47,252 nt of DNA. Origin: Methylococcales bacterium (GTDB lineage Bacteria > Pseudomonadota > Gammaproteobacteria > Methylococcales > JAZGGE01). Position 1 is the first letter of the stretch, and every line of letters begins with the position of its first letter. Below are positions 1 to 47,252 of the stretch, piece by piece. The stretch spans positions 1-47,252 of the forward strand of contig JAZGGE010000302.1 of assembly GCA_036480195.1 (NCBI GenBank). The letters are read 5' to 3'. The notes beneath the pieces are model-generated. The model did not search any database. It was not told the DNA's origin and saw nothing but the letters and a program-made list of their open reading frames with translations. The position numbers and the translations under genes are program-made.

Positions 1-2
1 CG

Positions 3-1763
3 TTGGGGTTGTTTTTTAGGACTATCCGCGAGATTAACCGAACATTGTCAGAAGTTACTGCCCATCTCTCTAAGATTTCCGAAGGTCATTTCCAAAATGA
101 TATGGATCTCGGTGGGGAAGATGAAATGAGCGATTTACGCCGGGGACTGCAAAAGGTGCAAGTACAAATGAATGCCGAACTCGCCAGCTCCCGTCAGGTT
201 GCCGCTGATTCCATGCGCATTAAACAGGCGCTGGATACAGTCAACTCTGGCGTGATGGTCGCCGATCCGGACTACAACATCATCTACATGAACGACTCGG
301 TTTTAGATTTGTTCAAAGAGGCTCAAGATGATATCCGCAAAGACTTGCCTGACTTCAATATCGATACCCTGTTAGGCGCAAATATCGATGTGTTCCATAA
401 GAATCCAGCACACCAGCGGGGGATGCTTGATAAGTTAACAGGAACTTTCAAGGCCAGTTTGAACCTCGGTGGTCACACTCTTGATTTTTCCGCCAATCCC
501 GTGGCTAATGAAACAGGAGAGCGTATAGGCACCGTCGTGGAGTGGTTGGATCGAACCAATGAGGTGAAAATCGAAAAGGAGATTGCCATGATTGTCGAAG
601 GCGTCAAATCCGGCAGTTTGGGGGATAGAGTTTCGCTTGAGGATAAAGAGGGTTTCTTTCGGACCTTAAGCGTTGGTATAAACGATCTTGCTGAAACCGT
701 TGACACCGTATTTTCCGATATTAACCGAGTGATTGGCGGTATGGCCGGAGGTGATCTGACCCAATCGGTGGAGAAAGGGTATCAAGGAAGCTACGGCGAA
801 GCAAAAAGCGCTATCAATGCGACACAGGAGAAAATCGGTAGTGTTTTTGGCCAAATTAGAGATGCCGCGGATTTTATAAACAATTCCTCAGAAGAGATTG
901 CATCGGGTAACAATAATCTATCTCAGCGCGCCGAAGAGCAGGCATCCAGTTTGGAACAAACCGCTGCTAGTATGGAAGAGCTTACCAGTACCGTGAAGAA
1001 CAACGCCGATAACGCCCAGCAGGCCGATAAGATTGCCACATCAGCGGGCCAGATGGCGGAGAAAGGCGGTCAGGTGGTGAGCCAGGCGATTCAGGCAATG
1101 GAAGAGATTAGTGTGAGCAGCACTAAAATTGCTGAAATAATCAGCGTTATTGATGAAATCGCATTCCAGACCAATTTGCTGGCGTTGAATGCCTCGGTGG
1201 AAGCTGCCCGGGCTGGGGAACAAGGCCGAGGCTTTTCAGTCGTTGCTTCGGAAGTGAGGAATCTAGCTCAACGCTGTGCAGTGGCTGCCAAGGAGAGTAA
1301 AGAGTTGATTCAGACCAGTGTGGACAAAGTACGCTCAGGATCCGAATTGGTGAATGAGTCAGGTAAGACCCTACAGGATATTGTCCAAAGCGTGAAGAAG
1401 GTCGGCGACATCGTTGCCGAAATTGCAGCTGCCAGTGCCGAGCAATCATCCGGCATTGAACAAGTCAATCAGGCGGTATCGCAGATGGATGAAATTACTC
1501 AGCAAAATGCAGCATTGGCTGAGCAGGCATCAGCTGCCAGCGTGTCCATGAGTGACCAATCAAAAAGTATGGTGCAACTGATGGCCTTTTTCAAAGTGGC
1601 TGGTAGCCATTCTGCACCTGAGCCTGCTGTGAGTGTGGCAAGCAGTCCAGCAGTGAAGACAGTCGCTGCTGCACCTCGAACACAACAACCGGTACCCCCG
1701 CCAGCGCCAAGAGCTGAATTTTCGGCAGGGGATGTTGATAACGATGAGTGGGAAGATTTCTAA
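3..1763 (+). CDS. Aer2-like soluble methyl-accepting chemotaxis protein (heme-PAS), 5'-truncated by window edge
   Basis: The frame is open from the window edge, and roughly 100 aa of the N-terminus are missing relative to the Aer2 architecture. Domain order is HAMP - PAS - HAMP/HAMP - MCP signalling hairpin ([38 protein letters not shown]). The PAS domain has ANIDVFHKNPAHQR (His codon 396-398) and a Trp exactly 49 residues downstream (VVEW). That is the same spacing as heme-ligand His234 and Trp283 of P. aeruginosa Aer2. The C-terminus ...NDEWEDF fits the xWxxF CheR/CheB-tethering pentapeptide. Confidence 0.9.
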   Translation: MGLFFRTIREINRTLSEVTAHLSKISEGHFQNDMDLGGEDEMSDLRRGLQKVQVQMNAELASSRQVAADSMRIKQALDTVNSGVMVADPDYNIIYMNDSVLDLFKEAQDDIRKDLPDFNIDTLLGANIDVFHKNPAHQRGMLDKLTGTFKASLNLGGHTLDFSANPVANETGERIGTVVEWLDRTNEVKIEKEIAMIVEGVKSGSLGDRVSLEDKEGFFRTLSVGINDLAETVDTVFSDINRVIGGMAGGDLTQSVEKGYQGSYGEAKSAINATQEKIGSVFGQIRDAADFINNSSEEIASGNNNLSQRAEEQASSLEQTAASMEELTSTVKNNADNAQQADKIATSAGQMAEKGGQVVSQAIQAMEEISVSSTKIAEIISVIDEIAFQTNLLALNASVEAARAGEQGRGFSVVASEVRNLAQRCAVAAKESKELIQTSVDKVRSGSELVNESGKTLQDIVQSVKKVGDIVAEIAAASAEQSSGIEQVNQAVSQMDEITQQNAALAEQASAASVSMSDQSKSMVQLMAFFKVAGSHSAPEPAVSVASSPAVKTVAAAPRTQQPVPPPAPRAEFSAGDVDNDEWEDF

Positions 1764-2277
1764 AGTGACACAAGCAATGCAAGCGTCTGCGGAAACCGAC
1801 GTAACCGCTGGAACAAACAACCAATACATGACCTTCGAACTGGCCGGTGAAGCGTATGGCATCGACATTCTGAAAGTTAGGGAAATCAAAGGCTGGGAAC
1901 CGGTTCGGGAAATTCCCAATACGCCGCCATTTATTCGAGGCGTTCTGGATTTACGAGGTACGCTAGTTCCCATCGTCGACTTGCGTGAACGGTTTGGTAT
2001 GGAGACTGTTGAATATACGCCGGTAACGGTGGTGATCGTACTTTCGGTGCTGGGTGATGGCGATGGGGATGAACGGGTTATGGGAATTGTCGCCGATGGT
2101 GTTTCAGATGTCCTGGATGTCAAACCGGAAACAATAAAAAAAGCGCCTGATCTGGGCGCGGGTATTGATACTCGATATATGAAGGGCATGGTGATGGGTA
2201 AGCAGATGATCATGTTGCTGGATGCGGATAAATTATTGAATCCGGAAGAATTTACGGTGCTGGACGATATTAGTTGA
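1744..2277 (+). CDS. cheW: CheW coupling protein
   Basis: CheW-like domain (YMTFELAGEAYGIDILKVREI...NTPPFIRGVLDLRGTLVPIVDLRERFG). The start is uncertain: ATG 1744 overlaps the MCP stop by 20 nt, and the alternatives are GTG 1765 and ATG 1777. The track start 1732 is less likely. Confidence 0.9.
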   Translation: MSGKISKVTQAMQASAETDVTAGTNNQYMTFELAGEAYGIDILKVREIKGWEPVREIPNTPPFIRGVLDLRGTLVPIVDLRERFGMETVEYTPVTVVIVLSVLGDGDGDERVMGIVADGVSDVLDVKPETIKKAPDLGAGIDTRYMKGMVMGKQMIMLLDADKLLNPEEFTVLDDIS

Positions 2278-2356
2278 GTGGAAACAATTGCAGAAATTAG
2301 CTGGATCGGCGGAGTAGGTAAAACTACTGTGCTGCAATACGGGTAAGGATTAGGTA

Positions 2357-2809
2357 ATGGCAGAAAAAGACAAAACAGAGAAAGTGAATGATCAGGATCC
2401 GCCGATGGCAAAAGATGAATCGGAACCGACCCAGCAACAGTTAGATGCCGAATCGCCGGTAGATGAAAGCACCGGAATTTCGGACGAAATAGCTGCGGTT
2501 GAGGGAGTGCTTATGGAATCCGCACTGGTACCCGAGAGACTGGAAAAAGTCATCTTACAGAAAACCAATAATATGCAAGGTGTGGCTGACCTCACTAAAA
2601 AGATTATTCATCTTATGGATAATAACGATGCGATTGAACTTGATGGATCTCAAGTAGATAGTATTGATACATCAACACTTCAGGTCTTGGTGGCGGCGGC
2701 ACGGGAGGCGAATCAACTGCATAAGGACTTCACCATAAACACGCCGTCTCAGAATTTTATTGATGCCGCTCGATTAGTGGGTGTTGCGGAAGATTTACTT
2801 ATTCAATGA
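2357..2809 (+). CDS. STAS-domain protein embedded in the che operon (acidic N-terminal region)
   Basis: The C-terminal ~90 aa look like a STAS/anti-sigma-antagonist fold (DAIELDGSQVDSIDTSTLQVLVAAAREANQLHKDFTINTPSQNFIDAARLVGV). The N-terminal ~60 aa are acidic and low complexity. The gene sits between cheW and cheR on the same strand. Confidence 0.65.
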   Translation: MAEKDKTEKVNDQDPPMAKDESEPTQQQLDAESPVDESTGISDEIAAVEGVLMESALVPERLEKVILQKTNNMQGVADLTKKIIHLMDNNDAIELDGSQVDSIDTSTLQVLVAAAREANQLHKDFTINTPSQNFIDAARLVGVAEDLLIQ

Positions 2810-2834
2810 TCGTTTACATACCTAGAGGGTCTTC

Positions 2835-3701
2835 ATGGCTAACGCGGTGAGAAATACGGAGCAAAGAACTGCGGTTCAGAAATCGCGGGAATTTGAATTT
2901 ACCTGGGAAGATTTCGATGTACTGCGAAAGCTGTCAAATGAGTATTCTGGGATTATTGTCTCAGATGACAAGTTCGACATGTTCTATTCCCGTTTGTCCA
3001 AGCGGTTGAGGACATTGGGTTTGAGCAACTTTCGTGAGTACGGCGCATTGTTGCAGACGAATCCAGATTCTGAATTTACTGAGTTTATCAATGCAATCAC
3101 CACCAACCTGACTGCCTTTTTCAGAGAAAACCACCATTTTGAATTTTTAAAGGAAACACTTTTACCTGAAATTCTACGTAGAAATGCAGCCAGCAGACAG
3201 GTACGAGTTTGGTCTGCGGGATGCTCAACGGGTGAGGAACCTTACTCCATTGCAATGACGCTTCTGGAGAATTTGCCCGAGGACTGGAACGCAAAGATTC
3301 TGGCGACCGATTTGGACACTCAGGTGTTGGCGACAGCCAGTCAGGGCGTCTATAACGAAGATCGGGTGTCCGGTCTTTCAGAAGAGAGACTAAACCGCTG
3401 GTTTATGAAGGGAAAGGGAGCCAACCAAAGTAAAGTAAGAGTAAAACCGGCACTTCAGAAACTCATTAGTTTCAACCAATTAAATCTAATGGGAGAGTGG
3501 CCCATGGTGGGACCGTTTGATCTTATTTTTTGCCGGAACGTCATCATCTATTTCGACCGGGAAACCAAAACGGAACTGGTCAATCGTTATGCCGACATCT
3601 TGGTGGATGGATCGTGTCTGTTTATTGGTCATTCGGAGTCGCTTAATCAGTTGACCGATCGGGTCAAGCTGGTGGGGAAAACCATTTATCGTAAAAACTG
3701 A
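2835..3701 (+). CDS. cheR: Chemotaxis protein methyltransferase CheR
   Basis: Carries the CheR N-terminal helical domain and a SAM-dependent methyltransferase domain (VRVWSAGCSTGEEPYSIAM, DLIFCRNVIIYFD). An AGAGGG RBS lies upstream. Confidence 0.95.
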   Translation: MANAVRNTEQRTAVQKSREFEFTWEDFDVLRKLSNEYSGIIVSDDKFDMFYSRLSKRLRTLGLSNFREYGALLQTNPDSEFTEFINAITTNLTAFFRENHHFEFLKETLLPEILRRNAASRQVRVWSAGCSTGEEPYSIAMTLLENLPEDWNAKILATDLDTQVLATASQGVYNEDRVSGLSEERLNRWFMKGKGANQSKVRVKPALQKLISFNQLNLMGEWPMVGPFDLIFCRNVIIYFDRETKTELVNRYADILVDGSCLFIGHSESLNQLTDRVKLVGKTIYRKN

Positions 3702-3710
3702 GGTATCGAT

Positions 3711-4346
3711 TTGACTAATAAAAGTCTATTGCCCCCGGCTCCCGCAGGCTTTGAACAGATTAAACGGCGTTGGGATAACAAAGAAGACTGTGTTACCGCG
3801 CAGATTTTACCGGGCGAATTTTATGTGACCCATGAAAACGAAAGAATCCTGACCGTGCTAGGGTCGTGTGTATCGGCTTGTATCAGAGACAAGGTTTTTG
3901 GTATTGGCGGCATGAATCACTTTATGCTTCCGCAAACATCCGAAGAAAGGCTCAAGGAAGGTAATGAAGCCGTAGTGGGTAATGCGACACGCTATGGTAA
4001 CTACGCTATGGAGCATCTAATCAATACGATCCTTGAGCGGGGAGGCAAGCGGAAAAATCTGGAAGCCAAGGTTTTTGGGGGCGGTAAGATAATTGCCTCG
4101 ATGACCAATATAGGATTGAAAAACATCGATTTCGTTTTGGACTATATTGATACGGAAGGCATTGATTTATTAGCCCAGGATCTGGGTGATATTTACCCCA
4201 GAAAAGTAGTGTACTACCCGACCACGGGGCGTGTTCGAGTAAAGAAGTTGCAAGATCTGCATGATAAGAAAATAGTCAGTAGAGAAATAGACTACGGCAA
4301 GACTATTAAGGATGCGCCTGTTGAAGGCGAGATTGATCTCTTTTGA
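3711..4346 (+). CDS. cheD: Chemoreceptor glutamine deamidase CheD
   Basis: CheD family motifs are present ([11 protein letters not shown] with the catalytic Cys, [16 protein letters not shown]). It has a TTG start with GAGG upstream. It ends ...EGEIDLF. Confidence 0.9.
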
Positions 4347-4365
4347 TTTTTGGACTGATTGGATA

Positions 4366-5445
4366 ATGTCAAAAATACGTTTATTGATTATCGATGACTC
4401 TGCTTTAATTAGAAAAGTGTTGACTGAAGTATTCAGTAAGTCAGCGGATATTGAAGTCGTTGGTACAGCAGCTGATCCCTATATAGCTCGGGATAAAATT
4501 AAAAAGCTGAACCCCGATGTGTTGACTCTCGACGTGGAAATGCCGCGCATGGATGGTTTGACGTTCCTGGGCAACTTGATGCGACTTCGGCCTATGCCCG
4601 TGGTCATGATTTCCACTTTAACGGAAAAAGGCGCGGATACGACGCTTCAGGCATTAGAGTTAGGCGCAATCGATTTTGTAGCCAAGCCAAAAATGGATGT
4701 TACCAGTTCCCTGGAAGCCTATGGTGAAGAAATTATTGGGAAGGTAAAGATGGCGGTGAAAGCCAAGCCGCGTGCTCTAAAGGTAGCATCTCCGAAACCG
4801 GCTGTAGTTGCCGGAACTGAAGAGAAGCTTTCAGCCGATGCTATTTTATCCAAAGGATCGGTAAAAAGACATTTTAAAACAACCGATAAGATAATTGCAC
4901 TAGGTGCGTCTACTGGAGGGACGGAAGCCATTAAGGATGTCGTGCGTGGGTTGCCGCTGGCAACACCGGGAATCGTGATTTCTCAACACCTACCCGCTCC
5001 ATTCAGCGACTCATTCGCCCGGCATGTCGATGCTGCCAGTGAAATGACTGCTTGTATCGCAGCTGATGGCCAGCAGGTTTTACCCGGAAATATTTATATT
5101 GCTCCTGGTGATAAACACTTGATGGTGGTTCGCGATGGTGCCCGCTATATTTGTCGATTAAACGATGGGCCACCAGTAAATCGTCATAAACCAGCGGTTG
5201 ATGTTATGTTCCGTTCAGTCGCTCAAAATGTTGGTTCCAATGCGATTGCCGTCATATTAACGGGAATGGGGGCGGATGGAGCCAAAGGCATGAAAGAAAT
5301 GAAAGACGCAGGTGCGCCAACCGTGGTGCAGGATGAAGATTCTTCCGTTGTCTGGGGAATGCCTGGTGAGGCGTATAAGTTGGGGTGCAATGACAATGTA
5401 GTTCCTCTCGATTTGGTGGCTCAAACTATTTTGCGACTGGCCTGA
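4366..5445 (+). CDS. cheB: Protein-glutamate methylesterase/deamidase CheB (REC + esterase)
   Basis: The receiver domain starts [12 protein letters not shown]... with [14 protein letters not shown]. The C-terminal CheB methylesterase has ALGASTGG and GMGADG. I prefer ATG 4366 over the track start 4312, which overlaps the cheD end and adds non-homologous residues. Confidence 0.93.
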
Positions 5446-5456
5446 TAAATAGAGTA

Positions 5457-6647
5457 ATGAAGTCAATTCTAATAGAACATATTGGAGCCATTGTTGCGAC
5501 TGCAGTAGTGGCTAGTCTAGTGGCTGTTGTCGAAGGAACGATTTGGCATATTGGTTTTGTACTGCTGTTGGCAATGGCCTGGATGACGAGTGCTTTGCGT
5601 GCGACTAACAGATTATCGGCATTCTTAAAACAGAATGAAAAACCTTCGGGTTCGACAGAAACCATCAGGCTTTTTATGGAAGAGGCTGAGCGGTGCAGCA
5701 CAGATCATATTCAGCAGATCAATAATGAGCTCGAGCAATTGAAGGCAGTCGTTGCCGATGGTGTTGGCACCATGAGTTCCAGCTTCAGTGGGTTAAATGC
5801 GTTGACATCGCAGCAAATGGAAATAGTGGCGTCCATGGTCACCCAGATTGCCGATACTGCCGACACCGATTCAGAGAGTACCAATTTTCAGGAATTTGCC
5901 GAGGAGACGGATCGGGTACTGAGGGAGTTTATCAGTCTTATTCTGATGACCAGCAAGCAAAGTATGGAAATGGTGAATCTTATCTATGATGTGGGTGAGT
6001 TTATGGACAAGATTGAGGTACTTTTAAAAGATGTTAAACAGATTGCGGATCAAACCAATCTGTTGGCGTTGAATGCGGCGATTGAGGCGGCACGTGCAGG
6101 GGAAGCAGGCCGAGGGTTTGGGGTCGTTGCCGATGAGGTTCGAAAACTTTCCAATCATTCCAATCGTTTTAGTGACGAAATTAGGGAGGTGATCGATGAT
6201 TCGAAAGTGAAAATTGAAGAAGCCAAGACTGTAATTGAGTCTATGGCTTCTAAGGACATGAACGTGGCGATTCGATCTAAATCTCGTGTTGAAGATATGT
6301 TAGCGGATATTGGTAAATTAAATAGCTTTTTTTCCGAGCGGTTAAGTGTAGTCACAGGAGTTACCGATCAAATCAACGAAAATGTGGGAATGGCTGTGCG
6401 AGCTTTGCAGTTTGAAGACTTGGCTCGACAGCTAATCGAGTATCTGCAAAAAAACAATGGAGAGTTTCAGGAGGTTATGGGAGAAATTAGAGCTACGATG
6501 AATAGTGCAGGAATGGAAACCGAAAATGATGGCGTTTGGGAAGATGGACGCCAACGATTAACGACGCTTAGGGCCGAGTGGTCGGCTCGGGCTTTAAGCC
6601 CGGTTAGCCAGAAATCAATGGATGAAGGCGAAATCGAGTTGTTTTAG
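5457..6647 (+). CDS. Short methyl-accepting chemotaxis protein (two N-terminal TM helices, no obvious periplasmic sensor domain)
   Basis: The N-terminus has hydrophobic helices ([17 protein letters not shown]; [16 protein letters not shown]). The MCP hairpin tip is [34 protein letters not shown]. It ends ...DEGEIELF. Confidence 0.88.
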
Positions 6648-6656
6648 TGATCAGAT

Positions 6657-6903
6657 TATACCTTTTGCGCTCAAGAATGCCTGTTTTGAGTCGGTAGATT
6701 TTTGTGAAGGGCTAATACTCCGTCAACATTATTATGATGGGTATAAGAAGCTGATAAATAGTCATCTGTGTTGTTGCACTCGCTTGAATTAGCCTCCTAG
6801 GCGTAGAACCGTAGGAAGAGTCATCTCTTTCAAGGGTCTACAACGACGCTCGTCGCGAAAAGATGCGTGCTGAAAAAGGATATTGTTGGGCGCGAGAGGT
6901 ATA
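6657..6903. repeat. MITE-like palindromic element, family A (inverted orientation, with an internal ~80-bp insert)
   Basis: The termini are TATACCTTTTGCGCTCAAGAATGCC... and ...GGGCGCGAGAGGTATA, which are imperfect terminal inverted repeats. The arms match 37423-37584 and 47042-47099. The internal segment 6718-6794 matches 44469-44549. No coding capacity. Confidence 0.75.
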
Positions 6904-6912
6904 TCTGCTGTG

Positions 6913-6966
6913 TAGGAGGGGCTTTAGCCGCGATCTAACTCGAGATCGCGGCTAAAGCCCCTCCTA
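6913..6966. repeat. REP-like perfect hairpin, copy 1 (24-bp stem)
   Basis: TAGGAGGGGCTTTAGCCGCGATCT (6913-6936), a 6-nt loop, then AGATCGCGGCTAAAGCCCCTCCTA (6943-6966). The same arms recur at 9999-10052. Both copies are followed by GAGTTAAACGT. Confidence 0.9.
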
Positions 6967-7035
6967 TAAGCAGGAGTTAAACGTGAAAGGTAATAAACAT
7001 CCGATGATTTTTTTTACTTAGTGAGAGGTTATGTA

Positions 7036-7341
7036 ATGGCAGTAAACAGTATTGTGAGCAGTGATGGCCGAGAGGTAACGATTAAGGTATCGGGGCGATT
7101 CGACTTTAGTCAACATCAAGCATTCCGGGCTGCGTGCAACAGCTTAAATACGGCAGTTCAGAAATTTGTCGTCGATTTGGGCGGAACCGAATATGTGGAT
7201 AGCTCCGCTCTGGGAATGCTTCTGGTACTCCGGGATAAGGTCGGGGAGAAGAAAGAAAATGTGAAAATCGTAAAGGCCAGGCCTGAAGTCAAGAAAATAT
7301 TGGAGATCGCCAATTTTGACAAGCTTTTTCTGGTTGCTTGA
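7036..7341 (+). CDS. STAS-domain anti-sigma-factor antagonist (CrsA/HsbA/RsbV-like)
   Basis: SpoIIAA/RsbV-like sequence (VVDLGGTEYVDSSALGMLLVLRDK...; the Ser in DSSALG is the candidate phospho-site). ATG 7036 has GAGAGG 7 nt upstream. The track start is GTG 7021. Confidence 0.85.
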   Translation: MAVNSIVSSDGREVTIKVSGRFDFSQHQAFRAACNSLNTAVQKFVVDLGGTEYVDSSALGMLLVLRDKVGEKKENVKIVKARPEVKKILEIANFDKLFLVA

Positions 7342-9113
7342 GTTTGTCGGTCACTAATATTAACAGCATGAGGGCAGTAGAAACCTCGGAGCAGGTGGAA
7401 TTGCCTTCTCTATTGTTGTCCGGGAAGGTGTTGTTGGCGGATGACAGCCTTGTACAGCGCGTGATGTTAACCCAAATCCTGGAAGGTCTGGGGCTTGATG
7501 TTGTGACGGCGAATGATGGCCAGGAAGCTGTGGAGCACTTCTTATCTGTCCAGCCTGACCTCATTATTATGGATATTGAGATGCCAAATATGGATGGCAT
7601 CGAAGCGGCGCAGATAATTGTTCAACAGATTGAAGGCTATATTCCGATAGTTTTTGTCACCGGTTCTGATTCTAAGGAAAATCTAAGACAGTGCGTTGAA
7701 CTGGGCTGCGATGATTTTATTGCAAGACCGTACAACCCAGACCTGTTAACAGCTAAAATCCGTTCCTTGTTGAGAACCAAATCGCTGTACGATGAGCAAG
7801 TAAAGCGAAAAACGGAAATAGAAGCGTTTCAGGAAGAAAGTGAGCGGGAAGCCCAGGTAGCAGCAAATCTTTATGACCGGATCATTCGGGAGAATTTTTT
7901 CGAAACACCTGCGCTTCGATATAGCTTATCTCCCGCCGCGATGTTTAATGGGGATTTGCTGATATCAGCAAAATCACCCTCAGGTCAGTTATATGTTATG
8001 TTGGGCGATTTCACTGGCCACGGAATGTCTGCCTCAATCGGCGCTGGGCCAACCGCAGAGATATTCTATGGAATGACCCGAAAGGGTTTTGATATCAGTG
8101 AAATTGTCTCGGAAATCAACCGAAAACTACAAAAAATCTTACCGGTTGATATCTTTTTGGCGGCCTGTTTCTTTAAGCTCGATCCAGTGACCAAAACTTT
8201 GGATGTTTGTACGGGTGGGTTGCCGGAGCACTATCTCATTAATTCCAGCAGTCGTTCCATAACGATAATTGCTTCCACAAATTTGCCGCTGGGGATTATT
8301 CGCTCAGAACAACTTACCCTGGATATTCAGCATTTTAATGTCGCGGTAGATGACGTTTTTTTGGTCTTTACCGATGGTCTTATAGAAGCGGAAAATCAAG
8401 AAGGGACTCAATTCGGTTTCGATCGAGTGGTGAGTCTATTAAAAAACCCAGATGTTTCAACCCACTTTCAGGAAGAATTATCTATTGCTGTTCGCGATTT
8501 CAGCGGAGGAAGAACACAGCAAGATGATATTACTATCGTAGAGTATCTTTGCGATATCGATTTAATTAATCAGGGAGAAGAGTCTGGGATAACACGACAC
8601 CCTGAATCAAAGCCATCACAATGGACGTATTCATTTGGATTCAATGCGGATACCTTAAAACAATTTGATCCGGTACCGCTAATTACCAATACGGTCATTG
8701 ACATTCAAGGTCTTCAAAACCATCGTGAGACAATTTTTACTATTGTCACAGAATTGTTTATTAATGCGTTGGATCATGGTGTATTAGGACTGGATTCAAA
8801 ACTCAAAAGCTCGACAGACGGTTTTTTCAAGTACTTCGAAGAACGACAGCAGCGTCTTGAGGCCTTGCAGTCGGGATTTGTAAAAGCGAGCTTCACCCAT
8901 GAAGCGACAGAAAATGGTGGTCGGTTGATTATCAGGATGCAAGATAGCGGGGTAGGTTTTGATTATAAGGGAAAAAACAAGAATGGAAATGAGAAAAACA
9001 TTTTTTCCGGGCGTGGTATTGCTCTATTAAGTGCTCTGTGCAGTTCTGTGGAATATTTGGGTGAAGGGAATCGGGTGAAAGTGGTTTATGAGTGGAAAAT
9101 GGCTTCCTCATGA
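7338..9113 (+). CDS. Three-domain response regulator: REC - PP2C/SpoIIE phosphatase - HATPase_c anti-sigma kinase (CrsR/HsbR-like)
   Basis: REC domain: VLLADDS...DLIIMDIEMPNMDG. PP2C domain: LGDFTGHGMSASIGAG, FTDGLIEAEN, QQDDITIVE. RsbW-like ATPase: ELFINALDHG, MQDSGVGFD, GRGIALL. TTG 7338 overlaps the STAS stop; ATG 7368 is an alternative start. Confidence 0.88.
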   Translation: MSLSVTNINSMRAVETSEQVELPSLLLSGKVLLADDSLVQRVMLTQILEGLGLDVVTANDGQEAVEHFLSVQPDLIIMDIEMPNMDGIEAAQIIVQQIEGYIPIVFVTGSDSKENLRQCVELGCDDFIARPYNPDLLTAKIRSLLRTKSLYDEQVKRKTEIEAFQEESEREAQVAANLYDRIIRENFFETPALRYSLSPAAMFNGDLLISAKSPSGQLYVMLGDFTGHGMSASIGAGPTAEIFYGMTRKGFDISEIVSEINRKLQKILPVDIFLAACFFKLDPVTKTLDVCTGGLPEHYLINSSSRSITIIASTNLPLGIIRSEQLTLDIQHFNVAVDDVFLVFTDGLIEAENQEGTQFGFDRVVSLLKNPDVSTHFQEELSIAVRDFSGGRTQQDDITIVEYLCDIDLINQGEESGITRHPESKPSQWTYSFGFNADTLKQFDPVPLITNTVIDIQGLQNHRETIFTIVTELFINALDHGVLGLDSKLKSSTDGFFKYFEERQQRLEALQSGFVKASFTHEATENGGRLIIRMQDSGVGFDYKGKNKNGNEKNIFSGRGIALLSALCSSVEYLGEGNRVKVVYEWKMASS

Positions 9114-9948
9114 GTTGTTGAGGAAAATCATAGTTACGATATTTTTTGCTTGTTTTCTGACATTGTGGGGGTCAGCTAATGCCCGTGTATATCGTTGGAC
9201 CGATGACGCCGGCACGGTTCACTATACTGATCGGCTAATTACTGGGGCAGCTCAGCTATTAATCCAACCAAACTATCGATATGGTATCGTCAAGAAAGTT
9301 TACGATGGGGATACCGTTGTCATGGAAGATGGCGAAAAAATAAGACTGTTAGGCATCAATACGCCAGAAATTGAGAGCTCCAGGAGGATGGGAGAGCCGG
9401 GTGGTGAAGAAGCAAAACACTGGTTACAGAATAAGCTCAATGGGAGGAAAGTCCGCATTGTTCACGATGTCGTAAAACGAGATAAATATGATCGGCTTCT
9501 AGCGCATCTTTTTTTGGGCAATGGGGTTCATGTTAATGTGGCTTTAGCCAAAGAGGGGCTGGCAACTGTGAATTTTCATCCCCCTAATTTACAATACGCC
9601 AATGATTTACTGGCAGCACAACGTCATGCAAAAGCCAAAAAATTGGGATTATGGGCACAGTCATACTATCAACCCACGCAAATCAATAACCTGCCGATAG
9701 ACTATCGCGGTAAAGGTTGGCAACGATTTGTCGGTCGACCTGATTCTGTTCGGGAAGGGCGACGCTATCAGCGGCTTGTTTTTAACAAGCGTTTTAACAT
9801 ACGAATTGCCAAGGAGAATTTATCACTGTTTCCTGCCTTGGAAAGTTATCTGGATCGTGAAATCGAAGTGCGGGGCTGGCCTTCCCGCAGGGGGAATGTC
9901 ATTTCGGTTTTAATCCGTCATCCGGGATCGCTTGTTGAGTTGGATTAA
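9088..9948 (+). CDS. DUF4124-like / thermonuclease (SNase) domain protein, probably exported
   Basis: N-terminal hydrophobic helix, then a YRWTDDAGTVHYTD (DUF4124-type) motif. The SNase fold motifs are YDGDTVVMEDGEKIRLLGINTPE, KYDRLLAHLF and NVALAKEGLA. The start overlaps the preceding gene by 26 nt. Confidence 0.8.
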   Translation: MSGKWLPHELLRKIIVTIFFACFLTLWGSANARVYRWTDDAGTVHYTDRLITGAAQLLIQPNYRYGIVKKVYDGDTVVMEDGEKIRLLGINTPEIESSRRMGEPGGEEAKHWLQNKLNGRKVRIVHDVVKRDKYDRLLAHLFLGNGVHVNVALAKEGLATVNFHPPNLQYANDLLAAQRHAKAKKLGLWAQSYYQPTQINNLPIDYRGKGWQRFVGRPDSVREGRRYQRLVFNKRFNIRIAKENLSLFPALESYLDREIEVRGWPSRRGNVISVLIRHPGSLVELD

Positions 9949-9998
9949 TGATAGCCTCAGACTATATGATATTTGCAGAATATGTTGTGATATCTTCG

Positions 9999-10052
9999 TA
10001 GGAGGGGCTTTAGCCGCGATCTTGGCCAAGATCGCGGCTAAAGCCCCTCCTA
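9999..10052. repeat. REP-like perfect hairpin, copy 2 (24-bp stem)
   Basis: The arms are identical to copy 1 (9999-10022 and 10029-10052) and the loop is TGGCCA. It lies between the convergent nuclease and iscA genes. Confidence 0.9.
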
Positions 10053-10068
10053 CAAAAAGAGTTAAACG

Positions 10069-10392
10069 TTATACCGCAAAACTCTCCCCACAACCGCACA
10101 TCGCGGTTACGTTCGGATTATCAAAACAAAACGCCTCATTAATACCTTCCTTACGGTAGTCCAACTGTACACCATCAAGAAACTCAAGGTTGTCATTATT
10201 GACTACGATTTTAACCCCGTGATTTTCGAAAACGGAATCACTTTCCGTTATCTCGTCGGCAAAATCAATTTGGTAAGCATAGCCGGAACATCCTGATTTT
10301 TTTACCCCTAAAAGGAGTCCAACCCCTTTACCCCGCTGGGTTAGCTGCTTCTTAATCTGGTTGGCTGCACTTTCTGTTAAGTTAACTGACAT
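10069..10392 (-). CDS. iscA: Fe-S cluster insertion/carrier protein, IscA/HesB family
   Basis: 107 aa. It has GVKKSGCSGYAY and the C-terminal CGCGESFAV signature. An AGAGG RBS is present. Confidence 0.92.
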   Translation of the reverse strand: MSVNLTESAANQIKKQLTQRGKGVGLLLGVKKSGCSGYAYQIDFADEITESDSVFENHGVKIVVNNDNLEFLDGVQLDYRKEGINEAFCFDNPNVTAMCGCGESFAV

Positions 10393-10428
10393 GGTTACCT
10401 CTTTGTTGAATGTTTGGTTAGTTAATAA

Positions 10429-11553
10429 TTAGAGACTCTGGGAGGGAAATAGATCCCTTAAAACGATAAGAAACTGATCAATATCAGCTTTGGTATTATC
10501 AATGCCCAAGCTGATTCTGATTGCACTACGGGCAAGATTTTCGTTAACGCCCATGGCCATCAGGACATGGCTGGGTTTTCCCGACTCACTGGAGCATGCG
10601 GAGCCACTAGAGATCGCTATGCCTTTGCGATCCAATTCCATTAGCAGCATTTCGCCGTTTGTGTTGTCAATTCCAATCAACAGTGTATTGGAGAGTCGGT
10701 TTGTCTGTTTGCCGAAAATAGTTATGCCTGGATATTTTTCCAACGCCTCTTCCAGGTAGACCCGATGCTTGGCAAAGTGCTGTTGTCGATTCTCCAATTC
10801 GTTGATGGCAAGCTCAGCCGCTTTGCCAAAGCCGACAATGGCTGCTACATTTTCCGTTCCACCACGTAATTCATGCTCTTGTCCACCGCCATGAATGTGG
10901 GGCTCAAGAGTAACAGATTTGTCAAAAATCAGAGCGCCGATACCTTTCGGCCCATAGATCTTATGTGCTGAAAGAGACATCAGGTGGACACCGAGCCGCT
11001 CGAAATTTATGGGTATTTTACCTGCTGCTTGAATGGCATCTGTATGAATGATTGTGGCATCGGATTTGATTGCGTCCGTCAGTTGTGGAATATCCTGGAT
11101 TACGCCAGTTTCATTGTTGGCGAGCATGAGTGAAATCAGTTGAAAACTGCCGTTAGGTTCAGATATTAACTGGGTTTGATCTATTTGTCCGCTATAGTTG
11201 ACAGGTATTGTACGGATTTTCCAACCCAACGTTGTTAGGGCTAACGCAGGATTACTGACAGAAGGATGTTCGGTTGCTCCAATTGAAATTATCCCGGCCT
11301 TTTTGTTGGAGGCGATTCCTTTTATAGCCAGGTTATTGGCTTCTGTACCGCCACTGGTGAAAATGACTTGAGAAGGGTGCGCACTCACCAGCGCTGCTAC
11401 CTGCTCCCGAGCTATTTCAATGGCTCCCCGGGTCATTCGGCCTGCTTTATACAAGCTTGAAGGATTGCCGTACCAAGATTTCAGGTAGGGTATCATCGCT
11501 TCCAACACCCGGCTGTCTACGGGGGTGGTAGCGTTGTGGTCGAGATAAATCAT
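10429..11553 (-). CDS. iscS: Cysteine desulfurase, NifS/IscS class I (374 aa, short form)
   Basis: Starts MIYLDHNATTP. It has the PLP-Lys motif SLSAHKIYGPKG and the active-site loop SSGSACSSE. It is about 30 aa shorter than enterobacterial IscS. Confidence 0.92.
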   Translation of the reverse strand: MIYLDHNATTPVDSRVLEAMIPYLKSWYGNPSSLYKAGRMTRGAIEIAREQVAALVSAHPSQVIFTSGGTEANNLAIKGIASNKKAGIISIGATEHPSVSNPALALTTLGWKIRTIPVNYSGQIDQTQLISEPNGSFQLISLMLANNETGVIQDIPQLTDAIKSDATIIHTDAIQAAGKIPINFERLGVHLMSLSAHKIYGPKGIGALIFDKSVTLEPHIHGGGQEHELRGGTENVAAIVGFGKAAELAINELENRQQHFAKHRVYLEEALEKYPGITIFGKQTNRLSNTLLIGIDNTNGEMLLMELDRKGIAISSGSACSSESGKPSHVLMAMGVNENLARSAIRISLGIDNTKADIDQFLIVLRDLFPSQSL

Positions 11554-11557
11554 AGGA

Positions 11558-11724
11558 CTAAGAAACGGGAAATAAATAAATTGTATATTATGGCGCAGTA
11601 TTTTTGTTTGTCTTCATTCGTATAGCAACGGGCGTATAGCTGGCTACGTAACTGTTGCTATACGAATGAAGACGGACAAAAAGGCAAGCTAGAATGTATA
11701 AGTTATTTATTTCCCGTTCCTAAG
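11558..11724. repeat. MITE-like long-hairpin element, family B, copy 1
   Basis: The outer arms are CTAAGAAACGGGAAATAAATAA... and ...TTATTTATTTCCCGTTCCTAAG. The inner palindrome is TTGTCTTCATTCGTATAGCAAC and GTTGCTATACGAATGAAGACGGACAA. A second copy lies at 14123-14288. This copy starts 4 nt upstream of the iscS start codon. Confidence 0.8.
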
Positions 11725-11806
11725 GTAAAAGCGCGGTTGCTTCTCAGTCTTGCATCCTTAGAAAGGGTCTTTTCAGTAGCAGGTGCTCTATTTTCGGATA
11801 GCGTCT

Positions 11807-12292
11807 TTAGAGACTTATTCCTTTCGGACAAAGTGTGATATCCATCTGTTTCATCGATTGTGCTGTTTGTCTTTCCGCGACTGCCTGAATATTTTTTTGC
11901 TGGATAAGATCTCCCAAACTGATAGATTTGAGATAAGTGTGTATTTGCTCACTCAATCCCATCCAGAGGTGGTGAGTCAGACAGGGTTCATTGTTTTGGC
12001 AATTGGCTTTCCCGCCACATCGGGTCGAATCAACCACTTCATCAACAGCGGTGATAATATCGGCAATGTTGAGGTCAGTGGCTTTTCGACTTAGCCGATA
12101 ACCACCGCCAGGACCACGAACTCCCGTTACCAGTCCAGCTTTTCGCAAGCGGGCGAAGAGTTGCTCCAGATAGGATAGTGAAATACCTTGGCGTTTCGCG
12201 ATGTCTGTGAGAGTAATGGGTCTTTGGTCGTTATGGAACGCAAGATCTAGCATCGCTGTGACAGCGTAGCGGCCTTTTGTTGTTAATCGCAC
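11807..12292 (-). CDS. iscR: Fe-S cluster assembly transcriptional regulator IscR (Rrf2 family)
   Basis: Starts MRLTTKGRYAVTAMLDLA (GTG start). It has the wHTH and the cluster ligands C-x5-C-x5-C-x2-H (CGGKANCQNNEPCLTHH). Confidence 0.93.
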   Translation of the reverse strand: MRLTTKGRYAVTAMLDLAFHNDQRPITLTDIAKRQGISLSYLEQLFARLRKAGLVTGVRGPGGGYRLSRKATDLNIADIITAVDEVVDSTRCGGKANCQNNEPCLTHHLWMGLSEQIHTYLKSISLGDLIQQKNIQAVAERQTAQSMKQMDITLCPKGISL

Positions 12293-12335
12293 AGTTTGTA
12301 TCCTCGCCCAGTAGAAGTTATTAAGCTTAACTATA

Positions 12336-12360
12336 CATAACCTACCAAATTAGTCAATTA
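12336..12360 (-). promoter_or_regulatory. Candidate IscR type-1 operator upstream of iscR
   Basis: ATAACCTACCAAATTAGTCAATTAA matches about 19 of 25 positions of the E. coli type-1 consensus ATASYYGACTRWWWYAGTCRRSTAT, by my manual alignment. It lies in the 96-bp cysE-iscR spacer. Confidence 0.35.
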
Positions 12361-12388
12361 ATATTCCGGGTTATTCTTGACGCGGGTC

Positions 12389-13150
12389 TCACTCAGGCGG
12401 GTTATTTTCGGGGTCAATTGAACAGCCATCCAATTTGGAAGTTGGGATGTCTTTTATGTCTATGCCAGCGATTTTAAGTGCATCTTTCATCGCTGAGACT
12501 TGTTCATCCATGCTATGAATATGATCGAGCATTTTATTAATGGCATGAGCAACCGGATCGGGCATATCCCGACCGGTGCCGTAAGCGCTGAATCCCATTT
12601 TATCCGCGATTGCCTGGCGATTTGAGGCAGTTTGAGATTCGGAGCTAATCACATGCCCCGGAATACCGACAACGGTAGCACCCGGGGGTACGTTTTTCAA
12701 TACAACGGAATTCGAACCAATGCGGGCGTTGTCACCCACATGAATAGGCCCTAAAACTTTGGCTCCGGCACCGACAACGACACCCGTTCCCAGAGTCGGG
12801 TGGCGTTTTCCTTTTTCCCAACTCGTCCCTCCCAATGTGACACTGTGATAAAGCGTGCAGTCATCGCCGATGATGGCTGTTTCACCAACCACAACGCCCA
12901 TACCATGATCGATAAAAAAACGACGGCCTATCTGCGCGCCGGGGTGAATTTCAATGCCAGTAAGCCAGCGACTTATGTGAGAAATAAATCGTCCTAACCA
13001 CCTAAAGCCAAGATTCCAGACCCTATGACTTATTCGGTGAACCAAGATGGCATGGAATCCTGGATAGGCGGTGACTATTTCGAGAACTGACTGGGCAGCC
13101 GGGTCTCTGTCGAAAACACAATCAATTTCTTCTTTTATGCGCTCAAACAT
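12389..13150 (-). CDS. cysE: Serine O-acetyltransferase
   Basis: Carries the SATase N-terminal domain and left-handed beta-helix hexapeptide repeats ([32 protein letters not shown]...). Confidence 0.93.
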
Positions 13151-13189
13151 GGGGTCAGGTGCTTATTTGTTTCTAGGGTTTGTGATCGA

Positions 13190-13921
13190 CTAATTGCTAT
13201 CTTTAGAAGTGGGGGAAATGCGTTGGATGGCAGACAGTATACCCCTCAGCATATCAATTTCCTTCGATTCAATTCGTGCGCGATTAAAGAGACGTCGCAG
13301 GCGGCGCATTATCGTACGGGATCTGTCCGGATGAATGAATCCAAGATCTTGCATTGTCTGAAAGAGATGATGATAAAACATTTCCAGTTGAGCTGCTTTA
13401 GCTAGTATTTCAGTTTCCACTGCAGGTTCCGGGCTATTCTCCAACTGAGTGAACAGTTCGTAGCCGATGATTTGTGCTGCCGAGGCCAGGTTTAGCGAGC
13501 TAAAGCGCGGATTACAAGGAATTTTCATTAGAAAATGGCAGCAATCCAGTTCGGCATTTGTTAATCCTGAATGTTCTCGTCCGAACAATATGGCGGTATT
13601 GCTGTGAGGCGCTATTGAGCGTACTTTTCCCGGACATTCCTGGGCTGTAATTTCCGGCCAGGAAATTGTACGGGAACGGACACTCGCTCCAATAACCAGA
13701 TGGCAATCGGCAATGGCTTCCTGAACTGTATTACAGACCATGGCATTGGATAGTAAATCGTCTGCGCCTGATGCTCGGGCGGTTGCATCGGCATTGGGAT
13801 AGTGTTTCGGTTTTACTAAATAGAGGTTTGAGAGTCCCATGTTTTTCATGGCTCTTGCAACGGCACCAATATTACCTGGGTGAGTGGTGCCAACAAGAAC
13901 GAAGCGAATTGAAGATAACAC
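13190..13921 (-). CDS. trmJ: tRNA (cytidine/uridine-2'-O)-methyltransferase TrmJ (SpoU family)
   Basis: IRFVLVGTTHPGNIGAVARAMKNMG, FGREHSGLTNAEL and IPCNPRFSSLNLASAAQI. GTG 13921 gives the canonical N-terminus (V/M)LSSIRFVLV. The track start 14014 adds 31 residues that run into a repeat element. Confidence 0.85.
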   Translation of the reverse strand: MLSSIRFVLVGTTHPGNIGAVARAMKNMGLSNLYLVKPKHYPNADATARASGADDLLSNAMVCNTVQEAIADCHLVIGASVRSRTISWPEITAQECPGKVRSIAPHSNTAILFGREHSGLTNAELDCCHFLMKIPCNPRFSSLNLASAAQIIGYELFTQLENSPEPAVETEILAKAAQLEMFYHHLFQTMQDLGFIHPDRSRTIMRRLRRLFNRARIESKEIDMLRGILSAIQRISPTSKDSN

Positions 13922-13980
13922 GTTATTTTCTTCAGAAATACACTGGAAATTCAAAAAGATATTAAGTGGCTTTTTTGCTA

Positions 13981-14124
13981 AGAACCTGTTCAAGATCTCG
14001 CTGAAGGGATGCATCGCGACGTTAAAAGTGGTCTCAAAATGCTCATATACGACCAGTATGTTGCGCTTTTTCGTCCACTTTTGCCTTGCGCTGCATCCCT
14101 TGATCGAGATCTTGAACAGGTTCT
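13981..14124. repeat. Palindromic element, family C (33-bp terminal inverted repeats, 31/33 match)
   Basis: AGAACCTGTTCAAGATCTCGCTGAAGGGATGCA (13981-14013) pairs with the reverse complement of TGCATCCCTTGATCGAGATCTTGAACAGGTTCT (14092-14124). Only one copy is present in the window. Confidence 0.6.
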
Positions 14125-14288
14125 AAGGAATGAAAAATAAATAAGTTGTGTATTATCGCGCAGTTTTTTGTCCGTCTTCGTTTGAGTAGCAACAGGCGCA
14201 TAGTAAGCTACGTAACTGTTGTTACTCGGGCGAAGACGGACAAAAGAACAAGTGAGAATGTATAAGTTATTTAATTTCCATTCCTAAG
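14123..14288. repeat. MITE-like long-hairpin element, family B, copy 2
   Basis: Has the same architecture and most of the sequence of 11558-11724 (CTAAGGAATGAAAAATAAATAAG...GAAGACGGACAAAAG...TTATTTAATTTCCATTCCTAAG). It abuts the family C element. Confidence 0.8.
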
Positions 14289-14353
14289 TTGTTTTAGGAC
14301 GTAGATTCTAGCAGAAGTTTGGTATCCTACCCTATTTAACCCAGGAGCCTAAA

Positions 14354-15154
14354 ATGCAACCTATGCTTTCCATTGCTATCCGCGCAGCGCGTAATGCTGG
14401 CGATATTATTGTTCGGTCAATGCAAAAGCTCGATACCATACAGGTTACTCAGAAAGGAAAAAATGATTTCACCAGTGATGTGGATATTCGCGCTGAACAG
14501 GAAATTATCGCAGTCATTCATAAATCTTTTCCGGATCATGGGATTCTTGCAGAAGAGAGTGGACTTTTGAAGGGTAGAAGGGACGAATTCCTGTGGATTA
14601 TTGATCCACTGGATGGAACCATCAATTATTTGCACGGATTTCCCCAGTTTGCGGTTTCCATCGCACTAAAACATAAAGGGAAGTATCAGCAAGCAGTGGT
14701 GTATGATCCGTTGCGGCAGGAACTATTCACTGCATCCCGAGGCGGCGGCGCACACCTAAATAATCGCCGACTTCGAGTCACCAAACAGACGGATATGCCG
14801 GGTGCTTTAATAGGGACGGGTTTTCCTTTCAAACACCAGCAGCATTTGGATGCGTACCTGGCTATGTTTAAAACTTTGATTAAGGAGGTAGGGGGGATTC
14901 GGCGGGCAGGGGCCGCAGCATTGGATCTTGCATACGTTGCTGCAGGGCGTCTTGATGGTTATTGGGAAATCGGCGTTAAAGAGTGGGGTATGGCGGCGGG
15001 GGTTTTATTGGTTCAGGAAGCCGGTGGGATAGTCACTGATTTTGGCAACGGATCTGACTATGAGAGGAAAGGTAACATTATCGCGGCAAGTGCCAGCTTT
15101 CATAAGACAATTCAGCGGTTAATTATTCCACATGTGACGGATAGCCTTTCTTAG
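14354..15154 (+). CDS. suhB: Inositol-1-monophosphatase family protein SuhB
   Basis: Contains the IMPase motifs WIIDPLDGTINYLHGFP and GAAALDLAYVAAGRLDGYWE. An AGGAG RBS is present. Confidence 0.94.
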   Translation: MQPMLSIAIRAARNAGDIIVRSMQKLDTIQVTQKGKNDFTSDVDIRAEQEIIAVIHKSFPDHGILAEESGLLKGRRDEFLWIIDPLDGTINYLHGFPQFAVSIALKHKGKYQQAVVYDPLRQELFTASRGGGAHLNNRRLRVTKQTDMPGALIGTGFPFKHQQHLDAYLAMFKTLIKEVGGIRRAGAAALDLAYVAAGRLDGYWEIGVKEWGMAAGVLLVQEAGGIVTDFGNGSDYERKGNIIAASASFHKTIQRLIIPHVTDSLS

Positions 15155-15176
15155 AATCTATTTTCAACATGGGGGA

Positions 15177-15941
15177 CTATATTCTAAGAATGAGGCGACG
15201 ATGTGCGAGCTTTTTTAAAATCTCTTCACCCTTTCCGAGCAGTTGTTCTTGGGCTGGCATTCCTAGCTCTTCCGCAATTTGAGATATGACGGATTCTCCC
15301 GTTCTTTCTTCTTTCAATAAGTCCATCAAGCGGTGGGTGATTTGATTGATTTCTAGAAACCGAACGTTATCTTGGTCGTTTCGGTATACCGCCAAAAAAG
15401 TTGGAGAAGGTGGTGGCGCATCGGGTTGGTAGTCAGGAGAAATTCGGTGTACGGGGAATTGGTACGCTAGTGGCCAGGCCAGCCGAGAAAGCGTTATGTT
15501 GCAGCCCAGAGGGTCGGACAGCAGTTGCTCATCTGGCGAAGGTGTATCCCCTTCCGCAATGGATAGAGCCAGCTCTACCCATTCGTAATGGGCAAGTTCC
15601 AGTAAGAAAGGAGGATCAGTCGAAACAGGCGTTCTCTCATCCCGTAAATAAGCAATAAACTCTAGTGGAATTTCGGCAAAGTAAGGGGATTTGCTGCGGT
15701 GGTTAGTGAAAAATGTCCGGTTTAATGAGCGCCATTGATCGGCAGGTAATATTTTTCGCAATACTGGGAAATTGTTAGATAATAATCTTTCAATGTTATT
15801 GGCGAAAAGTCTCAGGTAGACTTCCATGCGCTTTCCATCGATACCCGCAGGTAACGGGTACTCTTCAGGTTTGCGTATGTGGTTGGTAAACGCAAATTGG
15901 ATCTGAATATAGGAAGGGGGTTTAGCCGAACCGGATTCCAT
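15177..15941 (-). CDS. DUF2063-family partner protein of an MNIO enzyme (HvfC/BufC/MbnC-like)
   Basis: It lies immediately downstream of, and overlaps, the DUF692 gene. The N-terminal region (IQIQFAFTNHIRKPE...RLFANNIERLLSNNFPVL) resembles the DUF2063 N-terminal domain. ATG 15941 is preferred over 15971. Confidence 0.7.
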   Translation of the reverse strand: MESGSAKPPSYIQIQFAFTNHIRKPEEYPLPAGIDGKRMEVYLRLFANNIERLLSNNFPVLRKILPADQWRSLNRTFFTNHRSKSPYFAEIPLEFIAYLRDERTPVSTDPPFLLELAHYEWVELALSIAEGDTPSPDEQLLSDPLGCNITLSRLAWPLAYQFPVHRISPDYQPDAPPPSPTFLAVYRNDQDNVRFLEINQITHRLMDLLKEERTGESVISQIAEELGMPAQEQLLGKGEEILKKLAHRRLILRI

Positions 15942-16770
15942 GATGTTGTTTCCACGATGCCTGGATACCACGAATAGTATTGACTTCTACTATTAGCTCA
16001 CTCAGAGAAGGAATATTAAAGTCACGTTCCAGGAGGGTTGGAAACACGCCGAAAAGTTCATACGCTCGGCCAAGAAGCTTCCAAACCGGGTCAATTATTT
16101 CAGCACCGTGGGTGTCAACAAGAAAATCTTCTTCCTCAACGTAGTGACCGGCGATATGGGCGTAGGCAATTCGTTCAGCCGGAATAGCGGAAACGAATTT
16201 TTCCGCATCGTAACCGTGGTTGACACTGTTTACGTAGATATTGTTAATATCAATGAGAAGGCCACAATCTGCTTCTTCAACGACTAGGTTGAGGAAATCT
16301 ATTTCGTCCATCTCTTTACCTGGTGCGACATAATAAGAGACGTTCTCGATGGCTATGCGTTGTTCCAGAATATCCTGAACACGTCTAATCCGTTGTGCGA
16401 CATAGTGCGCTGCTTCGAGGGTAAACGGGATTGGCATTAGGTCATACAGGTGCCCCTCGTCGCTGCAATAGCTAAGATGTTCACTATAAAGCCGGATATT
16501 ATGTTGCTTTAGAAAGGTTTTAAGGTTGATGAGAAATTCTTCATCCAGCGGTGCCGAGCTTCCGATCGAAAGAGAAAGTCCGTGACATATAAACGGGAAA
16601 CGTTCTGTTAGGGAACGAAACAGCTTTCCCCAACGACCCCCGATAAACATCCAGTTCTCGGGAGCGGCTTCAAAGAAATCTACCCCCGCAGGAACCGACC
16701 CGGCAACTTCAGCGAGGAAGGTTCGCCGAAGACCCAGTCCGGCACCTGTTACCGGGAGAAGGTTTTTCAC
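15922..16770 (-). CDS. DUF692 / multinuclear non-heme iron oxidase (MNIO; MbnB/HvfB/BufB family)
   Basis: UPF0276-type TIM barrel: GAGLGLRR, FFEAAPENW, SEHLSYC, IENVSYY, GLLIDINNIYVNSVNHG, AYAHIAGH and PTLLERD. The GTG start lies 8 nt after the precursor stop. Confidence 0.85.
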   Translation of the reverse strand: MKNLLPVTGAGLGLRRTFLAEVAGSVPAGVDFFEAAPENWMFIGGRWGKLFRSLTERFPFICHGLSLSIGSSAPLDEEFLINLKTFLKQHNIRLYSEHLSYCSDEGHLYDLMPIPFTLEAAHYVAQRIRRVQDILEQRIAIENVSYYVAPGKEMDEIDFLNLVVEEADCGLLIDINNIYVNSVNHGYDAEKFVSAIPAERIAYAHIAGHYVEEEDFLVDTHGAEIIDPVWKLLGRAYELFGVFPTLLERDFNIPSLSELIVEVNTIRGIQASWKQHHGIRFG

Positions 16771-16778
16771 GATTGTGG

Positions 16779-17345
16779 TTAGTTATTCATTACTCCGCAG
16801 TTCCCTTCAGTACCTTTCATGTCCATGCTACCACCGGCTTTCGAATTGTTTTTATCCATACCGCCAGCCATATCCATTCCTTTCCCACCTTGCTGATTTT
16901 TTCCATTGCCTTTATTGCCCTGTTTCATATCTCCATTCATGTTGTCCATACTCTTCATGCCATCCATACTTCCCATATCCTTCTTATCCATCATACCCTT
17001 CATCTTTTTCATTTTTTTCATCATTCCTCCGCATTGACCATCCATTTTCTTCATCATCCCGCCATCCATTTTCATACCACCGGATTTGCCTTCCATGTCT
17101 GATTTCTGTGTAGTAATGCGGTTGTTTACAGATCGTTGAACATGTTTCGCCCGTTTCGGCTTTTCACTATTAGTTTCTTCACTATTCGACATTCCTGCTT
17201 GAGAAACGGTCATGTATCCTCGGTCGAGATCACTAATTGCAAATGGATTTTTAGTTGCATCGGCTATCGCTGTGCCACTTAATGTTGAGACGATGGCGAT
17301 GCCGAGAGAAGTAGTTAACGATTTCTTATGGAATTTTGATTTCAT
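16779..17345 (-). CDS. Sec-exported, Met/Gly/Lys/Asp-rich protein with two [DE]-G-x-C-G motifs; candidate MNIO substrate (HvfA-like RiPP metallophore precursor)
   Basis: Signal peptide MKSKFHKK-SLTTSLGIAIVSTLSGTAIA/DA, followed by KNPFAISDLDRGYM. The last 107 residues contain 24 Met by my count, with no His and no aromatic residues. There are only two Cys: DGQCGG (codon 17031-17033) and EGNCGV (codon 16797-16799, 5 residues from the C-terminus). An AGAGG RBS is present. It is the first gene of the operon with DUF692 and DUF2063. Confidence 0.75.
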   Translation of the reverse strand: MKSKFHKKSLTTSLGIAIVSTLSGTAIADATKNPFAISDLDRGYMTVSQAGMSNSEETNSEKPKRAKHVQRSVNNRITTQKSDMEGKSGGMKMDGGMMKKMDGQCGGMMKKMKKMKGMMDKKDMGSMDGMKSMDNMNGDMKQGNKGNGKNQQGGKGMDMAGGMDKNNSKAGGSMDMKGTEGNCGVMNN

Positions 17346-18195
17346 TGTGTTATGCCTCTAGCAGGTTGTGTTGACCAAGGAATTTAAGAAGTTGTCTGCG
17401 AACAGAAAGTCTTCTGGTTGATTCGCTCTTTTTATGTGAAAGGTCTCCGTTCCATGTTGAGCTGGCGGTAGCACATCCCCGGATAATATGCACTGTTCCT
17501 TCAATATTAGGTTTCAATTATATTGCTTACGACGATGCTTTACCATCCTAAACTGATTTTTCTCTGGTTTTGATAGGATTATTTATCAAAAAATTGCTGA
17601 AAAGTTTGTGGTTTCTGGGAATGCGTCGCCGTTAAATCAATCACCTACCCTGTTGTCATGCCTTGAAGACGTACAAATTCTTGTGAGATCTGGGTGGAGT
17701 ATTTATTGTGAATCACCTAAAGCCGCTTTACCAATGGTTTTCCTACGTTGGATAGGCGTTAGGTAACTGGCATAAACCAGAATCGATGGGTTGATTGTCG
17801 ATATTGTCCAATCGTATTCAAACTTATCGCTCCACAATCTATTTTTTATTTTTATACCATACGTGGGAAGACGCTTCCAAAAATATATTGATTTTTACAC
17901 AAATAAAGTGAGTAAAATTAACTCAAGGATATGTTTCAGTATCAATAAAATATGTATATTCGCTAAGGATTCTGCGGATCACGTATTTCATTAAAAATGG
18001 ATAGATTGTTAATGGTAATATCATTTCTAATTATCTATAACTTTATGAAAAATATGTTAGTCATACACCTGAGTGGTTACTTGTAAGGTGTCCAGGAGCT
18101 TGCAATGGCGAATATTGCATTAAAAAAAACTTGGTGAATTCGACTAATGATCGGTTTCGTCTATTCCAATATATAATCAGTTAGGAGGTATGGCC

Positions 18196-19149
18196 ATGAA
18201 AAGTCTACTCTATGGTGTTTGTTTATTTTTTTTAACTATTTTTAATCCGGTAACGGCTAAACCGTTCAGCGATATTGTCGTATTCGGAGGTCCTTTAGAA
18301 GATACTGGGAATTTTGCTTCAGTATTCGGAGAGTTGCCACCGCCTTTCTTTAAAAATCGGTTGAGTAATGGTCCACTGGCGGTGGAGATTTTTGCAGCAA
18401 GACTAGGTCTCGAACTCAAGCCTTCACTCCATCGAGTTGGTCCAGTGGTTGGTAATAATTTTTCCTCTTCGGATGCGTTAGCCTTCGGTAACGATCCTAA
18501 AGATTTACCCGGTCAAGTTAATGCCTATTTAGCGTCACGTAATGAAGAAGCGGATCCCGATGCACTTTATTATATAATTATTGGGGGTAACGAAGTCGTT
18601 GAAGCGGCTTTTGATACGGACGATTTTACTGCGCGACAAAAAGTAGTCGATACTGTTCGTGCTAAGGAAAAAGCCATCAAGCTCCTTGTTGCGAAGGGCG
18701 CCAAGACAATCCTTGTCTCAAATCTAATTAATTTCGGTATTACTCCCGCGCTTCGCGCAGCAAATTTATCGGATCGCGGAGCTAAATTATCTCGGATTCA
18801 CAACCGTCTATCCGAAGCGATGCTTTCTCGCGTTGAACGAAGATTGGATTTCGAATTGATCCGATATGATTGGGGTGAATTTACCAACGGGGCTATAAAT
18901 AACGCCGATATTTTAGGTTTTAGCAATATTTCCGATTCTTGCCTCGATTTACTCTCTACTGGCGAGTGTAATTTCAGTAGTTTTTTATTTTTCAATGAGT
19001 TTTTTCCTACTGCTAACGTCCACGAACTGATAGCTGACGACATGTTGTCGATCCTGATTCGTTCCCGTCGCCATTGTGAGGGAGAGTCCGTTAACAGAAG
19101 AACGTGTCGCCATCTACGTAGGATTATTTCTAGGATTTACCGGAAATAA
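18196..19149 (+). CDS. Secreted SGNH/GDSL-hydrolase homologue lacking the catalytic triad (probable pseudoenzyme)
   Basis: Signal peptide MKSLLYGVCLFFLTIFNPVTA/KP. Block I reads VVFGGPLEDTGN rather than the usual FGDSLSDTGN, so Ser becomes Pro. Block II is SNGPLAVE and block III is IIGGNEV. Block V reads FFNEFFPTANVHELIA rather than the usual FwDxvHPT, so Asp becomes Asn and His becomes Phe. ATG 18196 is 7 nt after AGGAGG. Confidence 0.75.
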   Translation: MKSLLYGVCLFFLTIFNPVTAKPFSDIVVFGGPLEDTGNFASVFGELPPPFFKNRLSNGPLAVEIFAARLGLELKPSLHRVGPVVGNNFSSSDALAFGNDPKDLPGQVNAYLASRNEEADPDALYYIIIGGNEVVEAAFDTDDFTARQKVVDTVRAKEKAIKLLVAKGAKTILVSNLINFGITPALRAANLSDRGAKLSRIHNRLSEAMLSRVERRLDFELIRYDWGEFTNGAINNADILGFSNISDSCLDLLSTGECNFSSFLFFNEFFPTANVHELIADDMLSILIRSRRHCEGESVNRRTCRHLRRIISRIYRK

Positions 19150-19235
19150 ATTTGAGATGAAAAGCCTGATATGGATTCAGTCGAGAACCAGCGTGAGGTT
19201 GGGTTAGGGTGGTTCGCATCTCGCGGATATTTCAG

Positions 19236-19278
19236 GATATCGGTCGAGTGTGGGTGCACCGTAACCCGATATCTTTTT
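19236..19278 (+). terminator. Possible intrinsic terminator after the SGNH-like gene
   Basis: Stem GATATCGG (19236-19243) pairs with CCGATATC (19266-19273) and is followed by TTTTT. The loop is long (~22 nt), so this is a weak call. Confidence 0.3.
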
Positions 19279-19436
19279 CATCCATATTTTTCTATTTATC
19301 CTAGAAAAAGCAGTTGAGCGCAGAGCTATAGTGCAAGGTATTGGTTTCATGGTGCTTGAAACCGGGATCTGTGAGCAACTGCATTTTCTAGGGTTATCCA
19401 TGAGGCTAGGCGTTCTGAACTTACGATGCGTCAAAA

Positions 19437-21653
19437 CTAAGTTGTCGGAGCATGACTGTATTTCTCCTCGAAATAGGCTCGCATCGCACTAAATAGGAAT
19501 TGATAGTATTGGGAACGGGAAATCTTTCTCGTATTTCGAATTTCCTTGAGTGCTTTTCTGACACATTGTAGATATTTCCATGATCGCTCCCACTCAACAT
19601 CATAGCTACAGGGGATTTCGGGGAAAACAATATGTTCTGAAGCGCGGACATTGTATAAACGGTTGCGGGTACCCCCCGGCCATAATACTTCAATGGTTCC
19701 ATGTGATGTGGACCCCATTCCGAAAATCAGGTCCAAGCTATGTTGTGATGCATGACTAGAGCCGGAAACAACGGGTTGCATTACAGAATTACCGTTTCTC
19801 GGAGTGAATTTTACAACAGCCCCAATACCATCACGATTCGAAACTCCGTTTGTCGTTAGTCCCTTGGTGCCCAATAGCGATACCCGAGTCCAATGGTTCA
19901 TATTATCCCCACTGTTAATTTCTACAGAAACGGAACCATTCGAAAAAGCGATTCCTGGAGTCGGTGATAGGACATTAGGAACGTCCGTCGGTGACCATGA
20001 GGGTACGATAAAGGCTGTTGGATCAAAAATATCTGAACCTGCTGGTGGAGCCAGAATCAAGGGATTAGGTTCTGGTGTATCAAAATTTGAAACACTCACG
20101 ATATCAAGAAAACCATCATTATTCAGATCCCCTGTCGCAACACCCAGTACGTTTCTTCGGCTGTGATTTGTTGTACTTGCAACATCTGTATCTTTTTTAA
20201 AGGATGCGCTGCAATCCTGATTTTGGAGTACGACTCCTGGGTTCGAGGCGTCTACGAATACCGCGAGGTTAAGACCGCCATGGAAAACAATATCAGAATC
20301 TCCATCGTTATCGTAGTCAAAGATGGAATTACCCCAACCGAATGGCGTTGCACCCAATGAACCAACCCCGAAATCGCTAAACGTTCCATCGCTATTGCCA
20401 AGAAGCCAGCGGGAGCTTTCATCCCCTACGACGTAGGGCAAGCTAGCGGTCGGGTTTAAATAGTCGCCCAAATTTGTAGCAAAGATGTCTAGCTGGCCAT
20501 CACAGTTTAAATCGGCAAAGGAAAGTCCCATCCACGCGCCGTGCTTAAATAAACCTGATTCTCGAGTGACATCCTCGAAATCACCTAATCCATCGTTTTC
20601 AAAAATGCGGATAAATCCTCTGTCTACACCGTTGTGCTTTGCTGCGGGGATACCTCCCTGATCGTCCGCGGTCACAATGTCGATATCACCGTCCATATCG
20701 ATATCAACCATCGCGATACCCCAGCTGAGTCCCGCGGCATCTGGCGGCGCACCGGATTCCACTGGATAGTCAAGCTGCTGGATACCCGATGTGAAGCTGT
20801 TATCGGAGAAAAGATTATCACCTTGGTTAATAAAAAGCTGATTGTGTTCGTTGAAATCGTACGGATGAGTATAAATCGCAAAACTGTGTGTCCAATCATA
20901 GCTATTAGCGATGGTGATATCCAACAATCCATCACCGTTCACATCGCCCATGGAACAGGATGCAGAACCAAAATATCCAGCCTCAACGGAGGCTTTCTCG
21001 GTGATATCAATAAATTGACCATTACCCTGGTTTTCAAATAGTTTATTCGGTTCGCTTCTCCCCATTACGTAAAGGTCGTAATCCCCATCATTATCGGTAT
21101 CACCGTAGCATACACCGGTACTATCCTGATTTTTTGCAGAAACACCTGCCATAACGGCGACATCTTCAAATATGAGTTCTCCGGTTTCATTAAGCAAATT
21201 TTTGAAGAGACTGTTCTCGGTATCTGGTCCATTCGTTACGTAAATATCCTGATCTCCGTCCCGATCGTAATCGAGAATAGCCACTCCTGGACCGCCGTTG
21301 GGTTTTGATGGGGACGATCCGAGGTCGTCAGGAAGTACAAATACTCCTTGCTCTATTTTAGCTTCGACAGCTGAGGTAAGTGCCGGCGTCGGACTACGCT
21401 CAAATACAATGCCGGAGTCAGTTTCTGAGGCGATATCGTTAAAAATAACACCACCTTCAGCCATTACAGCCGAACAGTTTAAAGTCATTGTTAAGAAAGC
21501 GATTAATAGGAGAAAGGTAGTTGAATGTAGATAAAAAAACCAGGTTTCTATATTTGAATGGCAGTCGAGCATCAGATTCTTTTTAAATGTTGGGGTTGAT
21601 TTTAGTGGTATTGCCTGTGAAGCTAACTTATTAACTAGTATCTTACTTTTCAT
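19437..21653 (-). CDS. CRTAC1-family FG-GAP/VCBS-repeat protein with C-terminal ASPIC/UnbV domain
   Basis: Repeated Ca-binding-type DxDxDGxxD motifs (DYDRDGDQDIYV, DTDNDGDYDLYV, DVNGDGLLDI, DIDMDGDIDIV, DLNCDGQLDIF, DYDNDGDSDIVF, DLNNDGFLDIV). The UnbV_ASPIC signature is RDGIGAVVKF...SGSSHASQHSLDLIFGMG...IEVLWPGG. It has an N-terminal hydrophobic signal or anchor. The start is uncertain (21653 or 21572). Confidence 0.85.
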   Translation of the reverse strand: MKSKILVNKLASQAIPLKSTPTFKKNLMLDCHSNIETWFFYLHSTTFLLLIAFLTMTLNCSAVMAEGGVIFNDIASETDSGIVFERSPTPALTSAVEAKIEQGVFVLPDDLGSSPSKPNGGPGVAILDYDRDGDQDIYVTNGPDTENSLFKNLLNETGELIFEDVAVMAGVSAKNQDSTGVCYGDTDNDGDYDLYVMGRSEPNKLFENQGNGQFIDITEKASVEAGYFGSASCSMGDVNGDGLLDITIANSYDWTHSFAIYTHPYDFNEHNQLFINQGDNLFSDNSFTSGIQQLDYPVESGAPPDAAGLSWGIAMVDIDMDGDIDIVTADDQGGIPAAKHNGVDRGFIRIFENDGLGDFEDVTRESGLFKHGAWMGLSFADLNCDGQLDIFATNLGDYLNPTASLPYVVGDESSRWLLGNSDGTFSDFGVGSLGATPFGWGNSIFDYDNDGDSDIVFHGGLNLAVFVDASNPGVVLQNQDCSASFKKDTDVASTTNHSRRNVLGVATGDLNNDGFLDIVSVSNFDTPEPNPLILAPPAGSDIFDPTAFIVPSWSPTDVPNVLSPTPGIAFSNGSVSVEINSGDNMNHWTRVSLLGTKGLTTNGVSNRDGIGAVVKFTPRNGNSVMQPVVSGSSHASQHSLDLIFGMGSTSHGTIEVLWPGGTRNRLYNVRASEHIVFPEIPCSYDVEWERSWKYLQCVRKALKEIRNTRKISRSQYYQFLFSAMRAYFEEKYSHAPTT

Positions 21654-22162
21654 TTTTAGATTCCTATTTAATTGAATAAAATTCAGGTGAGGATGGAAAG
21701 ACAGCGATATACACTAGGTGCCTTACACCGTATGTCTTATTCTATTGTTGTGATTGGGGTAGGTAAAAAATAACTCTTAAACCGTAGTCAACAGTAATGA
21801 AGTCACATTAGAAATTCTGTTAAATTGTTAATAGTTTTTCAGTGTAATAATTCACAGATCGAACTTAATAGAATGGCGTAATATTTATCCTGAATTATGA
21901 TATATAAACTTTATTTGTATTACGATTCGGGGTCGAGTTGTAATTTATGAGAAGATGCCCTCGTGTTTTATAGAGGTGATTATATATAGAACATGATTTT
22001 TTTAATATTAATTTCAATATATGTGAAAAAATACATAGATAAATAGCAAAACCATTAAATATTATATTTGAGAAATTTGTGATTTGTCATAACGCTAGCT
22101 TTTACAGAAAGATATTATCGATACTGTGATTCATTTAAACTTAATAACTGAAGGATAAAATA
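21654..22162. promoter_or_regulatory. AT-rich 509-bp divergent control region between the CRTAC1-like gene and the PKS
   Basis: It contains no ORF. There are long A/T runs (e.g. 21960-22110: ATATATAGAACATGATTTTTTTAATATTAATTTCAATATATGTGAAAAAATACATAGATAAATAGCAAAACCATTAAATATTATATTTGAG). AAGGA lies 7 nt before the PKS ATG. I could not pinpoint specific -35/-10 elements. Confidence 0.4.
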
Positions 22163-25100
22163 ATGGAATCTAGTAAATCACCCAATGAGATGGCATCCTC
22201 AAAAAAACATTTCAGTGATGAACCCATTGCTATCACTGGAATGGGATGTAGATTTCCCGGAGGCGCAGAATCACCGGAAGCATTCTGGAATCTTATTAGT
22301 CAGGGTAAGGATGGCATCGTTGATGTTCCGCGAGATCGGTGGGATGTTGATCGGTACTATGATCCAGATCCCAACAAACTGGGAAAGATGTACGTGAAAT
22401 CAGGTGGCTTTCTTGATCAGAGAATCGACCAATTCGATGCCCTGTTTTTTGGTGTATCTCCGAGAGAAGCTGCTTGCATGGATCCTCAGCAGAGAGTGTT
22501 GCTCGAAGTGGCTTGGGAAGCGATGGAAAATGCCGGGATAAATCCTGAGAGATTGCGAGGTAGCGAAACCGGTGTATTTATAGGTGGGTTTATGCTCGAC
22601 AATAACCTCACCCAAATGAATGTACTGAATAGGGATATGATCGGCCCGCATTCCGCGCTAGGGTCGACGATGACTATTCTTTCAAATCGTTTGTCATATG
22701 TATTCGATTTTCGCGGCCCGAGTGTGTCAATGGATACAGCGTGTTCTTCGTCTTTAGTTGCTCTACACTACGGATGTCAGGGTTTGTTAAATGGGGATTG
22801 TTCGGTAGCGTTGGTTGGTGGTGTCAATATTATGCATCGGCCTGAAAACCCAATTGCAATGTGCAAAGGACAGTTCTTATCTCCTGATGGTCGCTGTAAA
22901 AGCTTTGATTCAAGGGCTGATGGATACGGTCGTGGCGAAGGCGCGGGTATCGTTATCCTAAAAACGCGATCGGCCGCAATTCGTGATGGCGATGAAATTC
23001 ATGCGATTATTCGTGGAACAGGAGTCAATCAGGATGGCCACAGCGATGGAATCACTGTTCCCAATCCTGAATCACAACAAGAACTGATGCGTAAGGTATT
23101 TTCAGAAGCTAAAGTCGATCCCCGGCAGATTTGCTACATGGAGGCGCACGGAACCGGTACTCCGGTGGGCGACCCTTTGGAAGCCGGGTCTCTTGGGGCC
23201 GTGTTGGGGAAGGATCGCGGCTCAGAAAATCCCTGTGCGGTAGGATCTGTCAAAGCTAATATCGGTCACTTGGAAGCGGCTTCAGGAATCGCCGGGGTAA
23301 TTAAACTGGTGCTCTCTCTGCAACATAAACAGATACCACCGTTGGCAAACTTAAAAATGCCCAATCCGAATATTCCATTTGAAGAACTAGGGCTTAGACT
23401 TCCTATGTCACTCGAGTCAATGCCCTCAGGCAGTGAACCTGCTCTGGTTGCCATTAATTCATTTGGGTATGGTGGAACCAACGCTCACGCCATTCTTCAA
23501 GAAAACACAATTGAAAAGACGGAAATCTCGGAATCTCAAGAATTAACAGACGCAGATCCTTATCTGTTGCCACTCTCTGCAAAGAGCGAATCGGCAATGA
23601 AGGAACTTGCCAGTCGCTATTTGGAGAAAATAGACGCTGTCGATAGTCCTTCGTTGAGAGATTTGTGTTATTCCTCAAGTGTACATCGCGGGCATTACGA
23701 TTATCGATTAGGTGTGATCGCAAATACGATGGACGAAGTCAGAGACCAACTAAAAGACTTTGTCGATGGAATCGATAATGGGTCGCCGTCATTGGCGAAA
23801 GCGTTACCGGAGTCTACTAACAAGCCGGTATTTGTTTTTACTGGAATGGGGCCGCAATGGTGGGCTATGGGAAGGGAATTGCTAGACATTTACCCAGTTT
23901 TTCGGTCTGAAGTCGAACGTTGTGACAAGATTTTTACCAACCTGGCGGGGTGGTCGATTTTGCAAGCGATGTTAGCGGACAAGGAACTCTCAAATATTGC
24001 GGATACCGTTGTTGCACAACCGGCAAATTTTGTTTTACAAGTGGGATTAATAGCGCTGTGGCGATCTTTTGGTGTGGAACCGGCTGCAGTTATCGGTCAC
24101 AGCGTAGGTGAAGTAGCTTCTGCTTATATAGCGGGCGTTTTGAGTCTCGAAGATGCGATTAAGGTTAGTTATCATCGCAGTCGCGTTCAAAAGAAAGCAG
24201 CCGGGCTTGGAGGAATGCTAGCTGTCGGCCTTACAAAAAAAGAAGCTGACAAAATACTTGAAGATTACTACGGAAAAGTCTCTATCGCAGCGATTAATAG
24301 CCAATCAGCATTGACGTTGGCTGGGGATCAGCCTTCACTATCAAAAATTGCAGAAGCTTTGGAAGTGGACGGCGTTTTTAATCGATTATTGAAAGTTGAG
24401 GTTCCCTATCATAGTCCGTTAATGGAGCCGTTGAAGGACGAAATAAGATCGAGTCTTAGTGGACTAGAGACACGAGAGCCGAGTATACCGTTGTATTCCA
24501 CGGTAACTGGAAGGCTGATCGAGACGGCTAGTTATGATGCAGACTATTGGTGTCAAAATATTCGAGAGCCCGTCTTTTTTTCTGACACGATAAACACGAT
24601 GATAGAAGCAGGTTATCGACTTTTTGTTGAAGTGGGTCCTCATCCGGTATTGTCGACATCGATCAAAGAATGTCTGATGGGCCGAGGGAGTCAGGGAGTC
24701 GTTTTAACGTCGCTGCATTGTGAGAAACAAGAACAGAGCACCTTAATGCAGGCGTTAGCGAATCTGTATGCTGCTGGCTATTCACCGGATTGGAAACGCC
24801 TCTATCCAGACGGTGGAAATTTCATCTCCCTTCCCAACTATCCTTGGCAACGTGAAAGTTATTGGAATGAAACCGAAAAGGCATTGTTAGATCGCATCGG
24901 ATTGGAGCGGGTGAGTTTCTTGGGGGATAGTGTAAGATCGCCAAATCCTTGCTGGGAGAATACTCTTAACACCAGTACGTTACCATTCTTGGACGACCAC
25001 TATGTCGATGAATTACGGGTGTTACCGGGCGCTGCGTACGTTGAAGCCGGGTTGATGATACATGAAAATACAATCAACGATTCGGTTCCCGTACTGGAAA

Positions 25101-28100
25101 ATTTAGATTTCCATAATGCACTGGTGATCGATGATAGTGATGATCCCACGATTTATTGCTCTTTCGATCCAGAGTCACAAGTTTATCATGTTCATAGTCA
25201 TTCAAAAGTATCCGCAAGCCCATGGAGGCTACATGCCTCAGGTCGGTTATGCCGAACGCTTTCAGGGTCGCCTCCTCCGGTAAATTTAGAGGAGCTAAAA
25301 GCTTCATTGTCGGAATATATATCCAGTGATATGCACTACCAACGGATGAATGCTCGGGGTTTGGATTACGGTCCATATTTTCAAGGGGTACGTGAATTAT
25401 GGCTTAATTCTGATCGATCCAACGTCTTGGCGAAGATCGAAGGGCATAAAGATTTGGTGAGAAGCAAGGATCAGTATTTGCTGCATCCTACCTTGTTGGA
25501 CGCTTGCTTCCAGACATTATTGACGACCCTGGATGAAGGTGACGAAAATATTTACGTACCTGTCCATATTGATCGTGTTCATTTTTATTCGAGTCCGGAA
25601 AAAACATTTTGGTGTCTGGGGAGTATTAAGCGATGTCAAACCGGAATGATCGAAGGTGATCTGACTTTGTGCGACACCAATGGCACCGTATTGGTCGATA
25701 TTCGAGGTGTTCGTGCAAAGGCACTGACGAATAATACGGATGTTCTTGTAAATGCTCACCAGTGGACCTACCAATTCGATTGGAAACAGGCAGAGTTACC
25801 CGACACCTTTGAAAAACCGGAACGGGTTCTTCTATTTAAGGACGAAGGAGAAACAGGGAGACAATTGGTCGATCAGTTTAATGGTCGGGGTGCTCAGGAA
25901 ATTGTTACGGTAAAAGCAGCAGAAGCTTTCTGCTGTGACTCTTCGACGCACTATGGAATTCGTCCTGGACATAAGGAGGATATGCAGCAGCTGATAGCAA
26001 ATTGCAACGGATCGGGTTTCAGCCATATTGTTTATCTGTGGCCTCTTAACGCAAAATCGCAACAGCGCCCAATAACGGATTCGACTGATCTTGTTACTTG
26101 CCTGTATTTGATTCAGGCTTTGACCCAATTTCAAGGTAATAATCCGCCTCGTTTGGTTGTTGTAACCCAAGGAGCACAAGCAATTAGTGCCACTGAGTCC
26201 ATTGCTTCATTAGATCAAACGCCATTGTACGGATTGATCAGGGTAGCAATGAACGAGAATCCGGAGCTATCGTATCGCTTGGTCGATCTAGGCCCGGAGC
26301 TAACCGCCAGTCTATCACAACAGCTAGTTGACGAATGTCTGGCTGACGGTGGAGATGAGGAGGTCGTCTTACGTGATTCTGGGCGTTTTGTTCACCGATT
26401 TAATCGGATGGCGCTTAGCGATCCAAACGCCGAGATTGACGAAGACCAGCCCACTGCAGTCTCAATTAACCGACCTTATCGATTGGAAATCGACGAATCT
26501 CGAGATATTGGTAGTCTTCGATTCAGAGAAAACGTTCGTTCAAAGCCACAATCGGAAGAAGTCGAGATCGAGGTTCATGCGGCCATGCTCGATACGATCG
26601 ATGTTCTAGCAAGCCAACACGATATTATTACTGGTACTGGCACCGAGATTATTTTGGTCGGCCGAATTTGCAGAATTGGAGATTCTGTTGGTTCTTTGAA
26701 GGTCGGTGACTCAGTGGTCAGTATGACGGATAATCTAATCGGTTCCTTTATTACCAAGCGCTTTGAAACCGTGTTTTCATTCCCGGCACTGAAGAACTTT
26801 GATTTTGAAGCGTGTGCGACGATTCCTCTGGATTTTGTAACCGCTTTTCATGGTCTTTTCCAAACCGCCCGGATCAAGCGTAGAGAACGCATCGTGATTC
26901 ACGATGCGGCGAGTGCAACGGGCTTGGCGGCGATTCAAGTAGCGCGTTGGCAAGGCGCAGATATTTATGCAACTGTTAACAACGAGAATCAAAAAGATTA
27001 TCTTCTCGCGTTAGGCATTAAACACGTATGGTTGTCGGATCCGATTTTATCTTTTGACAGTATATCAAAGCTCACGTTGGGCAAGGGCGTGGATGTTGTC
27101 TTTAATAGTGGATCAGTGGAGCTGGCCAGAAAAAGCATTGCTTTATTGGCTCCGTTTGGACGGATTATAGTGACTGATAAAAACGAATCGGTTTTACCGA
27201 GCTTCGAGATGGGGAATGTCAGCTCGAATATACAAATCATCAACATTGACATCGCCGGTATGATTATTGAGCAGCCGAATTTATTCAAGAACTTGCTTAA
27301 TCAGGTTTGTAATCATATTAACGCTTCTGACTTTACCCCCCTACCGTATACGTCGTTCACCTCACGTCAAGTCATTAAGGCGTTTCAATACCTCCAGGAT
27401 GACGAATCACCAACCAAGGTGGTTCTCAACCTACGTAGTATCCCAGCAATATCGATTTACCGAAAAATTGAGAAAACACCACTATTTTCCGAGAATGCCA
27501 GCTATCTAATCACCGGTGGGTTTGGAGGGTTTGGGCTATCAACGGCGGCTTGGATGGTCGAAAATGGTGCCCGAAATTTAGTCTTGGTGGGCCGGAGAGG
27601 GGCCGCCACCGATGAGGCAAAACAAGCTGTGCAGTCGATCGAGTCGAAAGGTTGCAAAGTTCTTTCGTTAGCAGTCGATATCTCTGAAGAAGCCCAAGTC
27701 GTCAAATTGTTCGCGAGTATTGCCAAAAGCTTACCGCCTCTGAGGGGTGTCATGCATACGGCCGCAGTACTTGATGATGGACCCCTTAATTATTTAACAA
27801 AAGATCAATTCGATCGCGTGATGGGCCCTAAAGCGCTAGGTGCTTGGAATTTGCATCAACATTTATCCGATTCAACGCTGGATTTTTTCTTTCTATTTTC
27901 CTCAATCGCGTCGCAAGTGGGAAGTCCTGGTCAAGCCACTTATGTTGCGGCCAATACGTTCCTCGATGCTTTGGCACAATTGCGAAACGCGCAAGGATTG
28001 ACGGCAACGAGCATCCAGTGGGGTGCGCTGGGTGATGTTGGTATGGCTGCTCGTCATGAAGAGGTCAAACAATACTTCGCCCGGGTTGGCATTAATTCTC

Positions 28101-28720
28101 TATCGCCTAAACAGGCAGTGAGTATGTTGGGTAGGTTACTGCCAAAATTGCCCGAGCAGATTGCAATAGCCGATATGAATTGGGAGAAATGGGGAGAATT
28201 CAATCCGGTTTGGGCCGGATCCCCTCGATTCTCTCACCTTGTTTCTGAACATGCTGATCTGGAGCCAGCGGTTTCTACAAATAAATATATTCAGCAAATA
28301 TTAGCAGCAACAGCAGACGCTAAACCGAAAGTTGTGACGGATCTAATCGCCGAGGAAGTTGCTCGGATATTACGTTTACCCATTGATAAAGTTGAGATCG
28401 ATCAGTCGCTCGCCAACATGGGGGTCGACTCTCTACTGGCAATGGAATTGCAGACGGCGATAAAGCAGAATTTCGGAGTCAACATATCAACCTTAGAGCT
28501 AATGAAGGGCAACACACTAGCTCAAATTGGTACGCAAATTCAAGAGAAGATACCGATTTCAATAGGTTCGTCAAAATCAACTGCGGATGCGTTGTTGCTC
28601 CCGGAAGAGACAGAAGTAGAAAACAAAGCTATCCAGCCGGATGATGTCGATGCACTATCAGACGACGAAGTAACGACTTTATTAAACGCTTTATTATCGA
28701 AAGAGGAGGTTCCTCAATGA
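22163..28720 (+). CDS. Type I polyketide synthase, single fully reducing module KS-AT-DH-ER-KR-ACP (MAS-like architecture), no loading domain
   Basis: Approximate domain spans are by my residue count.
- KS (~22223-23500): DTAC194SSS, EAH329GTGT, NIGH369LE.
- AT (~23825-24742): GHS647VGE, VEVPYHS.
- DH (~24905-25732): LDDH946YVDELRVLPGAAY, YGPYF, LLD1113ACFQ.
- ER (~26471-27433): EVEIEVHAAMLDTIDV, VIHDAASATGLAAIQVA.
- KR (~27497-28042): ITGGFGGFGL, LDD motif, Y1927VAAN.
- ACP (~28310-28537): GVDS2090LLAMEL. Confidence 0.93.
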   Translation: MESSKSPNEMASSKKHFSDEPIAITGMGCRFPGGAESPEAFWNLISQGKDGIVDVPRDRWDVDRYYDPDPNKLGKMYVKSGGFLDQRIDQFDALFFGVSPREAACMDPQQRVLLEVAWEAMENAGINPERLRGSETGVFIGGFMLDNNLTQMNVLNRDMIGPHSALGSTMTILSNRLSYVFDFRGPSVSMDTACSSSLVALHYGCQGLLNGDCSVALVGGVNIMHRPENPIAMCKGQFLSPDGRCKSFDSRADGYGRGEGAGIVILKTRSAAIRDGDEIHAIIRGTGVNQDGHSDGITVPNPESQQELMRKVFSEAKVDPRQICYMEAHGTGTPVGDPLEAGSLGAVLGKDRGSENPCAVGSVKANIGHLEAASGIAGVIKLVLSLQHKQIPPLANLKMPNPNIPFEELGLRLPMSLESMPSGSEPALVAINSFGYGGTNAHAILQENTIEKTEISESQELTDADPYLLPLSAKSESAMKELASRYLEKIDAVDSPSLRDLCYSSSVHRGHYDYRLGVIANTMDEVRDQLKDFVDGIDNGSPSLAKALPESTNKPVFVFTGMGPQWWAMGRELLDIYPVFRSEVERCDKIFTNLAGWSILQAMLADKELSNIADTVVAQPANFVLQVGLIALWRSFGVEPAAVIGHSVGEVASAYIAGVLSLEDAIKVSYHRSRVQKKAAGLGGMLAVGLTKKEADKILEDYYGKVSIAAINSQSALTLAGDQPSLSKIAEALEVDGVFNRLLKVEVPYHSPLMEPLKDEIRSSLSGLETREPSIPLYSTVTGRLIETASYDADYWCQNIREPVFFSDTINTMIEAGYRLFVEVGPHPVLSTSIKECLMGRGSQGVVLTSLHCEKQEQSTLMQALANLYAAGYSPDWKRLYPDGGNFISLPNYPWQRESYWNETEKALLDRIGLERVSFLGDSVRSPNPCWENTLNTSTLPFLDDHYVDELRVLPGAAYVEAGLMIHENTINDSVPVLENLDFHNALVIDDSDDPTIYCSFDPESQVYHVHSHSKVSASPWRLHASGRLCRTLSGSPPPVNLEELKASLSEYISSDMHYQRMNARGLDYGPYFQGVRELWLNSDRSNVLAKIEGHKDLVRSKDQYLLHPTLLDACFQTLLTTLDEGDENIYVPVHIDRVHFYSSPEKTFWCLGSIKRCQTGMIEGDLTLCDTNGTVLVDIRGVRAKALTNNTDVLVNAHQWTYQFDWKQAELPDTFEKPERVLLFKDEGETGRQLVDQFNGRGAQEIVTVKAAEAFCCDSSTHYGIRPGHKEDMQQLIANCNGSGFSHIVYLWPLNAKSQQRPITDSTDLVTCLYLIQALTQFQGNNPPRLVVVTQGAQAISATESIASLDQTPLYGLIRVAMNENPELSYRLVDLGPELTASLSQQLVDECLADGGDEEVVLRDSGRFVHRFNRMALSDPNAEIDEDQPTAVSINRPYRLEIDESRDIGSLRFRENVRSKPQSEEVEIEVHAAMLDTIDVLASQHDIITGTGTEIILVGRICRIGDSVGSLKVGDSVVSMTDNLIGSFITKRFETVFSFPALKNFDFEACATIPLDFVTAFHGLFQTARIKRRERIVIHDAASATGLAAIQVARWQGADIYATVNNENQKDYLLALGIKHVWLSDPILSFDSISKLTLGKGVDVVFNSGSVELARKSIALLAPFGRIIVTDKNESVLPSFEMGNVSSNIQIINIDIAGMIIEQPNLFKNLLNQVCNHINASDFTPLPYTSFTSRQVIKAFQYLQDDESPTKVVLNLRSIPAISIYRKIEKTPLFSENASYLITGGFGGFGLSTAAWMVENGARNLVLVGRRGAATDEAKQAVQSIESKGCKVLSLAVDISEEAQVVKLFASIAKSLPPLRGVMHTAAVLDDGPLNYLTKDQFDRVMGPKALGAWNLHQHLSDSTLDFFFLFSSIASQVGSPGQATYVAANTFLDALAQLRNAQGLTATSIQWGALGDVGMAARHEEVKQYFARVGINSLSPKQAVSMLGRLLPKLPEQIAIADMNWEKWGEFNPVWAGSPRFSHLVSEHADLEPAVSTNKYIQQILAATADAKPKVVTDLIAEEVARILRLPIDKVEIDQSLANMGVDSLLAMELQTAIKQNFGVNISTLELMKGNTLAQIGTQIQEKIPISIGSSKSTADALLLPEETEVENKAIQPDDVDALSDDEVTTLLNALLSKEEVPQ

Positions 28721-31700
28721 ACAATATGCACGCGCATTCAGCTGATTTGTCGAGTGAGGAGAAACGCCGCTTGCTGGCTTCACTGCTTGATAAAAACGCG
28801 AGGGTTGGCTCAACGGGAAAAGAGAACTTGTCCTTATCTTCAGGCCAAAAAGCCCTATGGTTCTTGCATCAGAGCGCCCCATATAGCTCCGCCTATCATA
28901 TCGCATTTGCGTTACGTATTCGCTCTAACTTTAGGGTTGATGCGTTGCAAAGTGCTTTTCAGGCACTTGTTGATCGACATCCAATGCTACGTTCGAAATA
29001 TGCAGTGGAAAACGGTGAACCGATACAACGAGTCTACGAACAAGAGGAAGTGTGCATCGAACGGATCGATGCGTCAGGTTTAACCGAGACTGACTTAAAG
29101 TCGAAAGTAACGGAATCCTATGAGCGACCTTTCGATCTAGAAAGTGATCGGTTGATTCGAATGACTTTGTTGAGTCGAGAGCAAGACGATCATATTCTTC
29201 TACTCACGGTTCATCATATTGCTTTCGATGGTTGGTCGTTGTGGCTTTATCAAGATGAATTGAAAAAGCTATATTGCGCGGAGCTTGCGGGGATACCGGC
29301 CAAGTTGCCCGAAGTAAGTGTTTCTTACTCCGATTTTATTCTTTGGCAACAGGGCTTTCTGGCGGGTGAAGATGGTGAAAAGCAATGGGAATATTGGCGA
29401 AACCAACTCGCTGATGTTGAACCCGTTTTGAATTTACCGTTGGATAAATTACGCCCTGCCACTCAGTCTTATGCGGGCGCGTCGATTCCATTTGAACTGG
29501 AATCGACGTTGGCTAAAAGGTTAACAACAGTGGCTCAAGCACAAGGTGTGACGCCGTTTACACTCTATCTTAGTGCTTTTCAGGTTTTGTTATCTCGCTA
29601 TACTCGGCAACAAGAGATTCTAGTTGCTTCTCCGACAACGGGTCGAACCGAAAGCCAATTTTCACAGGTTGTTGGCTATTTCGTTAATACAGTGGTCTTA
29701 AGGGGGGATCTATCAAATAATCCAACCTTTTCGGAATTTTTGCAGCGTACTCGGGATACCGTTTTGGAAGCGTTGGAGCACCAAGATTTCCCCTTTTCGG
29801 TACTGGTTGAACGTTTGCAACCACAGCGAGATCCAAGTTATTCACCCTTGGTGCAAACCTCTTTCGTTTTACAGAAGCCACAACAGTCTTCGGCCAATCA
29901 CTTAGTACAAGGGAAAAACAGTACCCCTCAAACCTGGGGTGATATGGAGGTAACGGTCTATAACATTAATCAGCAAGAAGGGCAATTTGACCTTGAGTTG
30001 GAAATGCTGGATAGAGGCGATGGGTTGAAGTCAGTCATTAAATACAACACCGATTTATTTCATAAGGAAACTATTGAGCGGATGACGGGTCACTTCAGTT
30101 CACTATTAGTGGGCATTGCAAGTAATCCGCAGCAACGCATAACAGATATCCCACTATTAACCCTCGACGAAACGGAAGAATTACTGATCCGATGGAACAA
30201 CACCGATTACCACTATTCGGATAATGCTTGTCTGCAAACCTTGGTGGAGCGTCAGGCTAAAAAAACCCCAGACAATACAGCCGTTGTTTCTGAAGATAAC
30301 ACGCTGAGCTACCGCGATCTTAATTCAGACGCAAATCAACTGGCTCATTATTTAAAAAACAAAGGTATTGGCCCTGATGTGGTGGTCGGAATCTTTGCAC
30401 AACGCTCGATCGAAATGGTGGTCGGTTTACTAGCCATCTTAAAAGCGGGTGGTGCGTATCTTCCATTGGATCCCGAGTTGCCGGATGACCGGATTGCCTT
30501 TATGTTGCAAGATGCCAAAGTTAATGTTGTGCTGACTCAAGAGGACTTGGCCGGGGATCTTGCGGTATATAACATCGATATCGTCTGTTTGAACGCGGAT
30601 TGGATTGAAATTTCAAAGTGTAATTCTGAGAACCCGAGCATCGAAACAACACTGGATGATTTGGCCTATGTCTTGTACACCTCGGGATCAACCGGTCAGC
30701 CTAAAGGTGCCATGAATACTCATCGAGGTATCAGTAATCGGCTGTTATGGATGCAACAAGTCTACCGACTCATGGAAACGGATCGTGTGTTGCAGAAGAC
30801 GCCTTATAGTTTTGACGTCTCGGTTTGGGAATTCTTTTGGCCTTTACTAACGGGTGCGCAACTGGTGATGGCCAGACCGGGAGGACACAAGGATTGCCGA
30901 TATCTCATCGAAACCGTTATTGATCAAGGTATTACGACGATACATTTTGTGCCTCCCATGCTGCAGCTATTTGTCGAGGAGAATGATGTTGAAAACTGTA
31001 GATGTCTGAAACGAGTGATCTGTAGCGGCGAAGCCTTACCGATCGAATTGCAGACACGATTCTTTTCGAAACTGTCAGCTGAGCTGCACAATCTCTACGG
31101 CCCAACGGAAGCCGCGATCGATGTTACCTTTTGGGAGTGCGATTCCCACACTTCGTTAGACTTTATTCCCATTGGCCGACCGATTGCCAATACTCAGATT
31201 TATCTCCTTGATGATGGACTCAATCCAGTCCCCATTGGTATTCCAGGCGAGCTTCATATTGGTGGTGAAGGTTTGGCAAGAGGTTATTTAAATCGTGATG
31301 AATTGACGGCAGAAAAATTTATCACCAATCCCTTCGATAATAGTGGCCAGTCAAGGTTATACAAAACCGGGGATCTGGCGCGATTCATGAGCGATGGGAA
31401 TATCGAATTTTTGGGTCGTATTGATAACCAGGTAAAAATTCGAGGTTTTCGTATCGAACTCGGAGAAATCGAAACACTACTATCGCAGTTTTCCGGTATT
31501 CAAGAAACCGTAGTATTGGCGAGGGACAGCGGTCGGGCCGAAAAATGCTTGGTGGCGTATGTCGTGTGCGAGCGTGACCAGACGCCGACACCATCAATAC
31601 TACGGGAATATCTTGGAAAAAGCGTACCAGACTATATGATTCCCAGCGCATTTGTTTTTCTCGAAGCCATGCCGCTAACGCATAACGGTAAAATTAATCG

Positions 31701-32940
31701 GCGTGAGCTGCCTGAACCGGATAATGCTAGAGGTCGTACTGAACAGATCTACGTTCCTCCTCGGGATGAGCTGGAACAAAAGTTGACGGAATTGTGGGAG
31801 AAGGTATTGAATAAGCGTCCACTCGGCGTGATGGATAACTTTTTCGAATTTGGTGGTCACTCTCTACTCGCGGTTCGGCTGACTGCCGACATTGAAAAGG
31901 AGTTTAATAAAACCGTACCGCTATCCTTGTTTTTCCAGTATCCAACGATTGCATCCTTCAGTCGATGGTTGCGGGAAAACAAAATAGCGCTGCCGTGGTC
32001 ACCCTTGGTACCAATTCAAAGTTCTGGCAATTTGCCACCTTTGTTTTGTGTGCCCGGTGGTGGTGGAAATGTTCTTTACTTTTACGAACTGGCGCGCTGT
32101 TTGGGGCCCAATCAGCCTTTTTATGGTCTTCAAGCACGAGGTTTAGATGGAATAGATGAGCCTTTTTCAACAGTGGAGGCGATGGCTGCCCATCATATTG
32201 AGGCAATACGCTCGGTACAAGCCTACGGTCCCTATTCTCTTGGCGGACATTGTTTCGGAAGTATGGTGGCTTTCGAGATAGCTCAACAGCTGCAGCGGCA
32301 GGGTCAGGAAGTTTCTTTGGTGGTGATATTGGATGCTCCAGCACCGATCGATGCGAATGCTCATCCTTCCATAGAGTGGGATGACATCGACTGGATTTGC
32401 CATTTTGGAAACGTCATCGAACAGGCGACCGAGCAACAATTCGAGCTGGTACGTCAGGTGTTACAAGATCTTTCTCCTGATCAACGTTTGGGCCGTCTGA
32501 AAGATTGTTTGCAACGTGCAGGGTTCTTGCCGGAGCACGTTGATGATCGTCATGTTAAAGGGCTTTTAGAGGTATTTAAGACGAATGGCAGAATTCAGTA
32601 TTCACCCGTAGATATTTTTCCGACCCCACTGGTTTTGCTTAGAGCCAGCGAATTTCATGCAGATTACAATTTCGATGGTCGCGAGGAGGGAACGATTCCC
32701 GTGTCAGCGCTTGGCTGGAATACGCTGACTTCGGCATCAGTCGAAATCCGAAATGTGCCGGGTAATCATATTACGATGATGTCCTCGTCGAATGCAGAAG
32801 CGCTCGCGAATGTACTATCAGACTGTCTGGAAAATAGTCGCAGAGAAAAGTCGGTGGATTCGAATTTATCGCAACCTCTTGTGTCACCAATGCCCTTGAG
32901 TGCTGGTTCAACTCACGTAAAGTTGACGAACGTTAGGTGA
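28717..32940 (+). CDS. Non-ribosomal peptide synthetase, single module C-A-PCP-TE (Ser-type A-domain code; TE with Cys nucleophile)
   Basis: The start overlaps the PKS stop as ATGA, with GAGGAGG 7 nt upstream.
- C (~28834-30126): HHIAFDGWS.
- A (~30214-31716): LAYVLYTSGSTGQPKG, FDVSVWEFF, NLYGPTEA, GELHIGGEGLARGY, YKTGDLAR, GRIDNQVKIRGFRIELGEIE, NGKINR.
- PCP (~31759-31971): FFEFGGHSLLAV.
- TE (~32014-32811): PLFCVPGGGGNV, GGHC1179FGS, ILDAP, GNHITMM. Confidence 0.93.
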   Translation: MNNMHAHSADLSSEEKRRLLASLLDKNARVGSTGKENLSLSSGQKALWFLHQSAPYSSAYHIAFALRIRSNFRVDALQSAFQALVDRHPMLRSKYAVENGEPIQRVYEQEEVCIERIDASGLTETDLKSKVTESYERPFDLESDRLIRMTLLSREQDDHILLLTVHHIAFDGWSLWLYQDELKKLYCAELAGIPAKLPEVSVSYSDFILWQQGFLAGEDGEKQWEYWRNQLADVEPVLNLPLDKLRPATQSYAGASIPFELESTLAKRLTTVAQAQGVTPFTLYLSAFQVLLSRYTRQQEILVASPTTGRTESQFSQVVGYFVNTVVLRGDLSNNPTFSEFLQRTRDTVLEALEHQDFPFSVLVERLQPQRDPSYSPLVQTSFVLQKPQQSSANHLVQGKNSTPQTWGDMEVTVYNINQQEGQFDLELEMLDRGDGLKSVIKYNTDLFHKETIERMTGHFSSLLVGIASNPQQRITDIPLLTLDETEELLIRWNNTDYHYSDNACLQTLVERQAKKTPDNTAVVSEDNTLSYRDLNSDANQLAHYLKNKGIGPDVVVGIFAQRSIEMVVGLLAILKAGGAYLPLDPELPDDRIAFMLQDAKVNVVLTQEDLAGDLAVYNIDIVCLNADWIEISKCNSENPSIETTLDDLAYVLYTSGSTGQPKGAMNTHRGISNRLLWMQQVYRLMETDRVLQKTPYSFDVSVWEFFWPLLTGAQLVMARPGGHKDCRYLIETVIDQGITTIHFVPPMLQLFVEENDVENCRCLKRVICSGEALPIELQTRFFSKLSAELHNLYGPTEAAIDVTFWECDSHTSLDFIPIGRPIANTQIYLLDDGLNPVPIGIPGELHIGGEGLARGYLNRDELTAEKFITNPFDNSGQSRLYKTGDLARFMSDGNIEFLGRIDNQVKIRGFRIELGEIETLLSQFSGIQETVVLARDSGRAEKCLVAYVVCERDQTPTPSILREYLGKSVPDYMIPSAFVFLEAMPLTHNGKINRRELPEPDNARGRTEQIYVPPRDELEQKLTELWEKVLNKRPLGVMDNFFEFGGHSLLAVRLTADIEKEFNKTVPLSLFFQYPTIASFSRWLRENKIALPWSPLVPIQSSGNLPPLFCVPGGGGNVLYFYELARCLGPNQPFYGLQARGLDGIDEPFSTVEAMAAHHIEAIRSVQAYGPYSLGGHCFGSMVAFEIAQQLQRQGQEVSLVVILDAPAPIDANAHPSIEWDDIDWICHFGNVIEQATEQQFELVRQVLQDLSPDQRLGRLKDCLQRAGFLPEHVDDRHVKGLLEVFKTNGRIQYSPVDIFPTPLVLLRASEFHADYNFDGREEGTIPVSALGWNTLTSASVEIRNVPGNHITMMSSSNAEALANVLSDCLENSRREKSVDSNLSQPLVSPMPLSAGSTHVKLTNVR

Positions 32941-32983
32941 GATCACGTCATTTGTTTTGGAAATTTAGACTGGGGAATTAATT

Positions 32984-35329
32984 ATGGTTAAAGTATATAT
33001 TCGTTGGGTTATTCGGTGGCGCTGGTTCGTCGTGATCGCTTCAATTTTAGCGGTAGTGGGCGCAGGTAGCGGTGGCCAATTTTTGCTATTCAACAATGAC
33101 TACCGCATTTTCTTTAGCGAGGAAAATCCGCAACTGAAAGCTTTCGATGTACTACAAAAAACCTACACCAAAAGTGATAACGTTCTGTTCGTATTAGCAC
33201 CCGCGAACAAACAGGTTTTCTCACGAGAGATGCTAAGTACAGTAGAAAAACTAACCGATAAAGCCTGGAAGATACCCTATTCGACACGGGTTGATTCGAT
33301 TACAAATTTTCAACATAGTTATGCTGTGGAAGATAACTTAATCGTTGGCGACCTTGTCAAGAACTCCGATCAGTTATCAGCCAACGATCTGCAGCGTATC
33401 GAATCAATTGCATTACGGGAACCGTTACTCGTTAATCTGCTAGTTTCACCAAACGCTCAGGTTACCGGCGTTAACGTATCGATTCAGCTGCCAGAAAAGG
33501 GTGCAAATGACGCGGTAAGAGAGATTGCGGCTTACGTGAGACAACTGGCGGCAGAAATAACAGCCGAAAATCCGGGATTGGAAATTCATCTTACCGGAAT
33601 GTTGATGATGAACAATGCCTTTCCGGAATCATCGGAATACGATATCAAGCTTCTGGTTCCAATTATGTTCGGGACCATTATTATTCTCGCCGGCATCATG
33701 CTAAAGACAGTGAGCGGTGTTATTGCAACCTTGCTTGTTATAGTATTTTCCATATTTTCAGCGATGGGGCTTGCGGGTTGGTTGGGCATCGCACTGTCCT
33801 CTACCAGTCTCGCTGCACCCAATATCATTTTGACGCTGGCGGTGGCGGATTGTATTCATATTCTCTCCAATTTTCTTAAAGCTATGCGTGACGGTGAAGC
33901 AAAAGACGAAGCTCTTACCGAGAGTCTTAGAATAAATTTCCAGCCGGTATTTTTAGCCACACTAACGACTACCATTGGATTCTTGTCACTTAACTTCAGT
34001 GATGCGCCACCGTTTCATGATCTAGGGAACATTACTGCACTAGGTATCATCACCGCATTTTTACTTTCGATTACTTTTTTACCTGCAGTGGTTGCAATCC
34101 TTCCCATTCGTGTGCGTCAGGATCGAGATCTGACATCGCGGAGCATCGAACGATTAGGGCAGTTTGTCATTCGAAAAAAAAGGTCATTGTTGTTGGGGAT
34201 GTCCGCCTTAGTGGTCGCCTTAGTGGCGTGCATACCCGCTAACGAGCTTAATGACGAATACATTAAATATTTTGGCGAATCGCTGTCTTTCCGAAGAGAT
34301 ACGGACTTTGCGATGGAAAATCTAACAGGGATTTATTACATCGACTATTCACTTCGCTCAAAAGGCTCTGGAGCAGTGACGGAGCCAGCTTTTCTCGCTA
34401 ATGTTGATGCGTTTGCAAGTTGGTATCGGAAACAGCCGGAAGTACTTCATGTGAACAGTATAACCGACACATTCAAACGTCTAAATAGAAATATGAACGG
34501 CGATGATTCGAGTTGGTATCGTTTGCCCGAAGAGAGTGATCGCGCTGCCCAATACTTGTTGTTATATGAGCTTTCACTGCCCTATGGTTTGGATCTTAAC
34601 GATCGTATTAACATTGATAAGTCAGCCACTCGTTTAACGGCAACCCTTAAAAACCTTTCGAGCCGAGAAGTATTGGCCTTGGAAGAACGGGCTCAGGATT
34701 GGTTAAAAAACAATGCACCACTCTCCATGCACGTACCAGGGTCCGGTCCAACGATTATGTTTGCTCATATCGGGCAACGTAATATCGAAAGCATGTTAAT
34801 TGGGACGACAATAGCCTTAGTGTTGATTTCGTTCATTCTGATTTTCGCGTTTCGATCCTTCAAACTTGGATTGATCAGCTTGGTTCCAAATCTTGTACCG
34901 GTCGGCATGGCTTTTGGTTTATGGGGCCTTGTTGTCGGTCGTGTGGGCTTGGCTTTGAGTGTTGTTGCAGCGATGACGCTTGGGATTGTCGTTGACGATA
35001 CTGTCCATTTCTTGAGCAAGTACAGGAGAGCTCGAAACGAGAAGAATATGACTTCAGAACAGGCGATTCTGTACAGTTTCAATACCGTTGGTACAGCGCT
35101 TTGCGTCACTTCTGTTGTTCTTATCGCGGGATTCTCGGTGTTGGCATTTTCCAGTTTCGAGATCAATTCGGGCATGGGCATGTTAACCGCGATTGCGATC
35201 GGTTTTGCGCTGATTGCGGATTTACTACTGTTACCACCATTGTTAATGAAAATAGAGAGGAAAAATCATGAAACGGAAACTACTCGTCTTAATTCCACTA
35301 CTCTTAAGCTCTCACGGGACTCCAGCTGA
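32984..35329 (+). CDS. MMPL/RND-superfamily exporter (HpnN-like, 12-TM with two large periplasmic loops)
   Basis: The protein has two homologous halves. Each has a TM helix, a ~160-190 aa soluble loop and a 5-TM bundle carrying a charged motif (TLAVADCIHILSNF and LGIVVDDTVHFLSKY). This is typical of MMPL/SSD lipid exporters. Confidence 0.85.
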   Translation: MVKVYIRWVIRWRWFVVIASILAVVGAGSGGQFLLFNNDYRIFFSEENPQLKAFDVLQKTYTKSDNVLFVLAPANKQVFSREMLSTVEKLTDKAWKIPYSTRVDSITNFQHSYAVEDNLIVGDLVKNSDQLSANDLQRIESIALREPLLVNLLVSPNAQVTGVNVSIQLPEKGANDAVREIAAYVRQLAAEITAENPGLEIHLTGMLMMNNAFPESSEYDIKLLVPIMFGTIIILAGIMLKTVSGVIATLLVIVFSIFSAMGLAGWLGIALSSTSLAAPNIILTLAVADCIHILSNFLKAMRDGEAKDEALTESLRINFQPVFLATLTTTIGFLSLNFSDAPPFHDLGNITALGIITAFLLSITFLPAVVAILPIRVRQDRDLTSRSIERLGQFVIRKKRSLLLGMSALVVALVACIPANELNDEYIKYFGESLSFRRDTDFAMENLTGIYYIDYSLRSKGSGAVTEPAFLANVDAFASWYRKQPEVLHVNSITDTFKRLNRNMNGDDSSWYRLPEESDRAAQYLLLYELSLPYGLDLNDRINIDKSATRLTATLKNLSSREVLALEERAQDWLKNNAPLSMHVPGSGPTIMFAHIGQRNIESMLIGTTIALVLISFILIFAFRSFKLGLISLVPNLVPVGMAFGLWGLVVGRVGLALSVVAAMTLGIVVDDTVHFLSKYRRARNEKNMTSEQAILYSFNTVGTALCVTSVVLIAGFSVLAFSSFEINSGMGMLTAIAIGFALIADLLLLPPLLMKIERKNHETETTRLNSTTLKLSRDSS

Positions 35330-36053
35330 ACCGTCACCGGAGCAGCGAGGACTGGAAATCGCAACTGAAGCAGAAAATCGTGACAAGGGATTTCAAAATT
35401 TCGTTGCCGATCTTACCATGATCTTAAGAAATCGGCAGGGAGAAGAAAGTGTTCGCTTTATTCACCGAAAAACCCTTGAAGTAGAAGAGGACGGAGATAA
35501 AACATTGGATGTTTTTAGGCAGCCGAAGGATATTAAAGGAACCACAATACTGACCTATTCTCACGGATTGGAGCAGGACGATCAATGGATATTTATGCCG
35601 GCAATTAAACGCGTCAAGCGTATTTCATCGGTCAACAAATCGGGTCCCTTTATGGGGAGTGAATTTTCCTATGAGGATATTGCTGATCAGACATTGAAAA
35701 AATTTCATTACAAATTCTTGGGTAATGAGGTTGTTGATGGACATGAATGCTTTATGTTAGAGAGAATCCCTGCCTATGAGTATTCTGGATACACTCGACA
35801 GATCGAATCGATGGATACCGAAATTTATCAGCCGCGTAAGATTACCTACTACGATCGTAAAGGTGCTTTGTTAAAGACTCTAAAATTTTCCGGTTATGAA
35901 CAGTATTTGGGTAAACACTGGCGACCAAACCAGATGAATATGGAAAACCATCAATCCGGAAAGACAACCCAATTGATTTGGACGAATTATGAATTTCAAA
36001 TTGCTGTGACAGATCTTGATTTCACCCAAAATAGTATGAAGAGGATTCGTTAG
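35268..36053 (+). CDS. LolA-like 'outer membrane lipoprotein-sorting protein' family periplasmic protein
   Basis: Signal peptide MKRKLLVLIPLLLSS. The body matches my recollection of the LolA_like family (GLEIATEAENRDKGFQNF...DQWIFMPAIKRVKRISS..GPFMGSEFSYEDI). The start is 62 nt inside the end of the MMPL gene, with an AGAGAGG RBS. Confidence 0.75.
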   Translation: MKRKLLVLIPLLLSSHGTPAEPSPEQRGLEIATEAENRDKGFQNFVADLTMILRNRQGEESVRFIHRKTLEVEEDGDKTLDVFRQPKDIKGTTILTYSHGLEQDDQWIFMPAIKRVKRISSVNKSGPFMGSEFSYEDIADQTLKKFHYKFLGNEVVDGHECFMLERIPAYEYSGYTRQIESMDTEIYQPRKITYYDRKGALLKTLKFSGYEQYLGKHWRPNQMNMENHQSGKTTQLIWTNYEFQIAVTDLDFTQNSMKRIR

Positions 36054-36109
36054 CTGTAATGACTAAGGTGAGAAGAAAAAATACCAGGATTGCGTAGGAG
36101 TAGAAAAGA

Positions 36110-37348
36110 ATGGGATTGATACATCGAGGGTTAAATAGATCTGCCGTGTTTATATTATTGATATCGACAGCAATTTCAGTAAAGTCCGCCGATTTTTCCA
36201 ACTACGGCGAATTTACGGGCTTTACCGCTATCGATTTGCGGCTCTTTCCTGAATCCCCCCGGTTTAACGAACAGGATAAGGATATTTTGTTCCCTTCTCT
36301 TGTTATGCAACCCGAATATCGTTTTGAGTGGAATGGCGGTAATGATCGATTGACACTTATCCCGTTTTTCCGCTTAGATCCTATCGATGAAGAACGGCAA
36401 CATTTTGATTTGAGGGAGCTAAATTGGATACATCTTGAGCCTTCCTGGGATATTCGTATTGGCTTGGGCGTCGTGTTTTGGGGTGTAACAGAATCGCGAC
36501 ACCTTGTGAATATTATTAACCAGACGGATACTTTAGAGGATATAGATGAAGAAGATAAGCTAGGTCAACCCATGATCAATCTAAATCTTGTGCGTAACTG
36601 GGGTAACCTGGAGTTTTTTTTATTACCTAAATTTAGACAGCGAACCTTCCCAAATCGTTACGGACGGCTCCGTGCTCCGATTCCAATCGATACAGACAAC
36701 GCGATGTATGAATCGGCGGCTAAGTCAAATCATCTCGATTTCGCGGGCCGATGGAGCCATGTCATTGGCGACTGGGATATTGGGCTCGCTCATTTCGTCG
36801 GCACGAGTAGAGAACCTAGGCTTGTGCCGCATTCTAACGAAATAGGACAACGGATACACTTAGTCCCTCATTACGATATCATCAATCAAACGAGTATCGA
36901 TGTCCAAGCCACGAAAGGAAACTGGTTATGGAAACTAGAAGCGATTTCACGCGCCGGTCATGACCGACGGTTTCAAGCTGTTGTTACGGGTTTTGAATAT
37001 ACTTTTTATGGCACAGCTAATACCAGTATCGATGCTGGAATCGTTGCTGAATATTTGTGGGATGATCGTAGCGAAGAGGCGCCACTGACACCCTTCGACA
37101 ATGATATATTTATCGGCAGTCGGTTGGCGTTTAACGACGAACAGAGCACAGAACTCCTAATGGGCGCGTTTATTGACCTCAGCAGTGGAGCCAGCATCAT
37201 TACGGTTGAGGGCAGTCGGCGCATGGGTGATTCCTGGAAGTTGGATCTTGATGCACGAATTTTTGGTAATATTCCAGAAAGTGATTTGTCGTTGTCTAGC
37301 CTGCGCAATGATTCCTTCCTAAACATTCGGTTGTCCTATTTTTTCTAG
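36110..37348 (+). CDS. Putative outer-membrane beta-barrel protein (unknown family)
   Basis: Signal peptide ...LLISTAISVKSA/DF. Alternating hydrophobic and polar stretches run throughout. The C-terminus ...FLNIRLSYFF ends in an aromatic residue, as in OMP beta-signals. An AGGAG RBS is present. It is the last gene of the PKS operon. Confidence 0.55.
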   Translation: MGLIHRGLNRSAVFILLISTAISVKSADFSNYGEFTGFTAIDLRLFPESPRFNEQDKDILFPSLVMQPEYRFEWNGGNDRLTLIPFFRLDPIDEERQHFDLRELNWIHLEPSWDIRIGLGVVFWGVTESRHLVNIINQTDTLEDIDEEDKLGQPMINLNLVRNWGNLEFFLLPKFRQRTFPNRYGRLRAPIPIDTDNAMYESAAKSNHLDFAGRWSHVIGDWDIGLAHFVGTSREPRLVPHSNEIGQRIHLVPHYDIINQTSIDVQATKGNWLWKLEAISRAGHDRRFQAVVTGFEYTFYGTANTSIDAGIVAEYLWDDRSEEAPLTPFDNDIFIGSRLAFNDEQSTELLMGAFIDLSSGASIITVEGSRRMGDSWKLDLDARIFGNIPESDLSLSSLRNDSFLNIRLSYFF

Positions 37349-37422
37349 TCACTCCCTGCTATTTATCCAACCTTAGATACGGGTTTTAGTGCATTTCCCC
37401 CGCTTATGAGAAGAAATTTATG

Positions 37423-37584
37423 TATACCTCTCGCGTTCAAGAACACCCATTTTCAGAACGCATCTATTCGCGAAGTGTGTCGTTGTAGAATCTTGAAATA
37501 GATGGCTATTCCTGCGATTCTACGTCTAGCCCTTCGCGAAAATCTACCCGCTCAAAACGGGCATTCTTGAACGCGAAAGGTATA
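37423..37584. repeat. MITE-like palindromic element, family A (compact copy)
   Basis: TATACCTCTCGCGTTCAAGAAC... and ...CTTGAACGCGAAAGGTATA are terminal inverted repeats. The two arms are imperfect reverse complements over about 55 bp. It is related to 6657-6903 (opposite orientation) and 47042-47099. Confidence 0.8.
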
Positions 37585-37586
37585 TA

Positions 37587-37688
37587 AGACTTCACTGGGA
37601 AATCGGATCCCTGAATACCGTCAAGCAAATGACGACGAATAATGCTGACCTTTTCATCAGATCGATAGCTTTTTCGCTTCTTTCTCAT
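37587..37688 (-). pseudogene. Possible N-terminal remnant of an IS3/IS66-type transposase OrfA (HTH_Tnp_1-like), cut off at the MITE
   Basis: MRKKRKSYRSDEKVSIIRRHLLDG resembles the basic N-terminus plus 'xSxEEKxxIVxxxxxxG' helix of transposase OrfA proteins. The frame then runs into the family A repeat and loses similarity. The match is short, so the call is weak. Confidence 0.3.
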
Positions 37689-37851
37689 TTCTCACTCCTA
37701 TACTTGGTTTAAGATTATAACCACGTAGGGAAAAGTGCTGTTCCGTTTGAAGCATTACACCTCCTGATGGTTATAAAGTGAATAGATGATGCGAACGCTA
37801 ATTGTCTGGCATGATAATATCAGGTGAAAACACCTAATGGGAGAGTGAAAA

Positions 37852-39285
37852 ATGAATGCAAATATCGGACTGATTGGCTTGGGAGTAATGGGCCAAAACT
37901 TGGTGCTGAATATGGCGGATCAGGGTTTCAGTGTTGCTGTGCATAACCGTACTCTCAGTAAAATTGATGATTTTTTAAATGGTCCGGCAATAGATACGGA
38001 GATTATTGGAACTTATTCATTGGAAGAATTAGTTAGTCATTTGGAATCACCACGCATTGTCATGTTAATGGTTAAGGCAGGCGAGGTGGTCGATCAATAC
38101 ATTCAAAAGTTAGTGCCCTACTTACAGGCTGAGGACATTATTATTGATGGTGGCAATTCACTTTTTACTGATACGGACCGCCGTACGGCTACACTGGCTG
38201 ATAAAAATATACATTTTATTGGTGCTGGGGTTTCCGGAGGTGAACAAGGCGCACGTCGTGGTCCGTCAATCATGCCGGGAGGTAACAAAGCTGCTTGGCC
38301 CAGTGTTAAACCGATCTTTCAGAAGATTGCCGCTCAAGTGGACGGCAATCCTTGCTGCCAATGGGTGGGTGAAAATGGTGCTGGTCACTATGTGAAAATG
38401 GTGCACAATGGTATCGAGTATGGTGATATGCAAATTATCTGTGAAGCTTATCATCTGATGTCGAAAGGGCTGGGTCTTGCTGCGGAAGAGATACAGACCA
38501 TTTTTGCAGAGTGGAATCGCGGTGTGTTAAGCTCCTATTTGATTGAAATAACAGCGGATATTCTGGCTTATAGAGACGAAGACGGCGAGCCACTATTACA
38601 TAGTATTCTGGATGCAGCAGGACAAAAGGGTACCGGCAAATGGACTGGCATAAATGCCCTGGAGCTGGGTATTCCTCTAACCTTGATCGGTGAATCTGTT
38701 TTTGCGCGCTGTTTGTCAGCGCAAAAAGACCAGCGTCTTAGAGCAGAGCAGATTTTACCAAAGCCAACCGGTTTCTTTAGCGGCGACACGCAAGCGATGA
38801 TAACAGCAATCCGTGACGCATTGTATGCTTCTAAAATAATCTCCTATGCCCAAGGGTTTAGCTTGATGCGAGAAGCCGCAAAGGAATATGGCTGGACACT
38901 TCAGTATGGTGACATTGCTCTAGTGTGGCGCGGAGGTTGTATTATCCGTAGTCAATTCCTCGACGATATCAAAAAAGCCTACGATGATTCCGCTGATCTG
39001 GAAAATTTACTGCTGGCTGATTATTTTTTTACTGCGATCAGTGAAGCGGATGCTGGTTGGCGCAAAGTGGTTAAGTTGGGAGTCGAACTTGCTATCCCAA
39101 CTCCTGCTTTCTCGGCAGCATTAGCCTATTACGACGGCTATCGAACAGCCCGATTACCGGCTAATTTGCTTCAGGCTCAACGAGATTATTTCGGTGCGCA
39201 TACCTATGAGCGTACTGACCAACCCCGTGGGCAGTTTTTTCACACTGAATGGACTGTTCATGGTGATAAAACTAACACGGGTTAA
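37852..39285 (+). CDS. gnd: 6-phosphogluconate dehydrogenase, decarboxylating
   Basis: IGLIGLGVMGQNLVLNMADQGF, GAGVSGGEQGARRGPSIMPGG, HYVKMVHNGIEYGDMQ and DYFGAHTYER. Confidence 0.96.
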   Translation: MNANIGLIGLGVMGQNLVLNMADQGFSVAVHNRTLSKIDDFLNGPAIDTEIIGTYSLEELVSHLESPRIVMLMVKAGEVVDQYIQKLVPYLQAEDIIIDGGNSLFTDTDRRTATLADKNIHFIGAGVSGGEQGARRGPSIMPGGNKAAWPSVKPIFQKIAAQVDGNPCCQWVGENGAGHYVKMVHNGIEYGDMQIICEAYHLMSKGLGLAAEEIQTIFAEWNRGVLSSYLIEITADILAYRDEDGEPLLHSILDAAGQKGTGKWTGINALELGIPLTLIGESVFARCLSAQKDQRLRAEQILPKPTGFFSGDTQAMITAIRDALYASKIISYAQGFSLMREAAKEYGWTLQYGDIALVWRGGCIIRSQFLDDIKKAYDDSADLENLLLADYFFTAISEADAGWRKVVKLGVELAIPTPAFSAALAYYDGYRTARLPANLLQAQRDYFGAHTYERTDQPRGQFFHTEWTVHGDKTNTG

Positions 39286-39294
39286 ATTAGGAAA

Positions 39295-40782
39295 ATGAAT
39301 ACTGATCCCTGTACCTATGTGATTTTCGGCGCAACCGGCAATTTATCCCGAGTAAAGTTATTACCTGCGCTTTACCACCTTGAGGCGGCAAACCGATTAC
39401 CAAGAGGTACGAAAATTCTCGCAGTAGGTCGCCGAACCTGGGATAAAGAAAAGTGGATCGGAGAAGTGCGGAAAATGGTTAAGGTAAAAGCCAGAGGCGG
39501 CTTGGATGAAGCGGTATTTAGCCGGTTTTCCGAACGATTGGAATTTCATAAAGGCGATATCAACGACTCCGATGGCTATGTACGATTGGCTGAACGATTA
39601 AATCAAACCGGCCAATTTTCAGAAAATAGTATTTTTTATCTCGCTATCAGCCCCGCTGATTTTGGCAACGTGATTGAACGCCTCAGCGAGGCCGGTTTAT
39701 TGAGAGAGGAAAAGGGCTGGCGACGTGTTGTTATTGAAAAGCCTTTTGGTTTCGATCTTGACAGTGCTCAGTCGTTACAGAGACGCTTGGATCAACATTT
39801 AAGCGAGCGACAGATATTTCGGATTGACCATTATTTGGGAAAAGGCACCGTGCGGAATGTGTTGGTATTTCGATTTGCTAATGTCATGTTGGAACCATTA
39901 TGGAATCGTAACTATATCGACCATGTGCAAATTACTCATTCTGAGCAGTTGGGTATTAGTAGCCGTGCTCACTATTACGATACCGCCGGAGCAATGCGCG
40001 ATATGTTGCAAAGTCATTTGATGCAGCTGTTAACCCTGGTCGCCATGGAACCCCCTGCGACCATGGATGCGGAATCATTACGCGACGAAAAAGTTAAAGT
40101 ACTAAAATCTATCCGACCAATTTCCAAAGAAGCTGTTCCTGCCCACGCGTTTCGTGCCCAATACGCAGCCGGAACAGTAGCGGATAAAAAGGTCTTGAGT
40201 TATCTGCACGAAGACAATATACCGGAAAGCAGCACCACGGAAACCTACGCTGCATTGAAATTATATATTGATAACTGGCGTTGGCGGAATGTGCCGTTCT
40301 ATTTGCGTACCGGCAAGCGTATGGCTAAAGCCCAATCAATGATTTCCATTTGTTTTCGGCATCCACCACTACAGTTTTTTCGGGATACTCAGGTTCAATG
40401 TATGAATCCTAACTGGATAGTGATGGGCATACAGCCCGATGAGTGTTTGCGTATGGAAATGACCGTCAAAGAACCCGGATTGGAAATGCGTACCCGAACC
40501 AGCAGCCTCGATGCCAGTTTTCGCAAAGAAAATGAAAAATCCACGGATGCTTACGAAGATTTGTTGCTGGATGTTATTGAAGGCGACCATTCCCTGTTTT
40601 TGCGTTTTGATGAAGTGGAATATGCTTGGCGCATTGTTGACCCGGTTCTTCAAGCCTGGGCGGATGAGAACGACACGATTGCTACCTATCCAGCCGGTTC
40701 CTGGGGACCGGAAGGAAGTAAACGGCTGTTTGAAAAAGATGACCAGAATTGGCGTAGTTCATTAGATCCAGAGTGTTTTTGA
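39295..40782 (+). CDS. zwf: Glucose-6-phosphate 1-dehydrogenase
   Basis: [40 protein letters not shown] and EKPFG. It starts 9 nt after gnd. Confidence 0.96.
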
Positions 40783-40936
40783 AATAATCCCGCATCAATC
40801 AGTACGGTAACAAGAGGCCTCTATGTGTGAGCTATTTAGGTTGAATGCCCGATTTCCCTGTCAGGTCATCACTGGGAAATTTTGAAAAACAGGCGGGACT
40901 GCATCTGCTGCCTAGATCAAGAAAAGTGACTCGTGC

Positions 40937-40983
40937 GATTGGGTTTACGAACGTTGGGCTTCCCTTCGTCAACCCAATCTTTT
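40937..40983 (+). terminator. Possible intrinsic terminator downstream of zwf
   Basis: GATTGGGTT (40937-40945) pairs with AACCCAATC (40971-40979) and is followed by TTTT. The loop is long (~25 nt). Confidence 0.35.
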
Positions 40984-41007
40984 AACAGCTGGGTTCTATG
41001 CTTATTT

Positions 41008-41481
41008 CTACCTTACCCGGTTATAAAGTTCTGCTGCTTTATTTTTTGTTGCTTTTGACAATCCTGATACTTTGGCTTTTGTTTTAAACCATAACAGTTT
41101 GGTTTTTCCTGTAAAGCCTAAAAGACGTCCACCTTCAGATACTGGTTCACCCATCTTGCCAACGGTATCTGACTTAAGATAGCCATCGGTTGCAACAAAA
41201 ACTGTATTGCTTTGAATCATTGGAGTATGTGCTTCTTCGATCGAGATTTTGACTAGCGTTAAATCAGAGCCATTTGGCGTTTCCTGCAAAATATCCCCAA
41301 TTATGATGTCAGATGAAGACCTTACTTGCTTATCAATGATCTTAGGGTCACCTTCAAAAATAACAGTGTAGATTTTGTCTTGGGGAATGGCAGTTTCTTT
41401 TATATCTTTACTGGCACAGCCAGCCAGGGTTAAAAAAACAACCATGCTCATCACTAAAACTTTTTTCATCTTCTTCCTCAT
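41008..41481 (-). CDS. Hypothetical lipoprotein
   Basis: Signal peptide with lipobox (VVFLTLAG/CASKD). I recognise no family. The alternative start is 41469. Confidence 0.6.
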   Translation of the reverse strand: MRKKMKKVLVMSMVVFLTLAGCASKDIKETAIPQDKIYTVIFEGDPKIIDKQVRSSSDIIIGDILQETPNGSDLTLVKISIEEAHTPMIQSNTVFVATDGYLKSDTVGKMGEPVSEGGRLLGFTGKTKLLWFKTKAKVSGLSKATKNKAAELYNRVR

Positions 41482-41871
41482 TAGTGTTTGTTATGAACGG
41501 TAAACCTTACACTCTATCGGGGTTAGTTGTATAGGTGAATCTTAGAAACCAGACAAGCAGCCGAAAAGTATATGACTGCGACGTAGCATCCCGAATTCTT
41601 TCGCCTTGACATCTATCACAAATTGATTTGTGGCTCAGCACGCTCACGCAAGGATTCTCTGCCGCGCTGAAGACTGATGATGTACCTTCGCCGCGAAGAT
41701 CTTTAAACAAACAGTGCGAATTTTGTGTATTAAGCTTTCCGTCTTGTCACCACCGATAAAGGGATAATAAATTTAAGTATTAGAATATTATAATAAACTA
41801 AGTTATAGTATATCTAGCCGACTTCTTAATCGATTCGGTCAATCAGGTATAGACAGACGAGGGCTAAATAG

Positions 41872-44412
41872 ATGAGCATCAGCATAGATGAAATGAAGGT
41901 CGGTGATAGCGGCCGTGTTGTCGGGTTCGATAAAGATTTTATGAGTTACCGGCAGAAACTTCTTGCCATGGGGCTCACGCCCGGAACACAGTTTTCGGTA
42001 ATTCGAGTGGCACCGTTGGGTGATCCGGTCGAAGTCCGGATACGGGGCATTGATCTTAGCCTGCGTAAAAACGAAATCGCTGCGTTAAAAATAGAACGAA
42101 TATCCGATGTATTTGTTGTCAAGAAAGAAGATCAACTTTCGCAAAAGGTAGTTGTCGCCATTATTGGTAACCCAAACTGTGGCAAGACTACGCTGTTCAA
42201 TGGACTGACAGGCTCCCGGCAACACGTCGGAAATTGGGCCGGCGTCACGGTTGAGAAAAAGACCGGTCTCTATCGCTATGATGATAAGGAAATCACAGTT
42301 GCTGACTTGCCAGGTATTTATGCCCTTGATGTTCATGACGTAACCACTTCTTTAGACGAAAAGGTCGCCAGGGAATATATATTGTCCCGTGAGGCAGACC
42401 TGATCATCAATATTGTCGATACCACTCATCTTGAGCATAATCTCTACTTAACCGCCCAACTTCTGGAAATGCGGTTGCCTTTGCTTATCGTACTCAACAT
42501 TATGGATGATGCTTCAGGCCGCAATCTTAAAATCGATAGTGAGGAAATTGCCCGTCGTCTTGATTGTCCGTCAATGGCCATTGTTGCAAGTCAGGCAGAA
42601 GAGGTCGACTCTCTCAAATCGTTTATTAACCAACTGGCGGAAGAACCTCCTATTTCAAGTTCACCGGTTAAATATCCTGAAAAAATCTTAACGGCGATTC
42701 AGCGGTTAGTGCCAATGATAGAGAAGATCACGCCAGATAAAACCATAGACCCGCAATGGCTCGCCGTTAAACTGCTCGAAGGTGATAGTTTTGCGATGAG
42801 CGTTACCGACGAAAAGATCAAAAGTGAATCTGATCGACTCCTTCAAGCCATCGAACAAGACTGCGGCGAAGAAGCAGATATTCTCATTGCAGACAGTCGT
42901 TATGAATTGACCAATGCTTTAGCGGAAGATACTGTGATACGTCGATCCAATACCCACAGTGGTCTTTCTGACACAATCGATAAGGTAATGCTAAACCGAT
43001 TTGTCGGTATCCCCATTTTCTTTGGGGTGATGTACCTTATGTTCACCTTTACCATCAAGCTTGGTCGGGTATTCAAACCGTTTTTTAATAATCTTGCGCA
43101 AGCTCTGTTCATTGACGCTCCGACAGAAGCCATGGTTGCCATAGGCAGCCCACAATGGCTAATAACTCTGTTGGCCGGTGGTATTGGCAATGGAATTCGG
43201 GAAGTCGCTGCGTTTATTCCAATCCTGGGCTTTCTTTATCTTTTTATTTCGATTTTGGAAGAATCAGGCTATATGGCACGCGCTACTTTTCTTATGGATC
43301 GTTTCATGCGTGTTTTAGGTCTTCCTGGGAAATCATTTGTGCCAATGATTCTGGGATTTGGTTGCAACGTGCCGGCAATGATGGCAACCCGTACATTGGA
43401 GCGTCAGCGCGACCGTACATTGAATATATTACTTAACCCTTTTATGACTTGTGGTGCACGACTAGCGGTATTTACCGTCTTTGCTGCCGCTTTTTTCCCG
43501 GAAAACGGCCAGGTTGTTGTATTCACGCTCTACCTGATTGGCGTCGCCACTGCCATAATGACCGCGATGATAATGAAGAATACGTTTCTCAAAGAGGAGT
43601 ATTCACTGTCCGTCATGGAAATTCCTGCTTATCATTTGCCCAAACTAAAAAACGTGCTGATTAACAGTTGGATTCGCGTCAAGGCATTTATAATCCGGGT
43701 GGGGAAGATCATTATTACCATGGTGCTAATCCTCCATATTCTCAGCGCCTGGAGTACCGATGGCTCGTTTGGCGAGGAGAATATCGAAAACTCGGTGCTT
43801 GGTGCCGCTGGTCGCGCGATGACCCCGGTGTTTGCCCCGCTAGGAATCACCGAACAAAACTGGCCTGCTACTGTTGCAATTTTTACTGGCGTTTTGCATA
43901 AAGTTGTTGTTATTAGTACGTTGAAGACGATTTATACGGAGACTAGCCATCAACCGGAGAAAGCCGAGTTTGATTTAGGGGTGTCGATAAAAAAAGTATT
44001 CATGGCTATTCCGATGGGGTTTAACAAACAATTTGGCGGCGGTATGGCCAATAAGAACGGAGAAAATAGCCCATTTTCGGGAGCATTGAAAAACCATTTC
44101 AACGGACAAATCGGGGCCTTTGCATATCTTTTGTTTATCTTACTCTATTTCCCCTGTATTGCGACCACAGCCACCGCTTATCGGGAAACCAATAAAGGTT
44201 GGGCTATATTTATGGTCGTTTGGGCCACAGGCCTGGCCTATTTGGTCGGAACCTTGTTTTACCAGGTTGCTACCTATTCCGAACATCCTGGAGCGACATT
44301 GTTGTGGGTGATTGGCTCGATCTTTTTAGTCTGCGTAGTGGTGATGTCATTTCATTACTGGGGCAAGAAAGAACAACGGACAATATCGATAAGAGCTGAT
44401 GCAAGTCCCTAA
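41872..44412 (+). CDS. feoB: Ferrous iron transporter, FeoA-FeoB fusion protein
   Basis: The N-terminal ~80 aa form a FeoA SH3-like domain (MKVGDSGRVVGF...GLTPGTQFSVIRVAPLGDPVEVRIRG). The FeoB G-domain has GNPNCGKTTLFNGLTG and DLPGIYAL. The polytopic permease has the gate motifs (GFGCNVPA). Confidence 0.92.
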   Translation: MSISIDEMKVGDSGRVVGFDKDFMSYRQKLLAMGLTPGTQFSVIRVAPLGDPVEVRIRGIDLSLRKNEIAALKIERISDVFVVKKEDQLSQKVVVAIIGNPNCGKTTLFNGLTGSRQHVGNWAGVTVEKKTGLYRYDDKEITVADLPGIYALDVHDVTTSLDEKVAREYILSREADLIINIVDTTHLEHNLYLTAQLLEMRLPLLIVLNIMDDASGRNLKIDSEEIARRLDCPSMAIVASQAEEVDSLKSFINQLAEEPPISSSPVKYPEKILTAIQRLVPMIEKITPDKTIDPQWLAVKLLEGDSFAMSVTDEKIKSESDRLLQAIEQDCGEEADILIADSRYELTNALAEDTVIRRSNTHSGLSDTIDKVMLNRFVGIPIFFGVMYLMFTFTIKLGRVFKPFFNNLAQALFIDAPTEAMVAIGSPQWLITLLAGGIGNGIREVAAFIPILGFLYLFISILEESGYMARATFLMDRFMRVLGLPGKSFVPMILGFGCNVPAMMATRTLERQRDRTLNILLNPFMTCGARLAVFTVFAAAFFPENGQVVVFTLYLIGVATAIMTAMIMKNTFLKEEYSLSVMEIPAYHLPKLKNVLINSWIRVKAFIIRVGKIIITMVLILHILSAWSTDGSFGEENIENSVLGAAGRAMTPVFAPLGITEQNWPATVAIFTGVLHKVVVISTLKTIYTETSHQPEKAEFDLGVSIKKVFMAIPMGFNKQFGGGMANKNGENSPFSGALKNHFNGQIGAFAYLLFILLYFPCIATTATAYRETNKGWAIFMVVWATGLAYLVGTLFYQVATYSEHPGATLLWVIGSIFLVCVVVMSFHYWGKKEQRTISIRADASP

Positions 44413-44468
44413 AGGGTAGGGGGATAATCTTCATTTCATCAAGTATTTGACTGGACGGAGTACTAGCA

Positions 44469-44549
44469 CTCCGTCAACACTATATTGACGGGTATAGTAA
44501 GCCGATAAGCAGCCATCTGCGTTGTGTTGCACTCGCTTGAAATTAGTCC
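44469..44549. repeat. Solo copy of the module found inserted in the family A element at 6718-6794
   Basis: CTCCGTCAACACTATATTGACGGGTATAGTAAGCCGATAAGCAGCCATCTGCGTTGTGTTGCACTCGCTTGAAATTAGTCC compares with CTCCGTCAACATTATTATGATGGGTATAAGAAGCTGATAAATAGTCATCTGTGTTGTTGCACTCGCTTGAATTAGCC. The short hairpin GACGGAGT/ACTCCGTC lies at its 5' edge. Confidence 0.7.
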
Positions 44550-44624
44550 TGTGTTCGTGCACCTGGCAGGTGACCACCTCTTAACTTCGTCTACCTGTTA
44601 ATACAACATTGAAGCGAGAGATTA

Positions 44625-44734
44625 GGGTCAGGTCTTTCAATAAAGCATCAAATTCGCTAAACTAAAGCAAAAGGCAAGACCTTTGTATTATGCCTTCTAA
44701 ATCAAGATGCTTAATAGCAAGACCTGAACATCCC
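44625..44734. repeat. Imperfect inverted repeat between the convergent feoAB and oxidoreductase genes
   Basis: GGGTCAGGTCTTTCAATAAAGCATC (44625-44649) pairs with the reverse complement of GATGCTTAATAGCAAGACCTGAACATCCC (44706-44734). CAAGACCT also recurs internally. Confidence 0.45.
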
Positions 44735-44756
44735 TCTGGAATTTTCAAGCCGTATC

Positions 44757-47006
44757 TTAAATTTTTTGCTCATTGATCTGTACTTGTGAAGCAGGTAATT
44801 TGTCTAATGTAACTTTCCCTTTGCTATTAATCGATCCAAAACTCAAAACACCGGTGGGACAAACCTCAACACACGCCGAACAGCGGACACATTGAGGGTC
44901 TTCCATCGCTTGTCCTTTACTGGCAAAGTTCATAACATCTATACCCTGATGACAGGTCGATGTACAGGCGTTACATGAAATGCACTTGCTTTTTTCTGCA
45001 AAAATCCTGAATTGGCTAAACCGCGCATAGATATGCATTAACGCGGCCAAAGGGCAGAAAAATCGACACCAGGTTCTGCCGCTAAAATGAAAGTACAATC
45101 CCAAACCTAAAATACCTGCCAGAAAATAATCTACGATGAGTGAATAATTGAGTGGCAAACCTAAATAAGAAAAGCCATAAGCCATCTGGGTAAACCAATG
45201 ATTACTCGCCTCACCTAAGGCTGACTCAGCAAATACCCAGCCTACTATGCGTATCAAAAGCAAAGTAATCACCGCCCCTAAAATCACCTGCCCAGCCATA
45301 TTAAGCTTATTCCAGACAGGACCATGTGGCATTTTTGCGCGATGCGCGTCGCCTAAAGTTTCTGCAAGCGCCCCGCAAGAACAAATCCAACCGCAATAAG
45401 CCCCTTTGCCATAGCGATACACTATCCACGGAATAATGACGAAAGTTTGCATAACGGCAATAATCAGCCAAAGCACTTGAGGTTCTGGAGTAAACACGTT
45501 CCAGATAAATAAAGGCCACGCTAAAATCAAACCGACGGCCCGCCAATATTCTCTTATCCCTATTTCATTCATTGGAAAAAGTTGGTCAGCAATCCAGCCC
45601 CCCATTCCGGAATTAAATACACCTAACTCACCCATCAAAGGTAAGATCAAATAAGGTAATAAAAATAATGGAATTAATTGAAATAAGACCAATGATAAGG
45701 TTTGTAAACGAATATACGGGGTTGGGGTACGGATTACTCTGCGGACTCCGAAAATAATAATGATGAGTGTGTACACCAGTTCATAATAAAAACCAGGGGT
45801 TCCAACATGGTCTTGCAAAGCACGCGCAAACAGATTGCTATCAGCCCATTCATACCAATCAATATTGTAAGGAAACCATCCATTCGATAAGAAAATATTA
45901 GCGATTTCGCTATCCTCAGTCTTCCAGCGGTAAATGAGTATGACAGCCAAAAATACGCTTAAAAAACTCACTGCTTTGCTGATTGACCAATGCCCTAGCA
46001 TATTAATGCCGCAGCGTTTCAAAAAATCGACTGGTGCTTGACGGCCTACCATGATAAAAACAAAATCATTAGCCAAGGTAAGGTTGCCTTGTTGCCCCGT
46101 CAGTTCAACACTTTCTGGCTTGATTTTTGTCACTTCACTGGACATTAATTTAGTAAAATCCAGTGCAAGTGTTGTTTCGGTATTTTCAGGTTTAGGACGG
46201 GTAAATTCCTTTCCTCTATAGCTAAGTGTCACTACTGCATTTGCTTCATAAAGACTATTTGCTGCTTCTAATGCAGTATCACCGCCGCCGACCACTAAAA
46301 CATTTTTTCCTTGATAGTCATTTGGGTCAAACAGGCGATTATGTACTTTCTCTAAATGTTCTCCCGGAACATTAAGTTGCCTGTGGTCTCCGCTTCTTCC
46401 TGTACAGAGCAAGATTCGTTTGGCTTTGGTATAAGAACCATCCTCAAAATGAACAATGAATCCTGATTGCTGACGCTCAATACGGCCAACATGCTGGATA
46501 TGGAAATCAATATTTTTAGCGTCCGCCTGACTTCGTAACTCAGTCAATAAATTTTCTTTTATTTCAGCCGACAGTTTTAACTTACCAGCAGGCTGCATGT
46601 TAGTTGGATAAGTGAAAATTGGCTTCTTATTGGTAAAGTTAACAACGGTGGAAAAAGCTTCTGTTGACTCGTACACTTTAAATTTAAGTGCGGAATTTTG
46701 GGCCTCAAGTGCAGCAGAAAGCCCTGCTACACCCCCTCCGATAATGGCAAGATCAAGTGCGTCTGTGGGTTTTTTTGTAAAAGCACCTTCTTTAATGAAT
46801 TCCTGTACCGCTTTAGCCCCCGAATCGGCTGCAAATTTTAGCAAAGGGATGCCGCGTAAATCGCCGGCAATGCGCAGACCTGATACCTTGGTTTCTCCCT
46901 GACTCCCTACTTCTGGCAAGGCTTCTGGAATACCGGCAGGCCAACGTAAATGTAGCCAATGTGCATATGCTTGAAAAGGATGGATAGCTTTTTGTAATAA
47001 TGTCAT
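44757..47006 (-). CDS. Fusion protein: FAD/NAD(P)-binding oxidoreductase (TrxB/YpdA-like, no CxxC) + polytopic membrane domain with NapH/CcoG-like Cys motifs + C-terminal 2x[4Fe-4S] ferredoxin
   Basis: The N-terminus has LDLAIIGGGVAGLSAALEA (FAD) and VLVVGGGDTALEAANSL (NAD(P)H). The middle region has multiple TM helices with CGWICSCGALAE and WCRFFCPLAALM. The C-terminus has CISCNACTSTC...CVRCSACVEVCP. Confidence 0.85.
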   Translation of the reverse strand: MTLLQKAIHPFQAYAHWLHLRWPAGIPEALPEVGSQGETKVSGLRIAGDLRGIPLLKFAADSGAKAVQEFIKEGAFTKKPTDALDLAIIGGGVAGLSAALEAQNSALKFKVYESTEAFSTVVNFTNKKPIFTYPTNMQPAGKLKLSAEIKENLLTELRSQADAKNIDFHIQHVGRIERQQSGFIVHFEDGSYTKAKRILLCTGRSGDHRQLNVPGEHLEKVHNRLFDPNDYQGKNVLVVGGGDTALEAANSLYEANAVVTLSYRGKEFTRPKPENTETTLALDFTKLMSSEVTKIKPESVELTGQQGNLTLANDFVFIMVGRQAPVDFLKRCGINMLGHWSISKAVSFLSVFLAVILIYRWKTEDSEIANIFLSNGWFPYNIDWYEWADSNLFARALQDHVGTPGFYYELVYTLIIIIFGVRRVIRTPTPYIRLQTLSLVLFQLIPLFLLPYLILPLMGELGVFNSGMGGWIADQLFPMNEIGIREYWRAVGLILAWPLFIWNVFTPEPQVLWLIIAVMQTFVIIPWIVYRYGKGAYCGWICSCGALAETLGDAHRAKMPHGPVWNKLNMAGQVILGAVITLLLIRIVGWVFAESALGEASNHWFTQMAYGFSYLGLPLNYSLIVDYFLAGILGLGLYFHFSGRTWCRFFCPLAALMHIYARFSQFRIFAEKSKCISCNACTSTCHQGIDVMNFASKGQAMEDPQCVRCSACVEVCPTGVLSFGSINSKGKVTLDKLPASQVQINEQKI

Positions 47007-47041
47007 GGGTATGTCCAGAGTGGGGGTAACATTTATTTTTA

Positions 47042-47099
47042 TATACCTTTCGCGTTCAAGAATGCCGGTTTTGAGTGGGTAGATTTTCGTGAAGGGCTA
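47042..47099. repeat. Family A repeat arm (partial or interrupted copy)
   Basis: TATACCTTTCGCGTTCAAGAATGCCGGTTTTGAGTGGGTAGATTTTCGTGAAGGGCTA is nearly identical to 6657-6714 and to the reverse complement of 37529-37584. It begins 36 bp upstream of the oxidoreductase start codon. Confidence 0.8.
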
Positions 47100-47106
47100 G
47101 GAGGCT

Positions 47107-47252
47107 GTCCGATAATAGAAACCGTAGCGAGGGAAACCCATTTTGAGTCATATTTTTCGATCATTTGAGGCGAATAGTGGGCTATTTAACGATAATGATC
47201 GGGAAATCTGGCCAAAATGGGCTTTTCCGCAGTAGGTTCTCTATTCTCGGAC
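47107..47252. repeat. Long palindromic element (family D) running to the last base of the window
   Basis: GTCCGATAATAGAAACCGTAGCGAGGGAAACCCATTTTGAGTCATATTTTTCGATCATT pairs imperfectly with the reverse complement of AATGATCGGGAAATCTGGCCAAAATGGGCTTTTCCGCAGTAGGTTCTCTATTCTCGGAC. The right arm ends at 47252. Confidence 0.65.

Follow-up and report, generated by a model that had tools for sequence, protein, structure and literature searches.

A putative captophorin operon without DoxX that encodes a two-cysteine, methionine-expanded precursor in a Methylococcales bacterium

Within a 47,252-nt stretch of DNA from a Methylococcales bacterium (GCA_036480195.1, JAZGGE010000302.1; hereafter the window), we identified three co-oriented minus-strand open reading frames (ORFs) predicted to encode a precursor peptide, an HvfB-type MNIO and an HvfC partner. 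On balance, we favour the reading that this locus is a RiPP operon of the FonABC/HvfABC type, from the Lys-Cys group of captophorins and without DoxX, whose precursor carries two cysteines and is expanded in methionine. The precursor is probably a variant without an earlier description that still binds copper(I).

Results

Organization of the locus

The coordinates (Table 1) bear out the preliminary description of three co-oriented genes with an 8-nt gap between the first two, measured from the precursor stop to the MNIO start, and an overlap between the last two. This overlap is 20 nt if the partner starts at the ATG, which is the start used by an independent gene call, or 50 nt if it starts at the alternative GTG. 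We predict translational coupling between the precursor gene and both hvfB and hvfC. Scanning the coding strand within the operon for internal promoter-like or terminator-like sites revealed none, and promoter and terminator scans of the 844-bp upstream region, together with searches for inverted repeats and Rfam families, gave nothing interpretable.

The genomic context of the operon includes a GDSL lipase gene and suhB. We searched the 47-kb window for DoxX, copper-related, msr, oxidative-stress, regulator, pmo and mxa genes and found none; nor does an export or re-uptake system lie close by. Separate assemblies yielded 5 contigs that carry the identical precursor protein, with the gene called on each, which excludes an assembly artefact. 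The precursor DNA is of low complexity and has His-rich mirror ORFs of 109-112 aa on the opposite strand.

Table 1. Features of the locus, numbered from the first nucleotide of the window.
Feature	Residues	Coordinates	Strand	Description and basis
Shine-Dalgarno-like AGAGG		17355..17359	-	9 nt 5' of the precursor ATG; read from sequence
Precursor gene		16779..17345	-	188 aa, stop codon included in coordinates; putative divergent FonA/HvfA-like captophorin precursor; ORF, composition and phmmer
Sec-type signal peptide	1-28	17262..17345	-	MKSKFHKK, hydrophobic core, predicted AIA/DA cut; inspection and alignment with relatives
Conserved segment NPFAISDLDRGYM	33-45	17211..17249	-	follows the signal peptide; candidate HvfC docking region
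Met/Gly/Lys/Asp/Asn tail	82-188	16782..17102	-	24 Met, 2 Cys; proposed Cu(I) thioether-binding region
Module copy EGKSGGMKMDGGMMKKMDGQCGGMMK	85-110	17016..17093	-	matches EGKCGxMMxxGKMKKGMExxCGxMMK; Cys-to-Ser at residue 88
DGQCG	102-106	17028..17042	-	predicted modification site 1, Cys105; fits [ED]GxCG consensus
EGNCG	180-184	16794..16808	-	predicted modification site 2, Cys183; conserved in contig L163
hvfB/fonB-type MNIO		15922..16770	-	282 aa, GTG start; NF003818, PF05114, FonB identity
hvfC/fonC-type partner		15177..15941	-	254 aa from ATG 15941; alternative GTG at 15971 gives 264 aa

The HvfB- and HvfC-type enzymes

The second and third genes had been described as encoding a DUF692 MNIO and a DUF2063 partner, and both products indeed score above the curated NCBIfam cutoffs. 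The MNIO matches NF003818 with 428.1 bits (cutoff 360) and PF05114 with 343.7 bits; its partner matches NF050145 with 298.7 bits (cutoff 142), PF09836 with 84.7 bits and PF22106 with 103.6 bits, the HvfC or PME1 partner being composed of a DUF2063 N-terminal domain and an NGO1945-type RRE-like C-terminal domain. Among characterized systems the closest is that of Fontimonas thermophila, with the MNIO 62% identical to FonB and the partner 44% identical to FonC, both of which are biochemically characterized 5-thiooxazole formers (PMC13097082). Alignment to 3BWW revealed that the blocks HGLSLS, EHLS, ENVSYY, DINNIYVN, HIAGH, VDTHG and LLERDFN are conserved, and that residues in the DINN and DTH motifs are the equivalents of HvfB N175, D242 and H244 (iron site 3). 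The selectivity residues R15, R16, D250 and F251 are as in EGKCG-type (Lys-Cys) enzymes, those of FonB being R15, R16, D249 and F250 (PMC13097082). As read from these alignments, hvfB and hvfC are intact, with every conserved block present.

We rejected assignment to the bufferins, as the BufB model NF050167 scored 266.5 bits, below its cutoff of 310, and there was no DUF2282 or Buf_6/12Cys precursor hit. Assignment to the methanobactins was likewise rejected on the basis of an MbnB (TIGR04159) score of 49.5 bits versus a cutoff of 325 and a precursor with a signal peptide rather than an MbnA-type leader. Of the profiles proposed for searching in the preliminary description, PF05114 and PF09836 were matched, but the NCBIfam HvfA model was not.

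The precursor and its methionine-rich tail

The view that the first gene encodes the cognate secreted precursor is supported. Its product is homologous to HvfA/FonA-like precursors, and the gene lies 8 nt upstream of hvfB. A Sec signal peptide is predicted by inspection and aligns with those of relatives described in the literature as Sec-exported. A phmmer search of 1.84 billion representatives returned 19 hits, all of them HvfA/FonA-like (E 2e-6 to 1e-3), the pairwise E value with FonA was 0.001, and the homology to these precursors covers the N-terminal 50 residues. A word-indexed search matched only the precursor itself, comparison with the Pfam (to E<=1) and NCBIfam families gave no hit, and the model NF050137 (KCGExKCG_twice), on which typical relatives score 23-49 bits, gave none even at E<=10. 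The protein contains neither EGKCG nor a tandem EGKCG repeat, and has one EGKSG. We conclude from these comparisons that the precursor is homologous to the HvfA/FonA-like precursors even though the NCBIfam HvfA model misses it. Membership of the SilE/PcoE sponges was considered and rejected, there being no Pfam hit at E<=1 and no His in the tail.

The KNPF...L..GYM segment had been likened to segments in HvfA-like proteins, and we found it conserved in 19 of 19 phmmer hits and in 107 of 160 related loci, with a counterpart in the experimentally studied FonA, VFQASDLGAGYM (also given as SVFQASDLGAGYM). It is at most a candidate for the recognition element that was further proposed: no single position before the core is required in FonA (PMC13097082) and HvfA without its N-terminal region is still modified (PMC11252979).

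Our composition counts agree with those first given for the tail. The last 107 residues comprise 24 Met, 25 Gly, 19 Lys, 11 Asp and 10 Asn, corresponding to ~22% Met, with MxM, MMxxM and MDxM patterns and no His or aromatic residues. By comparison, Met makes up a median of 2.35% of the other 28 large ORFs in the window, none of which has more than 10 in any 107-aa stretch; a binomial with p=0.03 puts the chance of at least 24 in such a stretch at about 1e-14. The sole cysteines, C105 and C183, lie in DGQCGG and EGNCGV, as first described, with 5 residues following the second. These motifs are solitary and 78 residues apart. Both cysteines fit [ED]GxCG, as do 635 of the 818 Cys in relatives, where EGNCG is found 15 times; DGQCG satisfies the FonB requirements at positions 1, 2, 4 and 5, and neither Gln nor Asn at position 3 was among the motif variants assayed (PMC13097082).

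A single-sequence AlphaFold2 model of low confidence (pLDDT 50.7) has the tail exposed and disordered. The i, i+3, i+4 spacing of Met together with Cys105 would define one helical face (p about 2e-4), so that if residues 97-121 were helical, Cys105 would sit in a Met-lined face, although this is only suggestive.

Relatives of the precursor and a second lineage

Among Methylococcales, we found Met-rich HvfA-like precursors (e.g. at loci L024, L029, L037 and L003) for which we found no description in the literature. They have the same signal peptide followed by NPF.M.EL..GYM, and carry the module CGEGKCGxMMxxGKMKKGMExxCGAMMKGKEGxCG. Their HvfB proteins are 70-76% identical to that described here and no DoxX is adjacent, but their upstream context is rnfB-nth, in place of the lipase gene and suhB. 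Over the 104 precursors encoded beside related HvfB genes, the medians are 11% Met and 7 Cys, and Met content is 11.8% in loci labelled Methylo* versus 6%. The Met-rich Methylococcales precursors keep 6-17 Cys, and the Met/Cys ratio among relatives reaches a maximum of 5, compared to 13 for the present precursor with its 2 Cys. The latter is the low-Cys, high-Met/Cys extreme of the Met-rich relatives.

We scored the module with an ungapped PSSM against composition-preserving shuffles. The 26-column core, matched by residues 85-110, scored 32.1 versus -14.6 +/- 7.2 for shuffles (z=6.5), a score reached by 0 of 5000 shuffles; significance is confined to this core, as neither the 38-column full module nor its last 14 columns alone were significant. 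On this alignment, the EGKSG, with its Ser at residue 88, is a relic of EGKCG. A Cys-to-Ser change is also found in one relative, L014.

Genome and metagenome scans with HvfB each recovered nothing closer than 76% identity, and the genome scan found no shared flanking genes. A protein search with HvfC, however, surfaced the sister contig L163, whose HvfB and HvfC are 91% and 80% identical to those of the locus. This 2.3-kb contig is the sole one reaching upstream of hvfB, and the sister precursor is known from its C-terminal 98 aa, in which there are 20 Met and one Cys. The C-terminus, EGNCGVMNN, is identical to that of the locus despite 3 synonymous codon changes, with 0 non-synonymous; the two hvfB genes differ by 60 synonymous and 27 non-synonymous codons. 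From these codon comparisons, we judge that purifying selection has kept the tail and C-terminus in this second lineage. The nearest named HvfB and HvfC homologues all belong to Methylococcales, and it is solely from their taxonomy that we draw a putative link to methanotrophs.

Discussion

Comparison with characterized systems

The closest characterized counterpart, FonABC, which directs synthesis of fontiphorin in the Lys-Cys group of captophorins (PMC13097082), has the same A-B-C operon without DoxX and shares the selectivity residues R15, R16, Asp and Phe. FonA, like our precursor, has a signal peptide and then the segment, in the form F..SDL..GYM, but its 7 Cys are arranged as tandem EGKCG repeats and its core is virtually free of Met. 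The present precursor instead combines two solitary [DE]G[QN]CG motifs with 24 Met in 107 residues and the EGKSG relic. HvfABC(X) of nontypeable Haemophilus influenzae, which makes oxazolin (PMC11252979), has enzymes of the same NCBIfam families (HvfB 45% identical; HvfC about 29%, over a partial alignment) and a Sec-exported precursor. In that system, Cys-Gly sites are converted by the MNIO and its DUF2063 partner and Cu(I) is bound (PMC11252979; modification revised in 10.64898/2026.06.05.730506). Unlike the locus described here, the H. influenzae operon includes DoxX (HvfX), and its HvfA has three AEGKCGEGKCG repeats and a disulfide instead of the NPF..GYM segment.

The preliminary description took HvfBC to install oxazolone/thioamide groups, set these beside the thiooxazole of bufferins and called both products copper ligands. 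This division is outdated: the HvfBC products have been reassigned to 5-thiooxazoles, and the class, peptidic thiooxazole metallophores associated with Cu, now goes by the name captophorins (PMC13097082; bioRxiv 10.64898/2026.06.05.730506). Bufferins (BufABC) also combine an MNIO and DUF2063 partner with a Sec signal on the precursor, and use 5-thiooxazole copper ligands for periplasmic copper buffering (PMC11626156, PMC12452194). In methanobactin biosynthesis (MbnABC) an MNIO and partner similarly turn the Cys of a ribosomal peptide into copper ligands, but these are oxazolone/thioamide groups and the peptide has a leader rather than a Sec signal; methanobactin is secreted, re-imported and induced by copper starvation (PMC13097082).

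For the tail, the nearest likenesses are SilE/PcoE (PMC5008109), the CueO Met-rich domain (PMC11494321) and the Mets motifs of Ctr1 (PMC9117721), which have no sequence similarity to the precursor. They are likewise Met-rich, largely disordered and periplasmic or extracellular, their Met-only motifs or Met-rich domains bind several Cu(I)/Ag(I) via thioethers with MxM- or MxxM-type spacing as in the tail, SilE and PcoE use His as well as Met, unlike the His-free tail, and none is known to be paired with a modifying enzyme or to carry thiooxazoles. The preliminary description had not seen enzyme-installed ligands combined with a Met sponge, and our literature search found no paper pairing thiooxazole RiPPs with Met-rich domains; Cys motifs accompanied by many Met are nonetheless not peculiar to this locus, being the norm in Methylococcales-type relatives.

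Proposed mechanism and alternatives

We propose that Met-rich, multi-Cys HvfA-like precursors of the type found in Methylococcales gave rise to the present precursor by loss of all but two Cys and expansion of Met. It would be co-transcribed with hvfB and hvfC and bound in the cytoplasm by an HvfB-HvfC complex, probably via the NPF..DL..GYM and [DE]GxCG motifs, where, judging by the enzyme family, Cys105 and Cys183 would each undergo a four-electron oxidation to a 5-thiooxazole (-4 Da each). The product would then be exported by Sec, with signal peptidase predicted to cut after AIA. Having reached the periplasm, the tail, for the most part disordered, would coordinate several Cu(I) through Met thioethers. 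The two thiooxazoles would provide one high-affinity site; they may pair and close a 78-residue Met-lined loop, or each may pair with a neighbouring Met. The likely role would be periplasmic Cu(I) buffering or hand-over.

One alternative, which we consider unlikely, is that the link between substrate and enzymes is decaying and the precursor acts as a Met sponge that binds Cu(I)/Ag(I) by its encoded residues alone and requires no modification, as with SilE/PcoE and the Met-rich insert of CueO, HvfBC being residual or serving another precursor encoded at a different locus. The drop in Cys count to 2, against a median of 7 in relatives, the EGKCG-to-EGKSG relic and the Cys-to-Ser change in L014 are all consistent with decay, as is the finding that FonBC modified a short two-repeat peptide in vitro but not a single-repeat peptide (PMC13097082); furthermore, unmodified HvfA binds 2-3 Cu(I) (PMC11252979). 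Continued modification is favoured by the intact hvfB and hvfC, with all conserved blocks and predicted translational coupling to the precursor gene, by the full [DE]GxCG context kept at both Cys, and by the C-terminal Cys motif, which is invariant in two lineages with synonymous changes only. That the precursor is no gene at all but a chance ORF is effectively refuted, its probability being negligible: although the low-complexity DNA and the mirror ORFs would fit such an origin, homology to FonA/HvfA-like precursors spans its first 50 residues, it has a Shine-Dalgarno-like site and the 8-nt junction with hvfB, its tail and C-terminus are conserved under purifying selection in a second lineage, and gene calls on 5 contigs recovered it.

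Other explanations concern function. The exposed, disordered tail predicted by the model, with its 22% Met, could instead act as a sacrificial oxidant sink in which Met is oxidized to the sulfoxide by HOCl/H2O2 and repaired by a periplasmic Msr, the thiooxazoles being incidental or redox-active, and MNIO-PME1 clusters reportedly respond not only to metals but also to oxidative stress (PMC13097082; PMC11252979). We regard this as improbable, given that no msr or oxidative-stress gene is nearby, that copper is bound by every characterized relative, with Cu(I) binding reported (PMC11252979; PMC13097082), and that the Met spacing with the Cys105 face fits ligand pre-organization better than a random sink. 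We give as little weight to a role in copper acquisition or delivery rather than detoxification, whether chalkophore-like or as a chaperone, for example by feeding copper to particulate methane monooxygenase in a gammaproteobacterial methanotroph without methanobactin. The Methylococcales affiliation of the nearest named homologues and the higher Met enrichment in Methylo* loci would suit such a role, many gammaproteobacterial methanotrophs are without mbn operons (PMC3621798), and a chalkophore role was raised for oxazolin (PMC11252979). Against it, the captophorin clusters so far studied are induced by copper excess, not starvation (PMC13097082), and the window is without pmo, mxa and copper genes or a nearby export or re-uptake system.

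Implications

On our preferred reading, a captophorin-type operon with a two-Cys, Met-expanded precursor, the usual enzymes have been retained alongside a precursor that has just two Cys and a tail of about 22% Met. Its relatives, mostly Methylococcales, form a clade in which Cys motifs and Met-rich modules occur together. Real precursors of this kind escape both Cys-count filters and the NCBIfam HvfA model. Should the two thiooxazoles cooperate with the thioethers, the result would be a hybrid design for metal binding, partly installed by enzymes and partly encoded, and a naturally occurring series in which to ask what thiooxazoles contribute over Met alone. More speculatively, and with low probability, Methylococcales-type captophorins may form a graded series in which thiooxazoles are progressively replaced by encoded Met thioethers, with the locus and the L163 lineage as the end-member, two thiooxazoles clamping a Met-lined multi-Cu(I) loop, and could be the missing periplasmic Cu(I)-handling, chalkophore-like component in methanobactin-less gammaproteobacterial methanotrophs. 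The locus also provides a lead on periplasmic copper handling in methane oxidizers without methanobactin.

Operon organization and enzymes

The precursor, hvfB and hvfC genes occupy 15177-17345 in the same orientation and are tightly coupled, with 8 nt separating the precursor and MNIO genes and an overlap between the MNIO and partner genes that measures 50 nt from the GTG start of the partner and 20 nt from its ATG start. This layout is as the preliminary description had it, and genes called independently on a metagenome contig of 565 kb agree with it, the partner being the 254-aa version. Antisense to the Met-rich gene lie two overlapping His-rich ORFs, which we rejected as genes because they are mirror artefacts in which ATG is read as CAT; such ORFs could mislead gene callers.

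Features identified in the window
Feature	Position (nt)	Strand	Source
Precursor ORF, 188 aa	16779-17345	-	ORF listing
MNIO (HvfB) ORF, 282 aa, GTG start	15922-16770	-	ORF listing
Partner (HvfC) ORF, 254 aa from ATG or 264 aa from GTG	15177-15941 or 15177-15971	-	ORF listing
Overlapping His-rich ORFs, 109 and 112 aa (rejected)	16773-17113	+	
AT-rich intergenic region, 844 bp	17346-18189		
Hybrid biosynthetic cluster	22163-36053	+	
Type I PKS, KS-AT-DH-ER-KR-ACP, 2185 aa	within 22163-36053	+	
NRPS module with thioesterase, C-A-T-TE, 1407 aa	within 22163-36053	+	
MMPL/RND-type transporter	within 22163-36053	+	
LolA-like protein	within 22163-36053	+	
Chemotaxis cluster (MCP, CheW, STAS, CheR, CheD, CheB, second MCP) and fused FeoA-FeoB	3-6647 and 41872-44412		

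Neither HvfB nor HvfC is unusual within the very large, known family to which they belong. The HMM comparison suggested in the preliminary description gave 428 bits for the MNIO against the NCBIfam HvfB-family model (cutoff 360), with scores that do not reach the cutoffs for BufB, ApyH, ChrH and MbnB, and 299 bits for HvfC against its model (cutoff 142), with DUF2063 and NGO1945_C domains. Using sequences of characterised systems from the supplement of PMC13097082, the closest enzymes are FonBC of Fontimonas thermophila (62% identity to FonB, 44% to FonC), whose three-gene cluster likewise lacks DoxX; identity of the window HvfB to NgoB is 49%, and to HvfB of the hvf system 45%. All conserved iron-site blocks align with the solved homologue 3BWW, including residues equivalent to HvfB N175, D242 and H244, which have been shown to be essential. 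R15, R16, D250 and F251, the selectivity determinants of EGKCG-type (Lys-Cys) enzymes (PMC13097082), are also present; both the catalytic and the selectivity residues are intact.

A divergent member of the HvfA/FonA family

Our counts bear out the composition first described for the precursor. It has exactly two Cys, C105 (DGQCGG) and C183 (EGNCGV), the latter followed by five residues to the C-terminus, and 24 of its 27 Met fall within the last 107 residues, which otherwise consist of Gly, Lys, Asp, Asn, Ser and Gln, with neither His nor aromatic residues. In the other large ORFs of the window (n=28), median Met content is 2.35% and no 107-residue stretch exceeds 10 Met; the binomial probability of 24 or more is ~1e-14.

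The precursor matched no family in Pfam or NCBIfam, and the proposed check against HvfA/BufA models came out negative; NF050137 (KCGExKCG_twice), which matches typical relatives, was among the models without a match. A word-indexed search returned only the precursor itself. Run exhaustively against 1.84 billion representatives, phmmer yielded 19 matches (E 2e-6 to 1e-3), all secreted HvfA/FonA-like precursors with a signal peptide, an NPF.M.EL..GYM segment and then EGKCG-type motifs. FonA has SVFQASDLGAGYM at the segment position, and as the segment is common to all 19 matches and to FonA, the earlier statement that HvfA-like proteins have segments similar to KNPF...L..GYM was correct. By sequence, the precursor is a divergent HvfA/FonA family member and not an orphan; it fails the defining repeat feature of HvfA yet demonstrably derives from that family. 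The NPF..GYM segment remains a candidate recognition element: no single pre-core position of FonA is essential, HvfA is modified even when its N-terminal region is removed (PMC11252979), and the segment is absent from both H. influenzae HvfA and NgoA.

Cys motifs and Met-rich tracts across the clade

HvfB-based scans of species-representative genomes and JGI metagenomes gave 160 loci (64-76% identity); of those with names, the great majority are Methylococcales (Methylobacter, Methylomarinum, Methyloprofundus, Methylomonas and Methylovulum). The putative methanotroph link of the window is drawn only from the taxonomy of these homologues. For the mature part of complete upstream precursors (n=104), median values are 7 Cys and 11% Met; median Met is 11.8% in loci labelled Methylo* versus 6% in the remainder. 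Many contain the module CGEGKCGxMMxxGKMKKGMExxCGAMMKGKEGxCG, and some (L024, L029, L037) have additional long GM/MK-rich stretches broken by EMSCG, with up to 44 Met and 13 Cys in 271 aa. The preliminary description proposed that the precursor combines a few enzyme-installed Cu ligands with a large Met-sponge, a combination not known to have been described. Neither the MNIO landscape paper nor the captophorin paper (PMC13097082) mentions Met-rich precursors, and our literature search found no paper pairing thiooxazole with Met-rich domains. Given the Met content and modules of the relatives, however, Cys motifs joined to Met-rich sequence are a feature of the whole clade and not special to the window.

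Within this clade the window precursor has the lowest Cys count (2, tied) and a Met/Cys ratio of 13, against a maximum of 5 elsewhere. Against the 26-column module core, residues 85-110 (EGKSGGMKMDGGMMKKMDGQCGGMMK) score 32.1, a value that none of 5000 composition-preserving shuffles reached (-14.6 +/- 7.2); in this match C105 is kept and S88 stands in place of Cys (EGKCG to EGKSG). Both window Cys share the [ED]GxCG context with 635 of 818 Cys in the relatives, among which EGNCG itself occurs 15 times. Another low-Cys relative (L014:3515-3883; 2 Cys and 12 Met in 122 aa) reads KEGASG at a site where relatives carry KEGACG, so Cys has been lost more than once in this clade.

Several loci exhibit further variations. 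A Methylomarinum MAG (OZ255706.1, 609949-629489) carries the whole hvf locus twice, ~10.7 kb apart (L037 and L038), with identical precursors of 245 aa and 34 Met; the second copy stems from a recent duplication or else from a repeat in the assembly. Precursors of L053, L066 and L137 have EF-hand-like inserts of the DADGDGKVSKQEF...DANGDGFIDGKE type between EGKCG motifs, in agreement with PMC12452194, which mentions Buf_EGKCG|EF-hand chimaeras. In the Methylobacter-type loci L003, L014 and L021, a conserved small gene on the opposite strand downstream of hvfC encodes a lipoprotein-like product (signal peptide with a GCSDD lipobox, then DPFDHSH..., four Cys), and rnfB-like and nth genes lie upstream; unlike these loci, the window lacks all three genes.

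A sister lineage

An HvfC search identified one closer relative, contig L163 (HvfC 80%, HvfB 91% identical), whose downstream gene is not that of the window. Its truncated upstream ORF (L163:3-299; ENA ERZ27237539 k141_478487) encodes the last 98 residues of a precursor, with 20 Met, a single Cys and a GGMMGGMGGMGGMGGMGNMNGG expansion. At the selectivity position, which is Phe in the window enzyme and FonB (ERDFN), the L163 HvfB carries Tyr (ERDYN). The C-terminus EGNCGVMNN is identical in both precursors, and the last nine codons differ by 3 synonymous and 0 non-synonymous changes, compared with 60 and 27 codons across HvfB of these two lineages. Although the numbers are small, they indicate that the terminal Cys motif is under purifying selection as the low-complexity tail changes by drift, which argues against simple decay. 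The Cys motifs and the Met-rich composition are conserved.

Genomic context

The intergenic region separates the precursor gene from a divergent GDSL-lipase gene. It contains nothing recognisable as a promoter, operator or RNA element, with no promoter-like match for the operon and no Rfam match, and its inverted repeats are weak. DoxX, copper, msr and regulatory genes are absent from the window, and no adjacent DoxX-like gene was detected in the retrieved flanks of any locus labelled Methylo*. The hybrid cluster is probably a lipopeptide or lipid-export cluster; the chemotaxis genes and FeoA-FeoB ferrous iron transporter look ordinary and unrelated to the precursor operon.

Proposed modification and copper binding

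The oxazolone/thioamide products originally assigned to HvfBC, on which the preliminary description drew, have been superseded by 5-thiooxazole, a chemistry established for fontiphorin, gonophorin, oxazolin and bufferins (PMC13097082; 10.64898/2026.06.05.730506; 10.64898/2026.07.17.739211). By family membership, HvfBC would convert C105 and C183 into 5-thiooxazoles before Sec export. As oxazolin binds ~1 Cu(I) per pair of modified Cys (PMC11252979), the two thiooxazoles would form one high-affinity site, possibly closing a 78-residue Met-rich loop. Its composition suggests, by analogy, that the Met tail would bind Cu(I) too, as do Ctr1 Met-only motifs (PMC9117721), the CueO Met-rich domain (PMC11494321) and the disordered sponge SilE (PMC5008109). 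From the single sequence, AlphaFold2 predicts mostly disorder (pLDDT 50.7) and one helix at 97-121 that, if formed, would place Met and Cys105 on one face and Lys on the other (helical resultant 0.67 vs 0.22 +/- 0.11 for shuffles, p ~2e-4); such a Met/Cys105-faced helix is no more than suggestive. Against modification stands the finding that a short single-EGKCG-repeat peptide is not modified by FonBC, as both window Cys sites are solitary. FonBC tolerates Ala, Arg and Thr at motif position 3; the Gln and Asn found in the window lie outside the variants tried.

Collectively, the enzyme family is known, and what is new is a low-Cys, Met-rich precursor variant derived from the HvfA family. The locus would be a natural hybrid in which Cu(I) ligands installed by enzymes occur together with genetically encoded ones, and it shows that real captophorin precursors, members of the thiooxazole copper-peptide class, are missed by Cys-richness filters.

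Follow-up and report, generated by a model that had tools for sequence, protein, structure and literature searches.

Related systems in other bacteria

The closest described counterpart of the locus analyzed here is the A1S_0112-A1S_0119 operon of Acinetobacter baumannii (ABBFA_003406-003399), which makes the lipopeptide acinetin 505 (Ac-505) and includes the nonribosomal peptide synthetase (NRPS) AB3403 (PDB 4ZXH/4ZXI). The operon was found to be a single transcript by RT-PCR, and AB3403 prefers glycine (PMC5376624); as of 2024 the enzyme was still called uncharacterised (PMC11298585). The operon is required for surface motility, pellicle/biofilm formation and virulence, and Ac-505 was recovered from the culture supernatant. 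In its proposed structure the acyl-to-glycine link is 'neither N- nor O-linked', and simple N-acylation may therefore misdescribe this enzyme class. The published naming describes A1S_0116 as 'RND' and A1S_0117 as 'related to porins', with the LolA-like domain unmentioned in the accounts examined, and an AbaR/LuxR regulator lies upstream of the operon.

In Serratia, the one-module C-A-T-TE enzyme SwrW attaches serine to a fatty acyl chain carried on an ACP in the synthesis of serrawettin W1 (serratamolide), a surface-active amino-lipid that promotes spreading growth (PMC7767323). In aryl-polyene (APE) clusters, ApeM (MMPL-family RND), ApeL (LolA-like) and ApeN (DUF3261, LolB-like) have been suggested to deliver the lipid to the outer membrane (PMC8253772), and the module is also seen in the annotation of E. 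coli CFT073. The four-part HAE3 RND efflux system AmeABCD of Castellaniella defragrans is supported by genetics as an exporter of hydrophobic compounds, deletion of this paralogous HAE3 system causing monoterpene sensitivity and dye accumulation (PMC6394551). In mycobacterial Pks-MmpL export, the lipid needs a further envelope protein to reach the surface (PMC1238737, PMC11539658).

Organization of the proposed operon

The window, a 47,252-nt stretch of an uncultured Methylococcales bacterium genome, includes the five genes of interest on the same strand, preceded by an intergenic region:

21654..22162, + strand, upstream intergenic region of 509 nt, AT-rich (27.5% GC), common to a divergent FG-GAP/ASPIC gene
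22163-28720, + strand, polyketide synthase (PKS) ORF, 2185 aa
28717-32940, + strand, NRPS ORF, 1407 aa
32984-35329, + strand, MMPL ORF, 781 aa
35268-36053, + strand, LolA-like ORF, 261 aa
36110-37348, + strand, barrel ORF (gene 5), 412 aa

The junctions are, in order, an ATGA overlap between PKS and NRPS, a 43-nt gap, a 62-nt overlap and a 56-nt gap, and every one of the five genes is preceded by a purine-rich RBS. This layout and the domain calls of the initial annotation were all confirmed by the ORF check and Pfam. The sister genome L105, whose NRPS is 88% identical, retains the five genes and, at their junctions, the ATGA overlap, the 43-nt spacer and the 62-nt overlap. Ka/Ks between the window and L105 is 0.08-0.16 across all five genes (0.08 for the MMPL gene and 0.09 for the LolA-like gene), and all five are under purifying selection. 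The intergenic region, presumed to be the promoter/regulatory region of the operon, is ~79% identical to the sister locus (400 identical positions) and contains three weak sigma-70-like matches; promoter and terminator scans were overall at background level and are uninformative on transcript boundaries.

As initially annotated, no PPTase, MbtH-like protein, acyl-AMP ligase or cluster-adjacent regulator, of the TetR or any other type, was found in a Pfam scan of every ORF of at least ~150 aa in the window. A PPTase is present in the corresponding clusters of Methylomicrobium lacus, Nitrosomonas and Acinetobacter versus none in the window, which counts against the explanation favored below.

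Polyketide synthase and NRPS

The two biosynthetic proteins comprise the following elements:

22220-23512, + strand, KS (Pfam, E 3e-91)
23828-24778, + strand, AT (Pfam, E 5e-74)
24920-25735, + strand, DH (Pfam)
26483-27430, + strand, ER-like (ADH_zinc_N, E 2e-12)
27497-28033, + strand, KR (Pfam, E 1e-66)
28343-28531, + strand, ACP (Pfam)
28553-28717, + strand, PKS C-terminal tail, putative docking element
28825-30186, + strand, C (Pfam, E 2e-114)
30247-31692, + strand, A (Pfam, E 7e-91)
31777-31971, + strand, PCP (Pfam)
32035-32817, + strand, TE (Pfam, E 1e-31)
32251-32253, + strand, TE nucleophile Cys1179 (motif GHCFG, aa 1177-1181)

For the PKS, Pfam bears out the annotated KS-AT-DH-ER-KR-ACP order in one polypeptide, and the protein aligns over its full length with the mycobacterial MAS-like Pks2 model of NCBIfam at 1204 bits, under the equivalog cut-off of 2400. 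Domain analysis of this type I enzyme found no loading module, so the KS presumably receives its starter as a fatty acyl thioester made by primary metabolism. Catalytic motifs are present in the KS (Cys-His-His), DH (HxxxExxxxP and DxxxQ), KR (LDD and Tyr) and ACP (DSL). The AT carries GHSVG and a VPYH motif that resembles the VPSH of FabD, not the methylmalonyl-type YASH; it thus looks malonyl-type rather than methylmalonyl-specific, and methyl branches are not expected. The description of the enzyme as fully reducing is weakened: an ER-like domain is in place, but full reduction is not secure because its NADPH motif, HDAASATGLAA, is degenerate in comparison with the usual HAAAGGVGxAA (HAAATGVGLAA in Coleofasciculus). 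No ADH_N match was found by Pfam in the ER region. Ka/Ks for the individual catalytic domains is 0.10-0.18, with 0.136 for the ER, that is, purifying selection.

The hand-off from PKS to NRPS is supported by the translational coupling at the ATGA overlap, by a PKS C-terminal tail and an NRPS N-terminal leader that resemble a docking pair, and by an adjacent homologous pair in Coleofasciculus. The NRPS is a single module with HHIAFDG and GGHSL motifs. Its A-domain specificity code after register correction, DVWHISLIDK, closely parallels the DVWHFSLVDK that the same alignment yields for the control EntF, and the annotated serine specificity is thereby upheld as a code-based prediction. The codes of AB3403 (DILQLGVVWK) and of the M. 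lacus enzyme (DILQLGMVWK) are Gly-type.

The best solved relative of the TE is AB3403/4ZXH, which likewise has a cysteine nucleophile (GWCFG; GHCFG in both the window and M. lacus), and in a sequence alignment the triad Asp (VVILDAP) falls at the canonical EntF/AB3403 position. It is conceivable, although we consider it rather doubtful, that the same machinery makes something other than a plain N-acyl-serine, namely a cyclised, oligomerised or reactive product (β-lactone, tetramate or serratamolide-like dimer) that would be secreted to serve as a signal, antibiotic or surfactant instead of forming an envelope lipid. A β-hydroxyl group is available from serine, ObiF and SulM use cysteine TEs to form β-lactones and β-lactams, respectively (PMC6668435, PMC11298585), the Ser-specific SwrW dimerises acyl-serine to a cyclic surfactant (PMC7767323), and Ac-505, obtained from supernatant, resembles a glutathione-trapped electrophile. 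However, strained-ring enzymes of the ObiF/SulM type are defined by the cysteine together with a triad Asp on an alternative strand (PMC6668435, PMC11298585), and on the sequence alignment the window TE is not assigned to this type, its Asp being canonical and not relocated. In addition, 13 of 64 related TEs have the cysteine, which is hence no rare specialisation, and its presence in the Gly-type relatives AB3403 and M. lacus, which lack a side-chain nucleophile, implies that β-lactone formation is not its general purpose.

Predicted transport proteins

Both HMM checks suggested for the transport genes gave matches, PF03176 for the MMPL gene (E 4e-44) and PF17131 (TP_0789-like) for the LolA-like gene (E 1e-57). 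Among the NCBIfam models, HAE3 (TIGR00921) scores best for the MMPL gene at 179 bits, under its cut-off, versus just 136 bits for the actinobacterial MmpL model TIGR00833 with a cut-off of 875. By these profile matches gene 3 is assigned as an MMPL/HAE3-type RND inner-membrane transporter; its intramembrane His292 and Asp671 are invariant across 48 homologues. A canonical tripartite RND pump was rejected, as neither an HlyD nor an OEP domain occurs in the operon or the window, the periplasmic partner is LolA-like and the barrel is AlgE/porin-like, not TolC-like.

The LolA-like protein, with the N-terminus MKRKLLVLIPLLLSSHG..., has a signal peptide without a lipobox cysteine and matches the solved homologue 3BK5 (E 2.5e-78), which carries no assigned function; it is proposed to be a periplasmic carrier of hydrophobic cargo. 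The canonical Lol pathway (LolCDE-LolA-LolB) was rejected for this protein, which belongs to PF17131 and not PF03548, lacks a lipobox and is partnered by an RND protein and a barrel, with no LolCDE genes in the window.

Gene 5 had no match in Pfam or NCBIfam. Its product carries a signal peptide and has ...RLSYFF at the C-terminus, and the AlphaFold2 model is all-β with ~18-20 strands (pLDDT 84, pTM 0.80). Foldseek searches with the model retrieved outer-membrane barrels, AlgE best (TM 0.58-0.60) and then porins. The structure prediction therefore agrees with the barrel call of the initial annotation, and on the model gene 5 is predicted to be an outer-membrane β-barrel whose family has no name. 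Conservation is highest at aa 118-155 (nt 36461-36574), a block modelled with low confidence as a loop/helix that possibly lies inside the barrel lumen. Clustered at 50% identity, the family has 2,490 representatives, and it matched more than 600 sequence stretches in species-representative genomes; some members bear N-terminal OmpA, AMIN or SPOR peptidoglycan-binding domains. Plain tblastn found no counterpart of gene 5 in Acinetobacter. At the profile level, hhalign relates it to A1S_0117 (probability 90.7%, E 1.2e-6 over 283 columns), which is also the sole ORF matched by hmmsearch in three Acinetobacter loci (E 6e-9 to 4e-8), and these profile comparisons indicate that the two are distant homologues.

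Distribution of the transport cassette

In 50 of 65 informative genome loci the MMPL, LolA-like and barrel genes are collinear, and they form a widespread conserved unit. Most of these cassettes (77%) are free-standing, a TetR gene is present in the locus in 30 of the 50, and PKS or NRPS neighbors are rare, with PKS domains near the cassette in 1 of 80 reference-genome loci; adjacency alone is therefore weak evidence for a functional link. The LolA-like and barrel pair was also found with a MacB-type ABC engine. Links to biosynthesis take several forms. In M. lacus a single ORF encodes both NRPS and MMPL (two assemblies), and in Acinetobacter the MMPL and LolA-like proteins are fused. In a Nitrosomonas locus the cassette and a PPTase lie behind the genes for a PKS and an aminotransferase-fold enzyme. 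In a metagenomic locus an MMPL-LolA fusion and then a 400-aa protein come after an NRPS whose TE is AB3403-like. In Coleofasciculus, an adjacent homologous PKS and Ser-type C-A-PCP-TE pair is followed by a DevBCA-like tripartite exporter, which ties this biosynthetic pair to export in general.

The view of genes 3-5 as a pathway-specific exporter is weakened by these data: as the cassette usually stands alone and is TetR-linked, it is a recruited general module rather than a pathway-born exporter. A stronger version of this argument would make genes 3-5 a cassette for general efflux of hydrophobes that lies next to the PKS-NRPS pair by chance and has substrates of its own, such as toxic hydrophobic compounds. 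It could draw on the usual association of efflux pumps with TetR repressors, on the different exporter in Coleofasciculus, and on MMPL identity, which is 52% with the NRPS-fused M. lacus cassette and reaches 59-62% with free-standing cassettes, so that the window cassette is no nearer to the former. We regard it as unlikely, since the window cluster has no TetR or other regulator, the cassette begins just 43 nt past the NRPS stop, a spacing kept in L105, and there are further, independent cases of a link to acyl-amino-acid pathways, gene fusions of two kinds among them. A dedicated trans-envelope route, as initially annotated, is supported by the barrel model, the conserved cassette and the NRPS-MMPL and MMPL-LolA fusions.

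RND/MMPL proteins are proton-driven exporters, which argues against a cassette working inwards, in the uptake or handling of external hydrophobic substrates unrelated to the PKS-NRPS product. Such a role was suggested by Thalassolituus, where an MMPL-LolA fusion and an adjoining porin-like protein were induced on the alkane n-C28, which led the authors to suggest that they take part in the passage of alkanes (PMC6304351). Induction on a solid alkane suits surfactant export equally, however, deletion of the related AmeABCD raises the accumulation of hydrophobic compounds (PMC6394551), and fusion to an NRPS TE would make no sense for an importer; an inward function thus seems very improbable.

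Comparison with described systems and proposed function

The initial annotation knew of no characterised Gram-negative version of such a pathway with LolA-like and outer-membrane genes, a claim superseded by A1S_0112-A1S_0119, which has the same backbone and has been studied genetically, with its polycistronic transcript and the mass of its product also known. An analogous module of RND, LolA-like and LolB-like proteins in APE clusters likewise speaks against the claim. Common to both operons is the order stand-alone C-A-PCP-TE NRPS, MMPL, LolA_like (PF17131) and a ~420-aa signal-peptide protein with an aromatic C-terminal residue, as well as the cysteine TE nucleophile (GxCxG) with Asp at the canonical position. 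The window MMPL aligns end to end with A1S_0116 in BLASTP (E 2e-49), and the fused Acinetobacter MMPL-LolA ORF gives tblastn matches to both window halves (E 2e-35 and 7e-25), although identity is low (MMPL 23%, LolA 26%, TE 28%). The Acinetobacter fusion bears an extra N-terminal SRPBCC domain, whereas the separate window genes have none, and the SDR/α-β-hydrolase (A1S_0118) and PPTase of that operon are missing from the window; all three features are present in the Acinetobacter locus L091. Acyl supply also differs: Acinetobacter uses an acyl-AMP ligase-like enzyme, an acyl-CoA dehydrogenase and a free ACP, none of which was found in the Pfam ORF scan of the window, where a 2185-aa type I PKS takes their place.

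Resemblance to the other systems is partial. As in APE clusters, the genes for a Gram-negative polyketide-type lipid come with their own RND pump, LolA-like protein and outer-membrane component, but APE synthesis uses type II enzymes and adds no amino acid, the APE outer-membrane partner is a small LolB-like protein and not a barrel, and pairwise similarity is not significant (MMPL vs ApeM, E 0.06; LolA-like vs ApeL, E 0.07). The mycobacterial Pks-MmpL systems (PDIM: PpsA-E/Mas, MmpL7, LppX, DrrABC) likewise have a MAS-like KS-AT-DH-ER-KR-ACP synthase adjoining an MMPL gene, and LppX has a LolA-like fold; the window differs in its HAE3-best transporter, soluble carrier in place of a lipoprotein, true β-barrel and Gram-negative envelope. 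In AmeABCD, too, an HAE3 RND protein works with periplasmic and outer-membrane partners, the periplasmic one belonging to the LolA superfamily, without a membrane-fusion protein or TolC; however, its accessory families are different (a DUF1302 outer-membrane protein of 605 aa, a DUF1329 protein of 451 aa and a COG4447 protein) and its cargo is an external toxic substrate, not the product of its own operon. SwrW, likened here by description, draws its acyl chain from fatty-acid synthesis and not from a dedicated PKS, and MMPL, LolA-like and barrel genes are not described with it.

Taken together, we judge it reasonably likely that the five genes are one operon making an amphiphilic acyl-amino-acid that is moved from the cytoplasm to the cell surface or the medium, the product probably being a fatty-acyl-serine-type lipid carried across both membranes. 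The PKS would extend its primed chain with malonyl units and reduce it, once or iteratively and with enoyl reduction uncertain, and the ACP-bound chain would pass through the docking pair to the NRPS. There the C domain would N-acylate a serine already activated by the A domain and loaded on the PCP, and the cysteine TE would accept the acyl-seryl chain as a thioester and release it. The soluble LolA-like protein would then shield the product across the periplasm, and the barrel would pass it into or through the outer membrane; the transport steps, export direction, chain length, release chemistry and final location are those we infer.

The logic of synthesis coupled to export holds, but the designation as an envelope lipid is weakened by the Acinetobacter product being found in the supernatant. 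By analogy with Acinetobacter motility and pellicle formation and with Serratia serrawettin W1, a surface-active role is favored over that of a structural membrane lipid. The window operon is a variant of the partly studied Acinetobacter operon and not a new kind of system, and what sets it apart is a type I PKS as the acyl source, a predicted Ser-type A domain and a degenerate ER motif.

Organization and conservation of the putative operon

Five open reading frames on one strand, proposed in the initial annotation as an envelope-lipid operon, were found at exactly the coordinates predicted there, and the tight junctions described between them were borne out, namely an ATGA stop/start overlap of genes 1 and 2, a 43-nt gap before gene 3, a 62-nt overlap of genes 3 and 4 and a 56-nt gap before gene 5. 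A purine-rich ribosome-binding site precedes the start codon of each gene.

22163-28720, + strand: gene 1, PKS
28717-32940, + strand: gene 2, NRPS
32984-35329, + strand: gene 3, MMPL transporter
35268-36053, + strand: gene 4, LolA-like protein
36110-37348, + strand: gene 5, barrel

The sister-genome locus L105 (NRPS 88% identical) retains all five genes together with their flanking neighbors, the ATGA overlap, 43-nt gap and 62-nt overlap being unchanged, and Ka/Ks ratios between the two loci range from 0.08 to 0.16 per gene. The gap between the LolA-like and barrel genes is 176 nt in L105 versus 56 nt in the window, and L105 carries a 164-nt insertion (~3280-3440) just 5' of the PKS start codon relative to window position 22150; outside this insertion the AT-rich region upstream of the PKS is ~79% identical between the loci. 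The PKS is intact and identical in the window and in two independent short-read assemblies. An ENA long-read contig from the same organism (L001) has a 4-nt CAAC insertion (~1915-1918, at window 28024/28025) that splits the PKS between KR and ACP into 1958 and 225 aa. The coverage of this contig is low ('8x'), and the insertion is likely an assembly error.

The genes flanking the operon on both sides are unrelated to it. Downstream of gene 5, gnd, zwf and feoAB follow after 503 nt, the last as a FeoA-FeoB fusion gene at 41872-44412, and the upstream neighbors are as follows.

18190-21653: GDSL lipase/acylhydrolase gene (+ strand) and, divergent, a secreted FG-GAP/ASPIC gene (- strand), just upstream of the operon

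Both upstream genes are syntenic in L105, and they may possibly be tied to the lipid product. As the initial annotation had listed, a PPTase, an MbtH-like protein, an acyl-AMP ligase and a nearby regulator are not encoded in the window. Scans for promoter-like sites (25 versus 30.8 expected) and terminator-like sites (16 versus 14.3 expected) were at background, and Rfam gave zero matches across the whole window.

Other features of the window include a chemotaxis cluster, a locus that looks like a bufferin/MNIO-type copper-related RiPP locus (15177-17345), and an inverted repeat which, together with its copy, looks like a small repeated REP/MITE-like element.

1-9113: MCP, CheW, STAS, CheR, CheD, CheB, MCP and response-regulator/SpoIIE phosphatase
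15177-15971, - strand: DUF2063 partner
15922-16770, - strand: DUF692/MbnB-like enzyme
16779-17345, - strand: 188-aa ORF ahead of the two preceding genes, with a signal peptide, a Met/Gly/Lys-rich tail and two xGxCGx motifs
37423-37584: inverted repeat in the interval from gene 5 to gnd; arms of 53 nt (77% complementary) separated by 56 nt
37526-37587: 62-nt piece that recurs inverted at ~47039-47100, near the window end, with 95% identity

The PKS and the NRPS

Pfam upheld the proposed KS-AT-DH-ER-KR-ACP order of the PKS. Its full length can be aligned with the model of Pks2, a mycobacterial MAS-like enzyme, at a score under the family cut-off. The KS has its Cys-His-His triad with no loading module ahead of it, the DH has the HxxxExxxxP and DxxxQ motifs, the KR has an LDD motif and the catalytic Tyr, and the ACP has DSL. 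The AT carries GHSVG and VPYH motifs, the latter resembling the FabD motif and unlike the methylmalonyl YASH motif; judging from this VPYH, the extender is likely malonyl and the chain unbranched. The description of the enzyme as fully reducing is not secure, because the NADPH-binding motif of the ER reads HDAASATGLAA where HAAAGGVG is usual. The corresponding motif of a Coleofasciculus homologue is HAAATGVGLAA, and the window ER domain is under purifying selection (Ka/Ks 0.136).

For the NRPS, the single C-A-PCP-TE module claimed earlier agrees with Pfam, with HHIAFDG in the C domain and GGHSL in the PCP. The A-domain code was read from a GrsA alignment, and the register at position 278 was set with E. 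coli EntF as control, whose accepted code is DVWHFSLVDK. The uncorrected reading DVWFISLIDK was dropped, as EntF shows the same one-residue shift at that position, and the calibrated code is the serine-type DVWHISLIDK.

The TE nucleophile is Cys1179 (motif GHCFG) in place of the usual serine. Its best PDB match is AB3403 (4ZXH), the A1S_0115 protein of Acinetobacter baumannii, a stand-alone C-A-PCP-TE enzyme with a Cys nucleophile in GWCFG. AB3403, still called uncharacterised in a 2024 paper (PMC11298585), shares the Cys with just two other solved NRPS TEs, those of ObiF (β-lactone) and SulM (β-lactam), and its triad Asp is canonical in position, unlike those of ObiF and SulM (PMC11298585; PMC6668435). 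The Asp of the window TE aligns at the EntF/AB3403 position. An ObiF-like, β-lactone-forming TE is disfavored by this position and by the Gly-specific Cys-TE relatives. A Cys nucleophile was present in 13 of 64 related TEs, mostly from ordinary two-module NRPSs, and the Cys-TE was therefore rejected as a marker of MMPL linkage.

The transporter, LolA-like protein and barrel

HMM searches against Pfam confirmed gene 3 as MMPL (PF03176, E 4e-44) and gene 4 as LolA_like (PF17131, E 1e-57). The top score of gene 3 is to HAE3-type RND proteins, below the family cut-off, and its nearest solved relatives, MmpL4/5 and HpnN, are all distant. Intramembrane His292 and Asp671 are invariant across 48 homologues, as would be expected of a proton-driven pump. 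For gene 4, a close homologue of unassigned function has been solved by structural genomics (3BK5, E 2.5e-78).

Gene 5 gave no family match in Pfam or NCBIfam. It encodes a signal peptide and a C-terminus ending in RLSYFF, and the earlier barrel call was corroborated by structure prediction: an AlphaFold2 model built from 46 homologues is all-β with ~18-20 strands (pLDDT 84, pTM 0.80), and its best solved matches are the 18-stranded exporter AlgE (TM 0.58-0.60) and then general porins, at identities of 11% or less. The most conserved block of the family, with many invariant columns, lies at aa 118-155 (36461-36574; …VFWGVTESRHLVNIINQTD…EDKLGQPM), which is also the least confident part of the model, a loop with a short helix that may possibly form a plug or constriction within the barrel.

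Comparison with the Acinetobacter operon

The A1S_0112-0119 operon of A. baumannii is quorum-sensing regulated, forms one transcript by RT-PCR, and is required for surface motility, pellicle or biofilm, virulence, and Ac-505, a 505-Da lipopeptide-like compound in the culture supernatant (PMC5376624). A metagenome scan recovered 13 contigs with AB3403 orthologues (94-100% identity), one of which, the Acinetobacter locus L091, was annotated.

Gene order in L091
1: LuxR-type regulator
2: acyl-AMP ligase-like enzyme
3: acyl-CoA dehydrogenase
4: ACP
5: NRPS
6: 1216-aa SRPBCC + MMPL + LolA_like (PF17131) fusion
7: 424-aa A1S_0117
8: SDR/α-β-hydrolase protein
9: PPTase

The alignment of the window MMPL with the Acinetobacter fusion runs end to end (23% identity across 786 aa, E 2e-49), and the LolA-like parts match at E 7e-25. 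A1S_0117, whose C-terminal residue is aromatic, aligns with the gene-5 family profile over 283 columns (hhalign probability 90.7%, E 1.2e-6), and was the only ORF matched by hmmsearch in three Acinetobacter loci (E 6e-9 to 4e-8). Because of these three matches, both operons share an NRPS(Cys-TE), MMPL, LolA-like and barrel backbone, and the Acinetobacter operon is the closest known relative of the window operon. While these four backbone features are shared, the acyl supply, the amino acid and the accessory genes differ. The acyl chain is supplied by a ligase, a dehydrogenase and an ACP in Acinetobacter and by a type I PKS in the window; the AB3403 code (DILQLGVVWK) is Gly-type whereas that of the window is Ser-type; MMPL and LolA-like are fused in Acinetobacter whereas the three window genes are separate; and the SRPBCC domain, the SDR/hydrolase protein and the PPTase are found only in Acinetobacter. 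In the published structure of Ac-505 the acyl-to-glycine link is non-amide (PMC5376624), and the compound resembles an electrophile to which glutathione has been added. Enzymes of this class may accordingly release their products by unusual chemistry.

The initial annotation's statement that no characterised Gram-negative version exists was wrong in view of the Acinetobacter operon, and an analogous module is also known from aryl-polyene clusters, where RND, LolA-like and LolB-like proteins are proposed to deliver lipid to the outer membrane (PMC8253772). Orthology of genes 3 and 4 with aryl-polyene ApeM/ApeL was rejected (E 0.06 and 0.07). Mycobacteria, which have an envelope of another type, export PDIM through Pks/MmpL7/LppX by the same logic (PMC11539658). 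As there are earlier examples of Gram-negative lipid clusters that carry their own RND and LolA-like exporters, there is no new principle here; what appears new from the gene content is the combination of a type I PKS, a Ser-specific AB3403-class NRPS and the three-gene cassette (MMPL, PF17131 LolA-like protein and barrel), and it is possible that PKS-fed variants were described earlier.

Association of the cassette with biosynthetic genes

It could be argued that genes 3-5 are not coupled to the PKS-NRPS pair, as PKS domains occur within 10 kb in only 1 of 80 reference-genome cassette loci, and free-standing cassettes resemble that of the window at least as closely as the NRPS-linked Methylomicrobium lacus cassette does. 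However, a TetR gene is absent at the window operon, the 43-nt gap after the NRPS is kept in L105, and the Acinetobacter operon is a single transcript. In M. lacus the NRPS and MMPL form a single continuous ORF in two assemblies; a metagenomic contig has an SRPBCC gene, then an MMPL-LolA fusion and a 400-aa protein, downstream of an NRPS whose TE is AB3403-like; in a Nitrosomonas sp. MAG (L023, 3-11987) a PKS with visible AT-DH-KR-ACP domains and a class I/II aminotransferase-fold enzyme lie ahead of the cassette and a PPTase; and in Desulfuromonas the cassette is followed by a KS-AT-KR-DH PKS and several oxidoreductases.

The M. lacus NRPS has a Gly-type code and a Cys-TE, and downstream of the NRPS-MMPL ORF lie the LolA-like gene, then four further genes, and after these the barrel and a PPTase. 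The four intervening genes (locus L004, 6974-9887) encode proteins of 321, 191, 198 and 225 aa, three without a Pfam match and one with weak TPR matches only. The Nitrosomonas aminotransferase-fold enzyme is possibly an α-oxoamine synthase, and this locus would then join an acyl chain to an amino acid by a different route with the same exporter. In Coleofasciculus, the homologous PKS (KS-AT-DH-cMT-ER-KR-ACP) and an NRPS 54% identical to that of the window, with a Ser-type pocket and an ordinary serine TE, are followed by a DevBCA-like HlyD/FtsX/ABC exporter. The picture is thus modular, an acyl-amino-acid synthesis unit being combined with whichever trans-envelope exporter is available, and such units have taken up the MMPL-LolA-barrel cassette on several occasions.

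Distribution and variants of the cassette

The barrel family has more than 7,600 matches in a 90%-identity clustered database, 2,490 representatives at the 50%-identity level (1,035 of them at E ≤ 1e-30) and at least 600 matching stretches in species-representative genomes; the matches listed include Pseudomonadota, Tectimicrobiota, Acidobacteriota, Planctomycetota, Nitrospirota, Nitrospinota, Bacteroidota and others. MMPL, LolA-like and barrel genes are collinear in 50 of the 65 genome loci with enough sequence upstream, and a TetR-family regulator is present in 30 of these 50, mostly directly upstream. In three loci the MMPL is replaced by a MacB-type ABC transporter, consisting of two FtsX/MacB_PCD permeases and an ATPase with a YHS domain, clustered on the same strand with the LolA-like and barrel genes.

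L013, 1100-6335, same-strand: MacB-type variant cassette
L040, 6483-11191, same-strand: MacB-type variant cassette
L065, 3-4087, same-strand: MacB-type variant cassette

Several barrel homologues (P0290, P0319, P0348, P0298, P0301, P0315, P0385) carry N-terminal OmpA, AMIN or SPOR peptidoglycan-binding domains, which would fit an outer-membrane location. The 570-740-aa gene-5 homologues were rejected as LolA-like-barrel fusions, their extensions being OmpA/AMIN/SPOR or without a Pfam match.

A paralogous system, AmeABCD of Castellaniella, combines an HAE3 RND pump with a DUF1329 LolA-superfamily protein and a DUF1302 outer-membrane protein, and its deletion causes monoterpene sensitivity and increased dye accumulation (PMC6394551). 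In Thalassolituus, an MMPL-LolA fusion and a neighboring porin-like protein are strongly induced on n-C28 alkane (PMC6304351). A literature search found no mechanistic study of the cassette itself. The cassette is very widespread, its barrel has no Pfam model, and its inner-membrane engines are interchangeable. It is possible, if a little short of probable, that an MMPL or MacB-type ABC transporter, a soluble PF17131 protein and an unnamed ~400-aa barrel constitute a widespread, mechanistically uncharacterised class of hydrophobe/lipid trans-envelope exporters. In such a class, a shuttle protein and a dedicated barrel would replace the membrane-fusion-protein/TolC duct of classical pumps, and several unrelated acyl-amino-acid pathways, including the virulence-linked operon of A. 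baumannii, would have captured the cassette.

Proposed pathway and implications

From the parts list, catalytic motifs, fold, conservation and homologies we infer the following route of synthesis and transport. A fatty acyl thioester would prime the PKS, and the chain would be extended with malonyl units, reduced, and handed to the NRPS by a docking pair. The C domain would N-acylate the PCP-bound serine, and the Cys-TE would release the product. The MMPL pump would then pull it out of the inner membrane, the soluble LolA-like protein would ferry it through the periplasm, and the barrel would move it into or through the outer membrane. The Acinetobacter phenotypes, together with serrawettin W1, the surfactant of the Ser-specific C-A-T-TE enzyme SwrW (PMC7767323), favor by analogy a surface-active, secreted or surface-exposed amphiphile as the more likely product over a structural membrane lipid.

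The cluster probably makes an unreported acyl-serine-type amphiphile, and it indicates that type I PKS feeding and serine use are both possible for the poorly understood one-module Cys-TE NRPSs of the AB3403 class. The cassette is a more interesting by-product than the cluster, and may be the main point. The cluster links three previously unconnected observations, namely the motility/virulence operon of A. baumannii, the Thalassolituus proteins induced on alkane and the TetR-linked cassettes, which number in the hundreds; common to all three is a LolA-like and barrel export module whose barrel family is without a name. If the cassette does represent an exporter class, the window would provide a clean example, free of gene fusions, whose cargo is defined and made by the same cluster, and hence a good study model; with its genes separate and its cargo made next door, the cluster is convenient for working out the function of the module.

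Follow-up and report, generated by a model that had tools for sequence, protein, structure and literature searches.

What does a cysteine do at the active site of a thioesterase (TE) that closes a serine-loading NRPS? The question is raised by the window analyzed here, a stretch of 47,252 nucleotides from a Methylococcales bacterium (contig JAZGGE010000302.1 of assembly GCA_036480195.1), whose NRPS termination module carries Cys where the canonical nucleophilic Ser is expected. An earlier note on this DNA related the Cys to the strained-ring chemistry of ObiF and SulM, the enzymes of obafluorin and sulfazecin, and suggested that the module could release an N-acyl-serine beta-lactone.

The termination module and its catalytic triad

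The module is encoded by a 1407-aa ORF (28717-32940, forward strand) whose C-A-PCP-TE order is established by Pfam, NCBIfam and the translation (Table 1). PF00975 (Thioesterase) spans residues 1107-1367, C-terminal to Condensation, AMP-binding and PP-binding, and the catalytic motifs of the four domains are all intact. The start of the gene overlaps the stop of an upstream type I PKS gene (ATGA), in which the KS Cys/His/His, AT GHSVG and ACP GVDS motifs were found.

The elbow and its TGT codon are as the earlier note described them, and the Asp and His that it took to be retained were both found, as Asp1206 and His1351. Cys1179 lies opposite the Cys of AB3403 in the full-length TE alignment (LGGHCFGS vs LGGWCFGG; PDB 4ZXH, E 4e-29). 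In an AlphaFold2 model of the TE (pLDDT 85.6), the Cys comes after strand 79-84 and starts helix 86-100, Asp112 comes after strand 105-111 and the His after strand 248-253 (TE numbering), so that in the model Asp1206 directly follows the strand that succeeds the nucleophile helix. Cys1179 is thus the true nucleophile, a point that the earlier note had wanted checked by alignment, and belongs to a Cys1179-His1351-Asp1206 triad. The Asp, in the canonical position I, is kept in 16 of the 18 members of the clade to which this TE belongs; L169 and P0002 have Asn in its place.

The loop after strand beta7, which in ObiF and SulM bears the triad Asp, carries the motif HADYNF with an acidic residue. 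The corresponding consensus (Table 1) occurs in nearly all members of the Cys clade, and its Tyr is missing from the Ser-nucleophile sister group.

Table 1. Position and basis of the features discussed in the text (numbering of the window).
Feature	Position	Strand	Basis
Secreted GDSL/SGNH-like protein	18190..19149	+	Pfam Lipase_GDSL
GDSL-like block I, FGGPLED, Ser to Pro	18283-18303	+	Motif check
Type I PKS, KS-AT-DH-ER-KR-ACP, 2185 aa	22163..28720	+	Pfam domains
ER NADPH-binding loop, degenerate	26897..26932	+	IHDAASATGLAA vs canonical IHAAAGGVGLAA
NRPS termination module, C-A-PCP-TE, 1407 aa	28717..32940	+	Pfam, NCBIfam, translation
HHIAFDG motif of the NRPS	29212-29232	+	Sequence check
Adenylation domain, Stachelhaus code DVWHISLIDK (Ser-type)	30247..31692	+	Code extraction, PDB matches
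PCP Ser1049	31861-31863	+	Sequence check
Type I TE domain, AB3403 kind	32035..32817	+	PF00975 (E 1e-31), 4ZXH, AlphaFold2 model, Foldseek
Nucleophile elbow GGHCFGS (ggc gga cat tgt ttc gga agt)	32242..32262	+	Sequence
Cys1179 codon, TGT	32251-32253	+	Codon 1179 of ORF 28717-32940
Triad Asp1206 (ILDAP), GAT, canonical position I	32332..32334	+	Aligned with the Asp of AB3403 MIDTRAP
HADYNF motif, loop after strand beta7, consensus H-x-[DE]-Y-x-[YF]	32656..32673	+	Clade alignment
Triad His1351 (GNHITMM), CAT	32767..32769	+	Invariant in both TE alignments; follows strand 248-253
MMPL/HAE3-type RND inner-membrane transporter, 781 aa	32984..35329	+	Pfam MMPL, TIGR00921
LolA-like (PF17131, DUF1329-related) periplasmic lipid-carrier-like protein, signal peptide	35268..36053	+	Pfam (E 1e-57)
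412-aa protein, signal peptide, C-terminus ...RLSYFF	36110..37348	+	Translation

A clade of cysteine thioesterases

Cys1179 withstood the two controls that the earlier note had proposed, against a read error and against Ser in the orthologues. The identical 1407-aa protein occurs on five contigs, for which the four places listed are four different samples (ERZ25073254, SRR10729170, SRR17063066 and ERZ25083849, the last at 73x coverage), and its assembly from four independent samples rules out TGT as a read error. Chance substitution is ruled out as well, since none of the 18 TEs of the clade departs from Cys, at 41-50% identity to that of the window. This all-Cys clade is monophyletic in neighbor-joining trees rooted with AB3403 as the outgroup, with a bootstrap of 35/60, and Ser predominates in its sister groups.

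Catalytic-Cys TEs are less rare than the earlier note stated. Among related TEs, 24 of 252 have a Cys nucleophile, as do 15 of 148 in a second set, about 10% each time, and the Cys is distributed over at least 10 separate lineages, including TEs that follow Gly-, Asn-, Pro- or beta-Ala-like A domains or that end a PKS. Species-representative genomes contained no close orthologue: their best 80 TE relatives are at most 46% identical, 79 of these carry Ser, and transporter genes were found beside none of the 80. A metagenome scan, run with a Cys-only alignment and a generic second pattern, returned mostly Ser TEs together with at least eight Cys loci, several of them on short contigs.

Substrate and conserved neighborhood

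The reading of the A domain as Ser-type was borne out, as its code is near-identical to that of EntF (DVWHFSLVDK). Its top single-domain PDB matches, at about 325 bits against 242 for EntF and 123 for AB3403, are Txo2_A1/Txo1_A3, which are Ser-specific (PMC8244413). It follows that the TE most likely holds its intermediate as an N-acyl-seryl thioester, as had been proposed. Eleven A codes could be read inside the clade, namely Ser (4), Thr (2), Thr-like (4) and Gly (1); Ser or Thr-like codes thus make up 10 of 11 inside the clade versus 5 of 53 outside (Fisher p about 3e-6). The rule that Cys always goes with Ser or Thr held for the first 10 members and was broken by the eleventh code, DILQLGMVWK, which belongs to an NRPS of Methylomicrobium lacus (L169; CP169217.1, near 1.828-1.849 Mb). 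Because this Gly-coded NRPS, whose TE is 47% identical to that of the window, is nested within the all-Cys clade, with P0002 as its sister, the Cys is kept there without any beta-hydroxyl. Cys is conserved throughout this TE clade, whose predicted products are lipids of one amino acid (Ser, Thr or Gly), and does not mark four-membered-ring formation.

Three transporter genes downstream of the NRPS gene form a widespread module. L085 and the P0001 contig have the MMPL gene at the equivalent place. In L169 the NRPS and MMPL genes form an in-frame fusion, and a PPTase gene closes the cluster. The 412-aa protein had no match in a Pfam search; its family is very large (50-60% identical) and always adjoins an MMPL and a LolA-like gene. 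The protein probably forms a beta-barrel in the outer membrane and completes the exporter as its third part. The GDSL-like protein of the window has homologues, 48-55% identical, downstream of the TE in L085, L086, L088, L089 and L097, mostly directly after it. Block I has Pro for Ser in the window and in three homologues, block V of the window (FFNEFFPT) has Asn for Asp and Phe for His, and both residues are gone in all homologues with a readable block V. Having lost its catalytic Ser, Asp and His, this protein is ruled out as an O-acyltransferase or a lactone hydrolase.

In the PKS, the ER loop is also degenerate in cassette homologues, each differently (IQQAGLPLGLAA in L086 and IYEADSTQGLAA in L085), and is canonical in the unrelated PKSs L048, L066, L068 and L069. 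Because the NADPH-binding loop is degenerate, the ER would be inactive and the PKS would deliver a 2-enoyl chain. Clade members with readable surroundings share a cassette composed of a PKS with a degenerate ER (as read in the window, L085 and L086), the NRPS, the MMPL transporter, the LolA-like protein, the probable outer-membrane protein and the dead GDSL-like protein. The PKS, NRPS, exporter and GDSL-like genes are all present in L085 and the P0001 contig, and the shorter contigs L086, L088, L089 and L097 hold the end of the NRPS gene and the GDSL-like gene.

Mycobacterial MAS-like systems, in which a KS-AT-DH-ER-KR-ACP synthase adjoins an MMPL-family transporter for a surface lipid, are comparable in their domain families; coupling of synthesis and export has been proposed for PpsE and MmpL7, and is echoed by the NRPS-MMPL fusion of L169. 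The window differs from these systems in being Gram-negative and in its LolA-like carrier, outer-membrane protein, NRPS module and Cys-TE.

Kinship with AB3403, and distance from ObiF and SulM

Among PDB entries, the TE of AB3403 ranks first by sequence, over the whole TE, and is the top Foldseek match of the TE model (TM 0.72), at 27-29% identity. The TE of the window is thus, by alignment and predicted fold, a Cys-TE of the AB3403 type. AB3403 (A1S_0115, ABBFA_003403; PDB 4ZXH/4ZXI) is encoded by the A1S_0112-0119 operon of Acinetobacter baumannii and is described as "uncharacterized" in the study that defined position I, where its nucleophilic Cys and position-I Asp are reported (PMC11298585). 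It shares with the window the four-domain order, the elbow Cys (GGWCFGG vs GGHCFGS) and the position of the Asp. Furthermore, an RND-superfamily exporter lies immediately downstream in both (A1S_0116 and MMPL, matched by family description), accompanied in Acinetobacter by two hypothetical proteins, one of them porin-like (PMC5376624). In both systems one amino acid would be N-acylated by a lipid chain, probably 2-enoyl, which the acyl-CoA dehydrogenase of the Acinetobacter operon could make (PMC5376624).

The two systems are nonetheless distinct. The A domain of AB3403, listed as Gly-type in reviews, is non-orthologous to the Ser-code A domain of the window (123 bits). Its acyl source is an acyl-CoA synthetase, an acyl-CoA dehydrogenase and a free ACP, in place of which the window has a PKS; genes for these three proteins or for a PPTase were not found among the ORFs of the window. 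The AB3403 operon also includes a 621-aa two-domain protein, of which the window shows no counterpart, and a PPTase, and no LolA-like or dead GDSL-like protein is described for it (PMC5376624). Ac-505 has been proposed, for this operon, to derive from the adduct of glutathione with an electrophilic precursor, "such as a lactone or epoxide" (PMC5376624); literature searches for a solved Acinetobacter product, or for the present cassette, led no further than Ac-505.

The link to ObiF and SulM drawn in the earlier note was not supported. ObiF (6N8E) matches the TE of the window at E 1e-3 only, versus 4e-29 for AB3403; SulM does not appear when the PDB is matched by sequence at E <=0.01, and neither enzyme is among the top 50 Foldseek matches of the model. 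In ObiF and SulM the triad Asp lies after strand beta7, at position II, and the authors link this placement to ring closure (PMC6668435, PMC11298585). The window has the Cys of the GxCxG elbow in common with them and, through its Ser code, the terminal beta-hydroxyl or beta-amino residue, for which one clade member has Gly. Its Asp1206 is at position I, where ObiF and SulM have none, and no kinship with ObiF, SulM or type II (RifR/RedJ-like) TEs emerged by sequence or fold. ObiF further resembles the window in its C-A-PCP-TE order, the N-acylated beta-hydroxy amino acid on its PCP and its small product, but has Gly at position I and a RifR-like triad, groups with type II TEs, and works with an MbtH-like domain and an aryl carrier partner, without PKS or MMPL. 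SulM, which likewise pairs a Cys nucleophile with a small peptide product, differs in its Gln-Cys-Asn elbow (GHCFG in the window), Arg-rich pocket, position-II Asp and terminal Dap in place of Ser.

Release of the product

In the reading that we prefer, an AB3403-type Cys-TE releases an N-acyl-serine for export. The PKS would pass on a fatty acyl chain, probably 2-enoyl given the decayed NADPH loop of its ER, and the C domain would use it to N-acylate PCP-bound L-Ser. The N-acyl-seryl group would then move by transthioesterification from the pantetheine thiol onto Cys1179, and the acyl-enzyme would be resolved, most likely by water, to give a small N-acyl-serine lipo-amino acid. The MMPL pump, LolA-like carrier and outer-membrane protein would carry it outward, onto the surface of the cell or into the medium. 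We infer the supply of the chain by the PKS, as well as hydrolytic release, the direction of transport and the reason for which the Cys is retained, and we give the reading as a whole an even chance. Several observations weigh against it. The Ser/Thr bias of the clade (10 of 11) fits a chemistry that uses the beta-hydroxyl, the clade itself has a bootstrap of 35/60, and AB3403 is a distant guide, with a TE 27-29% identical and a non-orthologous A domain. In addition, 18 of 18 Cys next to Ser-rich sister groups argue for a role of the thioester acyl-enzyme beyond simple hydrolysis, for which this reading does not account.

Closure of the Cys-bound N-acyl-seryl thioester by its own beta-hydroxyl (4-exo-trig), giving an N-acyl-serine beta-lactone, a reactive electrophile, for export by an origin of such TEs independent of ObiF, is in our view unlikely. 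The strict conservation of Cys across the clade speaks for it, and so do the 10 of 11 readable codes that are Ser or Thr-like, because a switch between Ser and Thr keeps the beta-hydroxyl. ObiF requires its Cys for the lactone, the C1146S variant mainly hydrolyzing (PMC6668435), and an acidic residue is found in the motif of the post-beta7 loop, the loop that bears the Asp of ObiF and SulM. The electrophilic precursor put forward for Ac-505 (PMC5376624) is also in line with a lactone. On the other hand, the triad Asp is at position I instead of II, an EntF-like arrangement which in ObiF was reported to hinder loading and where moving the Asp failed to restore activity (PMC6668435), and the TE is unrelated to ObiF or SulM. 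Moreover, the Gly-coded L169 and the Gly-type AB3403 keep the Cys where a lactone is impossible, and Cys recurs in TEs after Asn-, Gly-, Pro- or beta-Ala-like A domains and on PKS ends; the Cys, which the earlier note had taken as a pointer to a beta-lactone, thus does not serve as one. A broader version, slightly less likely still, sees a second, independent lineage of beta-lactone TEs that combines Cys with the canonical Asp and makes N-(2-enoyl)-serine and -threonine beta-lactones for MMPL/LolA-like/outer-membrane export, the Gly relatives (M. lacus and AB3403) being a derived branch. If true, these products would be ring-contracted look-alikes of acyl-homoserine lactones with two electrophilic sites.

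Rather improbable is the transfer of the acyl group from the Cys to another nucleophile, either the hydroxyl of a further Ser or Thr product, with dimers or trimers joined by ester bonds as the outcome, or an acceptor lipid or protein, with release physically tied to the MMPL pump. EntF, a Ser-loading C-A-PCP-TE, provides the precedent, as it oligomerizes N-acyl-Ser units in enterobactin synthesis. It resembles the window in domain order, Ser-activating A domain, N-acyl-Ser on the TE and position-I Asp, and differs in its Ser nucleophile, an aryl cap instead of a fatty acyl chain, a TE that trimerizes and cyclizes, and an MbtH partner, with weak similarity between the TEs (E 2e-10). The in-frame NRPS-MMPL fusion of M. 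lacus suggests a direct hand-off, and the Ser/Thr bias fits a hydroxyl as acyl acceptor. Yet transfer leaves the Cys unexplained, because EntF oligomerizes with a Ser nucleophile, and the Gly members have no hydroxyl. The GDSL-like protein, the sole hydrolase-like partner in the cassette, cannot be the transferase because it lacks the catalytic Ser, Asp and His.

We consider quite improbable that the thioester serves chemistry at the alpha-carbon, that is epimerization or beta-elimination to an N-acyl-dehydroalanine or -dehydrobutyrine electrophile, or an alpha-functionalized glycine. Cys would favor such chemistry because a thioester raises the acidity of the alpha-proton, and Gly members could undergo it as well as Ser/Thr members. 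By arithmetic, Ac-505 minus Cys-Gly leaves C18H33NO4, which corresponds to N-(hydroxyacyl)-Ser minus water and equally to N-(hydroxy-enoyl)-Gly, and the second-best PDB matches, 7CRN and 7DXO, are an epimerizing and cyclizing TE. Against this, the epimerizing TEs listed use Ser, as in NocB (PMC11298585) and in the GWSLG with which 7CRN aligns, hydroxide leaves poorly, and no activating enzyme is encoded in the cassette.

Finally, although a single base separates TGT from TCT, and the upstream PKS of L001 is broken into two ORFs by what would be a frameshift in that assembly, the four independent samples, the unanimous Cys of the clade and the intact C, A, PCP and TE motifs make an assembly error or an inactive relic a negligible prospect.

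Implications for genome mining and for the AB3403 operon

Since Cys is found in about one in ten relatives, in at least 10 lineages and in many contexts, GxCxG alone is no predictor of a beta-lactone or beta-lactam. Genome mining will need to check the position of the Asp and the lineage of the TE besides this motif.

The present analysis defines a conserved, uncharacterized cassette that occurs in diverse Gram-negative metagenomic bacteria and that is tied to the AB3403 operon of A. baumannii through a cultured methanotroph, M. lacus, with its Gly-type, MMPL-fused NRPS. The AB3403 operon is needed for motility, pellicle formation and virulence, and an explanation of the Cys in the Ser or Gly systems, which are simpler, would directly inform both the product of that operon and the chemistry of its TE.

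Cysteine as the nucleophile of the window TE

As the earlier note observed, the NRPS of the window carries a Cys in the nucleophile elbow of its TE, where TGT is read directly; it also keeps the HHxxxDG motif, the PCP serine and the Asp and His that the note had presumed, Asp1206 in ILDAP and His1351 in GNHITMM. A TCT/TGT read error is excluded because the identical 1407-aa protein was recovered on five contigs, the four places listed for it being four separate samples, one at 73x coverage. In a contig of ERZ25073254 (L001, 3443-10004), the PKS appears as two separate ORFs of 1958 and 225 aa, against a single 2185-aa ORF in the window, a split that is due to a frameshift or variant in that sample.

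Features of the window and of its NRPS
Feature	Position	Strand	Remark
Chemotaxis set	3-6647		MCP, CheW, STAS-domain protein, CheR, CheD, CheB, second MCP
Response-regulator/SpoIIE phosphatase/HATPase protein	7338-9113		follows the chemotaxis set
DUF2063/NGO1945_C	15177-15971	-	adjoins the DUF692 gene
MbnB/TglH/ChrH-family (DUF692) enzyme	15922-16770	-	
Possible RiPP precursor gene	~16779-17345	-	just upstream of the DUF692 gene
GDSL/SGNH-like protein	18190-19149		secreted
FG-GAP/ASPIC-UnbV repeat protein	19437-21653	-	738 aa
PKS ER NADPH loop	26897-26932		IHDAASATGLAA
NRPS ORF	28717-32940	+	1407 aa
Condensation	residues 37-490		Pfam
AMP-binding	residues 511-858		Pfam; C-terminal part up to 992
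PP-binding	residues 1021-1085		Pfam
Thioesterase PF00975	residues 1107-1367		Pfam
TE nucleophile elbow GGHCFGS	32242-32262	+	GGC GGA CAT TGT TTC GGA AGT
Cys1179 codon TGT	32251-32253	+	codon 1179 of the NRPS ORF
HADYNF	32656-32673		loop after TE strand beta7
MMPL/LolA-like/~400-aa triad	32984-37348		

The closest solved relative of this TE, over the whole domain (E 4e-29), is that of AB3403, a C-A-PCP-TE NRPS of A. baumannii (PDB 4ZXH/4ZXI); sequence alignment pairs LGGHCFGS with LGGWCFGG, and ILDAP with MIDTRAP. An AlphaFold2 model (mean pLDDT 85.6), for which Cys-type relatives were aligned, predicts the classical TE layout, in which, by TE numbering, strand 79-84 leads to Cys85 and helix 86-100, strand 105-111 to Asp112, and strand 248-253 to His257. 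The Cys-Cys alignment and this layout uphold Cys1179 as the nucleophile. Foldseek against the PDB returned 4ZXH as top match (TM 0.72); ObiF and SulM were not among its first 50 matches, and ObiF matches the window TE in sequence at E 1e-3 only.

Recurrence of cysteine among related TEs

Catalytic-Cys TEs had been taken to be rare, a premise that the relatives do not bear out. Cys occurs in 27 of the 120 best TE homologues of a protein collection, in 24 of 252 non-identical TE sequences, in 15 of 148 representatives drawn from 1.8 billion proteins searched with a profile, and in one of the best 80 in species-representative genomes. In a neighbour-joining tree, the TEs with Cys split into ten separate groups. 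Isolated cases include a PKS-terminal ACP-TE adjoining a glycosyltransferase, a free-standing TE that follows a beta-Ala-like A domain and has P450s close by, a stand-alone PCP-TE amid lipid-type enzymes, and multimodular NRPSs with terminal Pro, Asn, Gly and other A-domain codes. Given such separate groups and varied contexts, Cys is a substitution that recurs in this family of TEs and does not point to any single chemistry.

The window TE lies in an all-Cys group, which grew from 14 members in the first tree to 18 when three representatives of full or nearly full length, a fragment and a Methylomicrobium sequence were added. The 18-member clade is monophyletic (bootstrap 35/60), and its sister group has a Ser nucleophile. 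HADYNF follows the consensus H-x-[DE]-Y-x-[YF], whose Tyr is missing in that sister group; the same post-beta7 loop holds the catalytic Asp of ObiF and SulM.

Substrate and the case for a beta-lactone

The Stachelhaus residues of the window A domain are DVWHISLIDK, the EntF code being DVWHFSLVDK; the domain matches EntF strongly (242 bits) and that of AB3403 at 123 bits only. Its pocket region is closest to Txo2_A1 and Txo1_A3 (~325 bits), which are Ser-specific (PMC8244413). Ser specificity is well supported by the code and these matches, and the N-acyl-seryl intermediate proposed on the TE stands. Within the clade, the window code recurs in loci L086 and L089 and representative P0159, a Thr code (DFWNIGMVHK) is found in loci L085 and L088, and a Thr-like one (DVWNIAMVHK) in locus L094 and representatives P0146, P0148 and P0140. 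Ser/Thr-type codes make up 10 of 11 in the clade versus 5 of 53 in other TEs with codes (Fisher p ~3e-6), although clade members are not independent, because all belong to one cassette lineage.

These codes are what a beta-lactone made by the Ser/Thr members would call for, and the earlier note drew it from the Cys by analogy with ObiF and SulM. In ObiF, beta-lactone formation needs Cys1146, C1146S mainly hydrolysing; the triad Asp has moved to a later strand, giving a RifR-like arrangement, and an Asp placed as in EntF hinders loading (Kreitler et al. 2019, PMC6668435). SulM shares this displaced 'position II' Asp, and both cluster with type II TEs; the 'uncharacterized AB3403' is the one other structurally characterised NRPS TE with a Cys nucleophile, and its Asp keeps to the usual 'position I' (Patel et al. 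2024, PMC11298585). The window TE has the arrangement of AB3403, and neither the Asp position nor the lineage of ObiF and SulM. The analogy rests on a Cys, a residue that in this family is no rarity and is not specific either.

Further evidence comes from Methylomicrobium lacus CP169217.1 (L169), reached by a search with the 412-aa protein downstream of the window NRPS. At 3-6065 of this locus, a C-A-PCP-TE NRPS and an MMPL transporter share one frame with no stop between TE and pump, which suggests that product release is physically coupled to export; a LolA-like gene, four small ORFs, an outer-membrane protein and a PPTase follow. The TE, 47% identical to that of the window, bears GGHCFGA and HPEYDF, and Asn replaces its position-I Asp, as in the relative P0002; the two pair together (bootstrap 60/60) and nest inside the all-Cys clade. 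Its A domain code, DILQLGMVWK, is that of Gly, and AB3403 is likewise treated as Gly-activating in reviews. Judged from these codes, Cys is kept where a beta-hydroxyl is absent, which weakens the idea that it serves beta-lactone formation; we consider a beta-lactone from the Ser/Thr members unlikely.

The cassette and its probable exporter

Where flanks are readable, the cassette comprises a KS-AT-DH-ER-KR-ACP PKS, the C-A-PCP-TE NRPS, an MMPL transporter, a LolA-like protein (PF17131), a ~410-430-aa protein without Pfam match and a GDSL-like protein. The ER NADPH loop of the PKS, retained as IHAAAGGVGLAA in unrelated PKSs, is degenerate in the window and has decayed differently in each of L085 and L086; the window ER is probably inactive and the delivered chain probably 2-enoyl.

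The 412-aa protein carries a signal peptide, and its last residues, RLSYFF, are an ending of a type common in outer-membrane barrels. Its family is very large (>7,600 relatives, 50-60% identical, none with a Pfam family), and members always adjoin MMPL and LolA-like genes. This triad, a very widespread module, occurs with the NRPS in L169, with a PKS only in L170, and alone in L171 and L172; it is probably a general envelope-spanning lipid exporter recruited by the cassette.

The GDSL-like protein is 48-55% identical among cassette members (L085, L086, L088, L089, L097). The block V Asp and His are lost in every homologue with readable block V, and four of the six members, that of the window included, also lack the block I Ser; these losses rule out a usual hydrolase/acyltransferase, and the protein is a conserved pseudo-hydrolase. 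In the window, an FG-GAP/ASPIC-UnbV gene separates the GDSL-like gene from the PKS; none of the other copies of the cassette that were examined showed it. Farther out, the DUF692 and DUF2063/NGO1945_C pair is typical of methanobactin- or bufferin-type RiPP modification systems.

A proposed lipid released by cysteine

The reading we favour, at an even chance, is that the window TE is an AB3403-type Cys-TE: it would off-load a small N-acyl-serine lipid, which the adjacent three-part transporter would export. In Acinetobacter, motility, pellicle formation and virulence depend on the A1S_0112-0119 operon, in which genes for an acyl-CoA synthetase, an acyl-CoA dehydrogenase and an ACP accompany those for the NRPS (AB3403 orthologue), an RND exporter, two hypothetical proteins and a PPTase (PMC5376624); the dehydrogenase parallels the 2-enoyl chain proposed for the window PKS. 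The only product reported for the operon, Ac-505 (C23H43N3O7S), was read as a Cys-Gly adduct, possibly glutathione-derived, of an electrophilic precursor (PMC5376624), and our literature search found no later work on the product. Subtracting Cys-Gly leaves C18H33NO4, a formula that suits both N-(hydroxy-enoyl)-Gly and N-(hydroxyacyl)-Ser minus water and therefore does not discriminate between models. Transfer or oligomerisation by the Cys-TE is distinctly unlikely, and alpha-carbon chemistry on it very unlikely.

Sulfazecin and obafluorin, from the two Cys-TEs compared by Patel et al. (PMC11298585), are small products, and the window lineage would likewise handle single-amino-acid lipo-products. 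If an N-acyl-serine lipid is what the window TE releases, Cys would be an obligatory trait of a lineage handling such products, for a reason that this reading leaves unexplained. The cassette belongs to a known yet uncharacterised kind, of which the present variant is new.
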